A stretch of 64,000 nucleotides of DNA from an archaeon (GTDB taxonomy: Archaea; Nanobdellota; Nanobdellia; Woesearchaeales; UBA9642): assembly GCA_043806035.1 (NCBI GenBank), contig JAZDHK010000005.1, positions 2,136 through 66,135 on the forward strand. The letters are read 5' to 3'. How positions within the stretch are numbered: the first letter of the stretch is position 1; each line of letters opens with the position of its first letter. Shown here piece by piece: positions 1-64,000 of this stretch. The notes under the pieces are model-generated. The model was not told the origin of the DNA. It did no database searches and worked only from the letters and a program-made list of their open reading frames with translations. The translations under genes were made by a program, and so were the position numbers.

Positions 1-230
1 CGTATGCAGGTATCCTGCGCTTATTGTCGTGTACGCTGCGGTGTCGTTGATGAGCGTTGGCAGTGTGAGATTTCCTCCATCCGTGCCATTGCCTAATTGG
101 CCATACGAATTGTCTCCCCAGCACAATACTCTGCTGTCGTTTGTTCGAATGGCGCACGTGTGTCTTTCTCCCGACGTGAGAGTGTCTGGCCTGACGAGCA
201 TGCCGGTAATGTTTGCTGCGCCATCAATGT
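1..230 (-). repeat. RCC1-like beta-propeller block 4 (partial, first blades only; continues beyond the window)
   Basis: The translation ends ...GERHTCAIRTNDSRVLCWGDNSYGQLGNGTDGGN...AAYTTISAGY at nt 1. Confidence 0.6.
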
Positions 231-3200
231 ACCAGGTGTAGTTGTAGACGAGCTTTTCCTCGAAAGGATCTGTGGCGTTGCAGTATCCGTACAAGGTGTC
301 GCTGTTGTTTGCGGATGGTGTTGGGATGATGCTTGCCGATATCATGGTTGGCTTGATGTACGTGAGTGTGTAATTCCCCTCGTCAGACCATTCCTCGTTG
401 CTGTCGGAATCATTGCCGAGGCAGTTCCACGTGTACGTGTCAGCATAGGGCAGGGTGAATGTCCAGTTCGTGCTGTTGATGATGCCACCCACGGCAGTGG
501 CGTTCGTAGTGATGAGGTCGTTTGTGCTGTTCCAAATGGAGAGCGTGAGCGCTGAGCTGTCCGTGTCATCCGTGATGTTGCACATGAATGCGTGTGTTGG
601 CTGCGTGGTGTTCGTCTGGTTTGCGGGACTGACGAGCTGCACTTTCAACGTTAAGTTCAGGATGCTGACTGAGCGCGTGCTCGTTGACAAATGTCCTGCC
701 GTGTCGATGGCGTACGCAGTGTACGTTTGGTTGCCATACTCGAGATTCGTGAAGTTATGATAGAGTGTGAATTCTGTGTTGTTGTACGAGGCGTTGATTT
801 CTTCCCAGGAGAGCTCGCGTGCGTAGATGCGCAGCTCATCCAGACTGCCGTTGAATCCACCTCCTCCAGACCAATACGAACCAAGCCTCAAGTTTGTCGT
901 CTGATTATATATCATGGCTCCTGGGAGAGTAGTGGTGGTGATGAGATTACCATCTCGGTATCCTTTCAGCGTTCCGCTGGCGTTGATGGTAAATGCAATG
1001 TGGCACCACGTCTGTGCAGGGCAAACACCTGCATTTGTGTAAGTTGCATCATTGCTACTGTTCTTGACACCAAATGCAGTCACGTTGGTGGCAGTTACGC
1101 CATAGATTAGCCAGGTCCAGCTGGAGGGTGAGTTCATAAGCATTATAGGATACGCCTGTTCAGCAGAGGCGTTCGGAGTGATATTCCAGTAGATCCAGAA
1201 CTCGAGCGTGAAGGGTACTGTGACATATGGTGTGTAATTGGCGATTGCGACATCGTATGTTACATTCGTTGCCTCACCGCCGTTGCTGAACCATAACGAG
1301 TTGCCAAACTTGCCAGCGGAGAAAGAGAATCCGCTTCCTGTTGAATTGGTGAGGTTTTTCTGCCCTGTTGAATTGTCGTAGACAGTGGTGTCGTTGACGG
1401 CGTCGAAGTTCCAGTACGCGCCTAACGTGTTGTTCCAGTCGAAGAACGCTGACGTGTTCGAGTAGTCGGTAATGGTGGTGTTGAGATACGCGTACGTTGC
1501 TGTCGTCAGTTCATTGTCTGGTGGTGTGGGATTCTCCCAGGTGATGACGGGTGGCAGGGTGTGGTTTACTGAGAAGGAAGTGTTTGCGGTGTTGCTGTTG
1601 TTGCTCGTGTCGTTTGCCCAGAGTGTTAGGTTGTATTGGCCGAGCTGCGTAAGATTAAGGAATGTGAGGGTGACGTTGCTCACTGCCGTGCTCGAGCTGA
1701 AGAGCAGGCTGCCGTCAGGATAGGTGATGTTGAACACGACATCACTAATTCCTGTGCCATCAGTCGCGGACCAGTTGATGTAAATGCTCTCGCTTCCCGC
1801 CTCAAGTATGCTGCTGTTCTTCTGGATGGCCAGCGTTGGGGCGACTTGGTCGAGTATGTGCGTGACGCTGCTGTTCAGCCACCTGCTCGTGAGCGTCGTG
1901 TTCGTGGCCATGCAGGATAACGTCCAATTCTCTCCCAGGCTCGTGAACGCATTGCCCAGAGTAGAAACGAGCAACTCTTGCGCTGAGGGCCAGCCTGGAT
2001 AGAAGCTTGCGGTGTTGTTGATGGGTGTGGGATTGTACATGCTGGTGGTGTTGCCATTGCCAAGCTGACCGTAGTCGTTGACGCCCCAGCACAGTACTTG
2101 TGAGTCGTTTGTCCTGATGCCACACGAACGATACGCTCTTGCGCTCACGCTCAGGTATGCTGCGCTGTCGTTGATGGGTGCGGGATTGGGATTGGTTCCT
2201 CCGCTGCTGCCATTGCCAAGCCGTCCATATCCGTTGCTTCCCCAGCACATGATTTGTGAGTCGTTCGCCCGGACGGCGCAGGTATGACCATATCCTGCGC
2301 TCACTGTCAGATATGCTGCGCTGTCGTTGATAAGTTGCGGGTTGAGAGCATTGCCTCCTGTGCTGCCGTTGCCGGTTGCACCGTCGCTATTGGCTCCCCA
2401 GCATTTGACGCTACCGTTGATGAGAATGCCGCAGGCATGATACTCTCCAGCGCTCACGCTCAGGTATGCTGCGCTGTCGTTGATAGGTGCTGGATTGTAA
2501 TGGTTTGTTTGCGTACCATCTCCTAACTGTCCGTTGCCGTTTCTTCCCCAGCATAACACTCGTGAGTCGTTTGTTCGTATGCCACACGTATACTCAATTG
2601 CTGCCGTTATGGTGATGTATGCTGCAGTATCATTGATGAGTGTTGGGTTGTACATGTTGGTGGTGTTGCCGTTGCCAAGCATGCCGTAGTTGTTCCTGCC
2701 CCAGCAGAGTGCTTTGCTGTCGTTTGCGCGTATGCCGCACGTGTGATAATTTCCTGCGCCAACTAGACTGTATGCTGTATCGTTGATGGGCCAGGGGTTC
2801 TTGTGCTGCGTGTCTGTGCCGTCTCCGAGCGCACCGTAAGGATTATATCCCCAGCACAGCACTTGAGAATCATTGGCACGAATGCCGCATGTGTGGGTGT
2901 AACCTGCACTTATTGCAGTATAGTTTGCACTGTCGTTGATGGGTATGGGATTGGGACTAGTTCCTCCATCACTACCGTTGCCGAGCATGCCCCACAAGTT
3001 GCTTCCCCAGCACAGCACTTGCGAATCATTCGCGCGTATGCCACACGTATGATACGTGCCAGCACTCAGTGTTCCTGCCTTGAACACCACACCATTCATG
3101 AAGGCCGTGCTGTCATTGTACCACGTGTAGTTGTACATGACCTTTCCACCAGTAGGATGCGTTGCGTTGCAATAACCAAGAAGGTTGTCCGTGTGGTTGG

Positions 3201-6200
3201 CGAACAATGCAGGACTGATGCGTACGCTGATGACAGTTATTGGCGTGTAGTTTATCGTGTAATTCCCTTCACTACTCCAGGCAGTGTTGTCAAAACTGTC
3301 ATTGCCCAAGCAATTCCACGTGAAAACGTCAGGATGGGGGAATGCGTACGACCAGCTCGTGCTGTTGCTCACTCCTGCCAGTGTTGTCACATTCGTCTGC
3401 AACGTTCCTGAACTGTTCCACACGTACACCGTCAATGCCTTCACTTGATAGTCGTCGGTGATGTTGCACGCGAGTGCATAACTGTCGTTGGTCGTGTTCG
3501 TCTGGTTGGCCGGGCTGACGAGATGCACGACAGGGGCAATGTCTTCCGTTATCAGTGTGCTGCTGCTGTTGAGCCAGGACGTCACTTGGCTGTTCTGGTC
3601 TGATGCGCTGCACGACAACGTCCAGTTCTCTCCCGTCTCGGTGAAGGCGCTTCCGATGACGCCGACGAGGACTTCCTTGCCCGCGGGGAAGCCGGGGAAG
3701 TAGCTGGAGGCGTCCGTGATGGTGGTTGGGTTAAGCTTTTGTGTGGTGTCGCCAATTCCAAGTTGTCCCCAATTATTATATCCCCAACAGAGTGCTTGAC
3801 CGTCGTTTGCTCGCACACCGCAACTGTAGTGTGCTCCTGCGGTGATGTACCTATACGTTGCGGTGTCGTTGATAAGGGCGGGATTAAGTCTGTCTGTTTG
3901 TGATCCGTCTCCTACTGCTCCGTTATCGTTTTTGCCCCAACAGAGTGCCATACTATCGTTGGCTCGAATGCCACAGGTGTGCTGCCAACCAGCATTCACA
4001 TCAGTATACGCACTCGTGTCATTGATGAGTGTGGGGTTGAGCCGTTGTGTTGTTGTCCCATCCCCCAGAGCGCCTTCCGTATTGTTTCCCCAGCAGAGGA
4101 CTCTGCTGTCATTGGCTCGAATGCCGCATGTATGCCGTCCAAAATCCCCTCCTCCGGTCGAGACCAGTCTGTACCCTGCCGTGTCGTTGATGGGTGTGGG
4201 GTTTTCTCTTTGTGTTTGTGTTCCGTCTCCTAATTGACCATTAGTATTATGACCCCAGCAGAGTACTCTGCTGTCGTTGGCTCGGATGCCGCACGAGTGG
4301 ATGTATCCTGCGCTTACTGACATATACGCGCCGCTGTCGTTGATGAGTGTTGGATTTGTTTTTGGTGTGTCCGTCGTTCCGTCTCCCGCTTGACCGACAT
4401 TGTTTTGGCCCCAGCAGAGCACGCGAGAATCGTTTCGTATAGCACAGGTGTGCACGCGCCCACCATAGATGCTTATGTAGGGAGTAGTATCGTTGATGGG
4501 TGTGGGCGTCCACATGTTGGTGGTGTTGCCATTGCCTAATTGGCCATTATCATTGTCTCCCCAGCAGAGTACTCTGCTGTCGTTAGCTCGAATGCCACAC
4601 GTATGATAATCACCAGAGCTAATAGTGCTGTATGCGCTGTCGTCTGCTGTCAGTGTCGGATTGAGCTTGTCATTTGGAGCATCGCCATCACCTATTTGAC
4701 CATTTGCATTGTCTCCCCAGCATAATACTCTGCTATCGTTCGCTCGAATACCACAGGTGTGCATACGTCCTGCGCTTATTGTTTCTGCCTTGAACAACGC
4801 GTTCTGGTAGATGATGGTGTTGTTGTACCAGGTGTAGTTGTACAGGACTTTGAGGTTTGCCGTGTGGCTTGCGTTGCAGTAGCCGAACAAGTTCAGGAGC
4901 GTGTCTGCCGTCGGCGTGGGATTGATTCTGCTGCCGTTCATTTCCGGATAGCTGATGCAGTCGTTGTTGCTGCAGAAATAGCCTTCGTCGCATTGGCTGT
5001 CATTGAAGCAGTCATGCCACGTTCCTTCAAGGCAGTAGTCGAGGTTGCTGTTCTCATCGACATCGAGGGGAATGGTATCATTCTCGTAGCAGCTCCTGTC
5101 AAAGACGCAACTATTCGTGATGTTGCAGCACGCGCTTGTAGTATTTGTGAATCCGGGAAGCCCTGAGGAAGAGGCTTGCGCGTAGAATTCTGTGCTGTCA
5201 TCGCCGCAGCAGTTGCTGTTGTACGTGCCATCACTCTGGCTCATGATGTCCCAGCTGAAGGAGGTGCTGTTGAGGATGTAGCAGCTCGCTCCGTTGCAAG
5301 CCGTGCTTCCTACTGTTTCGTCGCACGTGCATTGGCTGGCATCATCTGTTGAGAGGCTCGCGCCAGGATACGCTGACGTCAAGTACGGGCAGTAGATGAC
5401 CCTGCCCACCACTGGGCTGTCGCTATAATCAAGGATTTGTGCAGCGATAGTGTTCTCGTTCGTCGTTCCCCACCAGTTGCTCGTCGCATTCTGGTCTTTT
5501 GTTGTTCCCGACATTATCCAATCGTACGTCCCTCCGAAGACGTTGTTGTTTAGGAACGTGAGATTCTGGTCGTTTGTCGAGCTCAATGGGTAGACGATGT
5601 TGAACGTGTTGTTCGTGATGTTGCTCTGCACGACGTAGCTCATGTAATTCTCGTCAGCCAGCTTGAGCACGATGCCGTTGTAGTTGTAACGTATTCTGCT
5701 ATTGTTGATGGTGATGCCAATCACGTAACCTGTGCTGTCATCGTAATAGACGCCCGTGCCGCTGTTGTTCTCTATCGTGATGTTGTTGAATGTGTAGTCT
5801 TGCGAGGGAACTCCTTCGAGATAGACGCCATATTCTGAGCTGTTGGTTATCGTGACGTGTTGGACAGTTAATGCGCCAACATCTCCATCGAACGAAAGCC
5901 CTCTCGTCTGGTTTGTCGTCCCTCCCTTGAATGTGCCTCCGCTGATCGTTGTGCCAAAATCGTGAACGATGACGCTCCTGTTGAAGCCGTACACGTTGCA
6001 GTTGGTGAGGGAAGAGGCACCGTCTGCGAGTATGCCTGTGCCCGTTCCTTGATCGCCGCCGTAGATCCAGTAGTTGTTGCAGTCGACGGCCGCCCCGCTA
6101 GTGACAGTGATGCCTCCTGCAGGACAGCCCAGTCCCGTATCATTGGAAAGGTTGCCCGTGAAGTTCGTGTCTGTCGTTATCGTGTCTCCGCAGCCCACGA

Positions 6201-9200
6201 TGCTCAAGTTAATCCTGCCCGTTCCAATTTGGCTCTGCGTCAAGTTCCAGGTTTTGTTGTGCGTCGTTGCATATCCTGCCCGCGAGGCGATGAAGCTGTA
6301 ATTGGTGAAGTACGTCACGTTATCAGGATACACTTGCGTGCTGTTCTGGCTGTACTCGTAGAAGCTTTGCCCGGTGATGAGTCCTGAGGCGTCGGTCGTC
6401 GTGTTCATGAACAACGCGTATGAGTTGTCATAGGCGAGAACGGTCGCCCCGCTCACTGCAGTTCCCGAGAGTTTTCCCACAAAAAGATCGGCAAACCACT
6501 TTACATACAGTTTCGTCGCTCCCGCAGATGAGAACGTGATGTTTGATGTGTTATAGCCAATGGGGTTGATGAGGGTGAGGTTGTAATTTCCCGAGCCGGT
6601 GAGGTACAGCATGCGTGATGCGTTGCAGTCCGTGAAGCTGAAGTTCGTGAACGTATTGTTAGTTGCCGCGCTTGAATAGATGCATGTTCCTGCAACGTTG
6701 TTCGTGATGATTCCAGTCATGTCGTCGAATGTGTTATGCTGTCTACTTGGAATAAACGCCAAGATAGTGCTATTCACTCCGGCAAGCGTGTTGTTCCTGA
6801 AAGTGTTACTGTTGCTTGCGACTTCCAAGAGATGGGTTGTTTGGTTGAGGTCAGTGCTAATGTAGTTGTTCTGGATTGTTGCTGAGCCGCCAGTCACATC
6901 AATGCCGTACATCGTTCCCGTGTAGGATTCTGTCGTCATGCTGATGTTATTGCCAGTAAGGTTTGCGCTGCCTCCCAAAAGATGGATTCCTGATTTGATG
7001 TAACTCAGGTTGCACCGTGCAAGTATGGCGTTCGCTGCGCTTATCTCGAGACCTTTGCTGCCGGTAGTGTCAGAATAGCCCGCGCGTGAAATGAGGCTAT
7101 CTTGGACATTGAACGTTGCCCCACTTTGCACGACGAAAGCATAGTCTGCAGTGCTCGTCTCTCCATTCGTGATGTTGCTGCTGTTGCTCACATTGAATGT
7201 GCCGCTTCCCTGCACAGTAATGCCATACGTGCCGTCGCTGCTGCCATTCATTCTCAGTGTTTCCCTATTGAGGATGTACGTGCCATTAATAGTGAGGTTG
7301 CCATTCTGCCAAATCGTGCTTCCTCCATTCACTGTTTTGAACGTTCCACCATTCCTTACTCGGGTGTTGCCGTTCACGATGAGGGTAACATTGCTCAAGT
7401 TGAGATAACCGGTGCTGCCGATGTCCAGGCTGCCGTTGATGATGAGAGCTTGGTCTGAAAAGCTGCACGTTGACAGGACGTTGAACCCGTAGCTCAAGGG
7501 CGTGCAATTGACTGAATCATTGGCAAGGTACGTGATGTTGACCGCATACAGTTCTGGCTGGCTTGAGCTTGTGATTTCCCTGCCGAAGAATGCTTTGTAT
7601 TGGAAGTAGCGCGAGGTGCTGGCATTCAATTCCTGGCCAGTAAGATCGGTGTAGTAGGTGCTGTTTGAGCCGCTCGGTCCGGTGAAGTTCTCCCCGTTGC
7701 ATGCCGCATCGTCGCAATTTCTCGCTTGGAATGTGATGTTTCCCACATCGTTTGTTGCTGCGCTGAGCGTGTACCACACGCTGGCATTGCTGCCGATGTC
7801 AAAGACTTGCGAGGAATAATTCCCAAAACGGGTGTGACTTTGATTGGTGTAGAGCTGGCTGATAACACTTGAGCTGTACGCTGCATCGTAGATAGCAATT
7901 TCATCGTAATAGCCAGCAGCATCATTTACGAGACTCATGTTTGCGCCGATGCTGATGTTGACGCTGAGTGTCCCTATGTCTGCTCCCGGGAAGAGGTCTC
8001 CACTGCTATTGACGAGCTTAGAGCCATCACGATACAGGGTTATTTCTCCATCGCTCAGGCTCTTGTTCCACACGACAGCGTACATGTGCCAGCCCGAACT
8101 TGCTATGCCACTGTTTGCAGTAATAGTCTGTACAGTTTTGAAGTGCCTGAGGGTGACGTTTGCAGCATACATTATGCTCGGATTTATGTCGGACAAGGTC
8201 AGGTGATAGATCGAGCTACCATATATTTGTAAGAGGGTGAATGCTCCCGTGCCACTGTAACTTTTTCTGAACCAGAACGTCACCGTCCCATAGTCCATAT
8301 TCTTGCTGTCAGGATATCTCAACTCACACAGGTTGCTGCAGCCGAGGAAAGCTGTTCCGTTCATGGACTCATAGGTGAGGCTTGCTGAAAAGCCGTCATA
8401 ATTGGCGACTTCTCCCGAGTTGGCTCTAAAATCGTCGCCAGGTCCGTAGTCGAAGTATTGCAAGAACGTCGTCTGGCCATTGTTGATTGCCGCCTGCCTC
8501 GTATCGTCGATGGTGATGTTGGCAATGCCGTTAAGTGTTGTCCCTTGGCTGAAATTTCCGAGGCTGAACCCCGAAACTGTTTTGTTCGTCGACCAGTTGC
8601 TCTGGCTCGCATTGTTCGTTGCATAGCAGCCCAGTGATAATGCCTTGTCCATCAGCAGGCCTACGGGATTGATGTTGTTGCTGAAATCTGCCGTAGTATT
8701 GGCACTGAAGCCACTAACGCTTTGGTAGCTCACATTCTGCCACCCAACGGTGCCCGCATACAAGGTTATGTCATTGACCGTGCTGTACGCCGTTGCTGCC
8801 GTGCACGAGAACGGGCTTGCCGCATCTCCCGTGAATTTGACGTTCGTGCTTGCATCCGCGGGACTGTCAAGGCTCACGACGATGTTCGGTGATGCATTGA
8901 GAGTAAAGTTGTACGTTCCCGTCGCATTCTGCAGTTGCGAGTCGTTCGCGGTCGCCATCCAATAATACGCGCCATTTCGCATCGTGTACAAGTAGTAGAC
9001 TTCTTCCGCAGAAAGGTTTCTGTCCCAGACGGCGACGTCATCGATGGAGCCGCTCATGAATTCGCTGCCATCGAGACACTCACCAATGGTCAGGTTATTC
9101 GTTGCGGCAATGAGCAGAGGCACGCCTTCAAACTCGCCACTATCACAACGCAGGCCGTTGACGTAGATTTCATAGCCACCATCATGGACCACATAAACTA

Positions 9201-12200
9201 TCTGGACCCACGTTCCGACATCAGCACTTCTGCTGCAGGCAGCAGTTTCTTTCAGCCAATCACTCCCATTACCTATGCTGCCCTGAATGCTGCTTTTCAT
9301 TATTTTGAAGTTGAAAAGCTCGTCAGTGGCTCCAATGCGCGTACTCAGGACACAGTTATTGTCTCCGTCATTGTCGACGTTCACCCACGCGGCAACGGTA
9401 TAATTGCTCAACGCGAGAGAAGAGGAATACGGCACTTCCACATATTCTTCTCCGCTGAAGTTGTACGCTCCACCAAACTTCCCTCCAGTAATGTCCATAA
9501 CGGGGCAGGAATCACAGGTCGCATTATTATCATTGCCCGAATAGTCACGTGCAAACGTATCATTTTCTCCATACTCTGAGAGGTTATCGAAGTGCACCAG
9601 CAACACAGTGTTGTCGTCTGCAGCAATAGGCGCGGACGTCCAGGGATAAATGGACGTGGTGTTAGTAATACTCAGGTTATACCTGAGAACGCTGGTGTCG
9701 AGCTGGGAAGCGTTCATGCTGCCGAAGAAACGCACGGTCGAGGGAAGCGTGCCATTCACGCTGATGTTCAAGTTCACTGAGGAAACCGTGGCATCATTCG
9801 CTGGGCTGTTCACGGTGATGTACGGAGGAATTCTGTACCCGTAGTAGTGGTAGCCGATGTCGAGAGGAGAGAGATCTCCCGACATGCCGTCGGGGTTCGT
9901 GCCGTAACCTGAAGAAGCAAGCGGAGATCCGCCGTAATAGCTGCCTGCATTGATGATAGGAGAGGACTGGTTCAAGTAATGACTGTTGCCGTTCGCAGCA
10001 ACAAGCGGATTGTCCGTGAGGTTGATCTCGTTGCTGTACGTCTGGTTCGTGCAATTGTCTTCTGTCTGGTTGTAGTATCTGCACGCAACGTTATAGTGTG
10101 CGTTGTAATCATGGACGTATGTGTCGAGCACCTCTGAGTCGTTGAAGCTTATCGAGGTGTTCGTGTTCAGGAAAAGATTATTCGTTATGCTGTTTTGGGG
10201 ATAGTTTGCTGATCCTATTTCTTCTATCGCAACGCCGAGTATGCCATCAAACGTGTTTGAAGCTACAATGAACGCTTCATAGTTAATCTGTTTTCCTTTC
10301 AGGCCGTCCGTGCAGTTGATGATGAGATTTTTTTTGAATTCAGTGATTGTATTGAAGTTGATGTAGCCATCGTTCTCTTTGAAGATGTTGTCGTATATGA
10401 TCATGCCTGCTGTTGGACCGTCCAAATATGGCCTACCGGAAGCGTAACTGACCTGCATCCACTCAAAATGATACGTTGTGGTGCTGTTGATGCTTCCCCA
10501 GTCACCTTTGCTTGGCGTTGCATTGCTTCCTGAAATATTCGCCCCCACTGTATTGTCGTTGATGGAGGTGAAGTACGTCAGTGTGCTGCTCGAATAGGTG
10601 TAATTGAGATTTGCCACGTTGATGCTGCCGTTCCCTGCTGGCGTGCTTGCTGACTTCACGATGCTTCCTGCCAGCAGTGTCCAGTTGCTAACGTATAACG
10701 TGCAGCCTGTGCAGAGGAACAGCGTGTCATTCCTTCCATAATAGACGAGGTTACTGGGCATGATTCTGTTGTAGGTGGTCAGATTGATTTGGAAAGGATA
10801 TGCTGGCGTTGTCTGGTATGCAGAGCTGTTGATGTATGTGAAATTCTGTGCGGCAATGGTCATTCCTGTCGCAAGATTCCAACCCACATTCTCAATGGAT
10901 GTGTTGATGATGCTCAAGCGCGCTGTCTGGTCTGCGCTGATCTCGTACTTTGCCTCTGCAACATCTCCATTCGTGATGTTGCTCAGGTTGGTGCTGAGAT
11001 TTCCCGCATCCTGCACGATGATATTTGCACTGCCGTTCTCTGTCCCGTTCATGCGTATGGTCTCATTGTCCCAGATGACCGTGCCATTGATAGTGAGGTT
11101 GTCGTTGAACCAGAGCGTGCTTCCACCGTCTCGTGAGATGAAGATTGCACCATTTGCCACGCTGGTTGTCCCATTGACGCGCAGTGTGCTGTTCTGCAAG
11201 GTGAGATTGCCTGTTATGTTCAATACGTTAACCGTGAGGTTGGTGTTCGTGAGGTTGAGTGCCGCGTCCGAGGAAATGGTGAGCGCGTCCACTGCCAAAT
11301 TGCTGTCTGCGCAGTTCGTGGCTTGGCTGAGCGTCTCATTTCCTGATGGCGAAGTGCATGCTGTAGTCGACGATTGCCTGGCATCCTTCACCGTGCTGCC
11401 ATTCTGGTCTATAGCCCATGCTGTGTAGTTGTACGTTCTGGATGCTATGCCTAACGTAACGTCCGTGAAGTTGTTCTTTAACTGGTAGAGTCCGCTGTTG
11501 TACGAGGCGTTGATCTCCTGCCATGACAATGTCCTATTCCAGATCTTCAGTTCATCAATGCTGCCGTTGAACCCGCAACAGTATGACCCGCTGCCGATGG
11601 TCACCCAATTTGGGTTTGTTCGGGACAGGCTGCAGTTGCCGTTCGCCAATGAATCGTTGAGTTGGCCGTTGACGTACACTCGCATGGATGTGCTGTTGTA
11701 CGTGCCGCAGCCGTAATACCACGTATCTGCCAGAAGAATAGAGTCACTCAGTCCTACGCTGTATTCCGTGCCAGCTCTTTTGCAGCCGAAGATGAGACTA
11801 TTACTTTCTTGCCAGATGAGCTGGGTGAAGTTGTCATTGTCCCCGTGCCTGTCTCTCAACAGCACTTGTGTCGTGCCGAGACCATCGTCGGCTCGCTTGA
11901 ACCAAAGGCAAATAGTCATTTCAGTGTAGTCCTCGAGCAGGTTCTCGTTTGACGAGACGTTCAGATAGGACGCGTTTCCTCCAGTGAAGGTTACGCCCTG
12001 GCCGAATTTTCCTTCTCCTATCGGCGAAGGGGTCATGTTGGTGAACGTGGCATTGTATCCATATGTTGAGTTGTCGAACACATGCGTGTCGTTGTAGTAT
12101 TCGAACGAATAATAGGCGACGAGACTTCTGTTCCAGTCGAAGAACGCTGACGTGTTCAGCAAGGAGGTGATGGTTGCATTCAGGTATGCCCACGCGGTCG

Positions 12201-15200
12201 TTATGTTCTCTCCCACTTCTGGTGTCGGGTCTTCCCAAGTGATGTTTGGCAAGGCATAGTATGCTATGCTATAATTTTGGCCCCAGTTGCTGTTCCCTAC
12301 AGAGTCATTCCCTTCGCAATTCCAGGTGAAGCTGCCTTCGTACGGGAGGGTGACTGTCCAGTTCGTGCTGTTGCTCGTCCCCCCTACGCTGACGGTTGTG
12401 CGGCTGATGTTCCACCACATACCTTCCTCCCAGATTCTGGCGCTTGAAAGATAGGATCTTAATGTCTGCCAGTCGGTAGAGTTCCAGCATTGCCAATACG
12501 TATCTGTATTGTGCTGATCTGATTCAGCACGCAATTGCAGAGAAGTTTGGTCCCAGCACAATTGCGGTAGAGAGAGATTCATTGTGGCTTCATTATCCTT
12601 CACCTGCCAAAGACTGGTGGATTGTGCCCTGGCTGGCTTTGAGTAATTTACGTACATGTAGCCGGGCTCCTCCTCGTCAGGTAGGTAAGTTCCATACGAT
12701 TCGTAATTTCCATCGTTTAGATTACCTCCGTCCGTCCACATTCCTGTGAGTGCATATGCTCCCGTAGCCAAGCCGCCGCAACTCGTAAGGGTGTTCGCGC
12801 TTTCCTGGTAACACCATTCAGATATGTCCGCTGCGACATTATCTCCCGTGCTGTTCCACACGTACAATGTCACGTTGGCTATTCCTGCATTGTCCGTGAT
12901 GTTGCACGTGAACGTGTTGTCTGCGGTGATTGTGCGGGTCTGGTTGGCTGGACTCACGAGAGTTACTGTTGGAGGGGCACCGTCTATGGTGATCGTTTGC
13001 GTGCTCTTCGTCATGTTGCCGTTCTCATCGGTGGCCCATGCCGTGTAGCTGTACGTGCCGTTGTCAAGCTGAGTGAAGTTGTTCTCCAGCCTGAAGAGGC
13101 CATTGTTGTACGAGGCGTTGATTTCCTGCCAGGAAAGCACCCGTTGATGGATGCGTGCTTCGTCGACAATTCCTTTAAAGGGGTAGCCGCTGCTGCCAAT
13201 TTTTACTGATGAATTTGAAGGGTACAGGTCTGTCATTCCTGCTGTTGCTGTCTGCTTGTCGCCATTGATGTAGACACTGACGTTGTAGCTCTCATTGAGG
13301 GTGAACACGTAATGATACCACGTCCCTACCGTTGCAGAGGCATCTGATATGACGCCACTCATTGTACTTGTTGAATTCCTGAAAGCAACGTTGGTTTTAT
13401 TGTCTGAAGCTAGGCCGTAGATGAGCCAAGAATACCAGGGGGTTTCCGAATGCCACTTGCCAAAGATGTAACTCGCGGTGCCCGTCTCGTTCGGCAGTAC
13501 GTCGTATTTGAACCATATCTCTACAGTGAGCGGTGCAGTTATGAATGTGCCGTTCGCGCCGGCTGCGGACAATGTGGCGCCGGTGCTGAAGTTGAGTCCT
13601 TTGCCATATCGTCCTGTGCTGATGTTGCTCGTGGAGAGTCCTGCTCCAAATGTTGCAAAATAATTGTTGCTCGAATTATCAAGTATGCCTGACGTGTTGT
13701 AGTACTCGAAATTCCAGTACGCGCCTAACGTGTTGTTCCAGTCGAAGAATGCGGACGTGTTCAGGCTGGCGTTCACCGTTGCGTTCAAGTATGCCCAGTC
13801 ATTGGTTGTGGTTGCTCCATTTTCTGGCGTTGGATACTCCCACGTGATGTTTGGCGGATTATACGGTGGGCCTATGGTTGTTGCCGAGCTGTTCAGCCAG
13901 GTGCTGTTAGAGAAGCCATCCTGTGCCTGGCAGGAAAGGATCCAACTATCACCATTCGTTGTGTGGCGGTTGTGCTGCATGCTTACGAACACTTCCTGTC
14001 CTGACGGGAAGCCAGGCATGTAGCTTGACGTGCTATTGACATAGACCGGACTATTACGCTGTGTGTTCGTGCCATCGCCAAGTTCATAGTAGTAGTTTCC
14101 TCCCCAGCATTTCGCCGTGCCGTTCAGCAACACGCCGCAAGTAGAGAATGAGTTAAATGCTGCACTATTATCCCCGCCAGCGTCTACAATCACATATGAT
14201 GCCGTGTCATCAATGAGCACTGGGGAATCCCGCTCTGTAGCGTCACCATGACCTCCTTCACCCACATAGTCAATTCCCCAGCATAATACTCTGCTGTCGT
14301 TTGCTCGAATACCGCAAGCATCAGTTATGCTTACTGTTATCCATGAATAAGCAGCAGTGTCAGTCGTCTGTTTCGGATTAGGTTCATTGCCGGTAGCCGA
14401 TCCAATACCCACTTGTCCCATGCTGTTATCTCCCCAGCAGAGCACTCTCGAGTCGTTTGCTCGAATGCCACACGTCACGCCAATCCCGTTACTAAAACTT
14501 TCAATAGTTATCATGGAGTACGCACTCGTATCATTAATGAGTGTTGGATTGTTTTTTTGTGTTGTGCTGCCATCGCCAAGTTGGCCATTACCATTCAATC
14601 CCCAACATAATACTCTGCTGTCGTTTGCTCTGATGCCACACGTGCTGTCTCCACCGACAGAGATGCTCGAGAATGAAGACGTAGTGTTGATGAGTGTCGG
14701 ATTAATTCTATCTGTATCCTCAGTGCCGTCTCCCAATTGTCCGTAGGTGTTGCTTCCCCAGCAGAGCACTCGTGAATCGTTGGCTCGGATGCCGCACGTC
14801 GTGCCCCATGTGTTTGGAGCACTAGGCCATCCGCCCACACCAACTTGTGTATACGCTGCCGTGTCATTAATGAGCGTTGGATTGAGCTTGTCTGTTGTCG
14901 TGCCATCACCTAACTGTCCACGTTGATTGTCTCCCCAGCATAATACTCTGCTGTCGTTTGCTCGTATGGCGCAGGTGTGTACGTTGCTTGCCGAGACCAT
15001 GAGATACGCGCTCGTATCGTTGATGGGTATGGGATTGTGGCTGTTGCCTCCGGTGCTGCCGTTGCCAAGCTGGCCGTACGTGTTGTCTCCCCAACACAGA
15101 ATGTATGAGTCATTCGCACGAATGCCACACGTATGGACGCCTCCGGTCGTTATGGTGTTTGCTTTGAATAATCTGCCTGAGGTGTTGAGTACATCATTCC

Positions 15201-17964
15201 TGTACCATGTATAGTTGTAGATAACTTTTGGTTCTTCAGACGAGTTCGTCGTGCCGTTGCAGTAGCCGTAGAGGTCGTCGGTGTCGTTCGCTGTTGAATT
15301 GGGGTTGATCCTGCTCGTGCTCATGTTCGCTTGCGATGCATCATTGAACGCATATGCCGTCTCGTTCCCGAACGTGAATTGTTGTACGTGCTTGCCCGCA
15401 GTGTGCACCTTCACTGTCCACGTTGCCGTTTCATTGCACGAATAGTCCTCGTACAGGTACGAGATGTGTTCGCTTCTGTTCGAGAAATCAGCGACGGGCA
15501 TCGTTTCTGTTTCCGTGACGTAGTAGGAATGCTCGGTGCGGTTCTCTGCCTTGCTGAACAGCGTCGCGTTGCCGCATGCGAGTGAGAGTATTTCGAGATC
15601 GTCTTCCGTTTCAGGATTATCATTGCCCTCCTCCAGATACGTGGTGCCGTTGATAGCTGCAATGCTCAAGTTACCCTCTCCTGACGTGTTGATGCTGACC
15701 TGCCACAGCCCTCCCACATACGGGTAGCTCTGCACGTTGAGGATGGTAATGCTAACTTCGTACGTCTGGTTGCTCAGCGAAGGAGTAATCCATGAGATGT
15801 AGTCAATCAACCCGTTGTTGTTCTCATCATAATACGAAACGCCCTCCACCTTTACTCGGGTATTGTTCACGAGCCAGTAGAGCGTGATGCTCTCCCGTCT
15901 CACATCTGGAATTGCCGTGTACGTGAAGATGTCCGTGTAGTGCACGTCTGAAGAAACCACGACTTGTTTCCTTCCTTGCACGAATGCTGTTTCCGTGCTT
16001 GTTGGCCCTTCCGTGTAGTATTCTACCTGGATGTGCTGGGCCTCTTCGTGAACGGTAATAGTTATGCTGTCGCTTGTATCCACTCGTGTTTCCTGTTCGG
16101 GAACGGAGAAGTCAGCAATCACATTGCCCGTGATGAGACCGTCCTCTGCAGATTCGGCAGGCGGAGCGCCTTCTCTCGTTATTTTCTCTTCAGGAATTTC
16201 TACTACTGTATTGTTGGTGATCTCTTTCGCAGAGAGATTGTATGCGAGCACAGGGATGGTGGTGGTGAAGTTCTGCACTATCTCCTCTGCCCGTATGTCT
16301 TCCACCCAGCGTACTGGTTTGTTGATGATGACCATTCTCGTGAGGTTGCGCAGGAAACTCGGCAGCGTCGCATTCGTTCTGTTCTGCGTGATGTTAATCA
16401 GGAAAACGTTGCTCTTCACGAGCGATTCGCCGTCAGTAGCATAGATGAACGTTGCATACTCCCCCTCCCGTCCAGAGAATGAGATAGATTCTCCGTGTAC
16501 CTCGACAGTGAGGTCTGTGCTCTTGGTGCTGAACACTAGCGGATCATGATCGGGGTCGAGGAAGTGCGTGCTGGCGTTGATGGTCAGTGTTTCATTCTCC
16601 TCGAGCGTGTAGTTGCCGACTTGTGCGATTTGCTCTGGCTCTCTGTTTCCTGCCGTGTAGGTGATGCTGTCGATGGTGATGCTGCCCTCTACCTCGATGT
16701 ACAGGAGTGCCTTGTCCAACATCAGACTGCATGCCTGGCCGCACACATTGTCAAAGGAGAACGGCACGAGTTCTGAAACATTGGTTGCATTGCTTACGTT
16801 CGTGCTCAGGTTCTGCTCAAGCTGGGTGATATTCTCTACGAGGGTTTCGTTCTTGATGAGCGTCTCATTCTCAACTTCGCTGCCAATCGTCACGTTTTCA
16901 GGCACGGTCTCGTTCAGCGTTGCGTTTGCGTCTGTGGTCTCATTCGGGATCAGTGTGGTGTTCTCCGTGATAGCTGTGGTGTTCTCTGGGATGATGGTTG
17001 CATTCTCTGCAGTTGCATTCACCAATTCATTCGCTGTTTCATTCATGCTTTCGTTCAACGTTGCATTCAAGGGATGCTCTTGCGTCTCATTCTGTGTCTC
17101 GTCAATGATGGGCTGGCTGATGTTTTCTTCAGTGAGGTTTTCTGCTAGCTCAAGGGGAGTCTCTGGCATGTCCTGCTCGGAAGATGGTTCTGTGCTGTTT
17201 TCGGAAACGTTGTCAGAGACGATTTCTTCAACAATCATTTCATCTGTGTGTGTGTCAAAAGAAGTATTGAGAGCAGTGTCTGCTGGTGTTTCTTGAAGTG
17301 GTGTTTCGGGAATTTGCTCTGCTGGTGTGCTTTCTTCCTGGACTGGCGGTTGCGTTGTTTCCTCGATGACGTCTTGAGGGACAGGTTCTGGTGCAGTGGC
17401 GGTTGTTATTTCTTCCGGCGGCAGTTCTTGCTCAGGAGGCGTTTCTTCAATGACTCTTCCCGTCAGTAAGTTCTGCTCGTTCTTCTGTTCTGTCGTGAAG
17501 AGCAACATGCGCTCTCCATCGGTGAGCAAGTAAATGCGTGCAGTGCCCTGGCCGTGTCCGGTGATGTGTAGTCCGCTGACGTTCGTGAGTCCAGTGTCAT
17601 ACGCAGTGTTCTCAGTGAATGTCTTGTTGATGAACAAGATTTTTTCTTGCGCAAACGTGAGCTTGCCGGTGATGCCCGCATAGTTGATCATGCCGACGAG
17701 GAGCAGGCCGAAGAGCAGGACGGTTATGGCAAGAAGCGGTGTGTGCCTGCTTTCAGTTCTTGGCTGACGCTTGAGATGCCTGATCTCTTCTTCTACTTCC
17801 TTGTAGTATTGTGTCTCTGGTTTGCCGTTGAAGAGCTTGTCGATGTGCTCTTGATAGTCCTGATAGGATATCTTTCGTTCATTGAGCAACTTGTTGAGTT
17901 TGCTCTGTACATGCAAGGTCTTTTCCTTTAGCTGTTCAAGCTTTCGTGCTCTACTTGCGTGCAT
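1..17964 (-). CDS. Giant membrane-anchored cell-surface or adhesin-like protein, partial (at least 5988 aa in window; the 3' end lies beyond the window start). Domain order: N-terminal ~75-aa charged/coiled segment, one TM helix, acidic NxS/T-rich linker, four 7-bladed RCC1-like beta-propellers, at least five LamG/ConA-like lectin domains, two parallel beta-helix (PbH1) regions, and recurring Ig-like 'SPANQTNTT..CNITDD..WNS' and 'SAFFDWNN' modules.
   Basis: Manual reverse-strand translation from ATG (plus-strand 'cat') at 17962-17964 gives MHASRARKLEQLKEK...HTPLLAITVLLFGLLLVGMINYAGI (TM). It continues in one frame with no stop down to nt 1. The ORF track lists no minus-strand ORF of at least 60 aa beginning near 17964, which is expected because the track appears to list only ORFs that end in a stop inside the window. 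Repeats such as HTCGIRANDSRVLCWGDNxxGQLGDG (RCC1 blades) and DExRIxxRxLSxxEInASYNnG (LamG C-terminus) are plainly readable. The plus-strand 'MAIRIVSPAQYSAVV...' ORFs are their antisense shadows. An in-frame TAG sits 22 codons upstream of the ATG. Confidence 0.85.
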   Translation of the reverse strand, partial: MHASRARKLEQLKEKTLHVQSKLNKLLNERKISYQDYQEHIDKLFNGKPETQYYKEVEEEIRHLKRQPRTESRHTPLLAITVLLFGLLLVGMINYAGITGKLTFAQEKILFINKTFTENTAYDTGLTNVSGLHITGHGQGTARIYLLTDGERMLLFTTEQKNEQNLLTGRVIEETPPEQELPPEEITTATAPEPVPQDVIEETTQPPVQEESTPAEQIPETPLQETPADTALNTSFDTHTDEMIVEEIVSDNVSENSTEPSSEQDMPETPLELAENLTEENISQPIIDETQNETQEHPLNATLNESMNETANELVNATAENATIIPENTTAITENTTLIPNETTDANATLNETVPENVTIGSEVENETLIKNETLVENITQLEQNLSTNVSNATNVSELVPFSFDNVCGQACSLMLDKALLYIEVEGSITIDSITYTAGNREPEQIAQVGNYTLEENETLTINASTHFLDPDHDPLVFSTKSTDLTVEVHGESISFSGREGEYATFIYATDGESLVKSNVFLINITQNRTNATLPSFLRNLTRMVIINKPVRWVEDIRAEEIVQNFTTTIPVLAYNLSAKEITNNTVVEIPEEKITREGAPPAESAEDGLITGNVIADFSVPEQETRVDTSDSITITVHEEAQHIQVEYYTEGPTSTETAFVQGRKQVVVSSDVHYTDIFTYTAIPDVRRESITLYWLVNNTRVKVEGVSYYDENNNGLIDYISWITPSLSNQTYEVSITILNVQSYPYVGGLWQVSINTSGEGNLSIAAINGTTYLEEGNDNPETEDDLEILSLACGNATLFSKAENRTEHSYYVTETETMPVADFSNRSEHISYLYEDYSCNETATWTVKVHTAGKHVQQFTFGNETAYAFNDASQANMSTSRINPNSTANDTDDLYGYCNGTTNSSEEPKVIYNYTWYRNDVLNTSGRLFKANTITTGGVHTCGIRANDSYILCWGDNTYGQLGNGSTGGNSHNPIPINDTSAYLMVSASNVHTCAIRANDSRVLCWGDNQRGQLGDGTTTDKLNPTLINDTAAYTQVGVGGWPSAPNTWGTTCGIRANDSRVLCWGSNTYGQLGDGTEDTDRINPTLINTTSSFSSISVGGDSTCGIRANDSRVLCWGLNGNGQLGDGSTTQKNNPTLINDTSAYSMITIESFSNGIGVTCGIRANDSRVLCWGDNSMGQVGIGSATGNEPNPKQTTDTAAYSWITVSITDACGIRANDSRVLCWGIDYVGEGGHGDATERDSPVLIDDTASYVIVDAGGDNSAAFNSFSTCGVLLNGTAKCWGGNYYYELGDGTNTQRNSPVYVNSTSSYMPGFPSGQEVFVSMQHNRHTTNGDSWILSCQAQDGFSNSTWLNSSATTIGPPYNPPNITWEYPTPENGATTTNDWAYLNATVNASLNTSAFFDWNNTLGAYWNFEYYNTSGILDNSSNNYFATFGAGLSTSNISTGRYGKGLNFSTGATLSAAGANGTFITAPLTVEIWFKYDVLPNETGTASYIFGKWHSETPWYSWLIYGLASDNKTNVAFRNSTSTMSGVISDASATVGTWYHYVFTLNESYNVSVYINGDKQTATAGMTDLYPSNSSVKIGSSGYPFKGIVDEARIHQRVLSWQEINASYNNGLFRLENNFTQLDNGTYSYTAWATDENGNMTKSTQTITIDGAPPTVTLVSPANQTRTITADNTFTCNITDNAGIANVTLYVWNSTGDNVAADISEWCYQESANTLTSCGGLATGAYALTGMWTDGGNLNDGNYESYGTYLPDEEEPGYMYVNYSKPARAQSTSLWQVKDNEATMNLSLPQLCWDQTSLQLRAESDQHNTDTYWQCWNSTDWQTLRSYLSSARIWEEGMWWNISRTTVSVGGTSNSTNWTVTLPYEGSFTWNCEGNDSVGNSNWGQNYSIAYYALPNITWEDPTPEVGENITTAWAYLNATITSLLNTSAFFDWNRSLVAYYSFEYYNDTHVFDNSTYGYNATFTNMTPSPIGEGKFGQGVTFTGGNASYLNVSSNENLLEDYTEMTICLWFKRADDGLGTTQVLLRDRHGDNDNFTQLIWQESNSLIFGCKRAGTEYSVGLSDSILLADTWYYGCGTYNSTSMRVYVNGQLNDSLANGNCSLSRTNPNWVTIGSGSYCCGFNGSIDELKIWNRTLSWQEINASYNSGLYQLKNNFTDVTLGIASRTYNYTAWAIDQNGSTVKDARQSSTTACTSPSGNETLSQATNCADSNLAVDALTISSDAALNLTNTNLTVNVLNITGNLTLQNSTLRVNGTTSVANGAIFISRDGGSTLWFNDNLTINGTVIWDNETIRMNGTENGSANIIVQDAGNLSTNLSNITNGDVAEAKYEISADQTARLSIINTSIENVGWNLATGMTIAAQNFTYINSSAYQTTPAYPFQINLTTYNRIMPSNLVYYGRNDTLFLCTGCTLYVSNWTLLAGSIVKSASTPAGNGSINVANLNYTYSSSTLTYFTSINDNTVGANISGSNATPSKGDWGSINSTTTYHFEWMQVSYASGRPYLDGPTAGMIIYDNIFKENDGYINFNTITEFKKNLIINCTDGLKGKQINYEAFIVASNTFDGILGVAIEEIGSANYPQNSITNNLFLNTNTSISFNDSEVLDTYVHDYNAHYNVACRYYNQTEDNCTNQTYSNEINLTDNPLVAANGNSHYLNQSSPIINAGSYYGGSPLASSGYGTNPDGMSGDLSPLDIGYHYYGYRIPPYITVNSPANDATVSSVNLNISVNGTLPSTVRFFGSMNASQLDTSVLRYNLSITNTTSIYPWTSAPIAADDNTVLLVHFDNLSEYGENDTFARDYSGNDNNATCDSCPVMDITGGKFGGAYNFSGEEYVEVPYSSSLALSNYTVAAWVNVDNDGDNNCVLSTRIGATDELFNFKIMKSSIQGSIGNGSDWLKETAACSRSADVGTWVQIVYVVHDGGYEIYVNGLRCDSGEFEGVPLLIAATNNLTIGECLDGSEFMSGSIDDVAVWDRNLSAEEVYYLYTMRNGAYYWMATANDSQLQNATGTYNFTLNASPNIVVSLDSPADASTNVKFTGDAASPFSCTAATAYSTVNDITLYAGTVGWQNVSYQSVSGFSANTTADFSNNINPVGLLMDKALSLGCYATNNASQSNWSTNKTVSGFSLGNFSQGTTLNGIANITIDDTRQAAINNGQTTFLQYFDYGPGDDFRANSGEVANYDGFSASLTYESMNGTAFLGCSNLCELRYPDSKNMDYGTVTFWFRKSYSGTGAFTLLQIYGSSIYHLTLSDINPSIMYAANVTLRHFKTVQTITANSGIASSGWHMYAVVWNKSLSDGEITLYRDGSKLVNSSGDLFPGADIGTLSVNISIGANMSLVNDAAGYYDEIAIYDAAYSSSVISQLYTNQSHTRFGNYSSQVFDIGSNASVWYTLSAATNDVGNITFQARNCDDAACNGENFTGPSGSNSTYYTDLTGQELNASTSRYFQYKAFFGREITSSSQPELYAVNITYLANDSVNCTPLSYGFNVLSTCSFSDQALIINGSLDIGSTGYLNLSNVTLIVNGNTRVRNGGTFKTVNGGSTIWQNGNLTINGTYILNRETLRMNGSSDGTYGITVQGSGTFNVSNSSNITNGETSTADYAFVVQSGATFNVQDSLISRAGYSDTTGSKGLEISAANAILARCNLSYIKSGIHLLGGSANLTGNNISMTTESYTGTMYGIDVTGGSATIQNNYISTDLNQTTHLLEVASNSNTFRNNTLAGVNSTILAFIPSRQHNTFDDMTGIITNNVAGTCIYSSAATNNTFTNFSFTDCNASRMLYLTGSGNYNLTLINPIGYNTSNITFSSAGATKLYVKWFADLFVGKLSGTAVSGATVLAYDNSYALFMNTTTDASGLITGQSFYEYSQNSTQVYPDNVTYFTNYSFIASRAGYATTHNKTWNLTQSQIGTGRINLSIVGCGDTITTDTNFTGNLSNDTGLGCPAGGITVTSGAAVDCNNYWIYGGDQGTGTGILADGASSLTNCNVYGFNRSVIVHDFGTTISGGTFKGGTTNQTRGLSFDGDVGALTVQHVTITNSSEYGVYLEGVPSQDYTFNNITIENNSGTGVYYDDSTGYVIGITINNSRIRYNYNGIVLKLADENYMSYVVQSNITNNTFNIVYPLSSTNDQNLTFLNNNVFGGTYDWIMSGTTKDQNATSNWWGTTNENTIAAQILDYSDSPVVGRVIYCPYLTSAYPGASLSTDDASQCTCDETVGSTACNGASCYILNSTSFSWDIMSQSDGTYNSNCCGDDSTEFYAQASSSGLPGFTNTTSACCNITNSCVFDRSCYENDTIPLDVDENSNLDYCLEGTWHDCFNDSQCDEGYFCSNNDCISYPEMNGSRINPTPTADTLLNLFGYCNASHTANLKVLYNYTWYNNTIIYQNALFKAETISAGRMHTCGIRANDSRVLCWGDNANGQIGDGDAPNDKLNPTLTADDSAYSTISSGDYHTCGIRANDSRVLCWGDNDNGQLGNGNTTNMWTPTPINDTTPYISIYGGRVHTCAIRNDSRVLCWGQNNVGQAGDGTTDTPKTNPTLINDSGAYMSVSAGYIHSCGIRANDSRVLCWGHNTNGQLGDGTQTQRENPTPINDTAGYRLVSTGGGDFGRHTCGIRANDSRVLCWGNNTEGALGDGTTTQRLNPTLINDTSAYTDVNAGWQHTCGIRANDSMALCWGKNDNGAVGDGSQTDRLNPALINDTATYRYITAGAHYSCGVRANDGQALCWGYNNWGQLGIGDTTQKLNPTTITDASSYFPGFPAGKEVLVGVIGSAFTETGENWTLSCSASDQNSQVTSWLNSSSTLITEDIAPVVHLVSPANQTNTTNDSYALACNITDDYQVKALTVYVWNSSGTLQTNVTTLAGVSNSTSWSYAFPHPDVFTWNCLGNDSFDNTAWSSEGNYTINYTPITVISVRISPALFANHTDNLLGYCNATHPTGGKVMYNYTWYNDSTAFMNGVVFKAGTLSAGTYHTCGIRANDSQVLCWGSNLWGMLGNGSDGGTSPNPIPINDSANYTAISAGYTHTCGIRANDSQVLCWGYNPYGALGDGTDTQHKNPWPINDTAYSLVGAGNYHTCGIRANDSKALCWGRNNYGMLGNGNTTNMYNPTLINDTAAYITITAAIEYTCGIRTNDSRVLCWGRNGNGQLGDGTQTNHYNPAPINDSAAYLSVSAGEYHACGILINGSVKCWGANSDGATGNGSTGGNALNPQLINDSAAYLTVSAGYGHTCAVRANDSQIMCWGSNGYGRLGNGSSGGTNPNPAPINDSAAYLSVSARAYRSCGIRTNDSQVLCWGVNDYGQLGNGNTTSMYNPTPINNTASFYPGWPSAQELLVSTLGNAFTSLGENWTLSCMATNTTLTSRWLNSSVTHILDQVAPTLAIQKNSSILEAGSESIYINWSATDGTGISDVVFNITYPDGSLLFSSSTAVSNVTLTFLNLTQLGQYNLTLWANDTSNNSNTANTSFSVNHTLPPVITWENPTPPDNELTTATYAYLNTTITDYSNTSAFFDWNNTLGAYWNFDAVNDTTVYDNSTGQKNLTNSTGSGFSFSAGKFGNSLWFSNGGEATNVTYDVAIANYTPYVTVPFTLEFWIYWNITPNASAEQAYPIMLMNSPSSWTWLIYGVTATNVTAFGVKNSSNDATYTNAGVCPAQTWCHIAFTINASGTLKGYRDGNLITTTTLPGAMIYNQTTNLRLGSYWSGGGGFNGSLDELRIYARELSWEEINASYNNTEFTLYHNFTNLEYGNQTYTAYAIDTAGHLSTSTRSVSILNLTLKVQLVSPANQTNTTQPTHAFMCNITDDTDSSALTLSIWNSTNDLITTNATAVGGIINSTNWTFTLPYADTYTWNCLGNDSDSNEEWSDEGNYTLTYIKPTMISASIIPTPSANNSDTLYGYCNATDPFEEKLVYNYTWYIDGAANITGMLVRPDTLTSGERHTCAIRTNDSRVLCWGDNSYGQLGNGTDGGNLTLPTLINDTAAYTTISAGYLHT
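2000..3075 (-). repeat. RCC1-like beta-propeller block 3 (7 blades)
   Basis: The run TCGIRANDSQVLCWGSN ... SCGIRTNDSQVLCWGVNDYGQLGNG was read directly. Coordinates are approximate. Confidence 0.7.
3700..4790 (-). repeat. RCC1-like beta-propeller block 2 (7 blades)
   Basis: The run HTCGIRANDSRVLCWGDNANGQIGDG ... SCGVRANDGQALCWGYNNWGQLGIG was read directly. The plus-strand shadow 'MAIIIVSPAEYSAVV' (4540..4725) is its antisense. Coordinates are approximate. Confidence 0.7.
14020..15190 (-). repeat. RCC1-like beta-propeller block 1 (7 blades: CGIRANDSRVLCWGxN...GQLGDG)
   Basis: Seven consecutive repeats of about 50 aa read in the translation. Plus-strand shadows include 14357..14746 and 14927..15214. 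Coordinates are approximate to about 50 nt. Confidence 0.7.
16810..17470 (-). repeat. Low-complexity acidic E/T/P/N-rich linker, dense in N-glycosylation sequons (NET/NAT/NES/NVS...)
   Basis: The translation reads EETPPEQELPPEEITTATAPEPVPQDV...NATLNESMNETANELVNATAENATIIPENTTAITENTTLIPNETTDANATLNETVPENVT. It is a stalk-like region between the TM anchor and the first globular domains. Confidence 0.6.
17670..17739 (-). other. Predicted single transmembrane helix (LLAITVLLFGLLLVGMINYAGI) anchoring the giant protein, N-terminus in the cytoplasm
   Basis: A hydrophobic stretch of about 23 residues follows a K/R/E-rich N-terminus. Everything downstream is NxS/T-rich and therefore predicted to be extracellular. 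Confidence 0.6.
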
Positions 17965-18187
17965 GTTCCCTCTTTCTTCTGGAACGTTGATAGACTGTCC
18001 AGATGGTCCGTTCGTTTCTGTTGAGGAGAATGGCTATTTCCTTGTACGTGTAGCCTCGCTTGTCCTTGAGAAATTCGACTATTGCCTCAAGCACTTTGAG
18101 GGTTCGGTCCTGGAAGATGTAGGAGGGGAAATTGACGTAGTCCGGGAGTTCTTTTTTTCGCTGTTCGTTACTGTCTTTTGTCGTCAC
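17951..18187 (-). CDS. Small HTH DNA-binding protein (LuxR/GerE- or sigma-70 region-4-like helix-turn-helix), 78 aa. Its last 14 nt overlap the start codon of the giant gene.
   Basis: ORF track protein MTTKDSNEQRKKELP...LKVLEAIVEFLKDKRGYTYKEIAILLNRNERTIWTVYQRSRRKREHARK. Its TAG stop at 17951-53 lies out of frame inside the first codons of the giant ORF (ATG 17964). A TATA-like box sits at 18231-18238 upstream. Confidence 0.6.
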   Translation of the reverse strand: MTTKDSNEQRKKELPDYVNFPSYIFQDRTLKVLEAIVEFLKDKRGYTYKEIAILLNRNERTIWTVYQRSRRKREHARK

Positions 18188-18214
18188 ACGCTCAGGCTAC
18201 ACTCATTTTTCTCG

Positions 18215-18226
18215 TACATTGTAAGT
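18215..18226. promoter_or_regulatory. Copy 1 of the 12-mer TACATTGTAAGT, lying between the TATA box (18231-38) and the HTH start codon (18187). Candidate operator.
   Basis: Exact 12-mer, repeated at 18291-18302 (direct) and 18332-18343 (inverted). Confidence 0.45.
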
Positions 18227-18290
18227 ATCATTTATAAAGTTTTCTTGTCTAATTATAGAGAAAAATGTGTGTATGAGCACAATTATATTT

Positions 18291-18302
18291 TACATTGTAA
18301 GT
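18291..18302. promoter_or_regulatory. Copy 2 of TACATTGTAAGT (direct orientation)
   Basis: Exact match. It forms an inverted-repeat pair with copy 3, separated by 29 bp. Confidence 0.4.
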
Positions 18303-18331
18303 GAAGATTAAGATAACATAAAGGAAAAGAT

Positions 18332-18343
18332 ACTTACAATGTA
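18332..18343. promoter_or_regulatory. Copy 3 of TACATTGTAAGT (inverted: ACTTACAATGTA)
   Basis: Exact reverse complement of the 12-mer. Confidence 0.4.
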
Positions 18344-18443
18344 GGTATTCTTTTTTTATTTTTCCGTCGCATCCACCTTTCCATATTGGTGAAGAAAACA
18401 CGAGAAAAATGGTTTAAATCTCCGTGCAAGCACAGCAGAAAGT

Positions 18444-18451
18444 TTATAAAC
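18444..18451 (+). promoter_or_regulatory. TATA box (TTTATAAA) about 24 bp upstream of tRNA-Asn
   Basis: The motif sits in the sequence gtttataaacc, 24 nt before the tRNA 5' end at 18475. Confidence 0.45.
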
Positions 18452-18474
18452 CATTCCTGAATTCTGAGCAGTGT

Positions 18475-18589
18475 GCCTCCGTAGCTTAACGGTGGAGCGT
18501 GCGGCTGTTATCCTTGCTGCGTTTGCACAAAAAAAAACACGGCAGGGCAAGTGACCGCAAGGTCACCGGTTCGAACCCGGTCGGAGGCG
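18475..18589 (+). tRNA. tRNA-Asn (anticodon GTT) containing an intron of about 43 nt at the canonical 37/38 position. The intron includes a 9-A run.
   Basis: Hand-folded cloverleaf. Acceptor GCCTCCG/CGGAGGC, D-arm GCT-TAACGGTGG-AGC, anticodon stem TGCGG/CCGCA with loop CTGTTAT, T-arm ACCGG-TTCGAAC-CCGGT, discriminator G. The antisense ORF 18356..18550 is a shadow. Confidence 0.7.
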
Positions 18590-18603
18590 TTGCACACATC
18601 AAC

Positions 18604-18707
18604 GAGCCCGTAGCTTAGCCTGGTGGAGCATCCGACTGATAAAAACGGCCGGTAAACTGGTCGATTGTCGTTTCGGAAGGTCGCGAGTTCAAATCTCGCC
18701 GGGCTCA
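18604..18707 (+). tRNA. tRNA-Ile (anticodon GAT) containing an intron of about 30 nt
   Basis: Acceptor GAGCCCG/CGGGCTC plus A, anticodon stem TCCGA/TCGGA with loop CTGATAA, T-arm GCGAG-TTCAAAT-CTCGC. The antisense ORF 18508..18708 begins 'MSPARFELATF', the classic tRNA antisense translation. Confidence 0.7.
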
Positions 18708-18741
18708 TAAATTATTTATACTACTTCTCACTTTCTCACCT

Positions 18742-20475
18742 ATGGACAAGCTAGCAATTCTTGATATGGGTGGACAATATTGTCACCTCTTGGCAAGACG
18801 CATCAGGGACTTAGGGGTGTATGCGGAAATCCTGCCAGCAACGACACCTGCAACACAACTCAAACAGTATGCGGGAATCATTCTTTCAGGAGGCCCAGCG
18901 AGCGTCTACGAACACAACGCTCCAAACGTTGATCCTGCACTGTTCTTTCTTTCCCCACCCATCCTTGGCTTGTGCTACGGCCACCAACTCATGGCACATA
19001 GTCTGCACGGCAATGTGCAGCGAGGGAAAACAAAAGAATACGGCACGGCACGACTCACCGTCAAAAAATCAAAACTCTTTGCAGGACTTGCAGCTCAGGA
19101 AACGGTATGGATGAGCCACGGCGACACCATAACCGAATTGCCACCAGGCTTCCGCGTCATCGGCAGCACTCCAGACTGCCCAATAGCCGCCATGGAGCAC
19201 AACAATCACTACGGCCTGCAATTCCATCCGGAAGTGACACACACACCAGCAGGAAAGAAGATGCTCAATAATTTTTTGGACATCTGCAACGCAAGAAGAG
19301 ACTGGAATCCAGAACACTATCTTGATGACATCATCTCGGCAATCAAAACACGTGCATCCGCGGAAACAACAGGCACCATGAAAAAAATCCTGCTCTTCCT
19401 CTCCGGAGGAGTCGATTCCATGGTGTGCCTCGCCCTCCTGCAAAAAGCCATACCTGGACACTATACTGCAGTGCACGTCGATACGGGATTCATGCGCCTC
19501 GGCGAGAGCAAGGACGTACAGGACATGGTTGCGCAGATGGGAGCACACGTGAATATTGTTAACGCACATGACATCTTTTTTGAGGCGACACGCGACGTCT
19601 ACGACCCTGAGCTGAAACGGCAACGCATCGGTGATGCATTCCTGACTGTTTTTGATCAGACTCTTTCAGATCCTGCAAAGCAGGACTGGCTCCTCTGCCA
19701 GGGCACCATCTATCCCGACACCATCGAGACAGGAGGAACGCAACGTGCAGCAAAGATCAAAACACATCATAATCGCGTTGGCAGAATCCATGCACTGATT
19801 GTGCAAGGAAAACTTATTGAGCCATTAGCCAACTTGTACAAGGACGAAGTTCGTTTGCTAGGCAAGAAACTGGGCATGCCGGACAACATACTGCAGCGGC
19901 ATCCTTTTCCCGGGCCAGGGCTGGCCGTGCGCTGCCTCTGTTCAGATGAGGACTACACCACTCGTGTGCATGACGTTCTGCCACTGCGTTCGGTCGGCGT
20001 GCAAGGTGACGACAGAACGTACAAGAAACCGTACTTGTTGCGAACACTCGATTGGACACAGGCCAACGAGCAGTCGACGATGATCACGAACAGCAGAACT
20101 GACGTGAATCGTGTTGTTGCCTTGCTCTATCCTGACGACATTCGTGACGTGCACGTCAAGCGAGCATCGATAACCAAAACGCGCATAACACTCCTGCAGC
20201 AGGCCGACGCGCTTGTCAGAGAAAAGCTCGACACGGCAGGACTCTATACTCAAGTATGGCAGTTCCCTGTCATCCTCGCACCACTCTCGCTGCAGGGAGG
20301 GGAAACCATCATCCTGCGTCCTGTTCTCTCGACAGAAGCGATGACGGCAAGTGTCGCCCAACTTCCCGCATCCTTTCTCACCGGCCTCGTCAGCGGCTTA
20401 GCGAGCATTCAGGGCATTGACTGTGTCCTATACGACATAACCAGCAAGCCTCCGGGAACGATAGAGTGGGAATAA
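18742..20475 (+). CDS. guaA: GMP synthase (glutamine-hydrolysing), single fused polypeptide (GATase plus ATP-pyrophosphatase, PP-loop SGGVDS)
   Basis: N-terminal class-I GATase motifs (GLCYGHQL, catalytic Cys). Mid-protein LLFLSGGVDSMV PP-loop. C-terminal GMP-synthase dimerisation region. 577 aa. Confidence 0.9.
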   Translation: MDKLAILDMGGQYCHLLARRIRDLGVYAEILPATTPATQLKQYAGIILSGGPASVYEHNAPNVDPALFFLSPPILGLCYGHQLMAHSLHGNVQRGKTKEYGTARLTVKKSKLFAGLAAQETVWMSHGDTITELPPGFRVIGSTPDCPIAAMEHNNHYGLQFHPEVTHTPAGKKMLNNFLDICNARRDWNPEHYLDDIISAIKTRASAETTGTMKKILLFLSGGVDSMVCLALLQKAIPGHYTAVHVDTGFMRLGESKDVQDMVAQMGAHVNIVNAHDIFFEATRDVYDPELKRQRIGDAFLTVFDQTLSDPAKQDWLLCQGTIYPDTIETGGTQRAAKIKTHHNRVGRIHALIVQGKLIEPLANLYKDEVRLLGKKLGMPDNILQRHPFPGPGLAVRCLCSDEDYTTRVHDVLPLRSVGVQGDDRTYKKPYLLRTLDWTQANEQSTMITNSRTDVNRVVALLYPDDIRDVHVKRASITKTRITLLQQADALVREKLDTAGLYTQVWQFPVILAPLSLQGGETIILRPVLSTEAMTASVAQLPASFLTGLVSGLASIQGIDCVLYDITSKPPGTIEWE

Positions 20476-21176
20476 GCTCCAGTCGTTTACACAGCACACT
20501 ATTGCAGAAGCGAGTAGAAAAGCTTAAAAACAAGGATGGAACAGGTGCATGCATGAAGGCAGTTCTTTTTGATCTCGACGGCGTCATCATCAACAGCCCA
20601 AAAGCGCACTATGCCGCATGGAAGAAAGCATTCAAGGAATTTGCTGTCGACATCAAGCCGGACGACCTTTTTCTCATTGAGGGCATGACAAAGGACGAGA
20701 TTGCCAAACGGCTCTGCAAGCAATCTGACCTCCCTGTGCTCGAAGCTGCGAAGGTCATCCAAAAAAAAGACCAGCATTTTGAAAAGAGCAAGATATCGCT
20801 TTATCCAGGCATGCTTGAACTCATACTCCTGTTGAGAAAAAAAGGGGCGAAGTTGGCCATCGTCACGGCGAGCAGCCATGCAAGCATCGGCGGCGTGCTG
20901 ACGGATGCATTCCTCAAAAAATTCGATGCCGTCGTCTTCGGCAGCAAGCAAGGCAAGGATAATCCCTACGCGCAAGCGGCAAAGCAGATAGGCGTTCCTG
21001 CAGAGCACTGTGTCGTCGTCGAGAATGCACCCATCGGCGTGCAGGCGGCGAAGGCAGCAGGCATGTACTGCATTGCCATCACCACGACACTGAAAGAGAA
21101 CCAGCTCTCGCAAGCGGACAAAGCAGTCAAAGATGTTGCAGCCCTTGCTGAACTTTTGAAAGTACTCATTGCATAA
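20466..21176 (+). CDS. HAD-superfamily hydrolase (beta-phosphoglucomutase/phosphatase-like)
   Basis: VLFDLDGVIINS motif I (DxDG), a conserved Lys and a C-terminal DD-like motif. 236 aa. The start overlaps the guaA stop. Confidence 0.8.
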   Translation: MGISSSRLHSTLLQKRVEKLKNKDGTGACMKAVLFDLDGVIINSPKAHYAAWKKAFKEFAVDIKPDDLFLIEGMTKDEIAKRLCKQSDLPVLEAAKVIQKKDQHFEKSKISLYPGMLELILLLRKKGAKLAIVTASSHASIGGVLTDAFLKKFDAVVFGSKQGKDNPYAQAAKQIGVPAEHCVVVENAPIGVQAAKAAGMYCIAITTTLKENQLSQADKAVKDVAALAELLKVLIA

Positions 21177-21226
21177 CTGGACAAGGCACAACAACCCATA
21201 TAAACAACCAGTTCTTCTCGGCAATC

Positions 21227-24200
21227 ATGTCAAGAACGCTCGCCATTCCCGAGGTCATGGGCGATGCAGCGATCAATATAGCCTTCGATACGATTGCCAG
21301 GGAGAAGCAGGCATTGTTCTTTCTCAATTCCAAACGAAATGCAGAGAGTCTCGCAGAGCGCATCGCAGCCAAGATAAAGGAAGCGCAGCCGAACAATGAC
21401 GTGCTTGCCAAAAAAGCATTGCACCTACCCAAACCGACAAAACAGTGCCAACGCTTGGCCCTCGTCCTGAAAAAGGGAATGGCCTTCCACCACGCAGGCC
21501 TGACGAGCCAGCAAAGAGAACTCATAGAGCAAGGTTTTAGGGAAGGAAACATTAAAATCATTTGTGCGACGCCAACTTTGTGCTTGCATAAAGATGCACT
21601 CATATGGCAAGGTTTGACGGAAAAAAAAGTCTGTGAAATCAAAAAAGGCAACATGGTTTATGCATTAAAAGAAAAAGCTGTAATAAAAGTGCCTGTTTCT
21701 GCAATTCACAAAAACACAGCAACAGGATACCTTACCATCACATCTGTCTCAGGGCATTCGGTGACTGTTACACCCAATCATCGTGTGCTCATAAAGAGAA
21801 ATGGCGAGGTAAAATTAATTCAGGTAAGAGACTGTAAAAAAACAGATTATATCGCAACGCTAGGACTTTTGAGCGTATCTTCCAAAAATGTGCGTCTCTC
21901 TAGATTAGTCAGGGATAATCAACTCCCTTTTTCTGATAAACTGCTGGATCCGAATGATTATTATCTCATCGGAAGTATGTTGGGAGATGGATACTCAGGA
22001 GCAGAATATAGAGGGAAAAAGATAATCTATAAAGGTTCACCATGTATTGTGGGTAACGACCAAGAAATATTTGCCAGGATAAAGGACAAGTGTGCGCAAT
22101 ATGATTTGTTGTGCAAAGCGGATAAGAACTATCACGGGACGAACCAACTCATACTCAGTAAGAAGAAATGGTTCAGAGAATTTCTTTGCCGTGCGGGTAT
22201 ACAAATCCGAGAACAAAAGCACATATGTGTATCTCTCCTCGGAGCGCCTGAATCTTGTGTTCGTGCTCTGCTTCAGGGATTGTTCGATACAGATGGCTAT
22301 GTGCAGCAATACCGCAATGTGGGATTTTCAAACATATCCTGTGTGCTCGTTCGTCAAATGCAGAGACTATTATTACGATGGGGCATAGTAACCAGATTCA
22401 GGCAAAGAAAACCGGGCAAAATGAAAATGTACGGTAAAGAGTATTTAACAAAAATCGGCTACGAGTTAACGATAGTACATAAACTCAGCATCCTTAAATT
22501 CAATGAGTGTGTTGGCTTTTCCGTTGAAAGAAAGAAAAAATCCTTACAAGTAATCGTTGCGAACATAATGGACAACATTCATTACGCACACTGTCCAATT
22601 TGCAAGTATAGAATATACGCTGATCTTTTTACGGGAAGAACTAAAGAACAACAACTTTGGGGAAAACAAAAACACACAATTCTCTCATTCCTTGGGCGAT
22701 ATGGAGAGTTAGCGTCTAATGAGATCATTAAACGTTTGGGAATAGAACCGAGAAAAAAAGACAGACGTCTTAATCATCATTATCAACTCATTACAAAAAG
22801 AAAGAAGGGAGTCATAAGCAAGACAGAATGGTACTGGTCACTAAATGCCATTGGCTCGTATCTTTATAAGCATGACCTGTTCAATAATCTCACTTTGTTT
22901 TTTAAGAGAACGCACTGTCCCCTCTGCGGTACTGAACTTATGATGCGACTAAAATCAGGTTGGAGAACGAAAGACATAGATGGAGACATTTTTTGGGACA
23001 AAATACATTCCCTAGAACCCACCTTTGTTAAGGAAGAATCATATGATGTTGTTCTGTCTACAGACAGGAGTAATGATCACTTGTTTGTAGCGAACGGCAT
23101 ATTTGTTCATAATTCGGCAGGCGTTGACCTTCCTGCTTTTCGCGCGGTCATCCGTGACGTGCAACGGTACGGCAAGCACGGCATGCAGCACATTCCCGTC
23201 CTGGAGTATGAGCAGATGGCGGGCAGGGCGGGCAGGCCGGGCAAGGACGACCACGGTGAGGCAATTCTCATCGCAGCATCCGAGAAGGATAAGCAGCTCC
23301 TCAAGGAAGCATACGTTGATGGGGAAACAGAATCCATTTACAGCAAGCTTGCGGTAGAGCCTATCCTGAGGACGTACTGCCTCAGTCTTATTGCGACGAA
23401 CTACGTCAAGGACGAGAACGAACTAAAGACATTCTTTGCGAAGACGTTCTACGCACACCAGTATGGCGACCTTAAAAAATTGGCAAAATTGCTCGACAAG
23501 ACCATCGCGCGACTGCAGGAATGGCAGTTCTTGCACAACAGCAAGGATGATTTTGTGGGTGCAGACCAGTTGCTCAGAAAAGAGACTGCGCTTGCGGCAA
23601 CCCTGTTCGGCAAGAGGACATCAGAGCTCTATCTTGACCCGTATACGGCACGGTTCTTGCTGGACTGCATACTCACCACGAGAAAGAGAACGCCGAGCGT
23701 CTTTTCCTACCTGCATGTCCTGTGCTCCTGCTTGGAAATGCGGCCGCTGCTCAGAGTGAAAGTTGCTGACATGGACACGCTGCAGGCAAAAATAACCCTG
23801 CACAGCGAGGAGCTCTTAGTGAAAGAACCCTCGTATTATGACGAGGAGTACGATGCCTTCCTACAGTCATGCAAGACGGCGCTGTTTTTCATGGACTGGA
23901 TTAATGAAATGAATGAGGATGATTTGTTGAACACGTATGATGTCCGTCCTGGTGAGATTCGCGCAAAACTCGACATTGCAGACTGGCTACTCTACGCGAT
24001 GGAAGAATTGGCACGCATCAGCAAGAACCTCGGTGTCATCGCAGATGTGCGAAAGCTCAGAGTGCGGTTGAAGCACGGCGCTAGGGAGGAATTGCTACCC
24101 CTACTCAAATTGAAGGGCATAGGCAGGGTGCGGGCGAGACTGCTCTTCAAGAACGGCGTCAAGGACATTGGCGGCGTAAAAGAGGCGAGCACGACGACGC

Positions 24201-24322
24201 TTGGCCAGTTGCTCGGCAAGGCCATTGCAGAGGACATCAAGAAGCAAGTTGGTGAGGACATCCCCGAAGAAGTGAGCCCTCGCAAGCGCAAAGGCCAGAT
24301 GTCGATGGACAAGTACGAATGA
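21227..24322 (+). CDS. hel308: Hel308/Hjm (Ski2-like) DNA helicase, C-terminal fragment only (RecA2 domain onward plus winged-helix, ratchet and HhH domains), interrupted by a 511-aa intein. No RecA1 (Walker A/DEAH) domain is encoded.
   Basis: The ORF begins ...ALFFLNSKRNAESLAERIA (start of helicase domain 2). Motifs HHAGL and IICATPTL|C...VHN|SAGVDLPA follow, then MAGRAGRPG (motif VI). The C-terminal ...LLKLKGIGRVRARLLFKNG is the HhH domain. An in-frame TGA at 21149-51 precludes any N-terminal extension. Confidence 0.85.
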   Translation: MSRTLAIPEVMGDAAINIAFDTIAREKQALFFLNSKRNAESLAERIAAKIKEAQPNNDVLAKKALHLPKPTKQCQRLALVLKKGMAFHHAGLTSQQRELIEQGFREGNIKIICATPTLCLHKDALIWQGLTEKKVCEIKKGNMVYALKEKAVIKVPVSAIHKNTATGYLTITSVSGHSVTVTPNHRVLIKRNGEVKLIQVRDCKKTDYIATLGLLSVSSKNVRLSRLVRDNQLPFSDKLLDPNDYYLIGSMLGDGYSGAEYRGKKIIYKGSPCIVGNDQEIFARIKDKCAQYDLLCKADKNYHGTNQLILSKKKWFREFLCRAGIQIREQKHICVSLLGAPESCVRALLQGLFDTDGYVQQYRNVGFSNISCVLVRQMQRLLLRWGIVTRFRQRKPGKMKMYGKEYLTKIGYELTIVHKLSILKFNECVGFSVERKKKSLQVIVANIMDNIHYAHCPICKYRIYADLFTGRTKEQQLWGKQKHTILSFLGRYGELASNEIIKRLGIEPRKKDRRLNHHYQLITKRKKGVISKTEWYWSLNAIGSYLYKHDLFNNLTLFFKRTHCPLCGTELMMRLKSGWRTKDIDGDIFWDKIHSLEPTFVKEESYDVVLSTDRSNDHLFVANGIFVHNSAGVDLPAFRAVIRDVQRYGKHGMQHIPVLEYEQMAGRAGRPGKDDHGEAILIAASEKDKQLLKEAYVDGETESIYSKLAVEPILRTYCLSLIATNYVKDENELKTFFAKTFYAHQYGDLKKLAKLLDKTIARLQEWQFLHNSKDDFVGADQLLRKETALAATLFGKRTSELYLDPYTARFLLDCILTTRKRTPSVFSYLHVLCSCLEMRPLLRVKVADMDTLQAKITLHSEELLVKEPSYYDEEYDAFLQSCKTALFFMDWINEMNEDDLLNTYDVRPGEIRAKLDIADWLLYAMEELARISKNLGVIADVRKLRVRLKHGAREELLPLLKLKGIGRVRARLLFKNGVKDIGGVKEASTTTLGQLLGKAIAEDIKKQVGEDIPEEVSPRKRKGQMSMDKYE
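21581..23113 (+). mobile_element. Intein (511 aa) with a LAGLIDADG homing-endonuclease domain and CxxC/CxxC zinc-ribbon-like insertions, inserted in helicase motif V (ATPTL^AAGV-type site)
   Basis: The intein's first residue is Cys after ATPTL. Its last residues are HN, followed by Ser (+1). LAGLIDADG motifs are LIGSMLGDGYSG and LLQGLFDTDGYV. HCPICKY...HCPLCG Cys pairs are also present. Frame arithmetic: 21581-21227=354 and 23114-21227=1887, both multiples of 3. Confidence 0.8.
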
Positions 24323-24364
24323 TGTGTGCGAATGATTTAAATATTTCTGCACGTCTCTTGCACT

Positions 24365-24565
24365 ATGAGCTTGGTCGGTATATTGCGAGAGTACGCTATC
24401 ATTCCTGGAACGTACGAGCAGGGAACGAGGAAGCCAGGCCTGTTCTTGAACAAACTCTATGGACTGAGGGACTCGTTCAGGAATAGCGTGTACGGACAGC
24501 AGGCAGAGTATTACTTCTTGAAGATACAAGAAACGTGGAATTCCTTACGACCGAACAACCCATAA
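24365..24565 (+). CDS. Small hypothetical protein (66 aa), possibly a leaderless transcript
   Basis: ORF track only. A TATA-like box (gatttaaatattt) lies about 25 bp upstream. The 3' end overlaps the convergent nmd3-like gene. No recognisable domain. Confidence 0.25.
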   Translation: MSLVGILREYAIIPGTYEQGTRKPGLFLNKLYGLRDSFRNSVYGQQAEYYFLKIQETWNSLRPNNP

Positions 24566-25486
24566 TCCGCCGTGAAGGATGACCTGCACGGTATGGCCGA
24601 GGACGCACTCTTTCTTGTCTGCATGCACGATAGGCTCGCTCTGAAATGTCAAGGGGTGCATGGCCTCGAGGTGTGGACGAATTTTTGTTATGGTCGTTGT
24701 ATAGACGGCCAGTATTGTTGGTGTATGAGGGATGCGGATGCTCGTGCTTGATCCCGACTGCACATTCTTCACTTTGAAACTCTTGCCCGTATTGATGACC
24801 TCGAAGGGAAGGTGGTTGTGCAGGAAAAACGTCCCTTTTTTCAATGCGGGAAAGTTGAGGATGATGTTGAGCCTGAAAATGTCTCTGCTCGATTGTGTAT
24901 TTCTGGAAAAGAGTTGTGCGTGTCTCTCGTACGTTCCTCCGAACGCAGCGCGAAGATGCTTTGCCAGGGCATCAATGGCCTTTCGCGGGCTGAGATAGAG
25001 GTCGATGCCGTTCTGTACGTGCACTTCTTTGGCGAGATGCGCACGTTCTCTCTTCAGCATGGCTTTTGCCCTGCCGATGATGTGCTCATCTGCATTGCGT
25101 AGTTGCAGTACCCCCTCATAGTACGTTCCTGTCTTCATATCTGGGCTGTTCCTGCCCCAAAACTTCGCAGGGATATCTGCGTACTGGTTGCCGATCTTCA
25201 CCGTCAGCAAGATAGGGAAGAGCTGACCGTCCTTCACCTCAGTTAGTGTAGGCGTGGTATTTACGAGCGTGATGCGCTGTTTGGTCTTGATTGCTTGCTG
25301 TGCAGTTTTCTCGATAGCCTCAGTGACATCCTTGCAGGACTTCCAGGAATTTCCCACAAGGTATTTCATCGAGGGACTCACGGTGATGGTGATATCTTTG
25401 TACGTGAATTCTCGAGAGGGTGCACAGTCTGCACAGAACGTCTCCTTGCGTGTCGTTTCTTTTCCGCAGCGTGGGCAGAAGCGCAT
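24545..25486 (-). CDS. NMD3-family protein (archaeal Nmd3-like, N-terminal C4 zinc ribbon)
   Basis: MRFCPRCGKET...FCADC N-terminal Cys cluster followed by an NMD3-like body, 313 aa. A TATA-like box (tttaaa, 25511-16) lies about 27 bp upstream. Confidence 0.5.
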   Translation of the reverse strand: MRFCPRCGKETTRKETFCADCAPSREFTYKDITITVSPSMKYLVGNSWKSCKDVTEAIEKTAQQAIKTKQRITLVNTTPTLTEVKDGQLFPILLTVKIGNQYADIPAKFWGRNSPDMKTGTYYEGVLQLRNADEHIIGRAKAMLKRERAHLAKEVHVQNGIDLYLSPRKAIDALAKHLRAAFGGTYERHAQLFSRNTQSSRDIFRLNIILNFPALKKGTFFLHNHLPFEVINTGKSFKVKNVQSGSSTSIRIPHTPTILAVYTTTITKIRPHLEAMHPLTFQSEPIVHADKKECVLGHTVQVILHGGLWVVRS

Positions 25487-25529
25487 ACGCCAAGAGAAGA
25501 AGGTGTTTCTTTTAAACGTTTACGAAATC

Positions 25530-25536
25530 TTTATAA
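25530..25536 (+). promoter_or_regulatory. TATA box (TTTATAA) 25 bp upstream of the signal-peptidase ATG (leaderless). A divergent TATA for the nmd3-like gene is at 25511-25516.
   Basis: Both boxes sit in the sequence ctttataagaac ... ATG at 25561. Confidence 0.4.
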
Positions 25537-25560
25537 GAACTTCCCCTTTTTTGCAGGCCC

Positions 25561-26172
25561 ATGAAGAAACGCGCTCCGCCAAAGCACGACGATCATTGGC
25601 TCAAGAAAGCATGGTATTTCATCTGGTACGACAACAGTCCCTTGAGCTGGGCAGTCAACATCCTGCTCGCATTCGTACTCATCAAATTCGTCATCTACCC
25701 CGGCATAGGACTCTTGTTCGGGACGAGCTTGCCGGTAGTCGCTGTCGTAAGCACGAGCATGGAACATCAAGGAAACTTCGACCAGTGGTGGCAGACACAC
25801 CAAGAATTCTACGTGCAGCGCAACATCTCAGAGCAGCAGTTCAGGACGTTCATCTTCGTGCACGGCTTCAACAAAGGAGACATCATGGTGCTCATCGGCA
25901 AGAAACCAACAGAAATAACGCAGGGTGATGTCATCGTCTTCCAGGCAAGAAAACCCTATCCTATCATCCACCGGGTCGTTGCAATACATGACGGCTTTTT
26001 TGAGACGAAGGGAGACAACAACCTGCAGCAAATAGTGAGCCTCGACCTTAACGAACAGTACGTCACCACCCAGCAGCTCATAGGAAAGGCAGTCTTCAGA
26101 ATCCCCCTGCTCGGCTGGGTCAAGATATGGTTTGTCGATTTCTTAGGATTGTTCGGCGTGCCTGCGTTCTGA
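25561..26172 (+). CDS. Signal peptidase I (archaeal Sec11/S26B-type)
   Basis: TM anchor, catalytic VVSTSMEH (Ser), GDIMV and HRVV boxes. 203 aa. Confidence 0.8.
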   Translation: MKKRAPPKHDDHWLKKAWYFIWYDNSPLSWAVNILLAFVLIKFVIYPGIGLLFGTSLPVVAVVSTSMEHQGNFDQWWQTHQEFYVQRNISEQQFRTFIFVHGFNKGDIMVLIGKKPTEITQGDVIVFQARKPYPIIHRVVAIHDGFFETKGDNNLQQIVSLDLNEQYVTTQQLIGKAVFRIPLLGWVKIWFVDFLGLFGVPAF

Positions 26173-26213
26173 CTTCCGTAACTTTTTTAAAGGAAGAGGA
26201 AACTGGCATTCGT

Positions 26214-26531
26214 ATGCTGTTCTGCCCGAAATGCAAGAGTCTCCTCAAGCCGAGAAGTGAGGGTGGCAAGAGAATCCTCGGATGCAGCTGCGGGTACAAG
26301 GAAAAGAATCCACAGCAGCAGGAATTCAAGGAAAAGGTCAAGGATGCCCTTGGTGTTGCGGTCATTGAAAAGGAAGATGAGCAGGCACTGCCGGTCATCG
26401 ATGCGGACTGCCCCAAATGCCATCACACCAAGGCCCAGTTCTGGACCATACAAACCAGGGCCAGCGATGAGCCAGAAACAAAATTCTTGAAGTGCGAACA
26501 GTGCAAGCACGTGTGGAGAGACTACAGTTGA
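26214..26531 (+). CDS. tfs: Transcription factor S (TFS/TFIIS-like; RpoM paralogue)
   Basis: MLFCPKCKSLL N-terminal Zn ribbon and C-terminal CPKCHHTKAQFWTIQTRASDEPETKFLKCEQCKHVWR Zn ribbon carrying the acidic DE hairpin. The internal Met at 26214 is chosen over the upstream listed start. Confidence 0.85.
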   Translation: MLFCPKCKSLLKPRSEGGKRILGCSCGYKEKNPQQQEFKEKVKDALGVAVIEKEDEQALPVIDADCPKCHHTKAQFWTIQTRASDEPETKFLKCEQCKHVWRDYS

Positions 26532-26758
26532 CCCTGCTTCCCCGTTTCTTTTATGTCCAGGTGAAGACGAACAGGCCAAAGACAAAAATCACGGCATACG
26601 ATGAATCCTCGAACACGCTTTTTCTCGACGTGCACGCCCCGCCTGAGAGGGGAAAGGCAAATGCAGAACTCCAAAAGTACTTGCGTAAAGAGATCGGCAA
26701 ACAGGTCACCATCAAGTCAGGACTGACGAGCAAGCGCAAACTTATCGTAGTATCTTGA
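26492..26758 (+). CDS. DUF167/YggU-family protein (UPF0235)
   Basis: VQVKTNRPKTKI...LDVHAPPERGKANAEL...VTIKSG pattern. The true start may be the GTG at about 26561, because the listed start overlaps tfs by 40 nt. Confidence 0.55.
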   Translation: MRTVQARVERLQLTLLPRFFYVQVKTNRPKTKITAYDESSNTLFLDVHAPPERGKANAELQKYLRKEIGKQVTIKSGLTSKRKLIVVS

Positions 26759-27386
26759 GTCTTCGCTGGTCCTCGAGAATGAGCTGATGAATGGTAGGAA
26801 TGTCCTGTGTGCCATCGATGACCATGGCGCTCTCGGGGAAAAGTGCAGGCAATGCATCGTATGCATCAATGACTTTGCGCGTGAATACAGGATCTGATTC
26901 GAGCCTATCGAGCGATTTTCCCGACTGCCGTAAGCGTTCCTCAACGACGGTGTAGGGAATTCTAAAGAGATAACCACGCAAGGGCGTAATACAGTCCGCA
27001 AAGCTGGACAGCCAAAGAATGTCCTCGATAGGCACACCGCGTGCGTGCTGGTAGGCGAGTGTTGACCAATAGGATCTATCCTGGACAACTACCTGCCCCT
27101 TCTCAAGCAAAGGTTTCAATTGTAGGTTTGTAATCGCCCGTGACGCAGTATAGAGCAATGTTTCGCATTGTGGTGTGATGTCTGTATTCTCTTTATCGAG
27201 TAGAATCGTCCGTATCTTCTCTGCGGACAGCGACCCGCCTGGCTCGCGCCATCGCTCATAGGCTATACCTTGTTGTTTGTATACTTCGAGAAGAAGATTG
27301 AACTGTTTTGATTTTCCACAACCATCGACCCCTTCGAAAAAAATGAGCGCTCCTGTCATCCCTGCTGAAGGAGTATTGTAGTGCAT
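26742..27386 (-). CDS. tmk: Thymidylate kinase
   Basis: IFFEGVDGCGKS P-loop, REPGG motif and DR lid. 214 aa. Confidence 0.9.
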   Translation of the reverse strand: MHYNTPSAGMTGALIFFEGVDGCGKSKQFNLLLEVYKQQGIAYERWREPGGSLSAEKIRTILLDKENTDITPQCETLLYTASRAITNLQLKPLLEKGQVVVQDRSYWSTLAYQHARGVPIEDILWLSSFADCITPLRGYLFRIPYTVVEERLRQSGKSLDRLESDPVFTRKVIDAYDALPALFPESAMVIDGTQDIPTIHQLILEDQRRLKILR

Positions 27387-27896
27387 TTAAACATTTCTCT
27401 CCTCTGGGCTACAACACCTTGTCACGATGTCTTGAACGATGGTCTGTACTGGTTGTGTGGCATCTATGTTCTTTCCATATTCGAAGCGGTTCACGAGCAT
27501 GTGCACTGCCCTTGCCGCATCTTCCCCATAGCCGTTCTTGCGCGCCGTATCACGCGCTATGCAGGCATCCACTGGAGCAGTGAGAGTGAAGACATACCCT
27601 GGAACAGGCATCTCTCCTATGAGTTCATCTATGTTCTCCTTATGATAAAAGCAACCGTCGATGACTACCGGCTTTGTCTTGAGTGCCGTTCGTATGTGCG
27701 GCAACATGATTGCTTGTGCTTTGCGGAACTGCTCTGCAGGGATGCACGGCTCATCTTTAGGGACGAGATCAAGCTTGTGCTCGACCATAACCGCATCAAG
27801 TGCTATGTACGCTGCATGGAGTTGCTTCGCGACCGCTTGTGCTATTGTCGTTTTGCCAACGCCCAAAGGACCGCGGATGAGGACATAGTAGCTCAT
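27387..27896 (-). CDS. P-loop kinase (AAA_33/chloramphenicol-phosphotransferase-like NTP kinase)
   Basis: LIRGPLGVGKTTIA Walker A. 169 aa, no further family signature. Confidence 0.55.
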   Translation of the reverse strand: MSYYVLIRGPLGVGKTTIAQAVAKQLHAAYIALDAVMVEHKLDLVPKDEPCIPAEQFRKAQAIMLPHIRTALKTKPVVIDGCFYHKENIDELIGEMPVPGYVFTLTAPVDACIARDTARKNGYGEDAARAVHMLVNRFEYGKNIDATQPVQTIVQDIVTRCCSPEERNV

Positions 27897-27947
27897 GCAC
27901 TAAGGATCGCCTATACCTATATAAATCATGCTCTTCTTCCAGGCAGC

Positions 27948-30035
27948 ATGTGCGGCATTGTCGGTTGTCAGAACGAGCATGCAGATGAACTCCTGAGGAA
28001 AGGGCTTATGACGCTCCACTATAGAGGCAAGGATGGCGTTGGTGTTGCCTCCGCACGAGCCAGAAGCACAGCAGCATCTCTCTCTCATCTCGATTTTTCC
28101 TGCAAGGACAACATCATGTTCGGGCACACGCTGCATGCCATTGTTGATGTAGTGCCGCAACCGTTTCTGGGAAAGGGCATGCTGGTGGTGAATGGTGAAA
28201 TCTATAATTGGAAAGAGCTAGCGGAAAAATGTGGCAGGCATGCCGTGAATGATGCAGAACTGCTCTTCCAGCTTCTCGAGCAGAAAACTCTTGAGCAGAT
28301 TCCTGCACTCATTGAAGAATTGGATGGCGATTACGCCTTCGCATACGCACGTGAAGGTAAAATCATTCTTGCCAGGGACATCATCGGCGTGAAGCCGCTC
28401 TGGATTGCACAGCCATTCGCCTTCGCTTCAGAACGGAAAGCACTCTATGCCATGGGCTTTGCATATGCAGAAGAGCTCAATCCACGACAGATACTTATCT
28501 ATGATACAGCAACAAAGACCACAACGGCAATACAACGGAATTTCTTCATCGAACATCCAGAACTGGACCTGCCAAAACAGGCCATCATCGATCAATTGCA
28601 TGTCCTTTTCGAGCAAGCAGTACAGAAACGAATTCCCGAGCAAAAGCTCGGCATACTCTTCTCCGGAGGCATAGATTCTACATTGCTTGCTTGGTTCTGC
28701 AAAAAACACGCCATTCCATTCACGTGCTACACTGCGGCCGTCAGCGAGACTGCTGAGGATCTTGTCTGGTCGAGAAAAGTGGCACAGGAACTGGACTTTC
28801 CGCTCAAGGAAATCATCATCGACAAGGACGACCTTCCTGCATTGCTCAAGGAACTAGTCCCTCTCATTGAGTCATCGAACGTCGTGAAAGTTGGCGTTGC
28901 CCTTCCCTTGTTTTGTGCGACACGGCTCGCGAAGGAAGACCATGTCAAAATTCTTTTTTCTGGGTTAGGCAGCGAGGAACTCTTTGCGGGTTATGAACGT
29001 CACCTGCGTGCAACGAACATTAACAAAGAATGCATTGCCGGGCTGAGGAAAGTGTACGAGCGGGACTTGTACAGGGATGACGTACTCACCATGTACAACA
29101 CGATAGAGCTCCGCGTCCCTTTTCTTGACAGAGCCCTTGTCGACTTTGCCGTGCGCATCCCTGCACAATACAAAATAGTCGGCATGCACAAAAAACACAT
29201 TTTGCGCGAGCTTGCCCTGCAGCAAGGCCTGCCAGAACACGTAGCGTTCCGGCCGAAGCGGGCGGCGCAGTACGGCAGCAAGTTCGATGCGGCACTCGAG
29301 AAGCTAGCAAAGCAGAACAGGCAAAACAAGTCTGCCTACCTCAAGCAGTATTACGACCACAATCTTCGGCTCGGCGTGCTGTTCTCGACGGGGAAGGACA
29401 GCAATTACGCCCTGTATATCATGCAGCAGCAGAATTACGACGTCACCTGTCTCATCACGATCAGTTCAGAGAATCCTGACTCGTACATGTATCACACGCC
29501 CACTATTTATTTGGCGAAGGAACAGGCGGACTGCTTGGGCTTGCCATTGCTGGTGAAAGAGACTGCGGGTGAGAAGGAAGAGGAGTTGGTCGAGTTGGAG
29601 CAGGCTATCCGCGAGGCGAAAGAGCAGTATGCACTAGATGGAATTGTGACAGGAGCACTGTATTCTACGTATCAGCGTGACAGGATTGAGCGTGTCTGCG
29701 AGAAGCTCGGCCTGAAAGTATTCCATCCACTCTGGCACAAACAACAGGAAGAGGTGATGCGTCAGCTCATCGACGACGGCTTCCAGTTTATTCTTACCAA
29801 GGTTGCTGCAGAAGGCCTTGACAAATCTTGGTTGGGCAGGGTCATTACGCACGATGATGTGGACAGGCTCGTTGTGCTGAGCAGGCAGTACGATATCAAT
29901 GTTGCAGGAGAGGGAGGGGAGTTTGAAAGTTTCGTGCTCTACGGGCCGCTGTTCAAGAAAGCGCTCACCATAAAAAAATCGCACGTACGCAAAGATGGGG
30001 CGGCATATGAACTCGTCATCGACGAGCATGCATGA
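27948..30035 (+). CDS. Three-domain fusion: asparagine synthetase (glutamine-hydrolysing; class-II GATase plus AsnB PP-loop synthetase) joined to a C-terminal Dph6/MJ0570-like ATP_bind_4 amidoligase domain (diphthine-ammonia ligase-like)
   Basis: The start MCGIVG (Cys2 nucleophile) is at 27948. The first listed ATG at 27381 is antisense to the kinase gene. LGILFSGGIDST is the AsnB PP-loop. A C-terminal run of about 230 aa, LGVLFSTGKDSNYALYIMQQ...EGGEFESFVLYGPLF, matches the MJ0570/Dph6 ATP-binding family. Single ORF, 696 aa. Confidence 0.8.
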   Translation: MCGIVGCQNEHADELLRKGLMTLHYRGKDGVGVASARARSTAASLSHLDFSCKDNIMFGHTLHAIVDVVPQPFLGKGMLVVNGEIYNWKELAEKCGRHAVNDAELLFQLLEQKTLEQIPALIEELDGDYAFAYAREGKIILARDIIGVKPLWIAQPFAFASERKALYAMGFAYAEELNPRQILIYDTATKTTTAIQRNFFIEHPELDLPKQAIIDQLHVLFEQAVQKRIPEQKLGILFSGGIDSTLLAWFCKKHAIPFTCYTAAVSETAEDLVWSRKVAQELDFPLKEIIIDKDDLPALLKELVPLIESSNVVKVGVALPLFCATRLAKEDHVKILFSGLGSEELFAGYERHLRATNINKECIAGLRKVYERDLYRDDVLTMYNTIELRVPFLDRALVDFAVRIPAQYKIVGMHKKHILRELALQQGLPEHVAFRPKRAAQYGSKFDAALEKLAKQNRQNKSAYLKQYYDHNLRLGVLFSTGKDSNYALYIMQQQNYDVTCLITISSENPDSYMYHTPTIYLAKEQADCLGLPLLVKETAGEKEEELVELEQAIREAKEQYALDGIVTGALYSTYQRDRIERVCEKLGLKVFHPLWHKQQEEVMRQLIDDGFQFILTKVAAEGLDKSWLGRVITHDDVDRLVVLSRQYDINVAGEGGEFESFVLYGPLFKKALTIKKSHVRKDGAAYELVIDEHA

Positions 30036-30377
30036 CTACCACTCCTCGATTCGTTTCTCGACGGTGTCGCTCCACTGCTTGATGATATGCTTCACCGTCA
30101 TGCGCACGAGTTTCTTGTCTGCGCGATACGTGAATTGGTAGCCTCCTCCGTGCAGGTTCTCTTGGAATCTGCTGATGAGTTTCTTCTCGTGCAGTTTCTT
30201 GAGCGTCCGCTGGACCGTGCTCTGGTCAAGACCGAGCTTTATTGCTATGTCTTGTGAGGAGAGCGTCTTTTCTTGAGATGAAAGCAGGTGCAAAACCGCG
30301 TAATCTCCTTTGGTGAGGTTAAGGCTGCACTTGACGATGTCCTCTATCCTGAAGTGCTTGCAGGCAAAATCGATCAT
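30036..30377 (-). CDS. Winged-helix transcriptional regulator (TrmB/MarR-like HTH)
   Basis: [43 protein letters not shown] is a typical wHTH. 113 aa. Confidence 0.6.
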
Positions 30378-30694
30378 GCTTTCACGAATGTTTGCAGCTT
30401 CTGCTTGAGCAGAGATGCCGGTGCGAAGCCGACAATTCTGTCCACTTCCTTGCCGTTCTTGACGATGACGAGTGAGGGTATGCCTCGTATTCCGAATTTT
30501 TCTGCCAGGAGCGGCTCCTCATCGACATTGATTTTGCCGAATCGTAATTGAGGAAGTTCTTTGCTGAGCTGTTCGAAGACAGGTGCCATCATCCTGCATG
30601 GTCCGCACCATTCTGCCCAGAAGTCGAGGACGACGGGCTGTGTGGATTCCGTCACGTTTTTGTCAAATGTTGTGGTGGTGATGTTCGTTACCAT
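30374..30694 (-). CDS. trxA: Thioredoxin
   Basis: WAEWCGPC active site. 106 aa. Confidence 0.9.
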
Positions 30695-30773
30695 GGTGTC
30701 CTCCTCTGCTGTTCATCTTTCACTATTTTTTTTACTATAGTAATTCTTTTACAGTACTGTGAGAAATTGGCAG

Positions 30774-30782
30774 TTATATTTA
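30774..30782 (+). promoter_or_regulatory. TATA box (TTATATTTA) followed by a GGTGG SD-like element, candidate promoter of the hydrogenase operon
   Basis: AT-rich 30700-30790 region between trx (minus strand) and the FNR-like gene. Confidence 0.4.
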
Positions 30783-30880
30783 AAGGTGGTGGAGTGCTGA
30801 TATTTTTTCTGTGCTGGTGCAGCACTGCTTCGCAAGCTTTAAAAACATGCCCTCCACAAGTGCAGAAGAAGAGGTGGGTT

Positions 30881-31570
30881 GTGAAGGTCATTGATGTCAT
30901 CGATGTCGCGCCGCAAGTGCGGACCATACGTCTCGAGCGTCCCAAAGATTTTTCGTACAAACCAGGACAGTTCTTGCTCGTCTCCATGCAGGTAAATGGG
31001 GAGATGCGGCGCAGGGCGTACAGCATAGCGAGCTCTCCAACGGAGCCGGACTATGTAGACATAACGTTCAAAAAAGTAGCAGGAGGGATGGTAAGCCCAA
31101 GACTCTACGATCTCAGTATCGGCGATGAGCTGGACGCCAAAGGACCGTATGGCTTATTCACGTTGGACGAGACGCACCTACAAAACCTCGTGCTCGTTGG
31201 CGGAGGAACGGGCATAACTCCATTGCGGAGCATCATGAAATTTGTCGTCGACAAAAAACTGGAGAACGTGAACATTTCCCTCATCTACGGAGCGAGAACC
31301 CCACTCGATCTCGTCTACCATGATGAAATCCAGGCCATGCACGCCAACCATAGCAAGATACGCATTTTCTTCACAATTGAGCAGGATGGCGGAGAGCCCT
31401 GGCCCTGGCACAGAGGCATGGTTTCAGTAGATTTTATTAAGGAGAGCGTTCCCGACTATGCGGGGTGCATGTACTATTTGTGTGGCCCTCCACTCATGAT
31501 CGAGCACCTCCTGCACGAGCTCGTCCAGCAAGGGGTTGATCCTCGCAACATCCATGTTGACCGGTGGTGA
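30881..31570 (+). CDS. FNR-like FAD/NAD(P)-binding oxidoreductase (hydrogenase-gamma/PyrK-like, without a C-terminal Fe-S Cys cluster)
   Basis: RAYSIAS (RxYS FAD motif), GGTGITP (NAD-binding) and a CGPP motif. The start is uncertain: in-frame GTG codons at 30794, 30860 and 30881. The listed N-terminus at 30548 is antisense to trx. Confidence 0.7.
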   Translation: MKVIDVIDVAPQVRTIRLERPKDFSYKPGQFLLVSMQVNGEMRRRAYSIASSPTEPDYVDITFKKVAGGMVSPRLYDLSIGDELDAKGPYGLFTLDETHLQNLVLVGGGTGITPLRSIMKFVVDKKLENVNISLIYGARTPLDLVYHDEIQAMHANHSKIRIFFTIEQDGGEPWPWHRGMVSVDFIKESVPDYAGCMYYLCGPPLMIEHLLHELVQQGVDPRNIHVDRW

Positions 31571-31601
31571 ATGGACGAGCAGATGGATTGATGGGTATGG
31601 C

Positions 31602-32585
31602 ATGGTAACGATGACTGCGTATCGGCAAGACAAAGAGACATTCGGCAAGTTCATGCTTGCACTGCTCAAGAACAGCAAGGTCTATGCGCCGCTCAACAAA
31701 GACGTCGTGCGCTTTTCTCAACTGACAAACGAGGACATACCCAACATATATTTAGAGAAGAATGCGTACTTTCCGTTGAAAGAATATTTTTTTAGGCATC
31801 AGCAAACACTCTTCACATTCAAAAAGAATGATTTGCAGCCCATCATTGAAGAAGAGCCTGCACGTGTATTCTTTGGCGTAAGAAAGTGCGACCTCAACGC
31901 CATACACCATCAGGACATGGTGTTCTTGCAGGACGCGAAAGACCCCTATTATGCGGCAGCCAGGAAAAATGTACTGCTTTTCGGCTATCACTGCGATGAA
32001 GCACCTTCACCGCATTGTTTTTGTGGCTCTCTCAATCTTGTCGACTGCTATGATTTGATGTTCTATGACAAGGGAGATTATTTCCTCATCGAAGTGGGTT
32101 CTGAGAAAGGGCAAGACATCGTTGACAAGCACGCATCGTTCTTTGTACAAGGCAGAAAGGTAACACAGGAGGAGAAACAGATTAGGAATGCAGACCGCTT
32201 GCTCAAACACGACATCTCTGCGCTCTATGATCATCCTGACTGGCAGAAAGGCGTGAAGCTCTGCCTTTCCTGTGCTGCTTGCACGGCGCTCTGTCCAACG
32301 TGCTACTGCTTCGACATACACGACGAGCTTTCCACAAAAGATCCAACAGCAGGAGAACGCATACGGCAGTGGAGTTCTTGCCAATTGCCAGAATTCACGA
32401 AGGTCGCGGGCAATCACATATTCAGGCAGGACAGAGCACAGCGCTTCAAGCACCGCATCTACCACCAGTTGGACTATTTCAAGCAGAAGTACGGCATCCA
32501 GCTCTGCGTTGGCTGCGGCAGGTGCATCGAAGGCTGCCCTACCCGGATAGATTTTGTACAGATCATCAACGAGATGAACCCATGA
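31602..32585 (+). CDS. hydB: Hydrogenase beta subunit (sulfhydrogenase HydB-like, Cys-rich Fe-S cluster-binding subunit)
   Basis: MVTMTAYRQDK start after the previous stop. C-terminal CLSCAACTALCPTCYC and CVGCGRCIEGCP ferredoxin-like clusters. Confidence 0.8.
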   Translation: MVTMTAYRQDKETFGKFMLALLKNSKVYAPLNKDVVRFSQLTNEDIPNIYLEKNAYFPLKEYFFRHQQTLFTFKKNDLQPIIEEEPARVFFGVRKCDLNAIHHQDMVFLQDAKDPYYAAARKNVLLFGYHCDEAPSPHCFCGSLNLVDCYDLMFYDKGDYFLIEVGSEKGQDIVDKHASFFVQGRKVTQEEKQIRNADRLLKHDISALYDHPDWQKGVKLCLSCAACTALCPTCYCFDIHDELSTKDPTAGERIRQWSSCQLPEFTKVAGNHIFRQDRAQRFKHRIYHQLDYFKQKYGIQLCVGCGRCIEGCPTRIDFVQIINEMNP

Positions 32586-33445
32586 GCAAGGCAACAAAAA
32601 AAGAAAAGAGCAAGAAAGAAAAGGGCAAGATGCACCCAGGTGCTGGTGTGCTCAACCCCTACTTACCCTTTCCTTACAAGGTGCTCGACTTCTATCGAGA
32701 AACACCCGACACGTTCACCATCACCGTCGACATGAAAGTCCAGCATGACCCTGGCCAGTTCGTGCAGGTGAGCCTGCCAGGCATTGGAGAGAGTCCCATC
32801 AGCATCTGTTCCGACTCGCGAGAATACATCAAACTCAACGTCAGAGAGGTGGGCAATGTCACCAAAGCACTAGCCCATTTGAAGAAAGGCGACACCATTC
32901 TTCTTCGCGGCCCGTACGGGCACGGCTATCCCATGAAAGAACTCAAGGGGCACACGCTCATCATCATCGGTGGAGGATGCGGCGTCGCACCCCTGAAAGG
33001 CATCATCGACTATGTCGAGAATCATCGCAACGAGTATCATGACGTGCTGCTTTTTCTTGGCTATCGTTCTCCTAACGACATCATCTTCCAGCGGGAGCTC
33101 GTGGAATGGAAAGACAAATACCATTTGCAGGTGAGCGTTGATAAGAATCCACAAGGGCAGTTCTGCTACGACGCCAAAGAAGGGTTCATTACACAAATGC
33201 TGCAGGAAACAACATTCACTACGGAAGGGAGCATCGTCTTTCTCTGCGGGCCGCCCATCATGCTGGACAAAGTCCTCGAGATTTTGTACGCGAAGGGATT
33301 CCAGGACGATCACATCTTCGTCAGTGCAGAACGCCTCATGTATTGTGGTATCGGCGTGTGCTGCCACTGCATGATCCATGGAAAGTACGCATGTGTTGAT
33401 GGTCCTGTCTTCAGGCAGGATGAGTTGAGGTACAAGAATGACTGA
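32582..33445 (+). CDS. hydG: Hydrogenase gamma subunit (FAD/NAD(P)-binding, C-terminal [2Fe-2S] CGIGVCCHC)
   Basis: The MSKATKK start overlaps the hydB stop (ATGA). GGGCGVAP NAD motif. C-terminal C-x4-C-x2-C...C cluster. Confidence 0.85.
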   Translation: MSKATKKEKSKKEKGKMHPGAGVLNPYLPFPYKVLDFYRETPDTFTITVDMKVQHDPGQFVQVSLPGIGESPISICSDSREYIKLNVREVGNVTKALAHLKKGDTILLRGPYGHGYPMKELKGHTLIIIGGGCGVAPLKGIIDYVENHRNEYHDVLLFLGYRSPNDIIFQRELVEWKDKYHLQVSVDKNPQGQFCYDAKEGFITQMLQETTFTTEGSIVFLCGPPIMLDKVLEILYAKGFQDDHIFVSAERLMYCGIGVCCHCMIHGKYACVDGPVFRQDELRYKND

Positions 33446-34220
33446 TACGACCAGCAAAAAGCCCATAGTGGGATTTTACGGTATCACGGGCTGTGCAGGT
33501 TGCTTGCTCTCCGTTATTTTCAATGAGAACGACATACTTGACCTGCTCAACCTTATCGACCTGCGGGCATTCCCTTTCATCAAAGAAGTAAATGTGGATG
33601 ACCATTTCGACTATGTTTTCATCGAAGGCCTTGTGGCGAGCAACGAGGACAAGGACGTCATCGAAAAGCTCAGGAAGAATTCCACCTTCGTCGTCAGCCT
33701 AGGTGCGTGCGCCTGCACGGGTTGCGTGCCTGCCTATCGTCACTTCTCGCTCAAGGAAAATTATGAGCACTTGCTCTACCAGAAAGAGCACAATGTGCAG
33801 GACGTCGAACCAACACCCATCGATATGCACATCGCTGTTGATTATTACGTGCCCGGCTGCCCGCCTGACAAGAAACAGATACTGCAGTTCATCAAGCAGC
33901 TCGTCAGGGGAAAGCAGCCGATGCCCTACACGAATCCTGTCTGCGTGGAGTGCAGGCGCAACCAGAACCAGTGCTTGCTTGACCTGGGAAAGCCCTGCCT
34001 CGGACCCATCACCGTAGGTGGCTGCAACAGCGTCTGTATCAATGGTGGCTTCGAATGCTGGGGATGCAGGGGACCCACGAACGACATGAATCTCGACCTT
34101 ATGATCAGTATTCTCAAGCAGAAAGGATTTGACGACAAGTTTATCCACGACCGAATGCGCACGTTTGCAGGACTGAAACTGCCCATGCTGGAGAAACTCA
34201 ATGAAAACCATAACCCTTAA
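33438..34220 (+). CDS. hydD: [NiFe]-hydrogenase small subunit (delta)
   Basis: GCAGC near the N-terminus, GCPP, and multiple Cys ligands for Fe-S clusters. 260 aa. Confidence 0.85.
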   Translation: MTDTTSKKPIVGFYGITGCAGCLLSVIFNENDILDLLNLIDLRAFPFIKEVNVDDHFDYVFIEGLVASNEDKDVIEKLRKNSTFVVSLGACACTGCVPAYRHFSLKENYEHLLYQKEHNVQDVEPTPIDMHIAVDYYVPGCPPDKKQILQFIKQLVRGKQPMPYTNPVCVECRRNQNQCLLDLGKPCLGPITVGGCNSVCINGGFECWGCRGPTNDMNLDLMISILKQKGFDDKFIHDRMRTFAGLKLPMLEKLNENHNP

Positions 34221-35469
34221 CCACATAACAAAGATCGAAGGGCACGCAAAGCTCAATCTCAGCATAGATGAAGGAAAAGTGAGTGTCTGCGAACTTTCAG
34301 CAGTGGAAGGCTCGCGATACTTCGAAGGGCTGGTCATCGGCAGAAAATATTTTGAGGCGCATGAGATAACCTCTCGCATTTGTGGCATTTGCTCGTGTGC
34401 CCATGTCATCGCAGCCATCACTGCCATTGAGAACGCGCTCGGCTTCCACGCTAGTCAGCAAACAAAACAGCTCAGGGAATTGCTCATGATTGGGGAGCGC
34501 ATAAGGAGTCATGCAACGCATCTCTACTTCCTTGCCCTGCCAGATTATCTCGGCTATGAATCAGCGCTCGCCATGGCAGGTAAATACAAGAAAGAGATCC
34601 AACGGGCTCTTGCCATGATGCGTATGGGCAATCTCATCGTCAAGACTATTGGCGGCAGGGACTTGCATCCCATCTCGGCAACGGTCGGTGGCTGGCTCAA
34701 ACTCCCTGACAAGGAACAGCTCAACATGCTTGCAAAGGAACTCTTTGCCTTGACTGCTGATGCTTTGGCGACCGTCAAGCTCTTCGCAGGCCTCAAGAAT
34801 CCTGTCTTCCATTCAGAGACGGAATGGTTCAGCATCTCGCACGCAAAAGAATATGCGTTGTTGGAGGGCATGTTCATCTCCCAGAAGACAAAATTCGAGC
34901 CCGTCCGTTATAAGGAGTTCATCAGGGAATATCATGAGCCGAGGAGCACGAGCAATTTCATCGTCAAGAAAGACCACAGATACATGGTGGGGGCGCTAGC
35001 GAGACTGAACAACAACCACCAGCACCTTTCGGCGAACGCAAAGCGCGCCCTGCAGCTCGCAAAACTCAAGATGCCCTCGGACAATCCCTACCATAACAAT
35101 CTCGCGCAGGCAATAGAGATTGTGCACTGCATTGACCATGCCATCCGCATTTGCAAGGCAGGCGTGCAGCCTGAACCGGTAGCGAACATTCCACTGCGTG
35201 CGGGCACGGGCATTGCTGCCATCGAAGTTCCTCGGGGGACGCTCTGGCACGAATACACGGTCGATGAGAAAGGCACAATCATAAAAGCGAACATCATCAC
35301 GCCGACAGCGCAGAACCTGCTGAACATGCAAGAGGACATCCGCTCCTTCCTGCCCAGCATCATCAATAGGTCAAAAGAGTACATCGTGCTTGCTGTGGAA
35401 AAGCTCATCAGGAGCTACGATCCGTGCTTCAGCTGCTCGGCGCACTTCCTCGAGGTCAACTGGCGATGA
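34201..35469 (+). CDS. hydA: [NiFe]-hydrogenase large subunit (alpha)
   Basis: N-terminal RICGICSCAH and C-terminal DPCFSCSAH Ni-Fe-binding motifs. 422 aa. Confidence 0.9.
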   Translation: MKTITLNHITKIEGHAKLNLSIDEGKVSVCELSAVEGSRYFEGLVIGRKYFEAHEITSRICGICSCAHVIAAITAIENALGFHASQQTKQLRELLMIGERIRSHATHLYFLALPDYLGYESALAMAGKYKKEIQRALAMMRMGNLIVKTIGGRDLHPISATVGGWLKLPDKEQLNMLAKELFALTADALATVKLFAGLKNPVFHSETEWFSISHAKEYALLEGMFISQKTKFEPVRYKEFIREYHEPRSTSNFIVKKDHRYMVGALARLNNNHQHLSANAKRALQLAKLKMPSDNPYHNNLAQAIEIVHCIDHAIRICKAGVQPEPVANIPLRAGTGIAAIEVPRGTLWHEYTVDEKGTIIKANIITPTAQNLLNMQEDIRSFLPSIINRSKEYIVLAVEKLIRSYDPCFSCSAHFLEVNWR

Positions 35470-35807
35470 TCTGCGTCTTCGGCAACGCCTACCTCGCACA
35501 GGACAATCTTGCATTGGCCGTCGCGAAAGAGCTGAATGTGCCCGTGCGGCATTGCACCTCTCCAGAACAGTTGCTGGACATGGATGACATCATCATCCTC
35601 GACGTGGTCAAGAACATAACACAACCGTTGCTCCTCAGTCCCAATCAGATCAAGGCAAGGAACATCATGAGTATGCATGACTTTGATGTCGGCTTCTTTT
35701 TGAAGCTGATGCAGGAATTGGACATGAAGAAGAACATCATCATCATCGGTCTGCCCCAGGAAGGTGATGCAGTACAGCTCGCACAGCAGGTGAAAGCATG
35801 GATTTGA
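35466..35807 (+). CDS. Hydrogenase maturation endopeptidase (HycI/HybD-like)
   Basis: MICVFGNAYLAQDNLALAVAKEL resembles the HycI N-terminus (GN..L.D...A..VA..L). The start overlaps the hydA stop by 4 nt. The listed upstream start lies inside hydA. Confidence 0.55.
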   Translation: MICVFGNAYLAQDNLALAVAKELNVPVRHCTSPEQLLDMDDIIILDVVKNITQPLLLSPNQIKARNIMSMHDFDVGFFLKLMQELDMKKNIIIIGLPQEGDAVQLAQQVKAWI

Positions 35808-36662
35808 AATACCTCATTCTCTTGACCGCGCTCATTTCAGGCATCAGCATCTTCCTCAACAGCTACGCTGTGAAAGGCTTCGAGGCGACCATCTTCACGC
35901 TTGCAAAGAATGTGCTTGTTGCAGTCGCACTCTTCTCCATCATCATCGCGATAGGACAGTGGCAAGAGCTCAAGAAGCTCTCCAAAAAACAATGGATCCA
36001 GCTTGCAGGCATCGGTCTTGTTGGCGGAAGCATACCGTTCATACTGTTCTTCAAGGGACTGCAATTGACGACAGGGACGACGGCGGGATTCCTGCACAAG
36101 ACACTCTTCATCGTCGTCATCATACTTGCGCTCGTCTTTCTGAAAGAAAAACTCAACCTGCGCTTCGCATTCCTGGCAGGAGCCATGCTGCTCGGCACGT
36201 TCTTGCTCGCAAAACCCGACGTGCAGTTCAGCACAGCCCACCTGCTCATCGTTGGCGCAGTGCTCTTCTGGGCTATTGAGAACGTTTTTGCAAAGCACGT
36301 GCTGAAATCACTCTCAGGGAATGTCGTTGCTTTTGGTAGAATGTTCTTCGGCAGCATCTTCATCCTCTGCTATCTTTTCGTTCTTGACAAACAGGCATTG
36401 CTCTTCAGCATGTCCTCTGCACAATATCTGTGGATAGGTATCACTGCAGGTATGCTCTTCCTGTACGTCCTCACCTACTACAATGGGCTCAAGCACGTCC
36501 AGGTCAGCGTCGCCGCGTCGCTGCTCACCCTGGGTTTGCCGATCACGGCATTGCTTGATGCGGCATTCAGGCACGTCGTCCTCTCTTTCGCTGACATTGC
36601 AGGCATACTTCTTGTTGTAGGCAGTGTTGTTGTGCTCTGCATTCCCTCTGTGCAGGTGGCGT

Positions 36663-36676
<14 letters not shown>
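35798..36676 (+). CDS. EamA/DMT-superfamily transporter (10 TM)
   Basis: Two repeated 5-TM EamA-like halves. 292 aa. Confidence 0.75.
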
Positions 36677-39018
<2,342 letters not shown>

Positions 39019-39258
39019 TCAACAGAAACCGAGTGCTGCAAACATTAATAAATTCGGCATCGTTCTCATTTCCTATGGAGTATGGACGGCACGAATACAC
39101 CCCCGACAGGATAGAAAAAGACGGCAAGACCCTTCCCGTGTACATTCCCGCAGATGCAACTGCTCCAGAAGCCAAGCCCGGCAGCAAGGCAGGCAATCCT
39201 CACCTCGATGTGTTGCTCGAGGAAGAGCGCAAGGAACAAATTATGCGGCAGGCAGACC

Positions 39259-40023
39259 ATGATGCTCAAGACCTATGCGAAGATCAACCTTGACCTGAAC
39301 ATCCTGGACAGGCAAGACAACGGCTACCACACCATCCGTTCTACCTTTCAGTCAATCACCTTATACGATCTCTTAGAAGTCGAGCCTGCGGCACACTTCA
39401 GTCTCACTGGACGCGTATACAGAAACAACCTGATAGAGAAAGCGAAGGACGCTCTCGAAAAAGCGACAGGCAAAGAAATGTGTTGCAGCATCCACCTCAC
39501 CAAAGGCATTCCCGAATGTGCAGGACTGGGAGGGGGAAGCAGCGATGCTGCTGCAGCATTGTGGGCCATGAACACCATTTGCTCATTGGGCATGGGCGTC
39601 AAGGCATTACAGGATATTGCGTTTGAGATTGGCAGCGACGTGCCCTTCTTTCTCAGCAATTATGGCAGTGCCGTTGTTGAGCAGACAGGAGAATTGCTTT
39701 CGTATAGAGAACTCGATGTCAGCCCCTATTTTGTTCTCGCCAAACCACCGTTCATGAAGAGCACGAAAGACATGTTCGAACGGCACGACCGTACGGGAAA
39801 AAATTTCTATGATATCATGTGCCAGCTCTGTCCTGACGTACAACGGCTCAAGGAACACTTCAGTAAGGGTGCACACGAGTGCGGCATGACGGGTTCAGGG
39901 CCCACTATCTTTGCAGGATTCCCCACATTAGAAGAAAGCATAGCAGCAGTGAAGTTGTGTACAGTCGATGGAAAATTCTTTATTGCCAGGCCAGTTGACA
40001 TTTCTCATGAAGTTATTGGCTGA
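39259..40023 (+). CDS. ispE: IspE-like GHMP kinase (4-diphosphocytidyl-2-C-methyl-D-erythritol kinase family)
   Basis: MMLKTYAKINLDLNILDRQDNGYH IspE-type N-terminus and PECAGLGGGSSDAAAAL GHMP ATP loop. Internal Met start. The listed 39154 start would overlap the upstream small ORF. Confidence 0.75.
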   Translation: MMLKTYAKINLDLNILDRQDNGYHTIRSTFQSITLYDLLEVEPAAHFSLTGRVYRNNLIEKAKDALEKATGKEMCCSIHLTKGIPECAGLGGGSSDAAAALWAMNTICSLGMGVKALQDIAFEIGSDVPFFLSNYGSAVVEQTGELLSYRELDVSPYFVLAKPPFMKSTKDMFERHDRTGKNFYDIMCQLCPDVQRLKEHFSKGAHECGMTGSGPTIFAGFPTLEESIAAVKLCTVDGKFFIARPVDISHEVIG

Positions 40024-40225
40024 GCACTTCCTGATACGCACGAAGGCTTTCTTCAGCTTCTTCTTCGGGAACTTTCATGACTGCAATCTTGCCCTGCACG
40101 AGCACGTAGTCCCCTATCGTGAAGGAATCGTCAAGAAGTTTCGCTTCCCTCGTCTCAATGCCATAATCGACGGTAGCAATATCCTCATCGATGCTGATGA
40201 TCTTGCCAGGGACGAGCAGGCACAC
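40013..40225 (-). CDS. hypC: Hydrogenase assembly chaperone HypC
   Basis: MCLLVPGKII... (MCL(A/L)xP N-terminus). 70 aa. Confidence 0.8.
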   Translation of the reverse strand: MCLLVPGKIISIDEDIATVDYGIETREAKLLDDSFTIGDYVLVQGKIAVMKVPEEEAEESLRAYQEVLSQ

Positions 40226-40545
40226 TATTCCACCACGACTTTCTTGATGACGATCTCCGTCCCCTCAATGAGTTCGGGCATGCCCTTGCAGCTCGGGCAT
40301 TCGATCATGAAGCTGTCATGGCCGCGTTCGAGAATGGTCGGGTGACCGTGGAAACCGCACGTGCATTTTACTCTTGCCTTTTTTTCTCTGTGGTGCAATT
40401 CCCAATCCACGAGGCGCTCAAGGCAGGCCATGAGCTCGTGAGCAGGGACGTGCGCAAGCTCTCCTATCTCCAGATGGAGTTCTTTGACCTTGCCGTGCTT
40501 CTTTGCTTCCTCGATGATGTTCATTGCAATGACTGTTTCGTGCAT
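40225..40545 (-). CDS. hypA: Hydrogenase nickel-insertion protein HypA
   Basis: MHE start. C-terminal CTCG...CPSC zinc finger. 106 aa. Confidence 0.8.
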   Translation of the reverse strand: MHETVIAMNIIEEAKKHGKVKELHLEIGELAHVPAHELMACLERLVDWELHHREKKARVKCTCGFHGHPTILERGHDSFMIECPSCKGMPELIEGTEIVIKKVVVE

Positions 40546-40569
40546 GCAGTCGCTTGAGAAGCGAGGTTT

Positions 40570-41673
40570 TTATGGATTGTGGTTATGTTCGGGAAACAAA
40601 GACAACAGTCCTTGCTCGGATGCAGGACACGTGCCACGTTCGGTGATAAGACCGGTCACGAGCCGTGCAGGGGTAACGTCAAAACCGTAATTCTTCGTAG
40701 GGCTGTTCGTCACTCGCACGTCGACGATATTCCCCTCGTACAATCCTTGGACGTGGGTTACTTCCCCGCTGTCACGCTCCTCAATAGGAATGTTTGCGCC
40801 GTTACGTAACGTCCAGTCGATGGATGCTGATGGCAATGCAACATAGAAGGGGACTTTGTTGTCATTTGCCGCCAACGCCTTCAGATACGTTCCTATTTTG
40901 TTGGCAACATCTCCCGTGCGCGTGGTACGATCACTGCCAACAAGCACGATATCAATAAGATTTTTCTGCATCAGATGCCCTCCCACATTATCAACGATGA
41001 CCGTGTGCGGGATGCCTTGCTGCGCTAGCTCCCATGCCGTGAGTGATGCTCCTTGATTTCTTGGTCGAGTCTCGTCAACATACACGTGTAGGGGCATGCC
41101 TCGCTCATGTGCGGCATAGACCGGAGAGAGTGCCGTGCCATAATCGACCATGGCAAGCCATCCTGCATTGCAATGCGTCAAGACAGTAACATTTCCTTTT
41201 TTTTGGGCAATGTCCTCGAGCAGAGTGAGACCGTACTTGCCGATACGCTTGCACGTATCCACATCCTCATCTGCCATTGCCTCTGCTGTTGTTAGCGCAC
41301 AGGTTATTTTGTCCTGCACGGTTGTTTCTGCAGAGATTGCTGCAACCATACGATCGATCGCCCATGACAAGTTAATTGCAGTGGGACGAGTGCTGCGCAA
41401 TGCTTCTGCCGCAGTCTTCATACACTCATCGAATGATGCTGACTGCACGTTGTCCTGCAGTGCCTGCTTTGCGGCGATATACATGCCATACGCAGCAGCC
41501 ACACCTATCAGTCCCGCACCACGTACGTGCATGTCCTTGATGGCAACGACGACTTGCTCAAGCGTGTACAAGTCCTCTATGACAAATCGGTGAGGAAGAT
41601 ATCGTTGGTCTATGGTCTTGACTGAACCGTGCTCTTGCCAGATGGTGCGATAGTGCTTCCCTCCTACATGCAT
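40570..41673 (-). CDS. eIF-2B alpha/beta/delta-family isomerase (MtnA 5-methylthioribose-1-phosphate isomerase or ribose-1,5-bisphosphate isomerase)
   Basis: HVRGAGLIGVAAAYG and the other family motifs. 367 aa. Confidence 0.8.
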   Translation of the reverse strand: MHVGGKHYRTIWQEHGSVKTIDQRYLPHRFVIEDLYTLEQVVVAIKDMHVRGAGLIGVAAAYGMYIAAKQALQDNVQSASFDECMKTAAEALRSTRPTAINLSWAIDRMVAAISAETTVQDKITCALTTAEAMADEDVDTCKRIGKYGLTLLEDIAQKKGNVTVLTHCNAGWLAMVDYGTALSPVYAAHERGMPLHVYVDETRPRNQGASLTAWELAQQGIPHTVIVDNVGGHLMQKNLIDIVLVGSDRTTRTGDVANKIGTYLKALAANDNKVPFYVALPSASIDWTLRNGANIPIEERDSGEVTHVQGLYEGNIVDVRVTNSPTKNYGFDVTPARLVTGLITERGTCPASEQGLLSLFPEHNHNP

Positions 41674-41738
41674 GCCTGATGAGAATGTGGTGCGTTATTT
41701 ATTCTTTTCCTTCATCGCGCTAGCGACTACAGAAACGC

Positions 41739-41746
41739 ATATAAAT
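41739..41746 (+). promoter_or_regulatory. TATA box (ATATAAAT) about 21 bp upstream of the membrane-protein ATG (leaderless)
   Basis: The motif sits in gcatataaatgtgaggg, in a divergent intergenic region shared with mtnA. Confidence 0.4.
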
Positions 41747-41766
41747 GTGAGGGAGTGTTGCATTCC

Positions 41767-42300
41767 ATGCTCTCGTATGTTCTTGCTACACTTCCTTTCA
41801 TCCAGTTCTTTCTCGTCTGGCAGTTTGCCGCACGATTCAAGAGGATTGATTCGTTCTTGCACAACTATGCATTGGTGTATTTGGATTGGTTCTTTGTCCC
41901 GTTCAATTTTTTGTTTCCTCTTGCCGTGCCGTTCTCGCCGCTGATTCTTCTCTGGCTACTTCTGGGTTTGATTGCCAGCTGGCTCATGCACGCAGTATGG
42001 AAATCCTTGCCGAAAAAACCGGCAGAGACAAAACTCTTTACTTCAGAGAAAGGGCTCACGCCGGAAGGCTGGACGCATTTTGTGTTTATGACAGTGCAGC
42101 TTGCATTGATCATCAGTGCACTGCTCGCTCCTGCGTCTTCGTATCTGTGCATCATGCTTTGTGTGCTGCTTGCCTATCTTCTTGCCTTTGTGGCGATTGT
42201 TGTTTTTGTGCGCAAAATAAGATTGAGAAGCAGGTTTGATTGGCCGTTCATTGTTATTGGTATCGTTGTTGTTTTGGCTAGGCTTATTTTTTCTTTATGA
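41767..42300 (+). CDS. Hypothetical integral membrane protein (4-5 TM)
   Basis: Hydrophobic segments throughout. The ATG at 41767 is preferred over the listed GTG at 41755. Confidence 0.5.
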   Translation: MLSYVLATLPFIQFFLVWQFAARFKRIDSFLHNYALVYLDWFFVPFNFLFPLAVPFSPLILLWLLLGLIASWLMHAVWKSLPKKPAETKLFTSEKGLTPEGWTHFVFMTVQLALIISALLAPASSYLCIMLCVLLAYLLAFVAIVVFVRKIRLRSRFDWPFIVIGIVVVLARLIFSL

Positions 42301-42308
42301 AGAACTAT

Positions 42309-42422
42309 TGCGGGGAGGAGGATTCGAACCCCCGAAGGCACTAAGCCACATGGCGTTTCTATCTGAAAGCGTTGCTTCCAGATGCCTGAACCATGCCCGA
42401 TTGGCCGCTCCGGCACCCCCGC
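42309..42422 (-). tRNA. tRNA-Leu (anticodon CAG), type II with a long variable arm, containing a 31-nt intron at the canonical 37/38 position
   Basis: The reverse complement folds as: acceptor GCGGGGG/TCCCCGC plus A, D-arm CCG-GAGCGGCCAAT-CGG, anticodon stem CATGG/CCATG with loop TTCAGGC, variable arm TGGCTTAGTGCC, T-arm GGGGG-TTCGAAT-CCTCC. Confidence 0.7.
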
Positions 42423-43240
42423 AAAATCATGTTTAGTTTACGGACTTTCTTCTTACACGTCAGTAGACGCTGTTCTTTTATAAGTTTAACGTATCCGACA
42501 GGTATCCTAAGTTCATAGTGCAGTCCGACTGATTCCCCTATATACACGCGTACGGGATAGATTGTTGAACATATGCCTAATCGCATAAGTGACGATGCAA
42601 TATCTCTGAGTATGTTCGATTGAGGAACGCTTCGGAGGGTTTCTTTTACCTTGTTCCATCTGACAAAATACACCCGTCTATCTTTCATGTTGTATGCATT
42701 TGCCTGCCGTATCAGTTGATTCCTTGTTTTCGCGTCAACAAAAAGACGAACAGACTGCTGCACTGCTACCGTTTTGTGAACACTTGCCTCTGCATTGAAA
42801 AATCCACGAATGAATGCTACATGCATTTCCTTATTTTGAAGAATGTGCAGTGGAGCATTGGGGTTTATTGCGCTTTTTTTTCCTGCAGGATACCCTAACG
42901 AGGCCATGTGCTTTGCAAGGCTCCTTCTGAACCGAACAACAAATATGCCTTCTTTTTTCTGAATCTTCGGTTTGAATCCAAAAACGAACTGAGTTAGGGT
43001 GCTTGCTCTGCGAACGAGATCTTTCTCGTCATGAGAGAAGGTGAGTACAAGATTATAGAGTCCCCCTCGCGTGTTCTTGTATTTGTGCAGCGAACCGTCA
43101 CCGTAGAGATTGCCGAGCAATTCAGCAAATGCCTCTGCTTTCTTTTTCTTGAATGTTGATGATGGATTGTATGTTGTCGATCTTCCTCGCATGGCGTTTT
43201 TGCTTTCTTGAGTTCTTTGCGTATCTGTTCCCTGCCACAC
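42359..43240 (-). CDS. LAGLIDADG homing endonuclease (double-motif), possibly degenerate. The C-terminal 64 nt read into the tRNA-Leu 5' exon and stop inside its intron.
   Basis: LLGNLYGDGSL (motif 1) and IRGFFNAEASV (motif 2). 293 aa. The N-terminal 35 aa are low-complexity. Confidence 0.6.
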   Translation of the reverse strand: MWQGTDTQRTQESKNAMRGRSTTYNPSSTFKKKKAEAFAELLGNLYGDGSLHKYKNTRGGLYNLVLTFSHDEKDLVRRASTLTQFVFGFKPKIQKKEGIFVVRFRRSLAKHMASLGYPAGKKSAINPNAPLHILQNKEMHVAFIRGFFNAEASVHKTVAVQQSVRLFVDAKTRNQLIRQANAYNMKDRRVYFVRWNKVKETLRSVPQSNILRDIASSLMRLGICSTIYPVRVYIGESVGLHYELRIPVGYVKLIKEQRLLTCKKKVRKLNMILRGCRSGQSGMVQASGSNAFR

Positions 43241-43356
43241 CTCACAGCAAGTGCCTCGATAGCATGTATACTATTGCCTTGCTTATACAACCGTATTATT
43301 CTTTCGCGAAGATCTCTTCTCATCTGGGTGCAGGAGAGGAAGATGAATATAAACAT
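42994..43356 (-). CDS. HTH-containing ORF overlapping the LAGLIDADG ORF out of frame. It could be a frameshifted N-terminal DNA-binding part of the same element.
   Basis: RRDLRERIIRLYKQGNSIHAIEALAVRCGREQIRKELKK is a helix-turn-helix-like stretch. The remainder is low-complexity basic sequence. Confidence 0.3.
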   Translation of the reverse strand: MFIFIFLSCTQMRRDLRERIIRLYKQGNSIHAIEALAVRCGREQIRKELKKAKTPCEEDRQHTIHHQHSRKRKQRHLLNCSAISTVTVRCTNTRTREGDSIILYSPSLMTRKISFAEQAP

Positions 43357-43405
43357 TACCGTTTGACCACCGAAGAATTTTCAAATCAATCTAGTGGGTA
43401 AATAG

Positions 43406-43478
43406 TGGGGCTGGTGAGATTTGAACTCACGACATCCACCATGTGAGGGTGGCGTCATAACCACTAGACCACAGCCCC
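43406..43478 (-). tRNA. tRNA-Val (anticodon CAC), no intron
   Basis: The reverse complement GGGGCTGTGGTCTAGTGGTTATGACGCCACCCTCACATGGTGGATGTCGTGAGTTCAAATCTCACCAGCCCCA folds as a canonical cloverleaf. Confidence 0.85.
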
Positions 43479-43503
43479 GTGCCTGCCACAAACCCCGCTG
43501 CTT

Positions 43504-43977
43504 TTAAATACTTTTCTGCAAACGTATTTTTATCTGTTCTATCTTTTCCTTGTCTTTCTCTCTGCCCAATCGCTGATATGCAGCGAGTTCTTCCTCGAGC
43601 GGGCACAGAGGCAGTGCACGTCCTTGATACGTGATGTAGTGTGTTTTAGGAAAGAACGGTCGTTCTTGCCAGACGCTGTCAATGCAGATTTCCTTGTGTG
43701 CCATCACTTCTACACTTGTGTCATCGATAGTGTATGCGTCAAGATACGAACCCGTGCTTCCTGTCCGCGTGTAGCGCGTTGGCTTAATCGTATACTTTTG
43801 TAGACGCTCGCGTATGCGCGTCATGCCTTCTTGCGTGGTGAGCACATCGACATCATTCGGCTGTAGAGGGATGTCTTGCAGGGCAAGATTCGTGCTGGCA
43901 ACGACCATCCAGGGAATGCCGTGCAGCTTATCCTGCAAAACGCACAGTGTGCTTTTAATGTTTTCTGGAATCATCAT
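43504..43977 (-). CDS. Hypothetical protein, possibly a nucleotidyltransferase fold (D-x-D-like NDVDVL)
   Basis: Weak motif only. 157 aa. Confidence 0.35.
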   Translation of the reverse strand: MMIPENIKSTLCVLQDKLHGIPWMVVASTNLALQDIPLQPNDVDVLTTQEGMTRIRERLQKYTIKPTRYTRTGSTGSYLDAYTIDDTSVEVMAHKEICIDSVWQERPFFPKTHYITYQGRALPLCPLEEELAAYQRLGREKDKEKIEQIKIRLQKSI

Positions 43978-44026
43978 GCATTGGCGGATAGTAACTATTA
44001 TAAAGTATTCTTTTCATCTGTAATGC

Positions 44027-44488
44027 ATGGATTGGAAGGAGGCGTTCTCTCGGCTTCAGGAATCTCCACTATTTGCAGGACATACGAAAGACTGCTATCT
44101 CGTTCACGTGTTTAGCATGTTTGGCCAGGCATGGCAGTTCGGCTACTACCATCCAGAAACGGACAAAGTCATCGTCTTCACGGTTGCTGATGCAGTAAGT
44201 GTAGAGCCGCCGCAGGAAGCGGCGAAGGAAGGAAGGACCATACTACAATTGCACATTGAGAACGTAACCGTTAGCCCAGACCGGGCTTTGGCCATCCTTG
44301 AAAAGAGAAGGCAGGCTGAATTTCCCGCGGATCTTCCCGACAAGACCATACTGTTGCTGCAGCGCCTTGATAGACCTGTATGGAATATTACGCTGATTAC
44401 CCTCACGTTTGCTATTCTCAATGCGAAGATCGATGCGGAGACGGGCGAGGTATTGTCGCTGAAGAAAGAGACGTTACTCCGCTGGTAA
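44027..44488 (+). CDS. Hypothetical protein with a PepSY-like C-terminal segment
   Basis: ILNAKIDAETGEVLSLKKE resembles the PepSY end motif. 153 aa. Confidence 0.35.
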   Translation: MDWKEAFSRLQESPLFAGHTKDCYLVHVFSMFGQAWQFGYYHPETDKVIVFTVADAVSVEPPQEAAKEGRTILQLHIENVTVSPDRALAILEKRRQAEFPADLPDKTILLLQRLDRPVWNITLITLTFAILNAKIDAETGEVLSLKKETLLRW

Positions 44489-44633
44489 AGTGAAACGAAA
44501 CTTTTTTTAAAAATGTTCTAGAAAAATTATGGTGACGCAACATGTGCTTTCTTAAGAAAGAGATTTCATGCTATAGTTAGCATCCCCATTTTATTTATAT
44601 ATGAGTGCGTGCAAGGGAACAAGTAGGTGTGTT

Positions 44634-44714
44634 ATGGCAAAAGTGAGTTATGAAGCGATGAAAAGCAGCCACGATCTCAGCAAATTCTTCAAAGAGGAAG
44701 AAGACGAGGCATGA
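44634..44714 (+). CDS. Candidate 26-aa upstream ORF (MAKVSYEAMKSSHDLSKFFKEEEDEA). Its TGA overlaps the cdd ATG (ATGA).
   Basis: A TATA-like box (tttatata, about 44593-44600) lies 35 bp upstream. The ORF is too short for the ORF track. Confidence 0.25.
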   Translation: MAKVSYEAMKSSHDLSKFFKEEEDEA

Positions 44715-45157
44715 ATTCTCCGCTCAAACAGAAACTTATCAATGCGGCTATCACCGCAAATGATTTTGCATTCCATCCGATAACGGACGGCACGGTGGGC
44801 GCTGCATTGCTGACGACAGAGGATGAGATTTTTCACGGCTGCAACGTGCAAACAACCATCGCAGGACTGGGCTGCTGTGCCGAGCAATGTGCAATCTATA
44901 ACGCCGTTGTGCATGGCAAGTACAACTTCAAAGCGATCGCCGTCTACTATCCGAAAGAGCGGTTTCTCAAGCCGTGCGGGTGCTGTCTGCAATTGCTCAA
45001 TGAGTTCGCGCAGCTGATAGACAAGGACATAGAGATCATCATGGTCAACAAAGAAATGAAAGTGAAAACAACAACCGTGTTCAAAGAGCTAACAGACGCA
45101 TACGGTCCAAGAGTCGCGGGAAAGAACATTGCGCCGTACCAGCGGAATAGACAATAA
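44711..45157 (+). CDS. cdd: Cytidine deaminase
   Basis: CAEQCAI (C/H-A-E) and PCGCC zinc-binding motifs. 148 aa. Confidence 0.8.
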   Translation: MNSPLKQKLINAAITANDFAFHPITDGTVGAALLTTEDEIFHGCNVQTTIAGLGCCAEQCAIYNAVVHGKYNFKAIAVYYPKERFLKPCGCCLQLLNEFAQLIDKDIEIIMVNKEMKVKTTTVFKELTDAYGPRVAGKNIAPYQRNRQ

Positions 45158-45380
45158 TAACAGTTTTGTCCCTTAACATGCTCTTAGGCGAATGGTCGTG
45201 CCATGCTCCGTTTCAGCAGGTCTTTGGCATCTCGTACCGAGGATTCTCGTCACCCATTGCGCGCATCATGACTCCGCCCGATGGCATTATTTGCCCAAGA
45301 TTCCCCTTAAAAAAAAATTTATAAACACTCATATCAAATTTCCTCCCAAAGAGCGTGAAAAATCAGTTTGGAGGGAAATC

Positions 45381-46091
45381 ATGAAGAAAGTGTTTGTAGC
45401 ATTGGCCCTTTTTGTTGCTGTGCTGTTCATCGCAGGATGCGCTGGCCAAGCAACGAAGGCAGTAGTGGCAAAAGACGCCCAGAGTGCAAGGATTGAGCCC
45501 GAGCAAGTAAGACCTGACGTTATAGATACGGGAGCAGCTGTTAAAAAGAATACTACAAACAGTACTAATGTGAGCGCTTCATGCACCGACTCAGATGGTG
45601 GTCTGAACTATTACACGTATGGATGGGTAAGTGGTTATATGGCAGGTAATGGATCTCCATACACGTTCTATGACTCCTGCTCTGGCAACAATGTAAATGA
45701 ATGGTATTGTAGCGGCAGTGCGGCAGCAATAGACCATTACACCTGCCCCTTCGGTTGCAGTAATGGAACGTGCGTGAATCAGTCGAATCAGCCGCCAAGC
45801 CTGACGTATTATTACGTTCAGTACCAGTACACGAACACAACATATGCCACGAGTAACGTGACGTGGTCGGCATCTGATGCGAACGGTAACATGGCATATG
45901 TGGAGTTGAAGTCCTATCGTAACGGCGTAATCCAGAGCACGTCAACTTTCCCCTGTACGGGATCCTCTTGCTCGGGATCGACGTTAGTGACGAGGAACCA
46001 GACTGGCTACTACGTCTATAATGCGACTGCTGTGGATGCCGCATCTGCAAGAAGCGCTATACTCTCGCGCTGGCTCTTCTACGTACCATAA
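45381..46091 (+). CDS. Secreted or lipoprotein-like Cys/Ser/Thr/Asn-rich hypothetical protein
   Basis: The internal Met (MKKVFVALALFVAVLFIAGCAG) is a signal peptide with a lipobox-like AGC. A GGAGGG SD lies 7 nt upstream. The listed 45192 start is spurious. Confidence 0.5.
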   Translation: MKKVFVALALFVAVLFIAGCAGQATKAVVAKDAQSARIEPEQVRPDVIDTGAAVKKNTTNSTNVSASCTDSDGGLNYYTYGWVSGYMAGNGSPYTFYDSCSGNNVNEWYCSGSAAAIDHYTCPFGCSNGTCVNQSNQPPSLTYYYVQYQYTNTTYATSNVTWSASDANGNMAYVELKSYRNGVIQSTSTFPCTGSSCSGSTLVTRNQTGYYVYNATAVDAASARSAILSRWLFYVP

Positions 46092-46097
46092 TTTTTT

Positions 46098-46637
46098 TTA
46101 TACTCTTTTTTTTTCTTGTTTCTCATGCAGCGTCTTCTGTCCTGGATGCCAGTCAATGGGGCAGAGCCCTCCTGTCTGTAATGCCTGTACAACGCGTAGC
46201 GTTTCGTCAACACTCCTGCCAACATTCAGGTCAGACACGACAATGTACTGTATGATTCCTTCTGGGTTGATGATGAACGTTCCCCTGTAGGCAATGCCTT
46301 CATCCTCCTTCAGCACACCATACGCTTTGCTGATGGCATGGCTGGTGTCTGCGAGGATGGGGAATTTCACATCAGGCAGGTCTTTCTCGAACCAGGCCTT
46401 GTGGCTGTATGCAGAATCGGTGCTGCACCCCAATACTTGCGCGTTGAGCTTCTTGAACTCTTCCTCCTTTGCCGCAAAGCCTCTGATTTCGGTAGGGCAG
46501 ACGAACGTGAAGTCCAAAGGGTAGAAGAACAGGACGACCCATTTTCCTTTGTACTCTTTGAGCGTAAGGCGCTTTACCTGTCCGGCAACGTATGCTTCTG
46601 CATCGAATTCTGGCGCTGTATCATTAATCATGACCAT
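46098..46637 (-). CDS. Peroxiredoxin (2-Cys Prx/AhpC-type)
   Basis: FTFVCPTEI peroxidatic Cys motif. The ATG at 46637 is preceded by a GAGGTGG SD. The listed GTG at 46646 overlaps that SD. Confidence 0.9.
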   Translation of the reverse strand: MVMINDTAPEFDAEAYVAGQVKRLTLKEYKGKWVVLFFYPLDFTFVCPTEIRGFAAKEEEFKKLNAQVLGCSTDSAYSHKAWFEKDLPDVKFPILADTSHAISKAYGVLKEDEGIAYRGTFIINPEGIIQYIVVSDLNVGRSVDETLRVVQALQTGGLCPIDWHPGQKTLHEKQEKKRV

Positions 46638-46729
46638 TAATACCACCTCAAGAACTAATTGAAGAAAATTCTGCTCATTTTTAAATATTGTGAAGTACTT
46701 TTATATATTGCAGTTCATTTCTCTCCTCC

Positions 46730-47116
46730 ATGAATGCACTGGTATTACGCGGCCATCATCTCTGTACGGTGTGTGGGTACATCTGCCATAAGGAAATGCA
46801 CGAAACGCGCGATCCCTTCCAGGACTATCGGAAACACAAGTATGGAGAAGCGTTCATAACTCATTGCAGAACCTGGCATGAGCTACTCTACCAGCAGCCC
46901 TCTCAAAAGATTACGATCGTCAGTAACGTCTTTGACCTGTTCTGCCAAGGACCGTGCGGCATGAAGAGCCCTGCTTGTCTGGAAGGGGATGCTGATATTC
47001 GTGAATCAGAGAAACTAGGATTTCACGTAGGAAACACGTACACGATGCGTGATGTCATCTCTGTCGTGAGGGAAAAGTACGGACTCTGGCCCCTCGATTT
47101 GGGCAGGGCATGGTAG
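46730..47116 (+). CDS. Cys/His-rich hypothetical protein
   Basis: CTVCGYICHKEMH and CQGPCGMKSPAC clusters. 128 aa, no family recognised. Confidence 0.35.
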   Translation: MNALVLRGHHLCTVCGYICHKEMHETRDPFQDYRKHKYGEAFITHCRTWHELLYQQPSQKITIVSNVFDLFCQGPCGMKSPACLEGDADIRESEKLGFHVGNTYTMRDVISVVREKYGLWPLDLGRAW

Positions 47117-47802
47117 CACAAGTCATAAAAAGAGTGGACTTCTTAGTTTGTGTAATGATCCTTGCCGAGCAAGCATTCCACGAACTGTATCCCGAAAAGC
47201 AAGAACGCAGAACATTCTCGCTCAAATACTCCAGAGCTCTCAAATGCTACAACGCAAACGTCAAAGCATCTTCTTTTCTTATTGCATTCAAGCTCAGCCG
47301 TGCCTGGAAGGACATCAGTCCGGACATTCAGAAAGGCCTGCTGCAATCCTTGCTTGTGAAACTGTTCAAGGAAAAGAAAAGGACGACAGAGATGGAGCTG
47401 TACGATGCTTTCCTGAAAAACCTAAGCGATTATGCCATAGTCCAAAAGACGGACAGCGTCCTTGAGGCGAGCTTTTCCCGCATGAACGAGAAATTCTTTA
47501 ATGGTATGCTTGACAAGCCAAACTTGTTGTGGGGCAGTGAGAGTCTTGCCAAGCTCGGCCATTACGAATACGCAACAAACACTATCGTCATCAGCACTAT
47601 ACTCAGAGAAGATCAGTTCTTGCTGGATTACGTCATGTATCATGAGATGCTCCACAAGAAGCTCAAGTTTCACAGTTCTGGCATGAAGACCTACCATCAC
47701 ACGCGACAGTTCAAGGATCTCGAGGCGAGATACGCGTCTGGTGCGGAACAACGCCTTCACACCTTTCTCAGAAAGAAACGATGGAAACGGTTCTGGTTCT
47801 GA
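47110..47802 (+). CDS. SprT-like zinc metalloprotease-domain protein (HEMLH motif)
   Basis: YVMYHEMLHKKL is an HExxH motif with SprT-like surrounding context. 230 aa. Confidence 0.45.
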   Translation: MVAQVIKRVDFLVCVMILAEQAFHELYPEKQERRTFSLKYSRALKCYNANVKASSFLIAFKLSRAWKDISPDIQKGLLQSLLVKLFKEKKRTTEMELYDAFLKNLSDYAIVQKTDSVLEASFSRMNEKFFNGMLDKPNLLWGSESLAKLGHYEYATNTIVISTILREDQFLLDYVMYHEMLHKKLKFHSSGMKTYHHTRQFKDLEARYASGAEQRLHTFLRKKRWKRFWF

Positions 47803-47860
47803 TATCCTGTTTTCACGAAAAAAGCAACCTTTTTAAACTCGCACAAAATTCTGCATGTGC

Positions 47861-48259
47861 ATGGCAGGAGTAATCCAAAAGAGCGTCGGCTCACTGCAGA
47901 AGGGCAATTATATCGTCATCGATGGGGTGGCCTGCTCTGTTTCGGGCACGCAAGTAAGCCGTCCGGGGAAGCACGGACATGCGAAAGTGCGCCTTGATGC
48001 GGTAGGCTTGATTGATGGCAAGAAGAAGCAGATCGTCATGCCCGGTCATGACAACGTTGACGTTCCCATCATCGAGAAAAAGACCGCCCAAGTGCTCAGT
48101 GTCCATGAGGATACGGCAAATGTCATGGATGCCGAGACGTATGAGACGTTTGACCTAAAAATCCCTGAAGAGCTCAAGGACGAGTGCAGGGATGGCGTCT
48201 CCATCCTGTACTGGGAGATACTCACGGACAAGGTCATGAAACAGATTAAGAAAGAATGA
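47861..48259 (+). CDS. eif5a: Translation initiation factor 5A (aIF-5A, hypusine-containing)
   Basis: SRPGKHGHAKV hypusination loop. The MAGVIQ start is preferred. A TATA-like box (ttttaaa) lies about 25 bp upstream. Confidence 0.85.
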   Translation: MAGVIQKSVGSLQKGNYIVIDGVACSVSGTQVSRPGKHGHAKVRLDAVGLIDGKKKQIVMPGHDNVDVPIIEKKTAQVLSVHEDTANVMDAETYETFDLKIPEELKDECRDGVSILYWEILTDKVMKQIKKE

Positions 48260-48263
48260 GATC

Positions 48264-48425
48264 ATGGTAAAGTTTCCAGAGGCGGCAGCCCGCATAACAC
48301 AGAACATCTTCGTCTGCAGGATCTGCAAAAGCAAGATTAGAACGAGCAATATGCGCGTCCTCGCAGGAAAGGTACGTTGCAGGAAGTGCCACAGCAAAGC
48401 GCTCCGACCTGCTCGCAGAAAGTAA
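48264..48425 (+). CDS. rpl40e: Ribosomal protein L40e (53 aa, C4 zinc-binding)
   Basis: Hand translation: MVKFPEAAARITQNIFVCRICKSKIRTSNMRVLAGKVRCRKCHSKALRPARRK. It is absent from the ORF track because it is shorter than 60 aa. It lies directly downstream of aIF-5A. Confidence 0.7.
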   Translation: MVKFPEAAARITQNIFVCRICKSKIRTSNMRVLAGKVRCRKCHSKALRPARRK

Positions 48426-48457
48426 ACTTTTTAAACAACACCTTTCTTTGCTGTCCC

Positions 48458-49624
48458 ATGAGTTTCTTGCAGTTTCTCATAAATTACAAGTGGCCGCTCC
48501 TATTCTATGCGTTAATAGTTCTGCTCATCTACCTCAACAGGAAGAAGTTCACGTTCGAGAGCAAGATCATCGCCATCTATAAGACGAAGCTCGGCATGAA
48601 CATCATAGACAGGCTCGCCACGGCCTATCCGCGGACGATACGCTTTCTTGGCTACATTGGTGTGATTATAGGGTTTGCGGGTATGCTGGGCAGCGCAATC
48701 TATATAGGTTATCAGTTCATTGTCATGGTAACAATTCCTGGCGCTCCACCAGCAGTAAGTCCAGTCATTCCAGGACTTCCTATTCCAGGGACGGGTATCG
48801 TCATCCCTTTCCTCCAAGGCATTCTGGCATTGTTCATCGCAGTCGTCGTCCACGAGTTGAGCCACGGCTTCGTGGCGAGAGCGCACGGCTTGAAGATAAA
48901 GTCAACGGGCTTTGTCATGTTTGGCCCTCTTCCCGGAGCGTTCGTTGAACCTGACGAGAAGAGCCTCAAGAAGAAGAACCTTCACGTCAGGAATAGCGTT
49001 TTTGCTGCAGGGCCTTTAGCCAATGTCATCGCTGCAGGCGTTGCTGTGCTCCTGCTCTCGTTCATTCTCGCTCCTGTCATCAATGGCATGGCTGTTGACA
49101 AGGGCATGACCTTTGCTCAAGTGACTTCCGACAGCCCTGCAGAACGAGCAGGTCTGCAGACGAATATAACCTACACTATGCTCAATGACCAGCCTTTGCA
49201 TAGCGTCAACGACTTCATTGACGTCCTGGAAAAACTTCACGTGAACGACACCATCGTGTTAGGTAATGAGAATTACAGCCAGGCAGTCGTCCTGGGCTCA
49301 AGCCCGACAAATTCGGAAAAGACATACGTTGGCGTCACTGGCCTGCAGACCGTAACTGAGCTTAAGCCAGGGGTCTCTTCATTCCTGTATGGAGTGATAT
49401 TGTGGATATTCATCCTCCTCACCTGGGTATTCATCTTGAACGTTGGGCTGGGCATGGTAAATCTCTTACCCATAGGACCATTGGATGGCGGCAGGATGTT
49501 CGAGGCGACCCTCGTCAAATTCTTCAATGAGAAAATTGCTCATCGCGTCTGGGCGACAGTCAGCATCATTGGTGTTGTTATTCTCTTCTTGTTGTTGGTC
49601 TTTCCTTTGGTGAGAGGACTATGA
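48458..49624 (+). CDS. Site-2 protease (M50 family intramembrane zinc metalloprotease with a PDZ domain)
   Basis: VVHELSHG HExxH in a TM helix, PDZ-like region and a C-terminal LDGG motif. Internal Met start MSFLQF. Confidence 0.8.
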   Translation: MSFLQFLINYKWPLLFYALIVLLIYLNRKKFTFESKIIAIYKTKLGMNIIDRLATAYPRTIRFLGYIGVIIGFAGMLGSAIYIGYQFIVMVTIPGAPPAVSPVIPGLPIPGTGIVIPFLQGILALFIAVVVHELSHGFVARAHGLKIKSTGFVMFGPLPGAFVEPDEKSLKKKNLHVRNSVFAAGPLANVIAAGVAVLLLSFILAPVINGMAVDKGMTFAQVTSDSPAERAGLQTNITYTMLNDQPLHSVNDFIDVLEKLHVNDTIVLGNENYSQAVVLGSSPTNSEKTYVGVTGLQTVTELKPGVSSFLYGVILWIFILLTWVFILNVGLGMVNLLPIGPLDGGRMFEATLVKFFNEKIAHRVWATVSIIGVVILFLLLVFPLVRGL

Positions 49625-50316
49625 GTCTTTTTGTAGTTCTCGTCCAGCCACATACGCCAGGCAATATCGGGGCTATTGCTCGTGTCATGGCCAATTTCGG
49701 GGCTAAAAAGCTCTTTCTTGTCAATCCAAAATGCGATTATCTGTGCAAGGAATCACTGGATAGGGCGAAGCATGCAAAGCACATCTTGAAAGATGCAATC
49801 ATCACGACGCTTTCCCAGCTCAAAAAAGACATGCACGTCCTTGTAGCGACGACGGCAAGACTGGGTGACAAGTATAACTTCCCTCGCATTCCTTTCACGC
49901 CGCAGCAGTTGGCGAAAGAGCTCGCACACCTCTCACCGCGGACAAAGATAGGGATTGTTCTGGGCAGGGAGACTGATGGCCTGACGAACGAAGAGGTGGC
50001 ATTGTGCGATTTCTGCGTTACCATTCCCACACACCCCTCATATGCAAGCATGAATGTGAGCCATGCAGCAGCAGTAATCCTCTCACATCTGTACCTGCCA
50101 GAAACATCTATTGAAGAAAAATATACGCTGCTCACGCCAAAAGAGAAGGAAGTCGCTCTCAAACTCATTGATGCTGCCATCGACGGCATGACCTTCCCTG
50201 CTCCGCACATGAAGGACACGCAAAAAACATTGTGGAGAAGGCTCATCGGAAAATCATTCCTCACCAAGCGAGAGGGGTATGCGCTCATGGGCTTCATGAA
50301 GAATGTGAAGAAGTGA
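49621..50316 (+). CDS. SpoU/TrmH-family RNA 2'-O-methyltransferase (TrmJ-like)
   Basis: VVLVQPHTPGNIGAIARVMANFG motif 1, GRETDGLT motif 2 and a C-terminal SPOUT knot region. 231 aa. Confidence 0.8.
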   Translation: MSLFVVLVQPHTPGNIGAIARVMANFGAKKLFLVNPKCDYLCKESLDRAKHAKHILKDAIITTLSQLKKDMHVLVATTARLGDKYNFPRIPFTPQQLAKELAHLSPRTKIGIVLGRETDGLTNEEVALCDFCVTIPTHPSYASMNVSHAAAVILSHLYLPETSIEEKYTLLTPKEKEVALKLIDAAIDGMTFPAPHMKDTQKTLWRRLIGKSFLTKREGYALMGFMKNVKK

Positions 50317-50327
50317 GCAAGTACAAC

Positions 50328-50726
50328 ATGTCTATCCTCTGTTTTTATGATAAAGAGGGCAAGATACTTCTCCAGGGGAGGAAGAATATAAGCAAATGGG
50401 GTGCGGAGTGGGGTTTCTTTGGTGGGAAGATAGAGGAGGGAGAAACTCCTGAGCAGGCAATTGTGAGAGAGATATGTGAAGAGCTGTCCTATACTATACG
50501 AGAACGTAGATACGTCGGCAATGTGTCGTTCGATAACAACGACATTAACGTTACTGCGAACATCTAAGTCACTCCACTCCCGGACATGCAGGCATTCGTG
50601 CAACGAGAAGGGGACGGTATGCAATTGTTCTCTCTGCAAGAAGCAAGACAGCTCAAAATGCCTCCTGGTTCAGTGCACATCTTTGATAAGATAGAAGCGT
50701 ATTTTTCCAAAGGAGAACATTCATGA
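50328..50726 (+). pseudogene. NUDIX hydrolase interrupted by an in-frame TAA (50565-50567). The two segments together give about 132 aa.
   Basis: Segment 1 carries the Nudix box GGKIEEGETPEQAIVREICEELSY and ends ...TANI*. Translation resumes in the same frame: VTPLPDMQAFVQREGDGMQLFSLQEARQLKMPPGSVHIFDK...EHS*. Confidence 0.55.
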
Positions 50727-50769
50727 AACGGTTATCGAAACTAATAAATACTCCCGACGCATGAGGTAA

Positions 50770-52146
50770 TTGATGAAAAAACGTGCAGTGCTGTTCATTC
50801 TCATTATTGCCATTTTTGCTGTCGGTTGTGTTGAAAACGGTTTTGATGTTCCTCAAGGAGAGCCGGCAAATACCACCGTCGTGAACGACACAGGGCTGAT
50901 GGCTGTCGATCATAACGCTACGACCGTTGCGCAGAGCGAGTTATCCCCTCCTGAGTTTCCTTCTGAAGAAGAGCTGCAGGATTCCGTCAAAGCATGCGAG
51001 CTGTACAAGAATCAAGGCTACAAGGACATGTGTTATTATTATCATGCAAAGGCAAAAAAAGACGAAACATTATGCATGCGCATTCTCAATAACGGTATTC
51101 AGAACAACTGCAATTTTGAAGTTGCACTTGCAAAAGAGGACGTGAGTATTTGTAAGCGTATGACTGATACGAATTTGCAAGAAGTCTGCTTCAGAGAATT
51201 GGCCAAGCGAAAAAAAGACTTTTCACTCTGCTTACTCGCTCAACAGCAATGGCAACAGATAGAGTGCACTCGCCAAGTGGGAGAAGAAACAAAGACCGTT
51301 TCCTCTTGTGATGATGCCGCATTTGTGGATGCGTGCAGAACTGGCGTGGCTACTGGGCTGGGCGATAGTTCCGTCTGTGCAGTAGTGCAAGCAGCTGAAG
51401 AGAAAGACTGGTGCAGAAGAGGTGCTGCTATCGGAAGCGGACGTATGGATCTTTGCAAAGAGATCGCCAGCGCCAGCATTCGCGCAAGGTGTCAGAGCGA
51501 CGTTGCCATTGCAAGTAACAATACTGCCTTGTGCGAAGAGGTGCAAGAGCAGCTCAGTAAGGATGTTTGTTATTTTGCGCTCAGCCAGTATGCAAAGGAC
51601 GATTTTTCTCTTTGTCTTAAAATTAAAGATCCTAGCAGGCATGACGAATGCACATCCAATGTGGCCTTGTACAGAAAGGACAGAGCACTTTGTGCGGAGG
51701 TCACCAATCCGGATGTCAGGTTTTTCTGTGCCAGCGGCCTTGCTCGTCTGTTGAAGGACCCGGACTCTTGTGAGCTGCTTCCCGAAGGAATGATGAAAGA
51801 CCAATGCTTGAGCCAAGCAGGTATTGAACTGCTCGATACTGCGGTGTGCTTGCGTATCAGTGATGCCGGATGGAAAGATGAATGTCTTGCAAATGTGGGA
51901 AAAAATCTTGCTGATTCCAGTATATGCGAGCAAGTTACACAACAGTCAAAGAGAGATTACTGTTTCAGATACGCTGGTCAGAAGAAGAATGATGCCCTGC
52001 TATGCATGCAAGTCACTGAAGAAATTTGGAGAGACGCATGCTATTTTGATGTGGCCATTAATATGACTGATGCGGGTCTCTGCGAAAAAATAGAATACCT
52101 TCCTTGGCGTGAAAACTGCCTACACGTCGTTAGTGCAGCAAATTAG
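50770..52146 (+). CDS. Secreted or lipoprotein-like tandem Cys-pair repeat protein (about 16 repeats of about 22 aa, D-x-S-[LI]-C ... D-x-C)
   Basis: Signal peptide MMKKRAVLFILIIAIFAVGCVENG with a lipobox-like VGC. Motifs recur: DFSLCL..., DVSICK..., DSSVCA..., DALLCM..., each followed by a second Cys 8-12 residues later. Confidence 0.6.
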   Translation: MMKKRAVLFILIIAIFAVGCVENGFDVPQGEPANTTVVNDTGLMAVDHNATTVAQSELSPPEFPSEEELQDSVKACELYKNQGYKDMCYYYHAKAKKDETLCMRILNNGIQNNCNFEVALAKEDVSICKRMTDTNLQEVCFRELAKRKKDFSLCLLAQQQWQQIECTRQVGEETKTVSSCDDAAFVDACRTGVATGLGDSSVCAVVQAAEEKDWCRRGAAIGSGRMDLCKEIASASIRARCQSDVAIASNNTALCEEVQEQLSKDVCYFALSQYAKDDFSLCLKIKDPSRHDECTSNVALYRKDRALCAEVTNPDVRFFCASGLARLLKDPDSCELLPEGMMKDQCLSQAGIELLDTAVCLRISDAGWKDECLANVGKNLADSSICEQVTQQSKRDYCFRYAGQKKNDALLCMQVTEEIWRDACYFDVAINMTDAGLCEKIEYLPWRENCLHVVSAAN

Positions 52147-53258
52147 TGTCGATTCCAATCTTTTAAAAAAGAACTCTTGAACTCCTCAAACGTCCCCGCG
52201 ATGATGCTTTCCCTCATCTTCCTCATCAGCTGCTGCATGAAATACGAGTTGTGGTAGCTCCGGTATCTTTTGCCGACGGGCTCGTTGATCCTGGCTAGGT
52301 GGTGCATGTACGCTTTGGTGAAATTTTTACAGACGAAACAGTCACACTGTTCATCGATGGGTGAGAGGTCGTTCATATATTTTGATTTCCTGATGTCGAG
52401 CTTACCCCTCCAGGTGAAGAGCGTGTGGCGCCGTGCGTTCTGCGTTGGGTAGACGGAATCAAAACAATCTACGCCGAGACCGACGCATGCAATGACGTCC
52501 TCGGGGCTGCCGACACCCATGACATATCTTGGTTTCTTCTCATCAACAAAAGGAAGGCTGGCATGCAATGCCTGGTACATCTCCTTTTTTGGCTCGCCTA
52601 TCGCAACACCGCCAATGGCAATACCGTCAAAATCAAGCGAGGAAAGGTATGCAGCACTTTCTTTTCTGAGGTCTGGGAAAAATCCGCCTTGAACGATACC
52701 AAACAGCAGTTGTCGTTTCTTGTCCTGCTTACGCAGCTCCTTGTGCGCATCAAGGCAGTCTTTCGCCCAGCGGTGCGTCTTTTCTAAGGCTTGCTCGAAT
52801 TGCTCTTTTGACGAGCCGTACGGAGCCATCTCATCAAGGACCATCGCAACATCGCTGCCGATGTCGTATTCTATCTGCATAATCTTTTCCGGCGTGAGGA
52901 TGTGCAGTTTCCCGTCGAATGGACTCTTGAAGTGGATGCCGTTCTTCGTTATTTTGACAAACATGCTCTCCTGACTAATCTGGAAGCCGCCGCAGTCCGT
53001 GAAGATGCTCCCGTTGTAGTGCATGAACTTGTGCAAGCTGCCGTGCGCCTTGATGACTGCAGTGCCCGGCTGCATGCTCAGCACGAGCGCATTGGCGATG
53101 ATGCACGGTGCTTTCATGTCGTTGTAGTCATCGCTGCCGATGCTTTTTCCTACAGCTCTCGTTGCTACAGGCATGAAGAACGGCGTCTCCATTTTTCCTG
53201 TTTTGGTTTCGAGCATGCCTGCGCGTGCATTGCCGTCTTTAGCGGTGATGGTGAACAT
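52143..53258 (-). CDS. tgt: tRNA-guanine transglycosylase (short form, without a PUA domain)
   Basis: Catalytic-region motifs MPVATR and DCGGFQ, and zinc site CDCFVCKNFTKAYMHHL. The start is taken at MFTITAKDG (53258). The listed 53432 start adds a non-conserved extension. Confidence 0.8.
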   Translation of the reverse strand: MFTITAKDGNARAGMLETKTGKMETPFFMPVATRAVGKSIGSDDYNDMKAPCIIANALVLSMQPGTAVIKAHGSLHKFMHYNGSIFTDCGGFQISQESMFVKITKNGIHFKSPFDGKLHILTPEKIMQIEYDIGSDVAMVLDEMAPYGSSKEQFEQALEKTHRWAKDCLDAHKELRKQDKKRQLLFGIVQGGFFPDLRKESAAYLSSLDFDGIAIGGVAIGEPKKEMYQALHASLPFVDEKKPRYVMGVGSPEDVIACVGLGVDCFDSVYPTQNARRHTLFTWRGKLDIRKSKYMNDLSPIDEQCDCFVCKNFTKAYMHHLARINEPVGKRYRSYHNSYFMQQLMRKMRESIIAGTFEEFKSSFLKDWNRH

Positions 53259-53370
53259 GTGTTGTGGCAATCCTGAACGATATTTAAAATCTCTGGAAAT
53301 AGCGTATTTTTCTTTTTTGGAGCGCAATCTATTTAAAAGAAGAGAACAAGGGTTGTTGAGGGGTGTTACT

Positions 53371-54111
53371 ATGTTATTGACTGTTGTGTTAATTGTGGTG
53401 GGACTGTACTTGCTTGCGGGAATCAGGGTCATTAATCAGTACGAGCAGGCAATTATTTTTACGTTGGGCAGGTTCACTGGCGTGCGTCAGCCAGGATTGC
53501 AGTTCATCTTCATCATCTTCCAGCGCATGGTAATAGTGGATTTGCGTGTTAGGACGATAGACATCGACAAGCAACAGGTCATGACGGAAGACAACGTGCC
53601 TGTTCTGGTAAATGGTGTCGTGTTCTTCAAAGTACGAAAGATCCAGGACGCCATCATTAAGGTGCAGGATTACGAGTACGCTATTGCGCAGTACGCACAG
53701 ACTGCGTTACGAGATGTGATCGGCGGCATGACCCTCGATACCGTTCTTGGCCAGCGTCAGAAAGTGGGTGATGAAATTAGGAAGATCGTTGACAAGGAGA
53801 CTGACCAGTGGGGTCTTGATGTGCAGGTCATCAAATTGCAGGACATCGAAGTGCCGAATGACCTCAAGACGATCATGAGCAGGCAGGCAGGAGCAGAGAG
53901 AGAAAAGCGCGCGAACATCATCAAGAGCGAAGGTGACCTTGCAGCGTCGAAGAATCTCTCTGCGGCAGCAGGCATCATGGCGAAGAACAAGGGAGCCATG
54001 CAGCTGCGTACATTACAGACCCTCGATGGCCTCGGACCGACGGCCAGCAACACGGTGGTCATAGCTTTGCCTGTCGAGCTGATGGAGTTTTTCGACAAGT
54101 TCAAGAAATGA
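53371..54111 (+). CDS. SPFH/band-7 (stomatin/prohibitin-like) membrane protein
   Basis: N-terminal TM followed by an SPFH domain (VINQYEQAIIFTLGRF...). A GAGGGGTG SD precedes the ATG at 53371. Confidence 0.8.
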   Translation: MLLTVVLIVVGLYLLAGIRVINQYEQAIIFTLGRFTGVRQPGLQFIFIIFQRMVIVDLRVRTIDIDKQQVMTEDNVPVLVNGVVFFKVRKIQDAIIKVQDYEYAIAQYAQTALRDVIGGMTLDTVLGQRQKVGDEIRKIVDKETDQWGLDVQVIKLQDIEVPNDLKTIMSRQAGAEREKRANIIKSEGDLAASKNLSAAAGIMAKNKGAMQLRTLQTLDGLGPTASNTVVIALPVELMEFFDKFKK

Positions 54112-54284
54112 TTTCGTAAATATTATAAACGCGGTCTGCACTCCCCACATCATGTTTGTCAGACAACGTTGCCTAAAGCGATATATTCTCGACCTAGCTA
54201 ATCGATAGTTTCTTTCTCATCATTTGTAATTCATTTTGGTAAGACATTTAAACCGTTGTATCACCAAAGCAAGGAGGGATACTC

Positions 54285-55598
54285 ATGAAATGCGAAGAAT
54301 CAAAGGAAGGCAAGTACAGCAGCATCGCCGCTGCCATCAAGCAAGGCACGGGCAAGGCAAGCATCAGAGGGTGGGTGTACAGAGAAAGAGGCAGCGCTGC
54401 CAGAAAATTCATCGTCTTGAGAGACAGCACGAACACCATCCAATGCGTCATCGAAAAAAGCGTCGTCGGCGAGGAGCAGTATGCTGTCGCTGACAAGATC
54501 CAGCTCGAGGCAAGCATGGAATTGCACGGCGAAATCCACAAGGATGATAGGGCACCGACAGGATTCGAGCTGCGCGTGGATGCGTTCACCGTCATTGGAC
54601 CGAGCGAGAACTTCCCCCTCAACAAGGATCACGGTGCAGAATTCCTTGCGGACAACAGGCATCTTTGGCTGAGGAGCAGAAAGATGACCGCCATCCTCAA
54701 AATCAGGAGCGAAGTATTCAGGGCCATAGACGAGTATTTTAAGAAGGAAGGCTTCTACGAATACCACTCTCCCATCTTCCAGAGCGTGCAGTGCGAAGGC
54801 GGCTCCTCATTGTTTGAGGTTGACTATTTCAAACAGAAAGGCGTTTTTTTGGCGCAGACGTGGCAGCTCTACGCAGAGCCTGCCATTTTCAGCCTCGAAA
54901 AGATTTACACAATCGCTCCCAGCTTCAGGGCAGAAAAATCAAAGACGAGCAGGCACCTGACTGAGTACTGGCATTGCGAGATGGAAGTGGCCTGGGCATC
55001 TTTCAAAGACATCCAAGACTACGGGGAAGCGCTTATCAAGCACATCGTCAGGGCAGTATTGGATACTTGCCAGGCAGAGTTGAAAATCCTTGAGCGGGAT
55101 CCGAAAAAGCTCGAGCCCACGGTTGAGAAGCCTTTCCCGAGAATGACCTACGACGATGCGCTCAAACTCTTGCGGGAGAACAAGCTTGCTTGGGGAGAGG
55201 ACCTCAGGACGCTTGAAGAAGACGAACTCTCGAAGCACCACGACACGCCGTTCCTCATCACCCATTATCCCAAAAAGGTGAAGGCGTTCTACATGAAGGA
55301 ATGTCCCGATAACCCCGATGTGGTGCACGGTGTTGACTTCATAGGACCTGAAGGATATGGAGAGATTATTGGCGGCAGCGAGCGGGAGAGCGACATGCAC
55401 AAAATTGAGAAGAGGCTCGAGGACGATGGTGAAGATGTTGCGCAATACGCATTCTACCTGGATACGAGAAGGTATGGCTCGGTTCCTCATGGCGGCTTTG
55501 GCCTTGGTATAGAGCGGCTTATCAGTTGGATCTGTGGCCTGGATAACATCAAGGATGCCATTCCCTTTCCCAGAACCATGGTCAGGTGGACACCCTAA
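54285..55598 (+). CDS. asnS: Class IIb aminoacyl-tRNA synthetase, most likely asparaginyl-tRNA synthetase (an aspartyl-tRNA synthetase is not excluded)
   Basis: OB-fold N-terminus. Motif 2 FRAEKSKTSRHLTEYWHCEMEV matches the AsnRS-like FRAENSNTSRHL pattern. Motif 3 GGFGLGIERL. An AGGAGGGA SD lies 5 nt upstream. Confidence 0.8.
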   Translation: MKCEESKEGKYSSIAAAIKQGTGKASIRGWVYRERGSAARKFIVLRDSTNTIQCVIEKSVVGEEQYAVADKIQLEASMELHGEIHKDDRAPTGFELRVDAFTVIGPSENFPLNKDHGAEFLADNRHLWLRSRKMTAILKIRSEVFRAIDEYFKKEGFYEYHSPIFQSVQCEGGSSLFEVDYFKQKGVFLAQTWQLYAEPAIFSLEKIYTIAPSFRAEKSKTSRHLTEYWHCEMEVAWASFKDIQDYGEALIKHIVRAVLDTCQAELKILERDPKKLEPTVEKPFPRMTYDDALKLLRENKLAWGEDLRTLEEDELSKHHDTPFLITHYPKKVKAFYMKECPDNPDVVHGVDFIGPEGYGEIIGGSERESDMHKIEKRLEDDGEDVAQYAFYLDTRRYGSVPHGGFGLGIERLISWICGLDNIKDAIPFPRTMVRWTP

Positions 55599-55603
55599 CT
55601 ATT

Positions 55604-55641
55604 TTCGTTTTTTATTACTTATTAGTAGTTACAAAAACGAA
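55604..55641 (+). terminator. Hairpin (TTCGTTTTT ... AAAAACGAA, 9-bp stem) with a T-tract, lying after asnS. Candidate terminator.
   Basis: A perfect 9-bp inverted repeat read directly. It is followed by a TATA-like box (atttatata, 55643-55651) for the next gene. Confidence 0.4.
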
Positions 55642-55674
55642 AGATTTATATAGTGGTACTCCCTCTATGGATAC

Positions 55675-56367
55675 ATGGCGCTCAAAGGAAGACTTGACAA
55701 AGACAATCTTGAACAAACCATAGCAAATATGGACGTGGGTCAAGAAGGCTACGTTGAACCAGAGGCACTTATCATAACTCATACACGAGAATCCTATCTA
55801 GATACGAGCGTTAAGATCCTTTCTTCTGTTAAACAACCGAAACAGTACATCCGTGTGAAACGAACTGGCAGCGGAAAAAACGCGTATGACGTAGATATCT
55901 CAAGCACGCAATATGTCTGGAAGACCGTGGAAAACCCCCACGGCAATAGTTTCGCTGAAATGCTTAGCGCATATCAGGGATCACCCATAGTCTGTCTTAC
56001 AGAAAAACAAGAGACTGATACTTCTTCTAAAAAACGGTCTACTGCCAAGAAAGAGAAGAAACCAAAAACTACTGATCCGTATACTGAATACATGAATACT
56101 ATAGGACAACTCACTAGAAAGATGCGCATCGATTCAGGACTAGAACCCGATTACGACAACCTCCCCATCGATCAAGAGTTCATGGACGATCTTGAAAGAA
56201 CATCAGCTATCGCGTTAGGCATAGAAATCGACCCGCGAAAATATCCGCAAACACACTCGTTACGTGTCCAACTGTATAATGCAGTTCTGGAAGAAGACTA
56301 CTCTGCCGCAGAGCAGCTCAAAAATCAGATTCTCAAGACAGACCAGTCATTATACTCTGAAAAATAG
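55675..56367 (+). CDS. Hypothetical protein
   Basis: ORF with a K/E-rich central region. No recognisable domain. Confidence 0.4.
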   Translation: MALKGRLDKDNLEQTIANMDVGQEGYVEPEALIITHTRESYLDTSVKILSSVKQPKQYIRVKRTGSGKNAYDVDISSTQYVWKTVENPHGNSFAEMLSAYQGSPIVCLTEKQETDTSSKKRSTAKKEKKPKTTDPYTEYMNTIGQLTRKMRIDSGLEPDYDNLPIDQEFMDDLERTSAIALGIEIDPRKYPQTHSLRVQLYNAVLEEDYSAAEQLKNQILKTDQSLYSEK

Positions 56368-56371
56368 ATGC

Positions 56372-57577
56372 TCACTCGAGTCCGAGCGTTGTTTTTCCCT
56401 GCTTGCGCATCCTGTCCTCGTAGCTGTACACTTTCTCTCCATCCTCACGAGGAACGCTCAGGATGCTCATGAGCTTCTTGGCAAGCGCTATCTCTTCTTC
56501 AGGAGTCATGCCCGTCTTTACTTGCCCTGCGTGTTCGTGCAAGAACGCAGATTCCAATTCTTCGGCTGAATGGTACTCCTTCTTGAACTCCTCGAACTGC
56601 TCTGAAGTGAACGCCGCCGTGTTTTTCAGGAAAGCATACGCGCCCTGATTGAGCGTTTGCTGCATAATTTCATTGAAAGGAACATCGGCAGTCTTGCCGC
56701 TCGCCAAGCACCCTTCCACGCGCAGCGTGATGATGGCATCATGCACATCAGTGAGTGCGTCCTTGATTGCTGCCGTGACTTGTGCAGGCGTGCTGTGCTC
56801 GGCACTGACCGTTATGCTCAACACTTTTTTCAAAGGCAAATCTTTGCGGATGATTGTGCCGTTACTATAGATGAAGAATCCGCCGTGCTCGAGCTGTTCT
56901 AACTCAGAGAAGCTGTTCGGAAAGAGCGGCCCAGGATACACGATGTGTTGGTAGTGCGGAAAGCTGTGCTGGATGACCTCGTGTACGTGCCCGCCTGCAT
57001 AGTAGAGGAAATTCTTGGGCAGGAAAGACAAGGGAGAGGAGATGCTGTGGCTCATGCCTGCACTCTTGAGCTCATCGAGCGCAGTATGAAAGAGGAACAG
57101 TTTCTCCCCCTGTTCACGCTCGAGCGCATCAGCGTCCAAATGCTCGTAATAGTTCTTCTCCAGCATGCCTCTCCTGCCCAACATGCCAGTCAGTTTAACT
57201 CCCGTCTTCTTGTCGTGCGTGAAATGCAGGCGTAAGCGCTGTTCCTCGACATGTCCTCTGAAGACGTTCTTGACGAGCCGCGCCTCTTCCAGCACGTCAA
57301 TCATGCTCTTGCCCGTATGCGTCACGTCATGGCTGCCCGGGATGATGTAAACGGGGATGCTTGCCTGCTTAAGTCGCTCCAGTTGGGAAACAGTAAATTT
57401 GAGCACGTCGATGTTCGGCAGGGCGGTGTTGAAGAGATCTCCGCAGATGAGGACAAAATCCGTCTGCTCACGAATGCACGTGCTGACTGCTTGCTCGAAT
57501 GCCTGTAGCGAGAGCGCCTTGAGTTTCTGTTCTCTCCACGCGTCGAGATGGCAGTCGGCCAGATGCCCAAATTTCAT
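56372..57577 (-). CDS. mre11: Mre11 DNA double-strand-break repair nuclease
   Basis: Phosphoesterase motifs [21 protein letters not shown] and GHVH. The internal Met start abuts the herA stop. Confidence 0.85.
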
Positions 57578-59085
57578 AGTCTCATCCCGAACACCTGCCT
57601 GTTCTGCGCTGCCGCTTTTTTGCATCGTTCATCGAAGAAAGGGATCTTAATGGGGATGGCGAATTTTGCGAAGTTGCTGCTCACGATGGCCTCGCCCTTG
57701 TCGAGGCTGGCAATGGTTCTCTGGTCCTTGCTCAAATCGTGTGCGCAACTCTCGATGAGCGCTATACGTTCTGTCTGCATCTCCACACCGAGAATTATTT
57801 TCGTGTTCATGTTGGCAAGTATTTCTCTTGGGATGAGCGAGGGCAGCTGGGTTATTGCCGTAAGTCCCACTTTGAACTTCCTTCCTTCCCTAGCGAGTGT
57901 CGAGAAGATGTTCTGGCCTTGCTCGAGTGCTTCCTTGCCCAGAACTCTGGGCGCTTCTTCCAAGACGATGCTGATGACGGGCTTGTCGTTCAGTTCATTG
58001 TTCATCTTGAGCAGCTTGTACCGTGTATAGATTTCTGTCGCGATAATGCTGCCGATGAGCAATTCTACATTCCCCGAAAAATTGCTCGTGTTGATGATAA
58101 TCGTTTTTGCCTGCATGAGCGCCTCGGCAATATCCGTTATGGTAGATTCTCCTGCGCTGAACTGAAATGCGCCGTTGCAGAAAATCTGGTTGTTGGCAAA
58201 GTCGAGGTCGAGCAGGGAGCGCATGCGCCTTTTCAAGACGGCAACGGTAGCATCGACAAAACTCACTTTGAGCGGCTTCTCGAGCAGGATGCCCTCGATC
58301 CAGCGCTCTCCATATTCTTTGTAGTATGCTTGCATGGCCTGTTTTTGCGGCCCGGAAAAGTCAATGAAGTCAAAATGTTCTGGCTTGAGCAGCCTTAGAT
58401 TGATGGTGAGGCTGCGCTGCCCGCGAGGAGGATTTTTTGCATAGTACAGTACCCTTTCTTTTTTCGGATGCAGACTCATGCCCACACCATTCCTCAAATA
58501 ATATTCGTCGTGCGGGTCGAGCACGAGCATGCCCGTGTGCTGGGCGTCGATGGCATCCCAGATGAGATTGCTCATCAGCACGGATTTTCCCTTGCCCGTC
58601 GTTCCCACGATGAGGACGTGATGGCTGAACACCTGCTCTGCATCCAGCGTAATGGGCAAGTCGAGCGTCTTGCTGCCGCTACGGAGATTGCCCAAGAAGA
58701 ACGGCTTGTACTGGTCGAGCAGGAACTGCAAGTCAGCAGTTGTCGGCTCGCGCAACGGCGAGAATGCCTCGGGCAATTCTTTTGCTGTCGTCGCCGTCTT
58801 TCCTTCTAAGGTGAGCAAGTTCTTGAGTATGGCGAGCTTGTACGTTCTCAGCTCCTCGTCTATCAAAGAAACGTCAGCTTGTTCGTCCATGCTTAGCCCT
58901 GAGATCATCTCGAGATGCTGCTGCGGCAATTGGCTCCCGTACAAGAGATCATACACTTGCAGTAATGACTTCTTCCCTTGCATGTCCGCAATGACGAGCT
59001 CGCCTAATTGGAATTCCTCTCCAGACTTCTGCCTGGCGATGACCTCATTGAACCTGCCTGCGATGACTTGGCCCTTGACTACCAT
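57574..59085 (-). CDS. herA: HerA helicase (FtsK/HerA-superfamily ATPase)
   Basis: [11 protein letters not shown] Walker A and HerA-like barrel/HAS regions. 503 aa, directly upstream of mre11. Confidence 0.85.
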
Positions 59086-59129
59086 GCTGTCGGGAAAGAA
59101 GGTGCTTATTTAAAGATTATGGCCGTATC

Positions 59130-60614
59130 TCATGGTGCTCGGATGACTTGTTTCTGCACCAAGTCAAGCGTAAGTCTTCCTTTTGTGTCGACGTAGAAAT
59201 CAGTCACTACAATCTTCCTGGTCTTCCACACAATGATGAAATACAGGGGTGCTGCCACGCAGCTGATGAGCAAGGCCAAGAGTAACATGACCGTGCCTAT
59301 GCCGTAACTTTGTGCCATCCATGAGAAGATGGGTACGAGGATGATGATGGGGATGATGGAGAGCAGCGCGAGACTGGAGAAGTATCCTGCAAGCTCGTCT
59401 TTGAGAAGGATCTTCCTGAAAAACATGCCTTGTGCCGTCCCCAACAGTGCTGCGCCGATGATGCTGATGGCAGTTGCCGTTCCCACGCTGATGAGCATGG
59501 GGCTGGCGTAGATGGTGAGCGGCAGGATGGCGACGAGCAAGGTGCCGAAGACGAGCATAGGTCCTTCCCCTATCTTGAGATTGACGCTTCTCGTTATTAA
59601 CGGCCCGAAGACGGCTGCGACGAGTGCTATGACGAAGATAACGGCAACGTTCATGAACCCTCCTAGTCCGACATTGCTGAACTGCCTGTAGATGAAGATG
59701 CCAAAGTAGCTGTTCACGACGAGTTCTGAGACGATGATGAGCACGGTTGCAGCAGTTGCCAGCACGGCAAGCGAGTTCTTCCTCCAGATCTTGAGGTTTT
59801 GTTGTGTCTTGAGCAGGAATGCGTCGAAAATGAACACGTTCTTCTCTTGCACCTCTTCCGGTTTGAGCCTGCTGAGCAGGTATCCTGAGATGATGAAAAG
59901 GATCGCGGTAACTTCAAAGCAGATGATGAATCCGTAAAGTCTGAAGCTCAGCTGCATGCCCAGTAGGGAGAGCGTGAGGGGAATTCCCTGGAGGGGGATG
60001 CTACTCATGATGTAGCCGCTCACGAGCAAGCCTGCTGCAGTGAAGAGCAGTCCTGCAAGGCTTATGTGTGCCAAAAACCAGGGCATTTTTTCCTTGCGCA
60101 ATTGCTGGTGCGTGAATTGCTGGAAGGTATCGCCGTGCGTGACTATCCCTATACTGCCTGAGAGCAAGGCGATGGTGAAGAACCAGGGCGCCTTGAAGAT
60201 GATGCCTATGCTGAGGAAGATGAAGCTGAATCCGAACAGGATGCCTCCCGACCTAATCATGGTCGGGGTTATTCGTTTTGACTTGTCGTACTCTTGGACG
60301 AGCCCTCCGATGATGTTGGTGAGTATTGCCTTCAGCCCATTGACGAGACCTATAAGAAAGAGTCCTGCGCCGGTGAAGAGGAAGAGGATGTTGACGAGTT
60401 GCGGGCTCGTGAGTCCATACCCTATTCGGTCAATGATCTCTTTCGTGGTGATGACGTTGGCTTTTTGCTGCACGTCCGGCCGTTGGTCATGTTTTTGGAT
60501 GGTCACGTCTATATCTACGTCCATAAAGCCTTGCGCGGAGAGCCGTGCTTTCAGTTCCGGCTTGCTTTGACCTTCAGCTATACCTTTACGTACGAGAACG
60601 TCTAACTCACCCAT
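59130..60614 (-). CDS. MFS-type transporter (about 12 TM) with an N-terminal soluble extension of about 60 aa
   Basis: Twelve hydrophobic segments. Assignment to the MFS family is by topology only. Confidence 0.55.
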   Translation of the reverse strand: MGELDVLVRKGIAEGQSKPELKARLSAQGFMDVDIDVTIQKHDQRPDVQQKANVITTKEIIDRIGYGLTSPQLVNILFLFTGAGLFLIGLVNGLKAILTNIIGGLVQEYDKSKRITPTMIRSGGILFGFSFIFLSIGIIFKAPWFFTIALLSGSIGIVTHGDTFQQFTHQQLRKEKMPWFLAHISLAGLLFTAAGLLVSGYIMSSIPLQGIPLTLSLLGMQLSFRLYGFIICFEVTAILFIISGYLLSRLKPEEVQEKNVFIFDAFLLKTQQNLKIWRKNSLAVLATAATVLIIVSELVVNSYFGIFIYRQFSNVGLGGFMNVAVIFVIALVAAVFGPLITRSVNLKIGEGPMLVFGTLLVAILPLTIYASPMLISVGTATAISIIGAALLGTAQGMFFRKILLKDELAGYFSSLALLSIIPIIILVPIFSWMAQSYGIGTVMLLLALLISCVAAPLYFIIVWKTRKIVVTDFYVDTKGRLTLDLVQKQVIRAP

Positions 60615-60758
60615 GGTGTGATTTGGCTGATGATACTTTTTAAAGATTGCTGTTTCAATACCTTTTTAAAGAGTCATTCCTGAGGAGCAAAAAACGAACA
60701 TTGGATGTTTTCTTTTTTTTTTCATAATCTTTAAAAACGCCTTCCCGTTCATGAGCGC

Positions 60759-62195
60759 ATGGCATTGCAGTTCTTCAATACGCGGACGAGAAGCAAAGAG
60801 CCCTTCATGCCCGTCACGGACATAGTTAGATTGTACACGTGCGGTCCCACCGTCTACAATTATGCGCATCTCGGCAACTTCAGGACATACATCTTCGAAG
60901 ACTTGCTGAGAAGATATTTGGAATTCAAAGGCTACACGGTGAAACAAGTCATGAACCTCACTGATGTCGATGACAAAACCATCAAAGGCAGTCAGGCAGA
61001 ACACACGCCGCTGGCGGCGTTTACAAAAAAGTACAAGGACGCATTCTTTGCAGACATCAAGACACTGAACATCGAACCTGCAGACGTCTATCCTGAAGCG
61101 ACGATGCATGTCAAGGAAATGATTTTGCTCATCAAAGCGCTGCTCAAGAAAGGCCTAGCGTACAAGGGAGAGGATGGCAGCATCTACTTCAGCATCAAAA
61201 AATTTCCTGGCTATGGCAAGCTCAGCCACACACCTATTGAGAACCTGCAGGCAGGAGCACGGGTCAAGCAAGATGAGTATGAGAAGGAGAGCGCTGCAGA
61301 CTTTGCCTTGTGGAAGGCATGGGATGAGCAAGACGGTCCTGTCTTCTGGGAAAGTCCACTAGGAAAAGGAAGGCCTGGCTGGCACATTGAGTGCTCAGCC
61401 ATGAGCATGAAGCACCTCACCACTGTTTTCGACGATGGTTTCCATCCGGAGCGGTTCGAAACAATAGATCTGCATACAGGGGGCGTTGACAATCTCTTTC
61501 CGCATCACGAGGATGAGACGGCGCAGAGCGAAGGAGTAACCGGGAAAAGATTCGTGAACTTCTGGTTGCATGCCGAGCATCTCATCGTCGACGGCAAGAA
61601 AATGTCGAAATCACTCGGCAACTTCTACACACTACGGGACGTGCTCGCCAAAGGATATCTCCCCAAAGCAATTCGTTATTGCCTCTTGAGCACGCACTAT
61701 CGCCAACAGCTCAACTTCACCTTCGACAGCCTCGCTGCCGCCCAGACGGTCATCACCCGATTCAGGGACTTCATGCTCAAGCTGAATGAGCTCGTGAGCA
61801 AGCACCAGGATGCCGTCGATGAAAAGATAGCAGCGTACATTGCAAAAGCACGAGAAGATTTCACGATAGCGCTCGACGACGACCTCAACATCAGCGAAGG
61901 ATTGGCCGTGCTGTTCGAATTCATGCGTCTCATCAACACCCTCATGCCTGAAATGAGCGGAAGCGACGCTGCAGCAGTACTCTCATTCGTCGAGGAACTG
62001 GACACCGTGCTTGGTCTGCTTGATTTTGATGAGGAAACGCTAGACCCTGAATTGCAGGCATTAATCGAGCAGCGGGAAGATGCGCGGGCAAAGAGAGACT
62101 ACAAGAGGGCAGACCAGATCAGGAAGGCGTTGAGCGACAAGGGGATCATCCTCGAGGACACCCCGCAAGGCGTGCGCTGGAAGAAAGAGCTGTGA
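60759..62195 (+). CDS. cysS: Cysteinyl-tRNA synthetase
   Basis: CGPTVYNYAHLGN (HIGH region) and KMSKSLGN motifs. A TATA-like box (tctttaaaaa) lies about 24 bp upstream. Confidence 0.9.
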   Translation: MALQFFNTRTRSKEPFMPVTDIVRLYTCGPTVYNYAHLGNFRTYIFEDLLRRYLEFKGYTVKQVMNLTDVDDKTIKGSQAEHTPLAAFTKKYKDAFFADIKTLNIEPADVYPEATMHVKEMILLIKALLKKGLAYKGEDGSIYFSIKKFPGYGKLSHTPIENLQAGARVKQDEYEKESAADFALWKAWDEQDGPVFWESPLGKGRPGWHIECSAMSMKHLTTVFDDGFHPERFETIDLHTGGVDNLFPHHEDETAQSEGVTGKRFVNFWLHAEHLIVDGKKMSKSLGNFYTLRDVLAKGYLPKAIRYCLLSTHYRQQLNFTFDSLAAAQTVITRFRDFMLKLNELVSKHQDAVDEKIAAYIAKAREDFTIALDDDLNISEGLAVLFEFMRLINTLMPEMSGSDAAAVLSFVEELDTVLGLLDFDEETLDPELQALIEQREDARAKRDYKRADQIRKALSDKGIILEDTPQGVRWKKEL

Positions 62196-62214
62196 TGCAC
62201 GCAGAGGAAACAGC

Positions 62215-64000
62215 ATGCTGACGGACAAGGAACTCAAGAAAAAATTCAAGATCGAGGCAGGCAAGGAACCGAAGAAGTATTATCCTGTTACTGTCCTGCA
62301 AGCAGAAGGTTTTGTGCGCAAGCAATGCCCGTCCTGCCAAAAATATTTTTGGACCACGACACAAAGCAAGGTGTGTGGGGATAGCGCTTGCCAGGGCAGG
62401 GTCTCTCTCGACAAGGGCAGCCCTGCAAAGAATGTCCTCTCCTTCATCCAAGTATGGGAGTTGTTCAAAGACTTCTTCAAAAAAAGAGGATACCAACCCG
62501 TGCAGAGATATCCTGTCGCGGCACGCTGGAATCCCACCATGGAATACACCATAGCAAGCATCGCAGCATTCCAGCCCCAGGTCGTATCAGGAGAGATAGA
62601 CCCTCCAGCGAAGAAACTTGTCATCCCCCAATTCTGCCTCCGCTTCGGCGATATAGATAACGTCGGCATCACCGGGAGCCACTGCACGGGATTCGTCATG
62701 ATCGGGCAGCACGCATTCCTCAGCGCAGAGGAGTGGGACCAGGCAACGTTCTTCAGGGACATCTACGAATTCCTCATGCTCGGCATAGGCTTGGAGAAGG
62801 AAGAGCTCATCATCCACGAGGACGCCTGGGCGGGCGGAGGAAATTTTGGCCCGTGCATGGAATTCTTCTCAAGAGGCGTAGAACTCTTCAACCAAGTGTA
62901 CATGATGTTCGAACACAGCGACGCAGGAGACAAGCCGCTCTCCATCAAAGTGCTCGACATGGGATTGGGCATGGAACGCACGGCGTGGTTCACGCAAGGA
63001 ACGCCAACTATCTATGATGCTATTTTCCCTACTGTGCTGGAAAAGCTCAAGGACATAACAAACATCAAGTATGATGGGGAGTTGTTCAGGAAATTCTCTC
63101 CCTATGCGTCATTGCTCAATCTCGACGAAGTCGAAGACATAGACAAGGCATGGGCGCTCGTCGCAAAAAACGTGGGCATTCCTGTTAGTGAGCTGAGAAG
63201 CAAAATACAGGAAATGGCTGCCTTGTATAGCATTGCCGAGCACACCCGCGCATTGCTTGTCGCATTTACTGATGGTGCATTGCCGAGCAATGTTGGCGGA
63301 GGCTATAACTTGCGTGTGCTCATGCGACGCGTCTTCAGCTTCATCGAACAGCACTCGTGGGATATTAACATATTAAGCATCTGCAAGCTCCACGCAGCAT
63401 ATCTCAAGCCAGTATTTCCTGAGCTCATGGACAATCTCGGAGATGTGGGCAGGATCATCGCCAGCGAGAAGAAAAAATATGATGAGAGCAAGAAGCGCAG
63501 CCTGCTCGTGCTTGAGCAAGCGATCAAAAAGCCCATAACGCAAGACGTGTTGATTGACTTGTATGACAGTCATGGCATCACGCCGAGTTCCGTACAGGAC
63601 TATGCTGCGCAGCACGACCTTGTTGTTCGTGTCCCCGATAACTTTTATGCATTGGTGCAGCAACGCCATGAGAAGCAGGAGGTCAAGACGCAGACGCACA
63701 AGGAAGAGAAGCTCCCTCTCGACAACATTCCCGCAACGCAAATCCTCTATTACGATCATTATGACTACCTGGACTTCGAAGCGACCATAACAAAAATTAT
63801 CGGAAACCATGTTATCCTCAACAGAACGGCATTCTACCCGACGAGCGGAGGGCAGTTGCATGATCTCGGGACGATCAACAAGTGCCCCGTCATTGACGTC
63901 TTCAAGCAAGGCAGTGTTATCGTGCACGTCCTCGAACAGCACGCGTTCAAAGAAGGGGACAAAGTGCAAGGAAGGATTGATTTCGAGAGACGGCTGCAGC
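62215..64000 (+). CDS. alaS: Alanyl-tRNA synthetase, 5' part (continues beyond the window end)
   Basis: Hand translation from ATG 62215: MLTDKELKKKFK...FFKKRGYQPVQRYPVAARWNPT...CLRFGDIDNVGITGSHCTGFVMIGQHAF...WAGGGNFGPCMEF. There is no stop through nt 64000. A GAGGA SD lies 8 nt upstream. The gene is absent from the ORF track because it runs off the window edge. Confidence 0.8.
   Translation, partial: MLTDKELKKKFKIEAGKEPKKYYPVTVLQAEGFVRKQCPSCQKYFWTTTQSKVCGDSACQGRVSLDKGSPAKNVLSFIQVWELFKDFFKKRGYQPVQRYPVAARWNPTMEYTIASIAAFQPQVVSGEIDPPAKKLVIPQFCLRFGDIDNVGITGSHCTGFVMIGQHAFLSAEEWDQATFFRDIYEFLMLGIGLEKEELIIHEDAWAGGGNFGPCMEFFSRGVELFNQVYMMFEHSDAGDKPLSIKVLDMGLGMERTAWFTQGTPTIYDAIFPTVLEKLKDITNIKYDGELFRKFSPYASLLNLDEVEDIDKAWALVAKNVGIPVSELRSKIQEMAALYSIAEHTRALLVAFTDGALPSNVGGGYNLRVLMRRVFSFIEQHSWDINILSICKLHAAYLKPVFPELMDNLGDVGRIIASEKKKYDESKKRSLLVLEQAIKKPITQDVLIDLYDSHGITPSSVQDYAAQHDLVVRVPDNFYALVQQRHEKQEVKTQTHKEEKLPLDNIPATQILYYDHYDYLDFEATITKIIGNHVILNRTAFYPTSGGQLHDLGTINKCPVIDVFKQGSVIVHVLEQHAFKEGDKVQGRIDFERRLQ

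What the first reader, a model, noticed from the sequence alone, without database searches (positions are those of the whole stretch)
1..17964. About 18-kb single ORF encoding a giant, glycosylation-sequon-rich, membrane-anchored mosaic surface protein (RCC1 propellers, LamG lectins, beta-helices)
One uninterrupted minus-strand reading frame spans at least 5988 codons and continues past the window edge. Its architecture is cytoplasmic N-terminus, TM helix, acidic stalk, then repeated globular modules: four 7-bladed RCC1 propellers, at least five LamG domains, two PbH1 beta-helix regions and Ig-like modules. Hundreds of NxS/T sequons are present. This is typical of host-attachment or cell-cell-contact proteins of small episymbiotic archaea. 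Proteins of this size and composition are rare and usually unannotated. It is the best candidate in the window for an undescribed surface or host-interaction system.
Basis: partly seen in the sequence, partly recalled or inferred. Interest (0 to 1): 0.85.

Follow-up and report, generated by a model that had tools for sequence, protein, structure and literature searches.

The report
Giant glycosylated surface protein, DPANN archaeon
The 18-kb reading frame is real and encodes most of a >6,700-residue, membrane-anchored, sugar-decorated surface protein of a tiny DPANN archaeon; it is an extreme member of a large, unnamed family of variable surface proteins that probably mediate attachment to other cells.

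Summary
The minus strand is open from 1 to 18033, with ATG at 17964. This gives 5,988 codons with no stop, against 234-252 stops in the other frames.

Pfam confirms three complete RCC1 propellers plus one cut by the window edge, five LamG domains, Ig-like domains and one beta-helix. There is one N-terminal transmembrane segment. NxS/T sequons number 345 against 130±10 expected.

The protein equals the first 5,988 residues of GenBank MFH1173689.1, a 6,700-aa entry called [quoted passage not shown]. That entry is cut by its contig end, so the C-terminus is unknown. The host genome looks like a Woesearchaeota/Nanoarchaeota-type DPANN archaeon.

New findings:
- Residues ~440-885 form a conserved membrane-proximal cassette with no Pfam model.
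- The cassette occurs in 2,859 protein clusters, nearly all from Woesearchaeota/Nanoarchaeota where named. Distal domains vary, and lengths reach 7,665 aa.
- A small helix-turn-helix (HTH) gene overlaps the giant's start codon. Homologues sit directly upstream in 32 of 77 family loci.

Host attachment is plausible but inferred. Giant LamG-rich DPANN surface proteins are already described as a class, so I rate this a new variant of a known kind, of moderate interest.

The parts
17951..18187 (-). Small HTH gene (78 aa, GTG start). Its stop overlaps the giant's ATG by 14 nt, so it is probably co-transcribed.
   Evidence: ORF. Pfam HTH_23 at 25.8 bits (cut-off 24.6) and Sigma70_r4_2-like. Homologues at 33-61% identity lie directly upstream, on the same strand, of 32/77 family genes.
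18230..18237 (-). TATA-like box (TTTATAAA), about 45 nt upstream of the HTH gene's GTG. Candidate promoter of the HTH-giant unit.
   Evidence: Read directly from the sequence. Inference only.
1..17964 (-). Giant ORF, codons 1-5988. It continues beyond window position 1.
   Evidence: Identical to residues 1-5988 of P0189 = MFH1173689.1 (6,700 aa, partial).
17749..17964 (-). Cytoplasmic N-terminal tail (aa 1-72), K/E/Q-rich.
   Evidence: Sequence. Conserved in paralogue P0290 (38% identity over 106 aa).
17680..17748 (-). The only transmembrane segment (aa 73-95). Read as a signal anchor, N-in/C-out.
   Evidence: Kyte-Doolittle scan. Basic residues lie on the N-terminal side.
16648..17679 (-). 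Juxtamembrane region plus an acidic P/E/T-rich and N-x-T-rich low-complexity stalk (aa 96-439).
   Evidence: 26 sequons and 48 D/E residues in aa 251-500.
16375..16647 (-). Cadherin/Big_9-like Ig domain (aa 440-530).
   Evidence: Weak Pfam Big_9 hit (E=0.03-0.05). Conserved in 22 family members.
15310..16362 (-). Conserved membrane-proximal 'anchor module' (aa 535-885). Motifs: PV(K/R)W, EYYTxxP, DxNNNxLIDYIEWxVPxLSNQTYE, ILNVQSYPxVGGxW.
14005..15309 (-). RCC1 beta-propeller 1 (aa ~886-1320).
   Evidence: Pfam WD40_RLD 222.8 bits, RCC1, RCC1_2. Five CWGxN blade motifs plus a sixth blade in the DNA repeat family.
13555..13947 (-). 'X' domain, copy 1 (aa 1340-1470). No family assignment.
   Evidence: Internal repeats with 1878-1996 and 5450-5562 at 46-48% identity. 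No Pfam match.
13117..13551 (-). LamG domain 1 (aa 1472-1616).
   Evidence: Pfam Laminin_G_3, E=5e-20.
12826..13107 (-). Ig-like (Big_7/Big_3_3) spacer (aa 1620-1713).
   Evidence: Pfam Big_7 at 24.5 bits and Big_3_3.
12355..12828 (-). W/C-rich domain of unknown fold (aa 1713-1870). It recurs at aa ~6490-6640 of P0189.
   Evidence: No Pfam or PDB match. Homologues in P0290 and P0314 and in metagenome loci L079-L082.
11275..12333 (-). Second X-LamG-Ig supermodule (aa 1878-2230). LamG 2 lies at 1996-2152.
   Evidence: Pfam Laminin_G_3, E=1.9e-24. Internal repeats.
9865..11277 (-). Beta-helix-like region 1 (aa 2230-2700). Unconfirmed.
   Evidence: Sequence pattern only. aa 2258-2383 is homologous to 3525-3661 (hhalign 98.8%). 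No Pfam or PDB hit. AF2 failed.
8998..9456 (-). LamG domain 3 (aa 2837-2989).
   Evidence: Pfam Laminin_G_3, E=3e-24.
7861..8286 (-). LamG domain 4 (aa 3227-3368).
   Evidence: Pfam Laminin_G_3, E=4e-13.
6565..7467 (-). Beta-helix-like region 2 (aa 3500-3800). Unconfirmed.
5470..6207 (-). Right-handed beta-helix (aa ~3920-4165).
   Evidence: Pfam Beta_helix PF13229, E=8e-10, 39 bits against a cut-off of 25.9. Best stretch aa 3977-4142.
4945..5367 (-). Cys-rich module (aa 4200-4340; CCGDD...DYCxxGxWxDC).
   Evidence: Sequence. Conserved in P0001 (38% identity) and in L059/L066. No Pfam match.
3685..4932 (-). RCC1 beta-propeller 2, seven blades (aa 4345-4760).
   Evidence: Pfam. Seven CWG motifs. 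UVR8 at E=1.6e-40 and the ACR4 ectodomain at 9e-19.
1825..3222 (-). RCC1 beta-propeller 3 (aa 4915-5380).
   Evidence: Pfam WD40_RLD 240 bits. Six CWG motifs with a one-blade gap between 5188 and 5292.
535..1617 (-). Third X-LamG-Ig supermodule (aa 5450-5810). LamG 5 lies at 5579-5724.
   Evidence: Pfam Laminin_G_3, E=2e-20. Internal repeats.
1..354 (-). Start of RCC1 propeller 4 (aa 5871-5988), cut by the window edge.
   Evidence: Pfam. It is completed (7 RCC1 stretches) in the extra 712 aa of P0189.

Best explanation
This is the main part of a cell-surface protein of more than 6,700 residues from a Woesearchaeota/Nanoarchaeota-like DPANN archaeon.

Anchoring. A 72-residue cytoplasmic tail and a single signal-anchor helix hold the protein in the membrane with the rest outside. 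An acidic, heavily N-glycosylated stalk follows. Then comes a conserved cassette of Ig-like beta-sandwich domains (aa ~440-885), which carries the protein away from the membrane.

Distal array. The outer ~5,800 residues are a lineage-specific string of binding modules:
- four RCC1 propellers
- at least five LamG lectin-type domains
- at least one beta-helix
- Ig spacers
- Cys-rich and W/C-rich modules of unknown fold

This array most likely gives multivalent binding to glycans or proteins on another cell (a host or partner) or on a surface.

Regulation. The gene is probably transcribed together with, and perhaps regulated by, a small HTH protein whose gene overlaps its start codon.

Shown: the ORF, the domain identities, the single N-terminal hydrophobic segment, the sequon enrichment, membership of a large DPANN-restricted family with a conserved anchor and variable payload, and the HTH linkage.

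Inferred: topology, glycosylation, binding, the nature of the partner, and regulation.
For: - ORF and identity to the GenBank partial protein.
- Domains.
- TM segment and composition (pI 4.36).
- Sequons: 345 against 129.7±9.6; reversed motif not enriched; neighbours 15-fold poorer.
- Archaeal housekeeping neighbours: Hel308 with an intein, NMD3, diphthamide synthase, aIF-2B, HerA.
- CysRS relatives.
- Anchor module: 5 hits in the first search; 59 with a profile, none with a Pfam domain over the module; 2,859 clusters in the exhaustive search.
- Genome scan: 317 stretches in species-representative genomes. The best 78 are nearly all labelled Woesearchaeota, Nanoarchaeota or Nanoarchaeia, with several per genome.
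- The module always lies 200-1,300 aa from the N-terminus.
- 111 of 122 complete-start members have an N-terminal hydrophobic segment. Family median sequon density is 4.4 per 100 aa.
- Payload varies. RCC1 was found only in this protein and its paralogue P0290. LamG occurs in 12/81 and 29/142 members.
- The anchor model is all-beta and resembles Ig-like stalk domains of Gram-positive adhesins and pilins.
- HTH gene linkage.
- Literature. LamG and giant surface proteins are proposed host-contact factors in DPANN (PMC10266531, PMC6792436). Laminin_G_3 dominates archaeal proteins over 5,000 aa (PMC11573180).
Against: - There is no experimental or expression evidence.
- No Woesearchaeota-type organism with this family has a demonstrated host, to my knowledge.
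- The C-terminus is missing, so a second anchor, an enzymatic domain or an ATPase domain cannot be excluded. Some family members do carry a C-terminal TM plus a basic tail.
- By my estimate about 56% of the residues have no significant Pfam assignment.
- One beta-helix could be an enzyme rather than a binder.
- The neighbourhood includes purine-nucleotide genes (GuaA, PurA) and a NiFe-hydrogenase-like cluster. This does not settle whether the organism is an obligate episymbiont.
Confidence: 0.7

Rival explanations
1. Envelope or coat protein. A structural or protective glycoprotein, halomucin-like or S-layer-associated, that shields or shapes the cell rather than binding a specific partner.
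For: Extreme size, a dense sequon load, an acidic pI and a repetitive modular build. The conserved membrane-proximal cassette could be an envelope-integration module.
Against: The family is multi-copy within genomes. One MAG, CAYUHF, gave five loci. Distal modules differ between members. That pattern is typical of specificity determinants, not of a single lattice or coat protein. The modules are lectin, propeller and beta-helix binding types.
Confidence: 0.12
2. Surface-tethered polysaccharide-harvesting protein. The beta-helix regions act as lyase or hydrolase modules and the LamG domains as carbohydrate-binding modules, for feeding on polymers.
For: Pfam Beta_helix hit. LamG belongs to the concanavalin-like lectin/glucanase superfamily. 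Weak CBM64 and G8 hits at E~0.15.
Against: There is no hit to any glycoside-hydrolase or lyase catalytic family. The unassigned regions have no solved-structure relatives by sequence. Four RCC1 propellers are not explained by this reading.
Confidence: 0.1
3. SPEARE-like effector or secretion device, as proposed for the nanohaloarchaeal giants. The ectodomain would bridge to the host and a C-terminal membrane/ATPase part would drive transfer.
For: The same broad class: a DPANN, giant, cell-bound protein with propellers and Ig-like domains (PMC10266531). The C-terminus is unknown. Some family members have a C-terminal TM segment plus a basic tail.
Against: No VirB4/TraG or other ATPase domain occurs in the available 6,700 aa. 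Thirty complete family loci show no conserved downstream partner gene. The N-terminus is a long-tail signal anchor rather than a Sec signal peptide.
Confidence: 0.05
4. Assembly or annotation artefact: repeats misassembled into an artificially long ORF.
For: This gene and its paralogue P0290 both end at contig ends, as expected if repeats break short-read assemblies.
Against: Internal DNA repeats are 60-87% identical, and the longest near-identical stretch is 57 nt. Ordered, intact Pfam domains run along the entire frame. Relatives of 4,000-7,665 aa exist in independent assemblies.
Confidence: 0.03

Closest known systems
Giant membrane-anchored extracellular ('SPEARE') proteins of Nanohaloarchaeota, such as SVXNc_0300 (9,409 aa) and BNXNv_0298 (8,880 aa) (PMC10266531, citing Hamm et al. 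2019)
   Same: DPANN archaea. Proteins of 5,000-9,400 aa. Cell-bound, acidic, built of beta-propellers plus Ig-like modules. Proposed to contact the host.
   Different: SPEARE proteins have an N-terminal Sec signal peptide, WD40/PQQ-type propellers, a C-terminal membrane part with a VirB4/TraG-like ATPase, and a downstream ATPase gene. Here there is an N-terminal signal anchor with a 72-aa cytoplasmic tail, RCC1 propellers, LamG and beta-helix modules, no ATPase in 6,700 aa, and an upstream HTH gene.
Archaeal 'huge proteins' (>=5,000 aa) carrying Laminin_G_3 (PMC11573180)
   Same: Archaeal, over 5,000 aa, with Laminin_G_3 as the recurring domain. Function not understood.
   Different: That survey describes one or a few LamG domains near the N-terminus. 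Here five or more LamG domains are spread along the chain and interleaved with RCC1 propellers. RCC1 is not mentioned in that paper's text.
LamG/PKD surface proteins of other DPANN (Nanohaloarchaeota SVXNc_0801 and others; Mia14; cited in PMC10266531 and PMC5498576) and the large Cys-rich surface proteins of Huberarchaeum (PMC6792436)
   Same: LamG-bearing or Cys-rich, membrane-bound surface proteins. They are predicted, not shown, to mediate recognition of and fixation to hosts.
   Different: They are much smaller. No shared anchor cassette was demonstrated.
Bacterial giant modular adhesins (RTX/Bap-type adhesins, Gram-positive MSCRAMM/pilin stalks such as SdrD, PrgB, AgI/II, CppA)
   Different: No sequence homology. 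Anchoring differs (a TM helix against sortase or T1SS retention). The organism is an archaeon with N-glycosylation sequons.
Extracellular RCC1-like propeller of the plant receptor kinase ACR4, and the UVR8 propeller
   Same: Seven-bladed RCC1 fold. ACR4 is a precedent for an extracellular RCC1-like propeller (phmmer E=9e-19; UVR8 E=1.6e-40).
   Different: These are eukaryotic single-propeller proteins with unrelated functions. Here four propellers sit within one archaeal surface protein.

Membership tests
RCC1 / RCC1-like domain beta-propeller (PF00415, PF13540, PF25390) | Tandem ~50-aa RCC1 repeats scoring above the Pfam gathering thresholds. | tested here: met
   RCC1 313.5 bits (cut-off 21.7), RCC1_2 265.7 (22) and WD40_RLD 435.2 (150) for the C-terminal half. 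134-157 bits for the N-terminal half.
RCC1 / RCC1-like domain beta-propeller (PF00415, PF13540, PF25390) | Seven blades forming one propeller, alignable over most of its length to a solved RCC1 fold. | tested here: met
   Seven blade motifs spaced 50-55 aa apart in propeller 2. aa 16-318 of the 381-aa query align to UVR8 residues 20-322 at E=1.6e-40. Propellers 1 and 3 show fewer regex matches, so their seventh blade is inferred.
Laminin_G_3 / concanavalin-like lectin (PF13385) | Near full-length match above the gathering score. | tested here: met
   Five stretches at E=4e-13 to 2e-24 (50-87 bits against a cut-off of 27.6), covering profile positions from 2-20 through 150-151 of 151.
Right-handed parallel beta-helix (PF13229, PbH1) | A match above the gathering score. 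| tested here: met
   aa 3977-4142, 39 bits against 25.9, profile positions 2-158 of 158.
   aa 2230-2700 and 3500-3800 gave no Pfam hit at E<=5 and no PDB sequence hit. The AF2 model had pLDDT 35.9. hhalign against the Pfam-positive region gave probability 0.2%. Only the sequence pattern suggests a beta-helix.
Nanohaloarchaeal SPEARE / giant secretion-associated proteins | A C-terminal membrane segment plus a VirB4/TraG-like ATPase domain. | tested here: not met
   No ATPase family was found in the 6,700 aa available. The true C-terminus is missing, so this holds only for the known part.
Nanohaloarchaeal SPEARE / giant secretion-associated proteins | A VirB4/TraG-family ATPase gene immediately downstream. 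| not testable with these tools
   The downstream end lies beyond the contig. In 30 complete relatives of the anchor family no conserved downstream gene exists.
Nanohaloarchaeal SPEARE / giant secretion-associated proteins | An N-terminal cleavable Sec signal peptide. | tested here: not met
   The hydrophobic segment starts at residue 72-73, after a long charged tail. That is too far in for a classical signal peptide. No dedicated predictor was run.
Unnamed Woesearchaeota/Nanoarchaeota 'anchor-cassette' surface-protein family (defined here) | A membrane-proximal module with the motifs EYYTxxP, DxNNNxLIDYIEWxVPxLSNQTYE and ILNVQSYPxVGGxW. | tested here: met
   Alignments. 35-47% identity to relatives. 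The profile search finds 2,859 clusters.
Unnamed Woesearchaeota/Nanoarchaeota 'anchor-cassette' surface-protein family (defined here) | The module lies near the N-terminus, behind an N-terminal hydrophobic segment, in a sequon-rich chain. | tested here: met
   Here the TM is at 73-95 and the module at 535-885. In the family, 111/122 members have an N-terminal hydrophobic segment and the median sequon density is 4.4 per 100 aa.
Unnamed Woesearchaeota/Nanoarchaeota 'anchor-cassette' surface-protein family (defined here) | A small sigma-70-region-4-like HTH gene directly upstream on the same strand. | tested here: met
   Window 17951-18187(-) overlaps the ATG. 32 of 77 family loci have one, often as a two-domain 150-190-aa protein.
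Archaeosortase / PGF-CTERM-type sorted surface proteins | A C-terminal tripartite sorting signal. | not testable with these tools
   The C-terminus is absent from the window and from the GenBank partial protein. The source contig could not be retrieved, and no extending metagenome contig was found.
   No DNA similarity between the gene and the remaining 46 kb of the window. No RT was found among the ORFs scanned against Pfam.

The most novel reading that the evidence does not exclude
The gene pair of a small HTH gene followed by an anchor-cassette surface-protein gene may be an undescribed, lineage-wide system of Woesearchaeota/Nanoarchaeota-type DPANN archaea. It has about 2,900 clusters and several copies per genome. 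A constant membrane-proximal cassette displays interchangeable binding payloads, and dedicated tandem-HTH regulators decide which paralogue is expressed. That would be an archaeal counterpart of variable-adhesin or host-range switching systems. The protein studied here would be its extreme form, having recruited four extracellular RCC1 propellers.
Probability: 0.2. Interest if true: 0.7.

Novelty: new variant of a known kind. Interest (0 to 1): 0.5.

Why it matters
DPANN archaea make up a large share of archaeal diversity, yet how most of them contact partners is unknown. The Woesearchaeota-type lineages remain, to my knowledge, uncultured.

This locus shows that one of their largest genes belongs to a big family with a conserved anchor and swappable binding modules, tied to a dedicated small HTH gene. 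That gives concrete handles:
- a profile for finding every member of the family
- an invariant epitope region (aa 535-885) for antibodies or cryo-ET labelling
- a candidate regulator to test

If the payloads determine partner specificity, cataloguing them could help predict host ranges from metagenomes.

The individual finding is not a surprise to specialists. Giant LamG-rich surface proteins are an acknowledged DPANN feature.

Tried and rejected
- Whole-protein homology search. The query was too long, and a 4,990-aa query timed out.
- Retrieving the source contig to read the C-terminus. Exact look-ups of GuaA, CysRS (P0006) and P0189 found no gene on record. Exact 60-mer scans of the genome and metagenome collections found nothing. 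A metagenome scan with the last 410 aa of P0189 found only 23-43% relatives. The C-terminus stays unknown.
- Structure of aa 1700-2840 (W/C-rich domain, X-LamG-Ig, beta-helix-like region), using an alignment of internal paralogues. pLDDT was 35.9, so the model is unusable and no fold search was run on it.
- PDB sequence searches of the unassigned regions 1700-1900, 1879-2185, 2190-2840 and 3369-4340. These gave nothing, or chance Sec61 hits at E>0.3.
- Low-stringency Pfam and NCBIfam scans of the unassigned regions. Only sub-threshold hits appeared: Big_9, CarboxypepD_reg, G8, CBM64, and the LamG-like part of TafC.
- hhalign of the beta-helix-like regions against the Pfam-positive beta-helix gave no signal.
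- The afdb50 fold library was unavailable.
- A DGR-type template repeat was not found.
- A conserved downstream partner gene in family loci was not found.
- Weak Ntox25 and ToxB_N hits inside RCC1 blades (E 0.01-0.09) were rejected as noise.
- The labels 'Bacteroidota bacterium' (P0001), 'bacterium' (L041) and 'uncultured Methanosarcinales archaeon' (many loci) on family members were treated as binning or naming labels, not as evidence of a wider distribution. This was not verified.
Full report

Yes. The minus strand is open from window position 18033 down to 1 (6,011 codons). The first ATG is at 17964, which gives 5,988 codons without a stop. The neighbouring frames tested over the same span contain 234-252 stops. 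No GTG or TTG start lies between 18033 and 17964, and a purine-rich AGAGGG sits just upstream of the ATG.

The product has a strongly skewed composition: T 11.8%, N 10.5%, S 9.5%, G 8.6%, pI 4.36. It has one hydrophobic 19-mer, at residues 72-95, preceded by a basic stretch.

- RCC1 propellers at ~886-1320, 4345-4760 and 4915-5380, plus the start of a fourth at 5871-5988.
- Laminin_G_3 at 1472-1616, 1996-2152, 2837-2989, 3227-3368 and 5579-5724.
- Ig-like Big domains.
- A right-handed beta-helix at 3977-4142.

Blade motifs (CWGxNxxGQLG) recur every 50-59 residues, and seven are countable in propeller 2. Propeller 3 shows six matches plus a one-blade gap, and propeller 1 shows five, so a seventh blade is inferred there. 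Propeller 2 aligns over most of its length with the UVR8 propeller (E=1.6e-40) and with the extracellular RCC1-like propeller of plant ACR4.

NxS/T sequons number 345, against 129.7±9.6 in 1,000 shuffles. The reversed motif is not enriched (125 against 129). Sixteen cytoplasmic proteins of the same window carry 0.37 sequons per 100 aa, against 5.76 here.

**2. Is it an assembly artefact?**

Probably not inside the window. Internal protein repeats are 40-64% identical. DNA repeats are 60-87% identical, and the longest near-identical stretch is 57 nt at 95%. That is far too diverged for repeat collapse. Intact domains follow one another along the entire frame.

**3. Where does it come from, and how long is it?**

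The neighbours are archaeal housekeeping genes:
- a Hel308-type helicase with an intein
- NMD3, diphthamide synthase, aIF-2B, HerA and Mre11-like genes
- a NiFe-hydrogenase-like cluster
- GuaA, PurA, TGT and the Asp-, Cys- and Ala-tRNA ligases

The CysRS at 60759-62195 is 100% identical to a GenBank protein, 'MAG: cysteine--tRNA ligase [archaeon]', on a 71,448-bp contig. The next hit is an unnamed metagenome protein at 67%. The best named relatives (61-62%) are labelled Nanoarchaeota or Woesearchaeota.

The exhaustive profile search returned P0189. Its first 5,988 residues are identical to the window's ORF. It is MFH1173689.1, 'MAG: LamG-like jellyroll fold domain-containing protein, partial [archaeon]', 6,700 aa, on the same 71,448-bp contig.

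The extra 712 residues complete the fourth RCC1 propeller (7 RCC1 stretches). They add what look like Ig-like domains, a second W/C-rich domain and the beginning of another 'X' domain, and then stop mid-domain. The true protein is therefore longer than 6,700 aa and its C-terminus is unknown.

All attempts to reach the contig or an extension failed.

A paralogue appears to come from the same MAG, judging by adjacent accessions and the same 'archaeon' label. It is MFH1173958.1 (P0290), 2,192 aa and also partial. It shares the cytoplasmic tail, the anchor, two RCC1 propellers and the W/C-rich domain at 38-79% identity.

**4. The conserved N-terminal cassette and its family**

*First search.* A search with residues 1-940 found only five relatives of 699-1,627 aa, with named sources 'Woesearchaeota archaeon', 'archaeon' and one 'Bacteroidota bacterium, partial'. 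All have an N-terminal hydrophobic segment, an acidic or N-x-T-rich stalk, and a conserved region matching residues ~540-880.

*Size of the family.* The exhaustive profile search finds 2,859 clusters at 50% identity with E<=1e-3, and 1,410 with E<=1e-30. Among the 142 newly retrieved sequences of the best 150 hits, the median length is 1,305 aa. Twenty-five are at least 3,000 aa, six are at least 5,000 aa, and the longest is 7,665 aa.

*Taxonomic spread.* In one-genome-per-species archaeal and bacterial genomes, 317 stretches encode the module. The best 78 loci are nearly all labelled Woesearchaeota, Nanoarchaeota or Nanoarchaeia. Some are 'uncultured Methanosarcinales' MAGs from a single pipeline; there is one Aenigmatarchaeota, one Pacearchaeota and one 'bacterium'. 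Several loci can come from one genome.

*Position and anchoring.* The module always sits 200-1,300 residues from the N-terminus. Of 122 members with a complete start, 111 have an N-terminal hydrophobic segment, and the median sequon density is 4.4 per 100 aa.

*Payload.* The distal part varies. RCC1 was found only in this protein and its paralogue. LamG occurs in 12/81 and 29/142 members, and the X, W/C-rich and Cys-rich modules in a handful. This is a 'constant anchor, variable payload' family, and the protein studied here is one of its largest members.

**5. What remains unassigned**

By my estimate from the domain map, roughly 56% of the residues have no significant Pfam hit. Internal comparison defines a repeated supermodule, X-LamG-Ig, at 1340-1713, 1878-2230 and 5450-5810.

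Other unassigned pieces:
- a W/C-rich domain (1713-1870)
- a Cys-rich module (4200-4340), shared with other Woesearchaeota-type proteins
- two beta-helix-like regions (2230-2700 and 3500-3800)

The N-terminal ~120 residues of those two regions are homologous to each other (hhalign 98.8%). I could not link them to the Pfam-positive beta-helix. The structure prediction of 1700-2840 failed (pLDDT 35.9). The unassigned regions have no solved relatives by sequence.

**6. A linked small HTH gene**

Immediately upstream on the same strand lies a 78-codon ORF (18187-17951, GTG start). Its stop overlaps the giant's ATG by 14 nt. It scores as an HTH_23/Sigma70_r4_2-type helix-turn-helix. A TTTATAAA box lies about 45 nt upstream of its start.

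Homologues at 33-61% identity (E down to 2e-19) lie directly upstream, on the same strand, of 32 of 77 evaluable family genes. They usually abut or overlap the start codon. They often take the form of a 150-190-aa protein with two copies of the domain. This count came from a single-sequence tblastn search, so it is a lower bound.

By contrast, no conserved downstream partner exists in 30 complete loci. The window holds only one copy each of the HTH gene and the anchor module. I found no description of this linkage in the papers I searched, but those searches were limited.

**7. Most likely function**

The shown facts are:
- an N-terminal signal anchor
- an acidic, sequon-rich stalk
- an Ig-like stalk cassette
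- a distal array of lectin-type, propeller and beta-helix modules
- a DPANN-restricted, multi-copy family with a variable payload

They fit a cell-surface, N-glycosylated, multivalent binding protein, that is, an adhesin in the broad sense. Published work on other DPANN proposes LamG-bearing and giant surface proteins as host-recognition and attachment factors (PMC10266531, PMC6792436). Laminin_G_3 is reported as the hallmark of archaeal proteins over 5,000 aa, with function 'not understood' (PMC11573180).

Attachment to a partner cell is therefore the best-supported reading, but it is inference. I put about 0.7 on 'surface binding protein' and about 0.45 on 'host or partner attachment' specifically. 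The HTH gene suggests local transcriptional control.

The rivals, treated in the Rival explanations section, are an envelope or coat glycoprotein, a surface-tethered polysaccharide-harvesting enzyme, a SPEARE-like secretion device, and an assembly artefact.

**8. Comparison with known systems**

*SPEARE giants.* The protein works like the nanohaloarchaeal giant 'SPEARE' proteins and like bacterial giant adhesins. It is not shown to be a member of either. It lacks the SPEARE signal peptide, and within 6,700 aa it lacks the VirB4-like ATPase. The family also has no conserved downstream ATPase gene.

*Generic folds.* RCC1, LamG and beta-helix membership is met by Pfam thresholds, but these are generic folds.

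*The family it does belong to.* It clearly belongs to the unnamed anchor-cassette family defined here.

*DGR.* A diversity-generating-retroelement mechanism was looked for and not found in the window.

**9. Verdict**

The structural interpretation is supported, and the functional interpretation is plausible but unproven. The sequence is already public and generically annotated, and the class (giant LamG-rich DPANN surface proteins) is known.

Three features go beyond what I found described:
- the conserved anchor cassette as a family of about 2,900 clusters
- its linkage to small HTH genes
- the recruitment of four extracellular RCC1 propellers

I rate this a new variant of a known kind, with interest 0.5.

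Noticed in passing
window 18475-18589 (+) and 18604-18707 (+): Two tRNA genes with introns of 44 and 31 nt in the anticodon loop. The loops read CU-GUU-A and CU-GAU-A, probably tRNA-Asn and tRNA-Ile. They sit between the giant/HTH unit and guaA. Rfam scores are 53.6 and 58 bits. ARAGORN missed both.
   Followed up: partly
window 21227-24322 (+): A Hel308-type archaeal helicase (Helicase_dom4_arc, HTH_61, HHH_5) interrupted by an intein with a LAGLIDADG homing-endonuclease domain.
   Followed up: no
window 42359-43240 (-), next to tRNA-Val 43405-43478 (-): A free-standing 293-aa LAGLIDADG_3 ORF adjacent to a tRNA gene. It may be a homing endonuclease or a remnant of a mobile intron or intein.
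   Followed up: no
window 27381-30035 (+): An 884-aa ORF that combines glutamine amidotransferase and asparagine-synthase domains with a C-terminal diphthamide-synthase (Diphthami_syn_2) domain. This looks like an unusual fusion.
   Followed up: no
window 30548-35469 (+): A cluster resembling a cytoplasmic group-3 [NiFe] hydrogenase: two FAD/NAD-binding subunits, a 4Fe-4S subunit, an Oxidored_q6 small subunit and a NiFeSe large subunit. With GuaA and PurA nearby, this suggests the organism is not among the most reduced DPANN.
   Followed up: no
window 50770-52146 (+), 59130-60614 (-), 45192-46091 (+), 25561-26172 (+), 47110-47802 (+): ORFs of 203-494 aa with no Pfam match at E<=0.01 apart from one sub-threshold MFS hit for 59130-60614. 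That ORF lies next to the HerA/Mre11-like pair at 56372-59085.
   Followed up: no
P0230, P0263, P0318, P0315, P0238 (family members): Some complete family members have a C-terminal hydrophobic segment followed by a basic tail, in addition to the N-terminal one. Their ectodomain may therefore be tethered at both ends. The same could hold for the unseen C-terminus of this protein.
   Followed up: partly
P0185 (3,226 aa family member), residues 3124-3157: A Sigma70_r4_2 HTH match at the extreme C-terminus of a family surface protein. This is probably a read-through or fusion with the HTH gene of the next family gene, which hints at tandem HTH-surface-protein arrays.
   Followed up: no
loci L001, L002, L007 and many others: Many MAGs that carry the Woesearchaeota-type anchor family are titled 'uncultured Methanosarcinales archaeon' (binchicken and SRP co-assembly MAGs). 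One is titled 'bacterium' and one protein 'Bacteroidota bacterium'. These are probably naming or binning issues rather than true hosts of the family.
   Followed up: no

Follow-up and report, generated by a model that had tools for sequence, protein, structure and literature searches.

Genomic location and host context

The window considered here is a stretch of DNA of 64,000 nucleotides, the left end of which is occupied, on the minus strand, by the first 5,988 codons of a gene for a predicted giant surface protein (1..17964), delineated by its open reading frame and by identity to a deposited protein. The stop-free frame comprises 6,011 codons (18033..1), within which the ATG at 17964 is the likely start codon, and the C-terminus of the product leaves the window at its left edge, position 1. 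Because the frame runs off this edge, the gene does not appear in the list of complete open reading frames. Residues are numbered here from the first codon of the frame (aa1 = codon 18033-18031), and subtraction of 23 gives the numbering of P0125, the protein found by exhaustive profile search to which the window product is identical over residues 1-5988. P0125 corresponds to NCBI MFH1173689.1, a still partial sequence of 6,700 aa entitled 'MAG: LamG-like jellyroll fold domain-containing protein, partial [archaeon]', and is encoded on a 71,448-bp contig whose end falls within the next cassette, 2.1 kb to the left of the window. The existence of this deposited copy shows that the gene is real. 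Collapse of repeats during assembly was considered as an artefact and rejected, the copies being too divergent to collapse and the frame staying open for 18 kb. The giant frame, its motifs and its modules had been described in a first, sequence-only reading and are all present; the strand was corrected to minus.

A small HTH gene of 78 aa (17951..18187, minus strand) has a stop codon that overlaps the ATG of the giant gene by 14 nt, and the two genes are probably co-transcribed. At 18475-18707, Rfam but not ARAGORN detects two tRNAs of 104-115 nt, which fits archaeal introns, and among the neighbouring genes are those for an intein-containing archaeal helicase, NMD3 and diphthamide synthase. 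Named homologues of the giant protein are nearly all from Woesearchaeota, Nanoarchaeota or Pacearchaeota. Together, the intron-type tRNAs, the archaeal neighbours and the taxonomy of the homologues therefore point to a DPANN-type archaeal host.

A metagenome scan recovered 22 contigs with the same LamG cassette at 32-39% identity, which was the best found, and no strain-level relative of the giant gene was detected in the collections searched. The closely numbered deposit MFH1173958.1 (P0001), whose accession is only 269 away from that of the giant protein, was dropped as an orthologue from another organism and is probably a paralogue in the same MAG. The head, the N-terminal domain (N-domain), the LVSPAN Ig-like domains and the Ig insert are common to both proteins; P0001 carries two nested propellers and is devoid of the LamG/beta-helix block. 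Across the family as a whole, architectures and sizes are very varied.

Domain organisation of the giant protein

From the N-terminus, a hydropathy scan predicts a cytoplasmic helical segment of ~75 aa and, behind it, one hydrophobic stretch that would act as membrane anchor, HTPLLAITVLLFGLLLVGM (17671..17964; this and all features below lie on the minus strand). This N-terminal head is conserved in P0001, P0028, P0033 and other relatives. An acidic, Pro/Glu/Thr-rich and sequon-dense linker (16774..17466; sequon peak of 27 per 250 aa) leads to a conserved N-terminal all-beta domain (15319..16401), which belongs to a family of ~2,900 cluster representatives with no Pfam or NCBIfam model. Next is propeller unit 1 (13858..15321), composed of a pre half (YGYCN..YNYTWY), a 7-blade RCC1 propeller and a post half (W.LSC..WLNSS), as identified by motifs, Pfam and profile. 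It is followed by LamG cassette 1 (12964..13866; motifs and Pfam), which displays a P.ITWE / NTSAFFDWN / SWQEINASYN frame, by an LVSPANQT-type Ig-like domain with a ~140-aa Trp/Cys-rich insert (WCYQESAN...; 12253..12972; Big_7 sub-threshold), and by LamG cassette 2 (11356..12261; motifs and Pfam).

The central part of the protein is more divergent. It opens with a beta-rich region (9754..11358), related by dot plot to 6154-7536, which is possibly a beta-helix and for which no Pfam, NCBIfam or PDB match was obtained. Two divergent LamG domains, 3 (8998..9456; Laminin_G_3, E = 5.3e-25) and 4 (7861..8286; Laminin_G_3, E = 4.7e-9), precede a second beta-rich region (6154..7536; dot plot and profile search) that includes a weak CarboxypepD_reg-like stretch. 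A right-handed beta-helix region then follows (5539..6036; Beta_helix, 34.9 bits vs cutoff 25.9); this Beta_helix (PF13229) match, above the gathering score at aa ~4000-4165, was absent in profile searches from the other two candidate regions, 9754-11358 and 6154-7536. The central part closes with a Cys-rich module (4924..5346) that has no family match.

The remainder of the window product is composed of propeller unit 2 (3526..4938; pre half, 7 blades, post half), the AF2 propeller of which matches UVR8 and RCC1; an LVSPANQT-type Ig-like domain without insert (3238..3534); propeller unit 3 (1834..3231), again with pre half, 7 blades and post half; a second-type Ig/PKD/fn3-like spacer (INWSATD...LWANDTSNN; 1546..1845) with all matches sub-threshold; LamG cassette 5 (640..1563; motifs), the third copy with the conserved frame motifs; a further LVSPANQT-type Ig-like domain (349..648); and the start of propeller unit 4 (1..348), consisting of the pre half and the first blade, which P0125 completes to 7 blades. 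Beyond the window, P0125 continues with an Ig-like domain, an Ig-like domain with insert and the pre half of propeller unit 5. The order of modules is combinatorial and does not form a simple tandem array of one large block.

With Laminin_G_3 (PF13385), five domains score above the gathering score, with E = 1.7e-66 (3 stretches) and 3.8e-45 for the protein halves. The LVSPANQT domains recur as claimed from the sequence alone, and their designation as Ig-like is tentative, with Big_7 (PF17957) giving 20.9-21.6 bits, under the 24.1 cutoff. Pfam, NCBIfam and PDB sequence searches gave no family match for the N-domain, the two beta-rich regions, the Cys-rich module or the Ig insert; by the same searches, approximately one third of the protein (aa ~2226-2760, 3400-3960 and 4230-4366) is without family assignment.

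RCC1 propellers nested in a small host domain

Blades with the [LKM]CWG signature number 7 + 7 + 7, with one more cut by the window edge, and the fourth propeller has 7 blades in P0125. An exact 14-residue core, CGIRANDSRVLCWG, is found in 8 blades and 17/22 blades lie within 2 mismatches of it, in agreement with the seven blades per propeller and near-identical cores first reported. The propellers resemble the RLDs of RCC1, UVR8 and HERC2 in having seven ~51-aa repeats each, in their Pfam matches (RCC1, PF00415, E = 2.4e-95 over 14 stretches; WD40_RLD, PF25390, 435 bits vs cutoff 150) and in their superposition on UVR8: the AF2 model of unit 2 contains ~27 strands, with propeller block-mean pLDDT mostly 50-91, and its propeller aligns with UVR8 with E = 2.9e-31, TM 0.86 and rmsd 2.5 A, matching also RCC1, HERC2 and the extracellular ACR4 propeller. 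ACR4 'crinkly' exemplifies an extracellular RCC1-like propeller, as is proposed for the giant protein, and RCC1 repeats likewise build giant bacterial proteins in the RCC1-type giant genes of Oscillospiraceae. Given the predicted extracellular location, guanine-nucleotide exchange by these propellers is unlikely.

The giant protein differs from other RCC1-like propellers in that its blades are unusually alike (52-54% identical), with a near-fixed core C-G-I-R-A-N-D-S-R-V-L-C-W-G that holds two Cys and one sequon, in that modules of other types are interspersed between its propellers, where a pure array would consist of RCC1 repeats only, and in that a small beta domain harbours each propeller as an insertion. 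Judged by sequence profiles, the flanking YGYCN..YNYTWY and GENWTLSC..WLNSS segments are the two halves of one ~100-aa host domain, between which a whole propeller is inserted. A profile HMM built by joining the pre and post halves (106 positions) retrieved contiguous domains of 85-100 aa in 17 proteins without CWG blades (for example P0112, iE = 6e-12, and P0075, iE = 8e-10), whereas the halves were found split only in the 4 blade-bearing proteins, namely the giant protein, P0001, P0003 and P0233. In the AF2 model the pre and post halves have pLDDT < 50, and the nesting is therefore supported by sequence profiles and not by structure. At this level, the locus documents the insertion of entire RCC1 propellers into a small host domain.

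Recurring motifs and age of the duplications

Motifs said in the first reading to recur 'three to four times' do recur, with a count of three each inside the window: LVSPANQT, CNITD and [VI]WNS[ST] at aa 1692/4838/5800 and neighbouring positions, NTSAFFDWN, together with AYWNF[ED], at aa 1425/1960/5526, and SW[QE]EINASYN at aa 1634/2170/5742. A fourth LVSPAN copy lies just outside the window, in P0125. Tiled (120 aa), self-masked BLASTP of the protein against itself yielded 477 off-diagonal HSPs (E <= 1e-6), and the pattern in the dot plot is clear (whole-protein BLAST gives the diagonal alone). The self dot plot, which had been named as the check, thus displays clear off-diagonals rather than the bare diagonal expected of short convergent matches, and the view of a modular gene of duplicated cassettes is borne out, with units of ~100 aa (Ig-like), ~300 aa (LamG) and ~470 aa (propeller unit).

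The age of these duplications is a separate matter. Overall, the cassette copies share 36-56% amino-acid and 46-60% nucleotide identity, with 36-42% and 46-52%, respectively, for the LamG cassettes, 51-55% and 55-57% for the propeller units, and up to 56% and 60% for the Ig-like copies. At identical residues, the fraction of identical codons is 0.42-0.45 in propellers, 0.46-0.53 in LamG and 0.58 in Ig copies, as compared to 0.40-0.42 expected from the gene's own codon usage; synonymous sites are therefore close to saturation. The 52-54% identity of the blades is found alike among blades of one propeller, among blades in equivalent positions of different propellers and among blades in non-equivalent positions, with blade 7 alone differing. 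In the literature, the evolution of propellers is described as repeat amplification with subsequent diversification (bioRxiv 10.1101/2023.11.21.568195).

The LamG copies can further be compared with those of other organisms. Along the N-edge, core and C-edge of the cassette, the three intragenic copies are 53/20/59% identical to each other and 51/17/57% identical to foreign copies (12 non-redundant metagenome copies). All three LamG motifs, including the EINASYN motif, are conserved across 17 metagenome loci and, with the ..LS.EEINASYNNGLY.L.HNFT.. block among them, throughout the aligned metagenome copies; neither the EINASYN motif nor this block played a part in selecting the loci. On sequence comparison, the LamG cassettes have conserved edges and a hypervariable core. 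Since the 'junction motifs' are conserved in distant homologues and the zone identities are alike within and between organisms, these motifs are, in the aligned sequences, the conserved structural frame of a module family and not scars of recent duplication. By these alignments, the cassettes go back to old duplications and reshuffling of modules that also occur in the paralogue and in many other DPANN proteins.

The opposite view, put forward from the sequence alone, was that the intragenic duplication is recent and the gene a recombination hot spot, varying in size or phase between strains. The cassettes do recur, and the public contig breaks inside the next cassette, as in repeat- or strain-induced assembly breaks. 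Exact repeats of at least 20 nt number 16, every one at motif cores, and with lengths of 20-38 nt exceed the synonymous-shuffle expectation: repeated 20-mers amount to 94 vs 4.3 +/- 3.8 in synonymous-codon shuffles, and the longest exact direct repeat, which encodes FFDWNNTLGAYW, is 38 nt (1409 and 13712) vs 29 nt for the longest across 30 such shuffles. The codon identity of the Ig-like copies is also somewhat raised (0.58 vs 0.40). The excess of such patches, although modest, shows that the evolution of the copies is not entirely independent; micro gene conversion from time to time, or a constraint on codons at particular sites, would plausibly explain it. In view of these patches and of the contig end in the next cassette, rare rearrangement or micro gene conversion may have taken place. 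However, copies that are just 46-60% identical in DNA, near saturation at synonymous sites and, for LamG, as distant from each other as from those of other organisms argue against recent duplication, and the qualifier 'recent' is not supported. With regard to variation, TRF detected no DNA tandem repeat in 1-18500, a gapless repeat finder recovered families at just 60-82% identity, no simple-sequence tracts typical of phase variation were seen in the gene, and the searched collections yielded no strain-level relative. Phase-variable or contingency loci are defined by near-identical tandem repeats, simple-sequence tracts or invertible elements that permit frequent switching; judged by the lack of TRF tandem repeats, the low DNA identity of the copies and a longest exact repeat of 38 nt, the gene does not match this class and phase variation is not supported, and recent duplication with strain-level variability is considered distinctly improbable. 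MpAFP/MpIBP RII and the MSCRAMMs offer a contrast, with near-identical tandem DNA repeats that vary in copy number, whereas no tandem repeat is found in the giant gene. Recurring motifs in a giant gene, taken by themselves, thus imply neither recent duplication nor phase variation, tempting as that reading is.

The N-terminal domain family and its link to HTH modules

Residues ~545-905 are the most widely shared part of the giant protein, with ~100/116 first-round hits aligning there. A search profile built from 21 sequences retrieved 2,875 cluster representatives at E <= 1e-3, including 1,112 at E <= 1e-30, among 1.84 billion. Matching proteins are between 354 and 7,665 aa long, and the match usually lies within the first 100-900 residues, in some as far as ~1,850. 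The N-domain of the giant protein has the ~330-aa size and the motif LSNQTYEV..ILNVQSYP.VGG.W of the family and is located, as in the family, near the N-terminus after the membrane anchor; alignment A3 contains 28 invariant columns. No Pfam, NCBIfam or PDB sequence match was found for this domain, and its AF2 model (pLDDT 79.5) is all-beta. Foldseek matches of the model to PDB entries (flavivirus E, MSCRAMMs, AgI/II and an S-layer protein) had TM <= 0.2 and were discarded as meaningless. The N-domain therefore represents an unannotated family, numbering thousands of proteins, in which an association with HTH modules recurs.

This link takes two forms. In addition to the small HTH gene that overlaps the start codon of the giant gene, homologous HTH modules, 2-4 each, are found at the extreme C-terminus of 8 family members (8/245 sampled relatives), where they follow a hydrophobic stretch and a poly-Lys run. 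Both observations are compatible with a contact-sensing or signalling device, in which the ectodomain would sense contact with a host or surface and relay it to DNA-binding HTH modules in the cytoplasm. However, the fusion occurs in just 8/245 sampled relatives, the C-terminal hydrophobic stretches of these relatives are short and under the hydropathy threshold used, the giant protein sequence is partial at its C-terminus, and the upstream HTH gene may be an ordinary transcriptional regulator of the operon. Sensing as the function of the protein is thus improbable. The specific form of a trans-envelope sensor, as opposed to a passive adhesin, in which the ectodomain with its hypervariable LamG cores and nested propellers would bind a host surface and signal to sigma-70-region-4-like HTH modules, fused behind a C-terminal membrane segment in some members and split off here as the small overlapping gene, is likewise a long shot; if true, it would represent a transcription-factor system of archaea that is tethered to the membrane and linked to the attachment of an episymbiont.

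Predicted glycosylation and proposed function

The ectodomain of 5,886 aa contains 345 N-X(not P)-S/T sequons (5.9 per 100 aa) vs 130 +/- 10 in composition-preserving shuffles (z = 22 for the observed number). Nine cytoplasmic ORFs in the same window contain 0.23 sequons per 100 aa, and related metagenome ORFs 3-6 per 100 aa. The junction motifs themselves are largely made of sequons (NQT, NTT, NIT, NSS, NTS, NAS, NDS and NDT). Very heavy N-glycosylation of the giant protein is predicted on this basis.

In DPANN archaea, LamG-rich and giant surface proteins have been described as probable host-attachment factors (PMC5498576; PMC10266531). Based on the domain families and on this literature, an attachment role is suggested for the giant protein, of which glycan-binding adhesin is the most likely form. 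Taken as a whole, the locus is best explained, with good though not overwhelming probability, as encoding a giant N-anchored DPANN surface protein with old module duplications and a role in attachment. Of this picture, the architecture, the homology, the age of the duplications and the enrichment in sequons are shown by the sequence analysis, and topology, glycosylation and adhesion are inferred. The single N-terminal hydrophobic segment would hold the protein in the membrane, leaving a short cytoplasmic helical head, while the acidic linker and the N-terminal beta domain would carry it away from the cell. The long chain of modules, comprising at least four seven-blade propellers, five jelly rolls of the LamG/ConA-like type, between one and three beta-helix regions, the Cys-rich module and the Ig-like spacers, would thereby be displayed and may attach to host cell or glycan surfaces, each LamG core and propeller face possibly having a different specificity.

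An alternative to an adhesin is a mainly structural envelope component, such as an S-layer-like coat or sheath, in which the repeats would build a long glycosylated fibre or lattice. The heavy glycosylation potential fits such a role, and the weak Foldseek hits of the N-domain include the S-layer protein 7ptp (TM <= 0.2, not significant). However, S-layer proteins tend to be far smaller and to form lattices at high expression levels, the LamG cores, hypervariable within their conserved frame, resemble diversified binding sites, and the probable paralogue in the same genome is differently arranged, in a family of very varied architectures and sizes. A structural coat is accordingly judged unlikely. 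The domain content could also suggest an extracellular scaffold for polysaccharide degradation or capture, of nutritional use rather than for cell-cell attachment: the beta-helix is the fold of pectate lyases, and beta-helix and LamG/ConA-like modules are common in glycan-active proteins. However, no glycoside hydrolase, lyase or peptidase family was detected in the 5,988 aa, and the Beta_helix match is generic, which makes this the least probable of the functions considered and a very remote one.

Relation to known giant surface proteins

The attachment reading places the giant protein next to the LamG proteins of Mancarchaeum Mia14 and the nanohaloarchaeal SPEARE giants (SVXNc_0300 and BNXNv_0298), with which it shares a DPANN-type host and a proposed function in host attachment. 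Like these DPANN giants, it is several thousand residues long and membrane-anchored, with a huge ectodomain containing multiple LamG, Ig-like and beta-propeller modules. The propellers are RCC1-type in the giant protein, whereas those of the DPANN LamG-rich/SPEARE giants are WD40, and its anchor is an N-terminal, uncleaved-looking segment behind a cytoplasmic head, whereas the latter have a Sec signal peptide. SPEARE-type proteins are defined by a giant anchored ectodomain and a C-terminal VirB4/TraG-like ATPase (PMC10266531). The giant protein has the size and the anchor of this type, and the ATPase was not found in the N-terminal 5,988 aa of the partial protein; a Pfam scan of these residues detected neither a VirB4/TraG-like ATPase nor a protease domain, and the 712-aa extension in P0125 was covered by motifs only. 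The missing C-terminus may carry an enzymatic, anchoring or signalling domain. MpAFP/MpIBP RII and the MSCRAMMs, which are repeat-rich bacterial adhesins, are also alike in being giant cell-anchored proteins that project lectin-type modules via Ig-like spacers (PMC4083281, PMC8092209).

Within this known class, the giant gene is a fairly ordinary member with a few unusual details. A number of side findings, namely the nested RCC1 propellers, the LamG cassettes with conserved frame and hypervariable core, the unannotated N-domain family and the HTH linkage, lift it somewhat above the routine.

Tiny DPANN archaea are believed to recognise and hold their hosts chiefly by means of giant surface proteins, of which almost none has been dissected. 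The present analysis provides a clean domain map of one DPANN giant surface protein, in which the hypervariable LamG cores are candidate specificity determinants.

Domain organization of the giant surface protein

The N-terminal β domain of the giant protein (15319-16401, minus strand) belongs to a family of ~2,900 clusters at 50% identity, whose members reach 7,665 amino acids in length and for which no relatives were found in Pfam, NCBIfam or the PDB. All 22 RCC1 blades of the protein share a near-fixed core, C-G-I-R-A-N-D-S-R-V-L-C-W-G, in which two cysteines lie nine residues apart, together with an NDS sequon (for example, at 14408-14481); these elements suggest one putative disulfide staple and one putative glycan per blade. 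The extracellular propeller of plant ACR4 was among the Foldseek matches.

Some of the LVSPAN-type Ig-like domains are interrupted by a Trp/Cys-rich insert of ~140 amino acids (WCYQESAN...), as in the domain encoded at 12253-12972 on the minus strand. This insert, which had no family match, is a second instance of domain nesting within the giant protein, and recurs at residues ~6490-6640 of P0125, the longer database entry for the same product, and at residues ~1935-2075 of P0001 (MFH1173958.1). The latter, encoded on another contig, is probably a second giant paralogue from the same MAG, since its accession lies only 269 from that of the giant protein; the head, N-domain and nested propellers are common to both proteins, whereas the order of their cassettes differs.

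At the DNA level, an exact 38-nt repeat (1409-1446 and 13712-13749) was found within LamG cassettes that show ~51% identity elsewhere, and 94 repeated 20-mers were observed overall, as compared with ~4 expected from synonymous-codon shuffles. Both the repeat and the 20-mer excess may have arisen from micro gene conversion or from codon constraint at motif cores.

Genomic neighbourhood and a small HTH gene

A pair of tRNA genes, 115 nt (18475-18589) and 104 nt (18604-18707) long and both on the plus strand, lies upstream of the giant-gene operon in divergent orientation; they scored 53.6 and 58 bits with Rfam, respectively, were both negative with ARAGORN, and probably contain introns. Further along the plus strand are an archaeal Hel308/Ski2-like helicase gene (21227-24322), which harbours an intein carrying a LAGLIDADG homing-endonuclease domain, and an ORF (27381-30035) combining GATase_7, Asn_synthase (asparagine-synthase-like) and Diphthami_syn_2 (diphthamide-synthase) domains, which could represent a gene fusion or an ORF joined in error.

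On the minus strand, a GTG-initiated ORF of 78 amino acids (17951-18187) encodes an HTH domain that scores 25.8 bits with the HTH_23 profile (cutoff, 24.6) and also resembles Sigma70_r4_2. The stop of this ORF overlaps the ATG of the giant gene by 14 nt in a different frame. Homologous HTH modules, two to four per protein and preceded by a hydrophobic segment and a run of lysines, occur at the extreme C-terminus of 8 of 245 related giant proteins, including P0117 and P0092. The HTH and the surface protein appear to be connected by fusion or fission.

What the first reader, a model, noticed from the sequence alone, without database searches (positions are those of the whole stretch)
17951..18350. 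HTH gene overlapping the giant-gene start, with a triple TACATTGTAAGT motif in its promoter
The 78-aa HTH ORF ends 14 nt inside the giant ORF, which suggests the two are co-transcribed or translationally coupled. Its upstream region holds three exact copies of a 12-mer. Copy one sits between the TATA box and the start codon. Copies two and three form an inverted pair 29 bp apart. This looks like an autoregulatory operator set controlling expression of the giant surface protein.
Basis: seen in the sequence. Interest (0 to 1): 0.6.

Follow-up and report, generated by a model that had tools for sequence, protein, structure and literature searches.

The report
Self-regulating switch before a giant surface-protein gene
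A tiny DNA-binding protein gene sits directly in front of a giant surface-protein gene in a DPANN-type archaeon, and its promoter carries three copies of a 19-bp palindrome that recurs at the same promoter position in about 60 related species, so this is very probably a conserved self-regulating switch for the giant-protein operon.

Summary

- **Repeat unit.** The 12-mer is part of a 19-bp palindrome, ATACTTACA-W-TGTAAGTAT. The three best matches to it in the whole 64-kb window are the three reported copies.
- **HTH family.** The 78-aa protein belongs to a large, unnamed family with a sigma-factor region-4-like fold (about 2,100 cluster representatives). It occurs in Woesearchaeota/Nanoarchaeota-type genomes and was not found in viral contigs.
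- **Motif conservation.** In 64 of 90 loci the palindrome lies within 500 bp upstream of the HTH gene, usually in 2-6 copies. It is over 100 times denser there than in the flanks.
- **Promoter position.** The proximal copy starts 1-5 nt after the TATA box. That places it between the TATA box and the inferred transcription start.
- **Downstream gene.** In 76 of 90 loci a same-strand gene for a membrane-anchored, often giant, protein follows, usually overlapping by 4 nt.

Most likely mechanism (inferred, not shown): HTH dimers bind the palindromes and repress their own HTH/giant-protein operon.

In sister lineages, arrays of the same HTH domain are fused to the C-terminus of giant surface proteins, just after a short hydrophobic stretch and a polybasic run. 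This hints at coupling between surface protein and gene expression.

I rate it a new member of a known kind, of moderately high interest.

The parts
17951..18187 (-). 78-aa HTH gene (GTG start). The conserved core is residues 21-72. The recognition helix carries NRNERTIWTVYQR.
   Evidence: ORF. Pfam HTH_23 scores 25.8 bits (cut-off 24.6) and Sigma70_r4_2 scores 23.6 (cut-off 25.7). The AlphaFold model has pLDDT 86 with helices at 32-42, 48-54 and 59-77. The best Foldseek PDB matches are ECF sigma region 4 domains. Conservation is shown.
1..17964 (-). Giant ORF of at least 5,988 aa, cut by the window's left end. It has a ~75-aa cytoplasmic coiled-coil N-domain, one TM helix (residues ~75-95), then a region rich in N-x-S/T sequons with Laminin_G_3 and RCC1 beta-propeller domains.
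   Evidence: Open frame and start codon. TM position and sequon density (5.8 per 100 aa). Pfam: Laminin_G_3 1.7e-66, RCC1 7.9e-96, RCC1-like domain 2.2e-130.
17951..17964 (-). 14-nt overlap between the end of the HTH gene and the start of the giant gene.
   Evidence: A same-strand partner starting 1-59 nt inside the HTH ORF's end is found in most of 76 related loci, and -4 nt is the commonest offset (35 loci).
17968..17972 (-). Shine-Dalgarno-like GAGGG, 3 nt upstream of the giant gene's ATG, inside the codons for the HTH protein's basic C-terminal tail.
   Evidence: Sequence. Relatives have purine-rich stretches at the same place. The function is inferred.
18210..18228 (.). O1, the promoter-proximal site. 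In gene sense it reads ATACTTACAATGTACGAGA. The TATA-side half is perfect and the other half is degenerate. It starts 2 nt after the TATA box.
   Evidence: 14.5 bits, second best in the window. Conserved in the closest relatives L003 and L004. The same register is seen across the family.
18231..18245 (-). Archaeal core promoter of the HTH gene: TATA box TTTATAAA (18231-18238) and purine-rich BRE-like AGAAAAC (18239-18245).
   Evidence: Sequence. A TATA-like 8-mer lies in the 30 nt upstream of the proximal site in 48 of 61 non-identical related promoters, and its end is 1-5 nt from the site in 39 of those 48. The promoter role is inferred from archaeal promoter architecture.
18205..18209 (-). 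Predicted transcription start region, about 26-27 nt downstream of the TATA centre.
   Evidence: This is an inference only. It is supported by the fact that in 30 of 56 related loci scored the first in-frame start codon lies within 12 nt of the proximal site's 3' end, which suggests leaderless or short-leader mRNAs.
18266..18274 (-). Extra degenerate half-site ATACACACA, centred 51 bp upstream of the centre of O1.
   Evidence: Half-site scan, 7.6 bits. Weak evidence.
18286..18304 (.). O2. In gene sense it reads TCACTTACAATGTAAAATA: one good half-site plus the core of the other half.
   Evidence: 7.2 bits, third best in the window. A site is present at a similar place in L003 and L004.
18330..18348 (.). 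O3, a near-perfect 19-bp palindrome ATACTTACAATGTAGGTAT. It is the strongest site, 120 bp upstream of O1 (centre to centre).
   Evidence: 27.9 bits, best in the window. It is an invariant block in the three-way alignment with L003 and L004, while the surrounding DNA has diverged.

Best explanation
The 78-aa protein is a minimal DNA-binding regulator with a sigma-factor region-4-like fold. It most likely binds as a dimer, one domain per ATACTTACA half-site, to the 19-bp palindrome ATACTTACA-W-TGTAAGTAT.

Three such sites lie in its own promoter. O1 fills the space between the TATA box and the transcription start. O2 and O3 lie 76 and 120 bp further upstream.

The HTH gene and the overlapping giant surface-protein gene form one transcription unit, so occupancy of these sites sets the level of both products.

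The most likely sign is negative autoregulation. A dimer on O1 would leave TBP and TFB access to the TATA box but block recruitment of RNA polymerase. The strong distal site O3 would help load the weaker O1 and O2 cooperatively.

Shown here: the anatomy, the fold prediction, family-wide conservation of motif, register and gene pair, and near-exclusive association of the motif with this gene.

Inferred: binding of the protein to the motif, dimer stoichiometry, the transcription start, co-transcription, and repression rather than activation.
For: **Specificity of the motif for this gene**
- The core TACANTGTA is 121-fold denser in the 350 bp upstream of HTH homologues than in 1.17 Mb of flanks.
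- A weight matrix at 12 bits or more finds 196 sites in 43 kb upstream against 6 in 1.16 Mb elsewhere. 64 of 90 loci have at least one site and 60 have at least two.
- The top-enriched 7-mers found without any prior are all pieces of the palindrome: GTAAGTA in 60 of 86 loci (2.3 expected) and ACTTACA in 64 of 86 (3.8 expected).
- Reverse test: of 88 evaluable perfect palindromes found in metagenome contigs, 49 are followed by an HTH-family gene, at a median of 118 bp.

**Promoter position**
- The proximal site starts 1-5 nt after a TATA-like 8-mer in 39 of the 48 promoters that have one (61 examined).
- Start codons often follow within 12 nt.
- Only the sites and the TATA region are conserved in the alignment with the nearest relatives.

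**Dimer logic**
- The site is a palindrome.
- 22 of 90 loci, and most of the top profile hits, encode two fused HTH domains that face the same palindromes.
- The two-domain model has pTM 0.81, which indicates a fixed mutual arrangement.

**Direct read-out**
- The recognition helix NR(N/D)(D/E)RT[IV]WT is nearly invariant where the motif is invariant.
- The only two loci with half-site ATACATACA (L042, L083) have RN[IV]WT instead.

**Fold and precedent**
- The best PDB matches are sigma-4 domains, including sigmaE region 4 bound to -35 DNA.
- EnfR, an archaeal regulator with a sigma-4-like HTH, is a dimer that binds a pseudo-palindrome at a TATA region and represses (PMC10570040).

**Operon**
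- The overlapping same-strand partner is conserved.
Against: - No experiment or transcript data are available. Binding, the transcription start and the operon structure are not shown.
- O1 and O2 in the window are only half-palindromic (14.5 and 7.2 bits).
- 26 of 90 related loci have no site at 12 bits or more. Many of these HTH genes have coding DNA directly upstream, and two carry a variant motif.
- 38 of 88 evaluable perfect palindromes in metagenomes have no HTH gene nearby. The motif is therefore not exclusive to this promoter, and another factor could read it.
- The covariation rests on a single lineage.
- The weight matrix was trained on the upstream regions, so its enrichment figure is inflated. 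The core-regex and 7-mer tests do not share this bias.
- Sites upstream of the BRE, such as O2 and O3, are typical of archaeal activators, so the sign is uncertain.
Confidence: 0.7

Rival explanations
1. The binding partner and sites are the same, but the protein activates its own operon or acts both ways. Dimers on O2 and O3 upstream of the BRE would recruit TBP/TFB. This would be positive autoregulation, as with bacterial ECF sigma factors or archaeal Ptr2-type activators.
For: The fold is that of ECF sigma region 4, whose genes are typically positively autoregulated (the autoregulation point is general knowledge). Most loci carry 1-5 further sites upstream of the TATA box, with preferred spacings of 42, 57, 21 and 36 bp. 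In the window the strongest site is the distal one.
Against: The one position that is conserved across the family is the site between the TATA box and the start. In characterised archaeal regulators this is a repressor position (general knowledge; also stated in PMC10570040). Archaea lack sigma-dependent RNA polymerase.
Confidence: 0.2
2. The palindrome is read by a different factor or is a special core-promoter element. The HTH protein merely shares that promoter type and has another target or role.
For: 38 of 88 evaluable perfect palindromes in metagenome contigs lack a neighbouring HTH gene. Several of these sit before other genes of AT-rich, DPANN-like contigs: large membrane-anchored proteins (L107, L134, L137, L154, L203) and a 350-aa unknown protein with two sites (L103, L145, L148, L172).
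Against: The motif and the HTH gene co-occur in 64 of 90 species-level loci. The motif is almost absent from 1.16 Mb of their flanks. The palindrome matches the one-domain (dimer) and two-domain architectures. Helix and half-site covary in L042 and L083. Sites at other promoters are what a small regulon of the same protein would look like.
Confidence: 0.07
3. The inverted copies are recombination sites of an invertible promoter, that is, a phase-variation switch for the surface protein.
For: Inverted repeats lie upstream of a surface-protein gene. The HTH_23 model belongs to a group of HTH domains that also occur in transposases and resolvases.
Against: The protein has 78 aa and no catalytic domain. 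Each copy is itself palindromic, so it has no orientation. Copy number varies from 1 to 6 with helical phasing. The proximal copy is fixed next to the TATA box. Three independent assemblies of one relative (L004-L006) show the same orientation.
Confidence: 0.02
4. The three copies are a chance repeat, or a dispersed mobile repeat unrelated to promoters.
For: With two mismatches allowed, the 12-mer has 6 matches in the window against 3.3 expected.
Against: There are three exact copies against none in 100 shuffles. No other site in the window scores above 5.4 bits. The motif is conserved at the orthologous place in dozens of species.
Confidence: 0.01

Closest known systems
EnfR (TON_1525) / Tfx-family archaeal regulators (PDB 8HNP; PMC10570040)
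   Same: It is an archaeal regulator whose HTH resembles sigma-70 region 4. It is a dimer, binds a pseudo-palindrome that overlaps the TATA region of its target promoter, and represses. Foldseek aligns 48 residues of the model to 8hnp at rmsd 0.7 and 31% identity.
   Different: EnfR has about 140 aa, with an additional alpha+beta 'note-head' domain that makes the dimer. Its site is 36 bp. The window protein has 78 aa and only the HTH core plus a short conserved N-terminal IPSYIF segment. No Tfx-specific Pfam match was seen. It belongs to DPANN-type genomes and is tied to surface-protein genes.
Bacterial ECF sigma factor / anti-sigma gene pairs
   Same: The fold of the DNA-binding domain matches: the top PDB matches are SigR, SigH, SigE, SigD, SigW and SigL region 4, several of them in complex with anti-sigma factors. 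The gene layout also matches: the small regulator gene comes first, it overlaps by a few nt a gene for a single-pass membrane protein with a ~75-90-aa cytoplasmic N-domain and a variable outside part, and the regulator's sites lie in its own promoter.
   Different: There is no sigma region 2, so it cannot be a sigma factor. The host is an archaeon with TBP/TFB-type promoters. The sites are palindromes, which points to dimer binding rather than -35/-10 elements. Nearly half of the partners (34 of 76) lack the cytoplasmic N-domain. No anti-sigma Pfam domain was found in the N-domain.
Archaeal repressors that bind between the TATA box and the start site (MDR1, Phr, LrpA, NrpR class; general knowledge)
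   Same: The operator is palindromic and lies just downstream of the TATA box, over the start region. The regulator gene is autoregulated.
   Different: Those proteins have other folds (DtxR, winged helix, Lrp/AsnC). None is linked to giant surface proteins.
Giant membrane-anchored surface proteins of DPANN archaea (SPEARE-type proteins of Nanohaloarchaeota; PMC10266531)
   Same: The regulated gene encodes a very large, membrane-anchored, adhesin-like protein of a DPANN-type archaeon.
   Different: The nanohaloarchaeal proteins carry Ig-like and VirB4/TraG-like ATPase domains. The passages I retrieved from that paper by term search mention no dedicated regulator. Here the domains are Laminin_G_3 and RCC1.

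Membership tests
Pfam HTH_23 (PF13384) | Score at or above the curated gathering cut-off | tested here: met
   25.8 bits against a cut-off of 24.6, residues 36-72. The margin is small.
Pfam Sigma70_r4_2 (PF08281) | Score at or above the curated gathering cut-off | tested here: not met
   23.6 bits against a cut-off of 25.7. Several homologues carry a weak precomputed hit.
Sigma-70 region 4 fold | The 3D structure superposes on solved sigma-4 domains | tested here: met
   The model has pLDDT 86. Foldseek's top 30 matches are almost all ECF sigma-4 domains: TM 0.55-0.62 normalised on the query, rmsd 2.1 over 56 columns to sigmaE-r4/DNA 2h27, probability about 1 but E only 0.01-0.3. The best PDB sequence hit is sigma-H 3mzy at E 0.023.
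ECF (group 4) sigma factor | Has a sigma region 2 domain as well as region 4 | tested here: not met
   The protein has 78 aa and a single domain. There is no Sigma70_r2 hit, and NCBIfam sigma models score 13-17 bits against cut-offs of 130-320.
ECF (group 4) sigma factor | Works with bacterial core RNA polymerase | not testable with these tools
   The window is archaeal: it has intron-containing tRNAs and BRE/TATA promoters. The relatives' record titles name archaeal groups.
Tfx / EnfR family | N-terminal sigma-4-like HTH | tested here: met
   8hnp aligns over 48 columns at rmsd 0.7 and 31% identity.
Tfx / EnfR family | C-terminal acidic alpha+beta domain that forms the dimer | tested here: not met
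   The protein ends 6 residues after the last conserved family position (K72); the model is helical to residue 77 and shows no further domain, and Pfam finds none.
Autoregulated archaeal promoter-occluding repressor (functional class) | Operator between the TATA box and the transcription start of its own gene | tested here: met
   O1 starts 2 nt after the TATA box. The same register holds in 39 of the 48 related promoters that have a TATA-like 8-mer (61 examined). The start site itself is inferred.
Autoregulated archaeal promoter-occluding repressor (functional class) | The protein binds the operator and lowers transcription | not testable with these tools
   This needs gel shift or footprinting and in vitro transcription.
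Invertible promoter switch | A site-specific recombinase is encoded at the locus | tested here: not met
   There is no recombinase domain in the HTH protein. The region's only other features are two tRNA genes and guaA.
Dispersed repeat / MITE | Many copies spread over the genome irrespective of gene context | tested here: not met
   There are no further copies in the 64 kb. Only 6 sites occur in 1.16 Mb of relatives' flanks.

The most novel reading that the evidence does not exclude
The HTH protein and the giant surface protein may form a surface-to-gene signalling module, not just a regulator and its target.

In sister lineages, 2 or 4 copies of the same HTH domain are fused to the extreme C-terminus of giant surface proteins of up to 5,919 aa. 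In 14 of 15 cases by the automatic measure, and in the 15th by eye, the array comes right after a short hydrophobic stretch and a polybasic run. This would place a DNA-binding array on the cytoplasmic tail of an adhesin, that is, a membrane-tethered transcription factor.

In the window-type arrangement the free HTH is encoded just upstream of a partner with a conserved ~75-90-aa cytoplasmic N-domain. In some genomes that N-domain survives as a separate 167-197-aa membrane protein. It could hold the regulator at the membrane, much as an anti-sigma factor does.

Host contact, or the assembly state of the giant protein, would then feed back on transcription. This would be an archaeal counterpart of ECF sigma/anti-sigma or Notch-like signalling.
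Probability: 0.2. Interest if true: 0.85.

Novelty: new member of a known kind. Interest (0 to 1): 0.62.

Why it matters
DPANN archaea are thought to depend on contact with host cells, and giant surface proteins are the prime candidates for making that contact. The sources I searched describe no regulator for such genes: full-text searches for the motif found no paper, and neither Pfam nor NCBIfam has a dedicated family model.

This finding provides a small, easily purified 78-aa protein and a precise 19-bp operator that is nearly invariant across many uncultured species. It also provides a conserved promoter architecture. Together these make the regulation of these genes directly testable in vitro.

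It gives genome annotators a simple marker (HTH gene plus palindrome) for surface-protein operons. The fused forms raise the possibility of membrane-tethered transcription factors in archaea.

Tried and rejected
- ARAGORN missed the two neighbouring tRNA genes. Rfam found them, and both are longer than the 71-position model, consistent with introns.
- The sigma-70 promoter and terminator scan is not meaningful for an archaeon and gave nothing useful.
- The 12-mer search with two mismatches was uninformative: 6 matches against 3.3 expected.
- I suspected that the partner's cytoplasmic N-domain is SHOCT-like. Pfam gave no SHOCT, anti-sigma or any other significant hit for six N-domains, so that label is dropped.
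- Pfam found nothing for ten proteins encoded next to palindromes that lack an HTH gene.
- No relatives were found in viral contigs.
- A family-wide asymmetry of the proximal site (good TATA-side half, poor start-side half) was tested and not found (Wilcoxon p = 0.84). It is a feature of the window's sub-clade only.
- The two contexts fetched for fused giant::HTH proteins (L210, L211) hold no site above 4.1 bits. The palindrome therefore cannot be extended to that sub-family.
- Full-length unfused partners do not end in the hydrophobic stretch plus polybasic pattern.
- The two-domain model has no PDB counterpart that covers both domains.
- Literature searches for the motif and for DPANN regulators of giant proteins found nothing relevant.
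- The window's own protein could not be looked up by the look-up of encoding contigs.

Full report
**1. What is in the window**

On the minus strand an ORF runs from GTG 18187 to the TAG stop at 17953-17951, giving 78 aa. NCBI annotates the identical protein as MFH1173690.1, 'helix-turn-helix domain-containing protein [archaeon]'.

A second minus-strand frame is open from 18033 down to base 1 and leaves the window. Its first start codon is ATG 17964-17962, with GAGGG three nt upstream. The window therefore holds at least 5,988 aa of it. The two ORFs overlap by 14 nt (17951-17964).

The giant product begins with about 75 aa of charged, coiled-coil-like sequence. One hydrophobic helix follows, and then a long region rich in N-x-S/T sequons with Laminin_G_3 and RCC1 beta-propeller domains. 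'Membrane-anchored giant surface protein' is a fair description.

Upstream of the HTH gene, on the other strand, lie two tRNA genes at 18475-18589 and 18604-18707. Rfam finds them but ARAGORN does not, and each is 33-44 nt longer than the 71-position model. Together with the BRE/TATA-type promoters, this marks the DNA as archaeal.

**2. The repeat**

TACATTGTAAGT occurs exactly three times, at the stated coordinates. None of 100 dinucleotide-preserving shuffles produced any match.

Reading the flanks shows that each copy is the core of a longer imperfect palindrome with consensus ATACTTACA-W-TGTAAGTAT.
- O3 (18330-18348) is ATACTTACAATGTAGGTAT, one mismatch from perfect symmetry.
- O1 (18210-18228) and O2 (18286-18304) each have one good half-site plus the TGTA core of the other half.

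With a weight matrix built from relatives, the three sites score 27.9, 14.5 and 7.2 bits. These are the three highest scores in the 64 kb; the next is 5.4. Site centres are 76 bp apart (O1-O2) and 44 bp apart (O2-O3).

In gene sense the promoter reads AGAAAAC-TTTATAAA-TG-ATACTTACAATGTACGAGA. That is a BRE-like purine run, a TATA box (18231-18238), two nt, then O1.

**3. The protein**

Pfam gives marginal hits: HTH_23 at 25.8 bits (cut-off 24.6) and Sigma70_r4_2 at 23.6 bits (cut-off 25.7). NCBIfam gives only far-sub-threshold sigma-factor C-terminal hits.

An AlphaFold model built on 124 sequences has pLDDT 86. It shows a disordered N-terminus of about 20 residues and helices at 32-42, 48-54 and 59-77.

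Foldseek against the PDB returns almost only region 4 domains of ECF sigma factors. These include SigR, SigH, sigmaE-r4 on -35 DNA, and SigD4, SigL4 and SigW with their anti-sigma factors. Further down the list is EnfR, an archaeal regulator with a sigma-4-like HTH.

Sequence search of the PDB gives nothing better than sigma-H at E 0.023. The fold is thus sigma-4-like. The protein cannot be a sigma factor, because it has no region 2 and lives in an archaeon.

**4. Conservation of the gene**

- A single-sequence search found 7 proteins.
- A profile search found 1,069.
- An exhaustive profile search of 1.84 billion cluster representatives found 2,145 at E ≤ 0.001, of which 1,851 are at ≤ 1e-10.
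- A scan of one genome per GTDB species found 277 loci. The 80 kept come from records titled Woesearchaeota, Nanoarchaeota, Nanoarchaeia or 'archaeon'. A further 26 are third-party assemblies titled 'uncultured Methanosarcinales', a label I could not verify.
- None was found in viral contigs.

The conserved core is IPS(Y/F)IF-DR-L-(V)LE-IVE(F/Y)LK ... (S/T)Y(H/K)EIA-LLNR(N/D)(D/E)RT(I/V)WT-Y-R--KKR.

**5. Conservation of the motif**

All nine loci of the close homologues carry between one and four copies of the same palindrome upstream, most of them 2-4, one of them directly after a TATA box. The rest of the intergenic DNA has diverged.

Over 90 loci (the window plus 89):
- The core TACANTGTA, defined from the window alone, occurs 137 times in 38.9 kb of upstream DNA and 34 times in 1.17 Mb elsewhere. 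That is 3.5 against 0.029 per kb.
- A 7-mer count with no prior puts pieces of the palindrome at the top: GTAAGTA in 60 of 86 loci (2.3 expected) and ACTTACA in 64 of 86 (3.8 expected).
- The weight matrix at 12 bits finds 196 upstream sites against 6 elsewhere. 64 loci have at least one site and 60 have at least two. This matrix was trained on the upstream regions, so the figure is inflated; the two tests above are not.

Of the 26 loci without a site, many have coding DNA directly upstream of the HTH gene, which suggests it sits inside a longer operon. In a few I had anchored on the second domain of a two-domain protein. L020 and L023 carry a variant, TACTTCTTCTGTAAGTA.

**6. Register and spacing**

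In 48 of 61 non-identical promoters a TATA-like 8-mer lies within 30 nt upstream of the proximal site. In 39 of those 48 the gap is 1-5 nt, with a mode of 3.

In 30 of the 56 loci scored, the first in-frame start codon lies within 12 nt of the site's 3' end. This fits leaderless or short-leader mRNAs and a start point at the edge of the palindrome. If the TATA centre lies at about -26/-27, as in characterised archaeal promoters (general knowledge), the site covers roughly -20 to -2.

Further sites lie upstream at preferred centre-to-centre distances of 42 bp (16 cases), 57 bp (8), and 21 and 36 bp (6 each). In several loci the -42 site abuts the BRE, so the TATA box is sandwiched between two palindromes.

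**7. Who binds the motif?**

No tool can show binding. Four observations point to the HTH protein itself.
1. The gene and the motif co-occur (section 5).
2. The reverse test holds. Of 120 metagenome stretches with a perfect 19-mer, 88 have enough flanking DNA to judge, and 49 of these have an HTH-family gene starting a median of 118 bp downstream.
3. A palindrome fits a dimer, and the family supplies covalent 'dimers'. 22 of 90 loci, and most top profile hits, encode two fused domains in front of the same palindromes. The two-domain model has pTM 0.81.
4. The recognition helix RT[IV]WT is almost invariant. The only two loci whose half-site is ATACATACA (L042, L083) have RN[IV]WT. This is one lineage, so it is suggestive only.

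**8. Other places with the motif**

38 of the 88 evaluable perfect palindromes have no HTH gene nearby.
- Some are clearly unrelated: L092 is a 58% GC contig with the site next to a gene I did not identify, and several others lie inside coding DNA.
- Others lie in AT-rich, DPANN-like contigs before large membrane-anchored proteins (L107, L134, L137, L154, L203), before a 350-aa unknown protein with two sites (L103, L145, L148, L172), or before probable aminoacyl-tRNA synthetase genes (L098, L113; my reading of the N-terminal sequence).

Pfam gave no significant hit for any of the ten proteins I submitted from these loci. This fits a small regulon beyond the regulator's own operon, but it also keeps alive the rival that another factor reads the site. 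In the window itself there is no further site.

**9. The downstream gene**

- In 76 of 90 loci a same-strand ORF of at least 100 aa starts within -59 to +48 nt of the HTH stop. Most of these overlap, and -4 nt is the commonest offset (35 loci).
- 71 of the 76 have a TM segment near the N-terminus.
- 35 are at least 1,000 aa long, and 36 are cut off by the end of the locus.
- 37 partners have a cytoplasmic N-domain of 45 aa or more that aligns with the window's. It is a coiled coil followed by a K-I-S-x-x-(D/E)-Y-type motif, the TM helix and an ITG motif. It has no Pfam match.
- 34 partners have only an N-terminal anchor.
- In some genomes the N-domain plus TM is a separate gene of 167-197 aa. 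In four loci (L051, L055, L057, L062) a gene of ~680-840 aa follows (681 aa in L055 is a minimum: cut by the locus end).

The HTH/surface-protein pair is thus a conserved cassette. The overlap, and the purine-rich codons of the HTH tail just before the partner's start, suggest coupled translation. That last point is an inference.

**10. Mechanism**

The best-supported reading is that HTH dimers bind the palindromes, and that the site between the TATA box and the start blocks recruitment of RNA polymerase. Characterised archaeal repressors work this way (general knowledge).

EnfR is the closest precedent. It is a dimeric regulator with a sigma-4-like HTH, it binds a pseudo-palindrome at a TATA region, and it represses (PMC10570040).

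In the window the strong distal O3 and the weak O1 and O2 suggest cooperative filling as the protein level rises. This would hold the HTH and giant-protein levels steady.

Activation from the upstream sites cannot be excluded. I put about 0.7 on 'cognate autoregulatory operator set of the HTH/giant operon'. Within that, I put roughly 0.55-0.6 on repression.

**11. An unexpected extension**

Among the best 150 representatives of the exhaustive search, 71 have two domains in a protein of 100-200 aa, 40 have four in a protein of 200-400 aa, and 15 are large proteins of 779-5,919 aa with 2 or 4 HTH domains at the extreme C-terminus.

In 14 of the 15 the array follows a short hydrophobic stretch (for example WTIRILMVALAF) and a run of 5-10 Lys/Arg by the automatic measure. 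The fifteenth, P0128, shows the same pattern by eye.

Seven of the eight with a TM segment near the N-terminus start with the same kind of coiled-coil N-domain and a TM at about residue 85-98 as the window's giant protein.

If the hydrophobic stretch spans the membrane, both ends are cytoplasmic and the DNA-binding array is tethered to the tail of a giant adhesin. The stretch is short for a TM helix, so this is a prediction.

The two genomic contexts I could fetch hold no ATACTTACA-type site. In these arrays the recognition helices alternate between RT[IV]WT-type and RN[IV]WT-type variants, with substitutions in some copies. Their target sequence may therefore differ.

These fusions show a functional link between this HTH domain and giant surface proteins at the protein level. 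They motivate the signalling reading given as the novel case.

**12. Comparison and novelty**

The system works like an autoregulated archaeal repressor with a palindromic operator. In gene layout it resembles an ECF sigma/anti-sigma pair.

It is not a member of either the sigma or the Tfx/EnfR family, because defining domains are absent (see the membership tests). No dedicated family model exists in Pfam or NCBIfam, and no paper in the searched library holds the motif.

I therefore class it as a new member of a known kind. It is an undescribed regulator family with its operator, notable for the near-invariance of the operator across many species and for its tie to giant surface proteins.

**13. 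Limits**

- Everything about function is inferred from sequence.
- The related loci were selected by similarity to the HTH protein and are phylogenetically related, so counts of loci are not independent events.
- Only 64 kb of the source genome could be scanned.
- The giant ORF's C-terminus lies outside the window.

Noticed in passing
window 18475-18589 and 18604-18707 (+): Two tRNA genes, each 33-44 nt longer than the 71-position Rfam model (consistent with introns), are transcribed divergently from the HTH gene. Rfam finds them at 53.6 and 58 bits but ARAGORN misses them. A divergent tRNA is also present next to the HTH gene in the closest relatives L003-L005.
   Followed up: partly
window 18192-18206 (-): A 4-codon mini-ORF (ATG AGT GTA GCC TGA) starts 4 nt after O1, at the position where many relatives have the HTH start codon. 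It ends 4 nt before the GTG start of the HTH ORF and is in another frame. It may be a leaderless upstream ORF with re-initiation, or a trace of a frameshift.
   Followed up: no
proteins P0126-P0128, P0132, P0135, P0145, P0150, P0151, P0153, P0165, P0167, P0171, P0234, P0244, P0247; loci L210, L211: These are natural fusions. In giant surface proteins of up to 5,919 aa, 2 or 4 copies of this HTH domain form the extreme C-terminus, right after a short hydrophobic stretch and a polybasic run. They may be membrane-tethered transcription factors.
   Followed up: partly
one search list (for example P0125, 307 aa; 40 representatives of 200-400 aa): Free-standing proteins made of four tandem HTH domains are common in the family, besides the one- and two-domain forms. 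They could span two neighbouring palindromes, which would fit the 21- and 42-bp site spacings.
   Followed up: no
L007 335-495, L008: The whole promoter unit (AAAACCTTTAAATACTAATACT[CT]ACAATGTAAGTA) is tandemly repeated three times upstream of the HTH gene in L007 and twice in L008, with a period of 66-71 bp.
   Followed up: no
L103, L145, L148, L172: Two perfect or near-perfect palindromes lie upstream of a conserved 350-367-aa protein of unknown function (MQNIPREKILEALKDGPTLPIKIAKQVGGD...). There is no HTH-family gene nearby and no Pfam hit. It is a candidate further target of the regulator.
   Followed up: partly
L020, L023 (upstream of the HTH gene): A variant repeat TACTTCTTCTGTAAGTA keeps the outer arms of the palindrome but replaces the ACAWTGT core. 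It occurs in a sub-clade whose partners are 560-640-aa proteins.
   Followed up: no
L078 10180, L144 2458-2492: In these two loci the palindrome lies just downstream of the HTH gene, in front of the next gene, rather than upstream.
   Followed up: no
window 22001-23000: G+C drops to 0.39, against about 0.50 elsewhere, inside the 1,031-aa ORF at 21227-24322 (+).
   Followed up: no
window 1-17964 (-): The giant ORF combines at least five Laminin_G_3 stretches with long arrays of RCC1 beta-propeller repeats. The contig is 71,448 bp against a 64,000-bp window, so up to about 7 kb more of the gene may exist beyond the window.
   Followed up: partly
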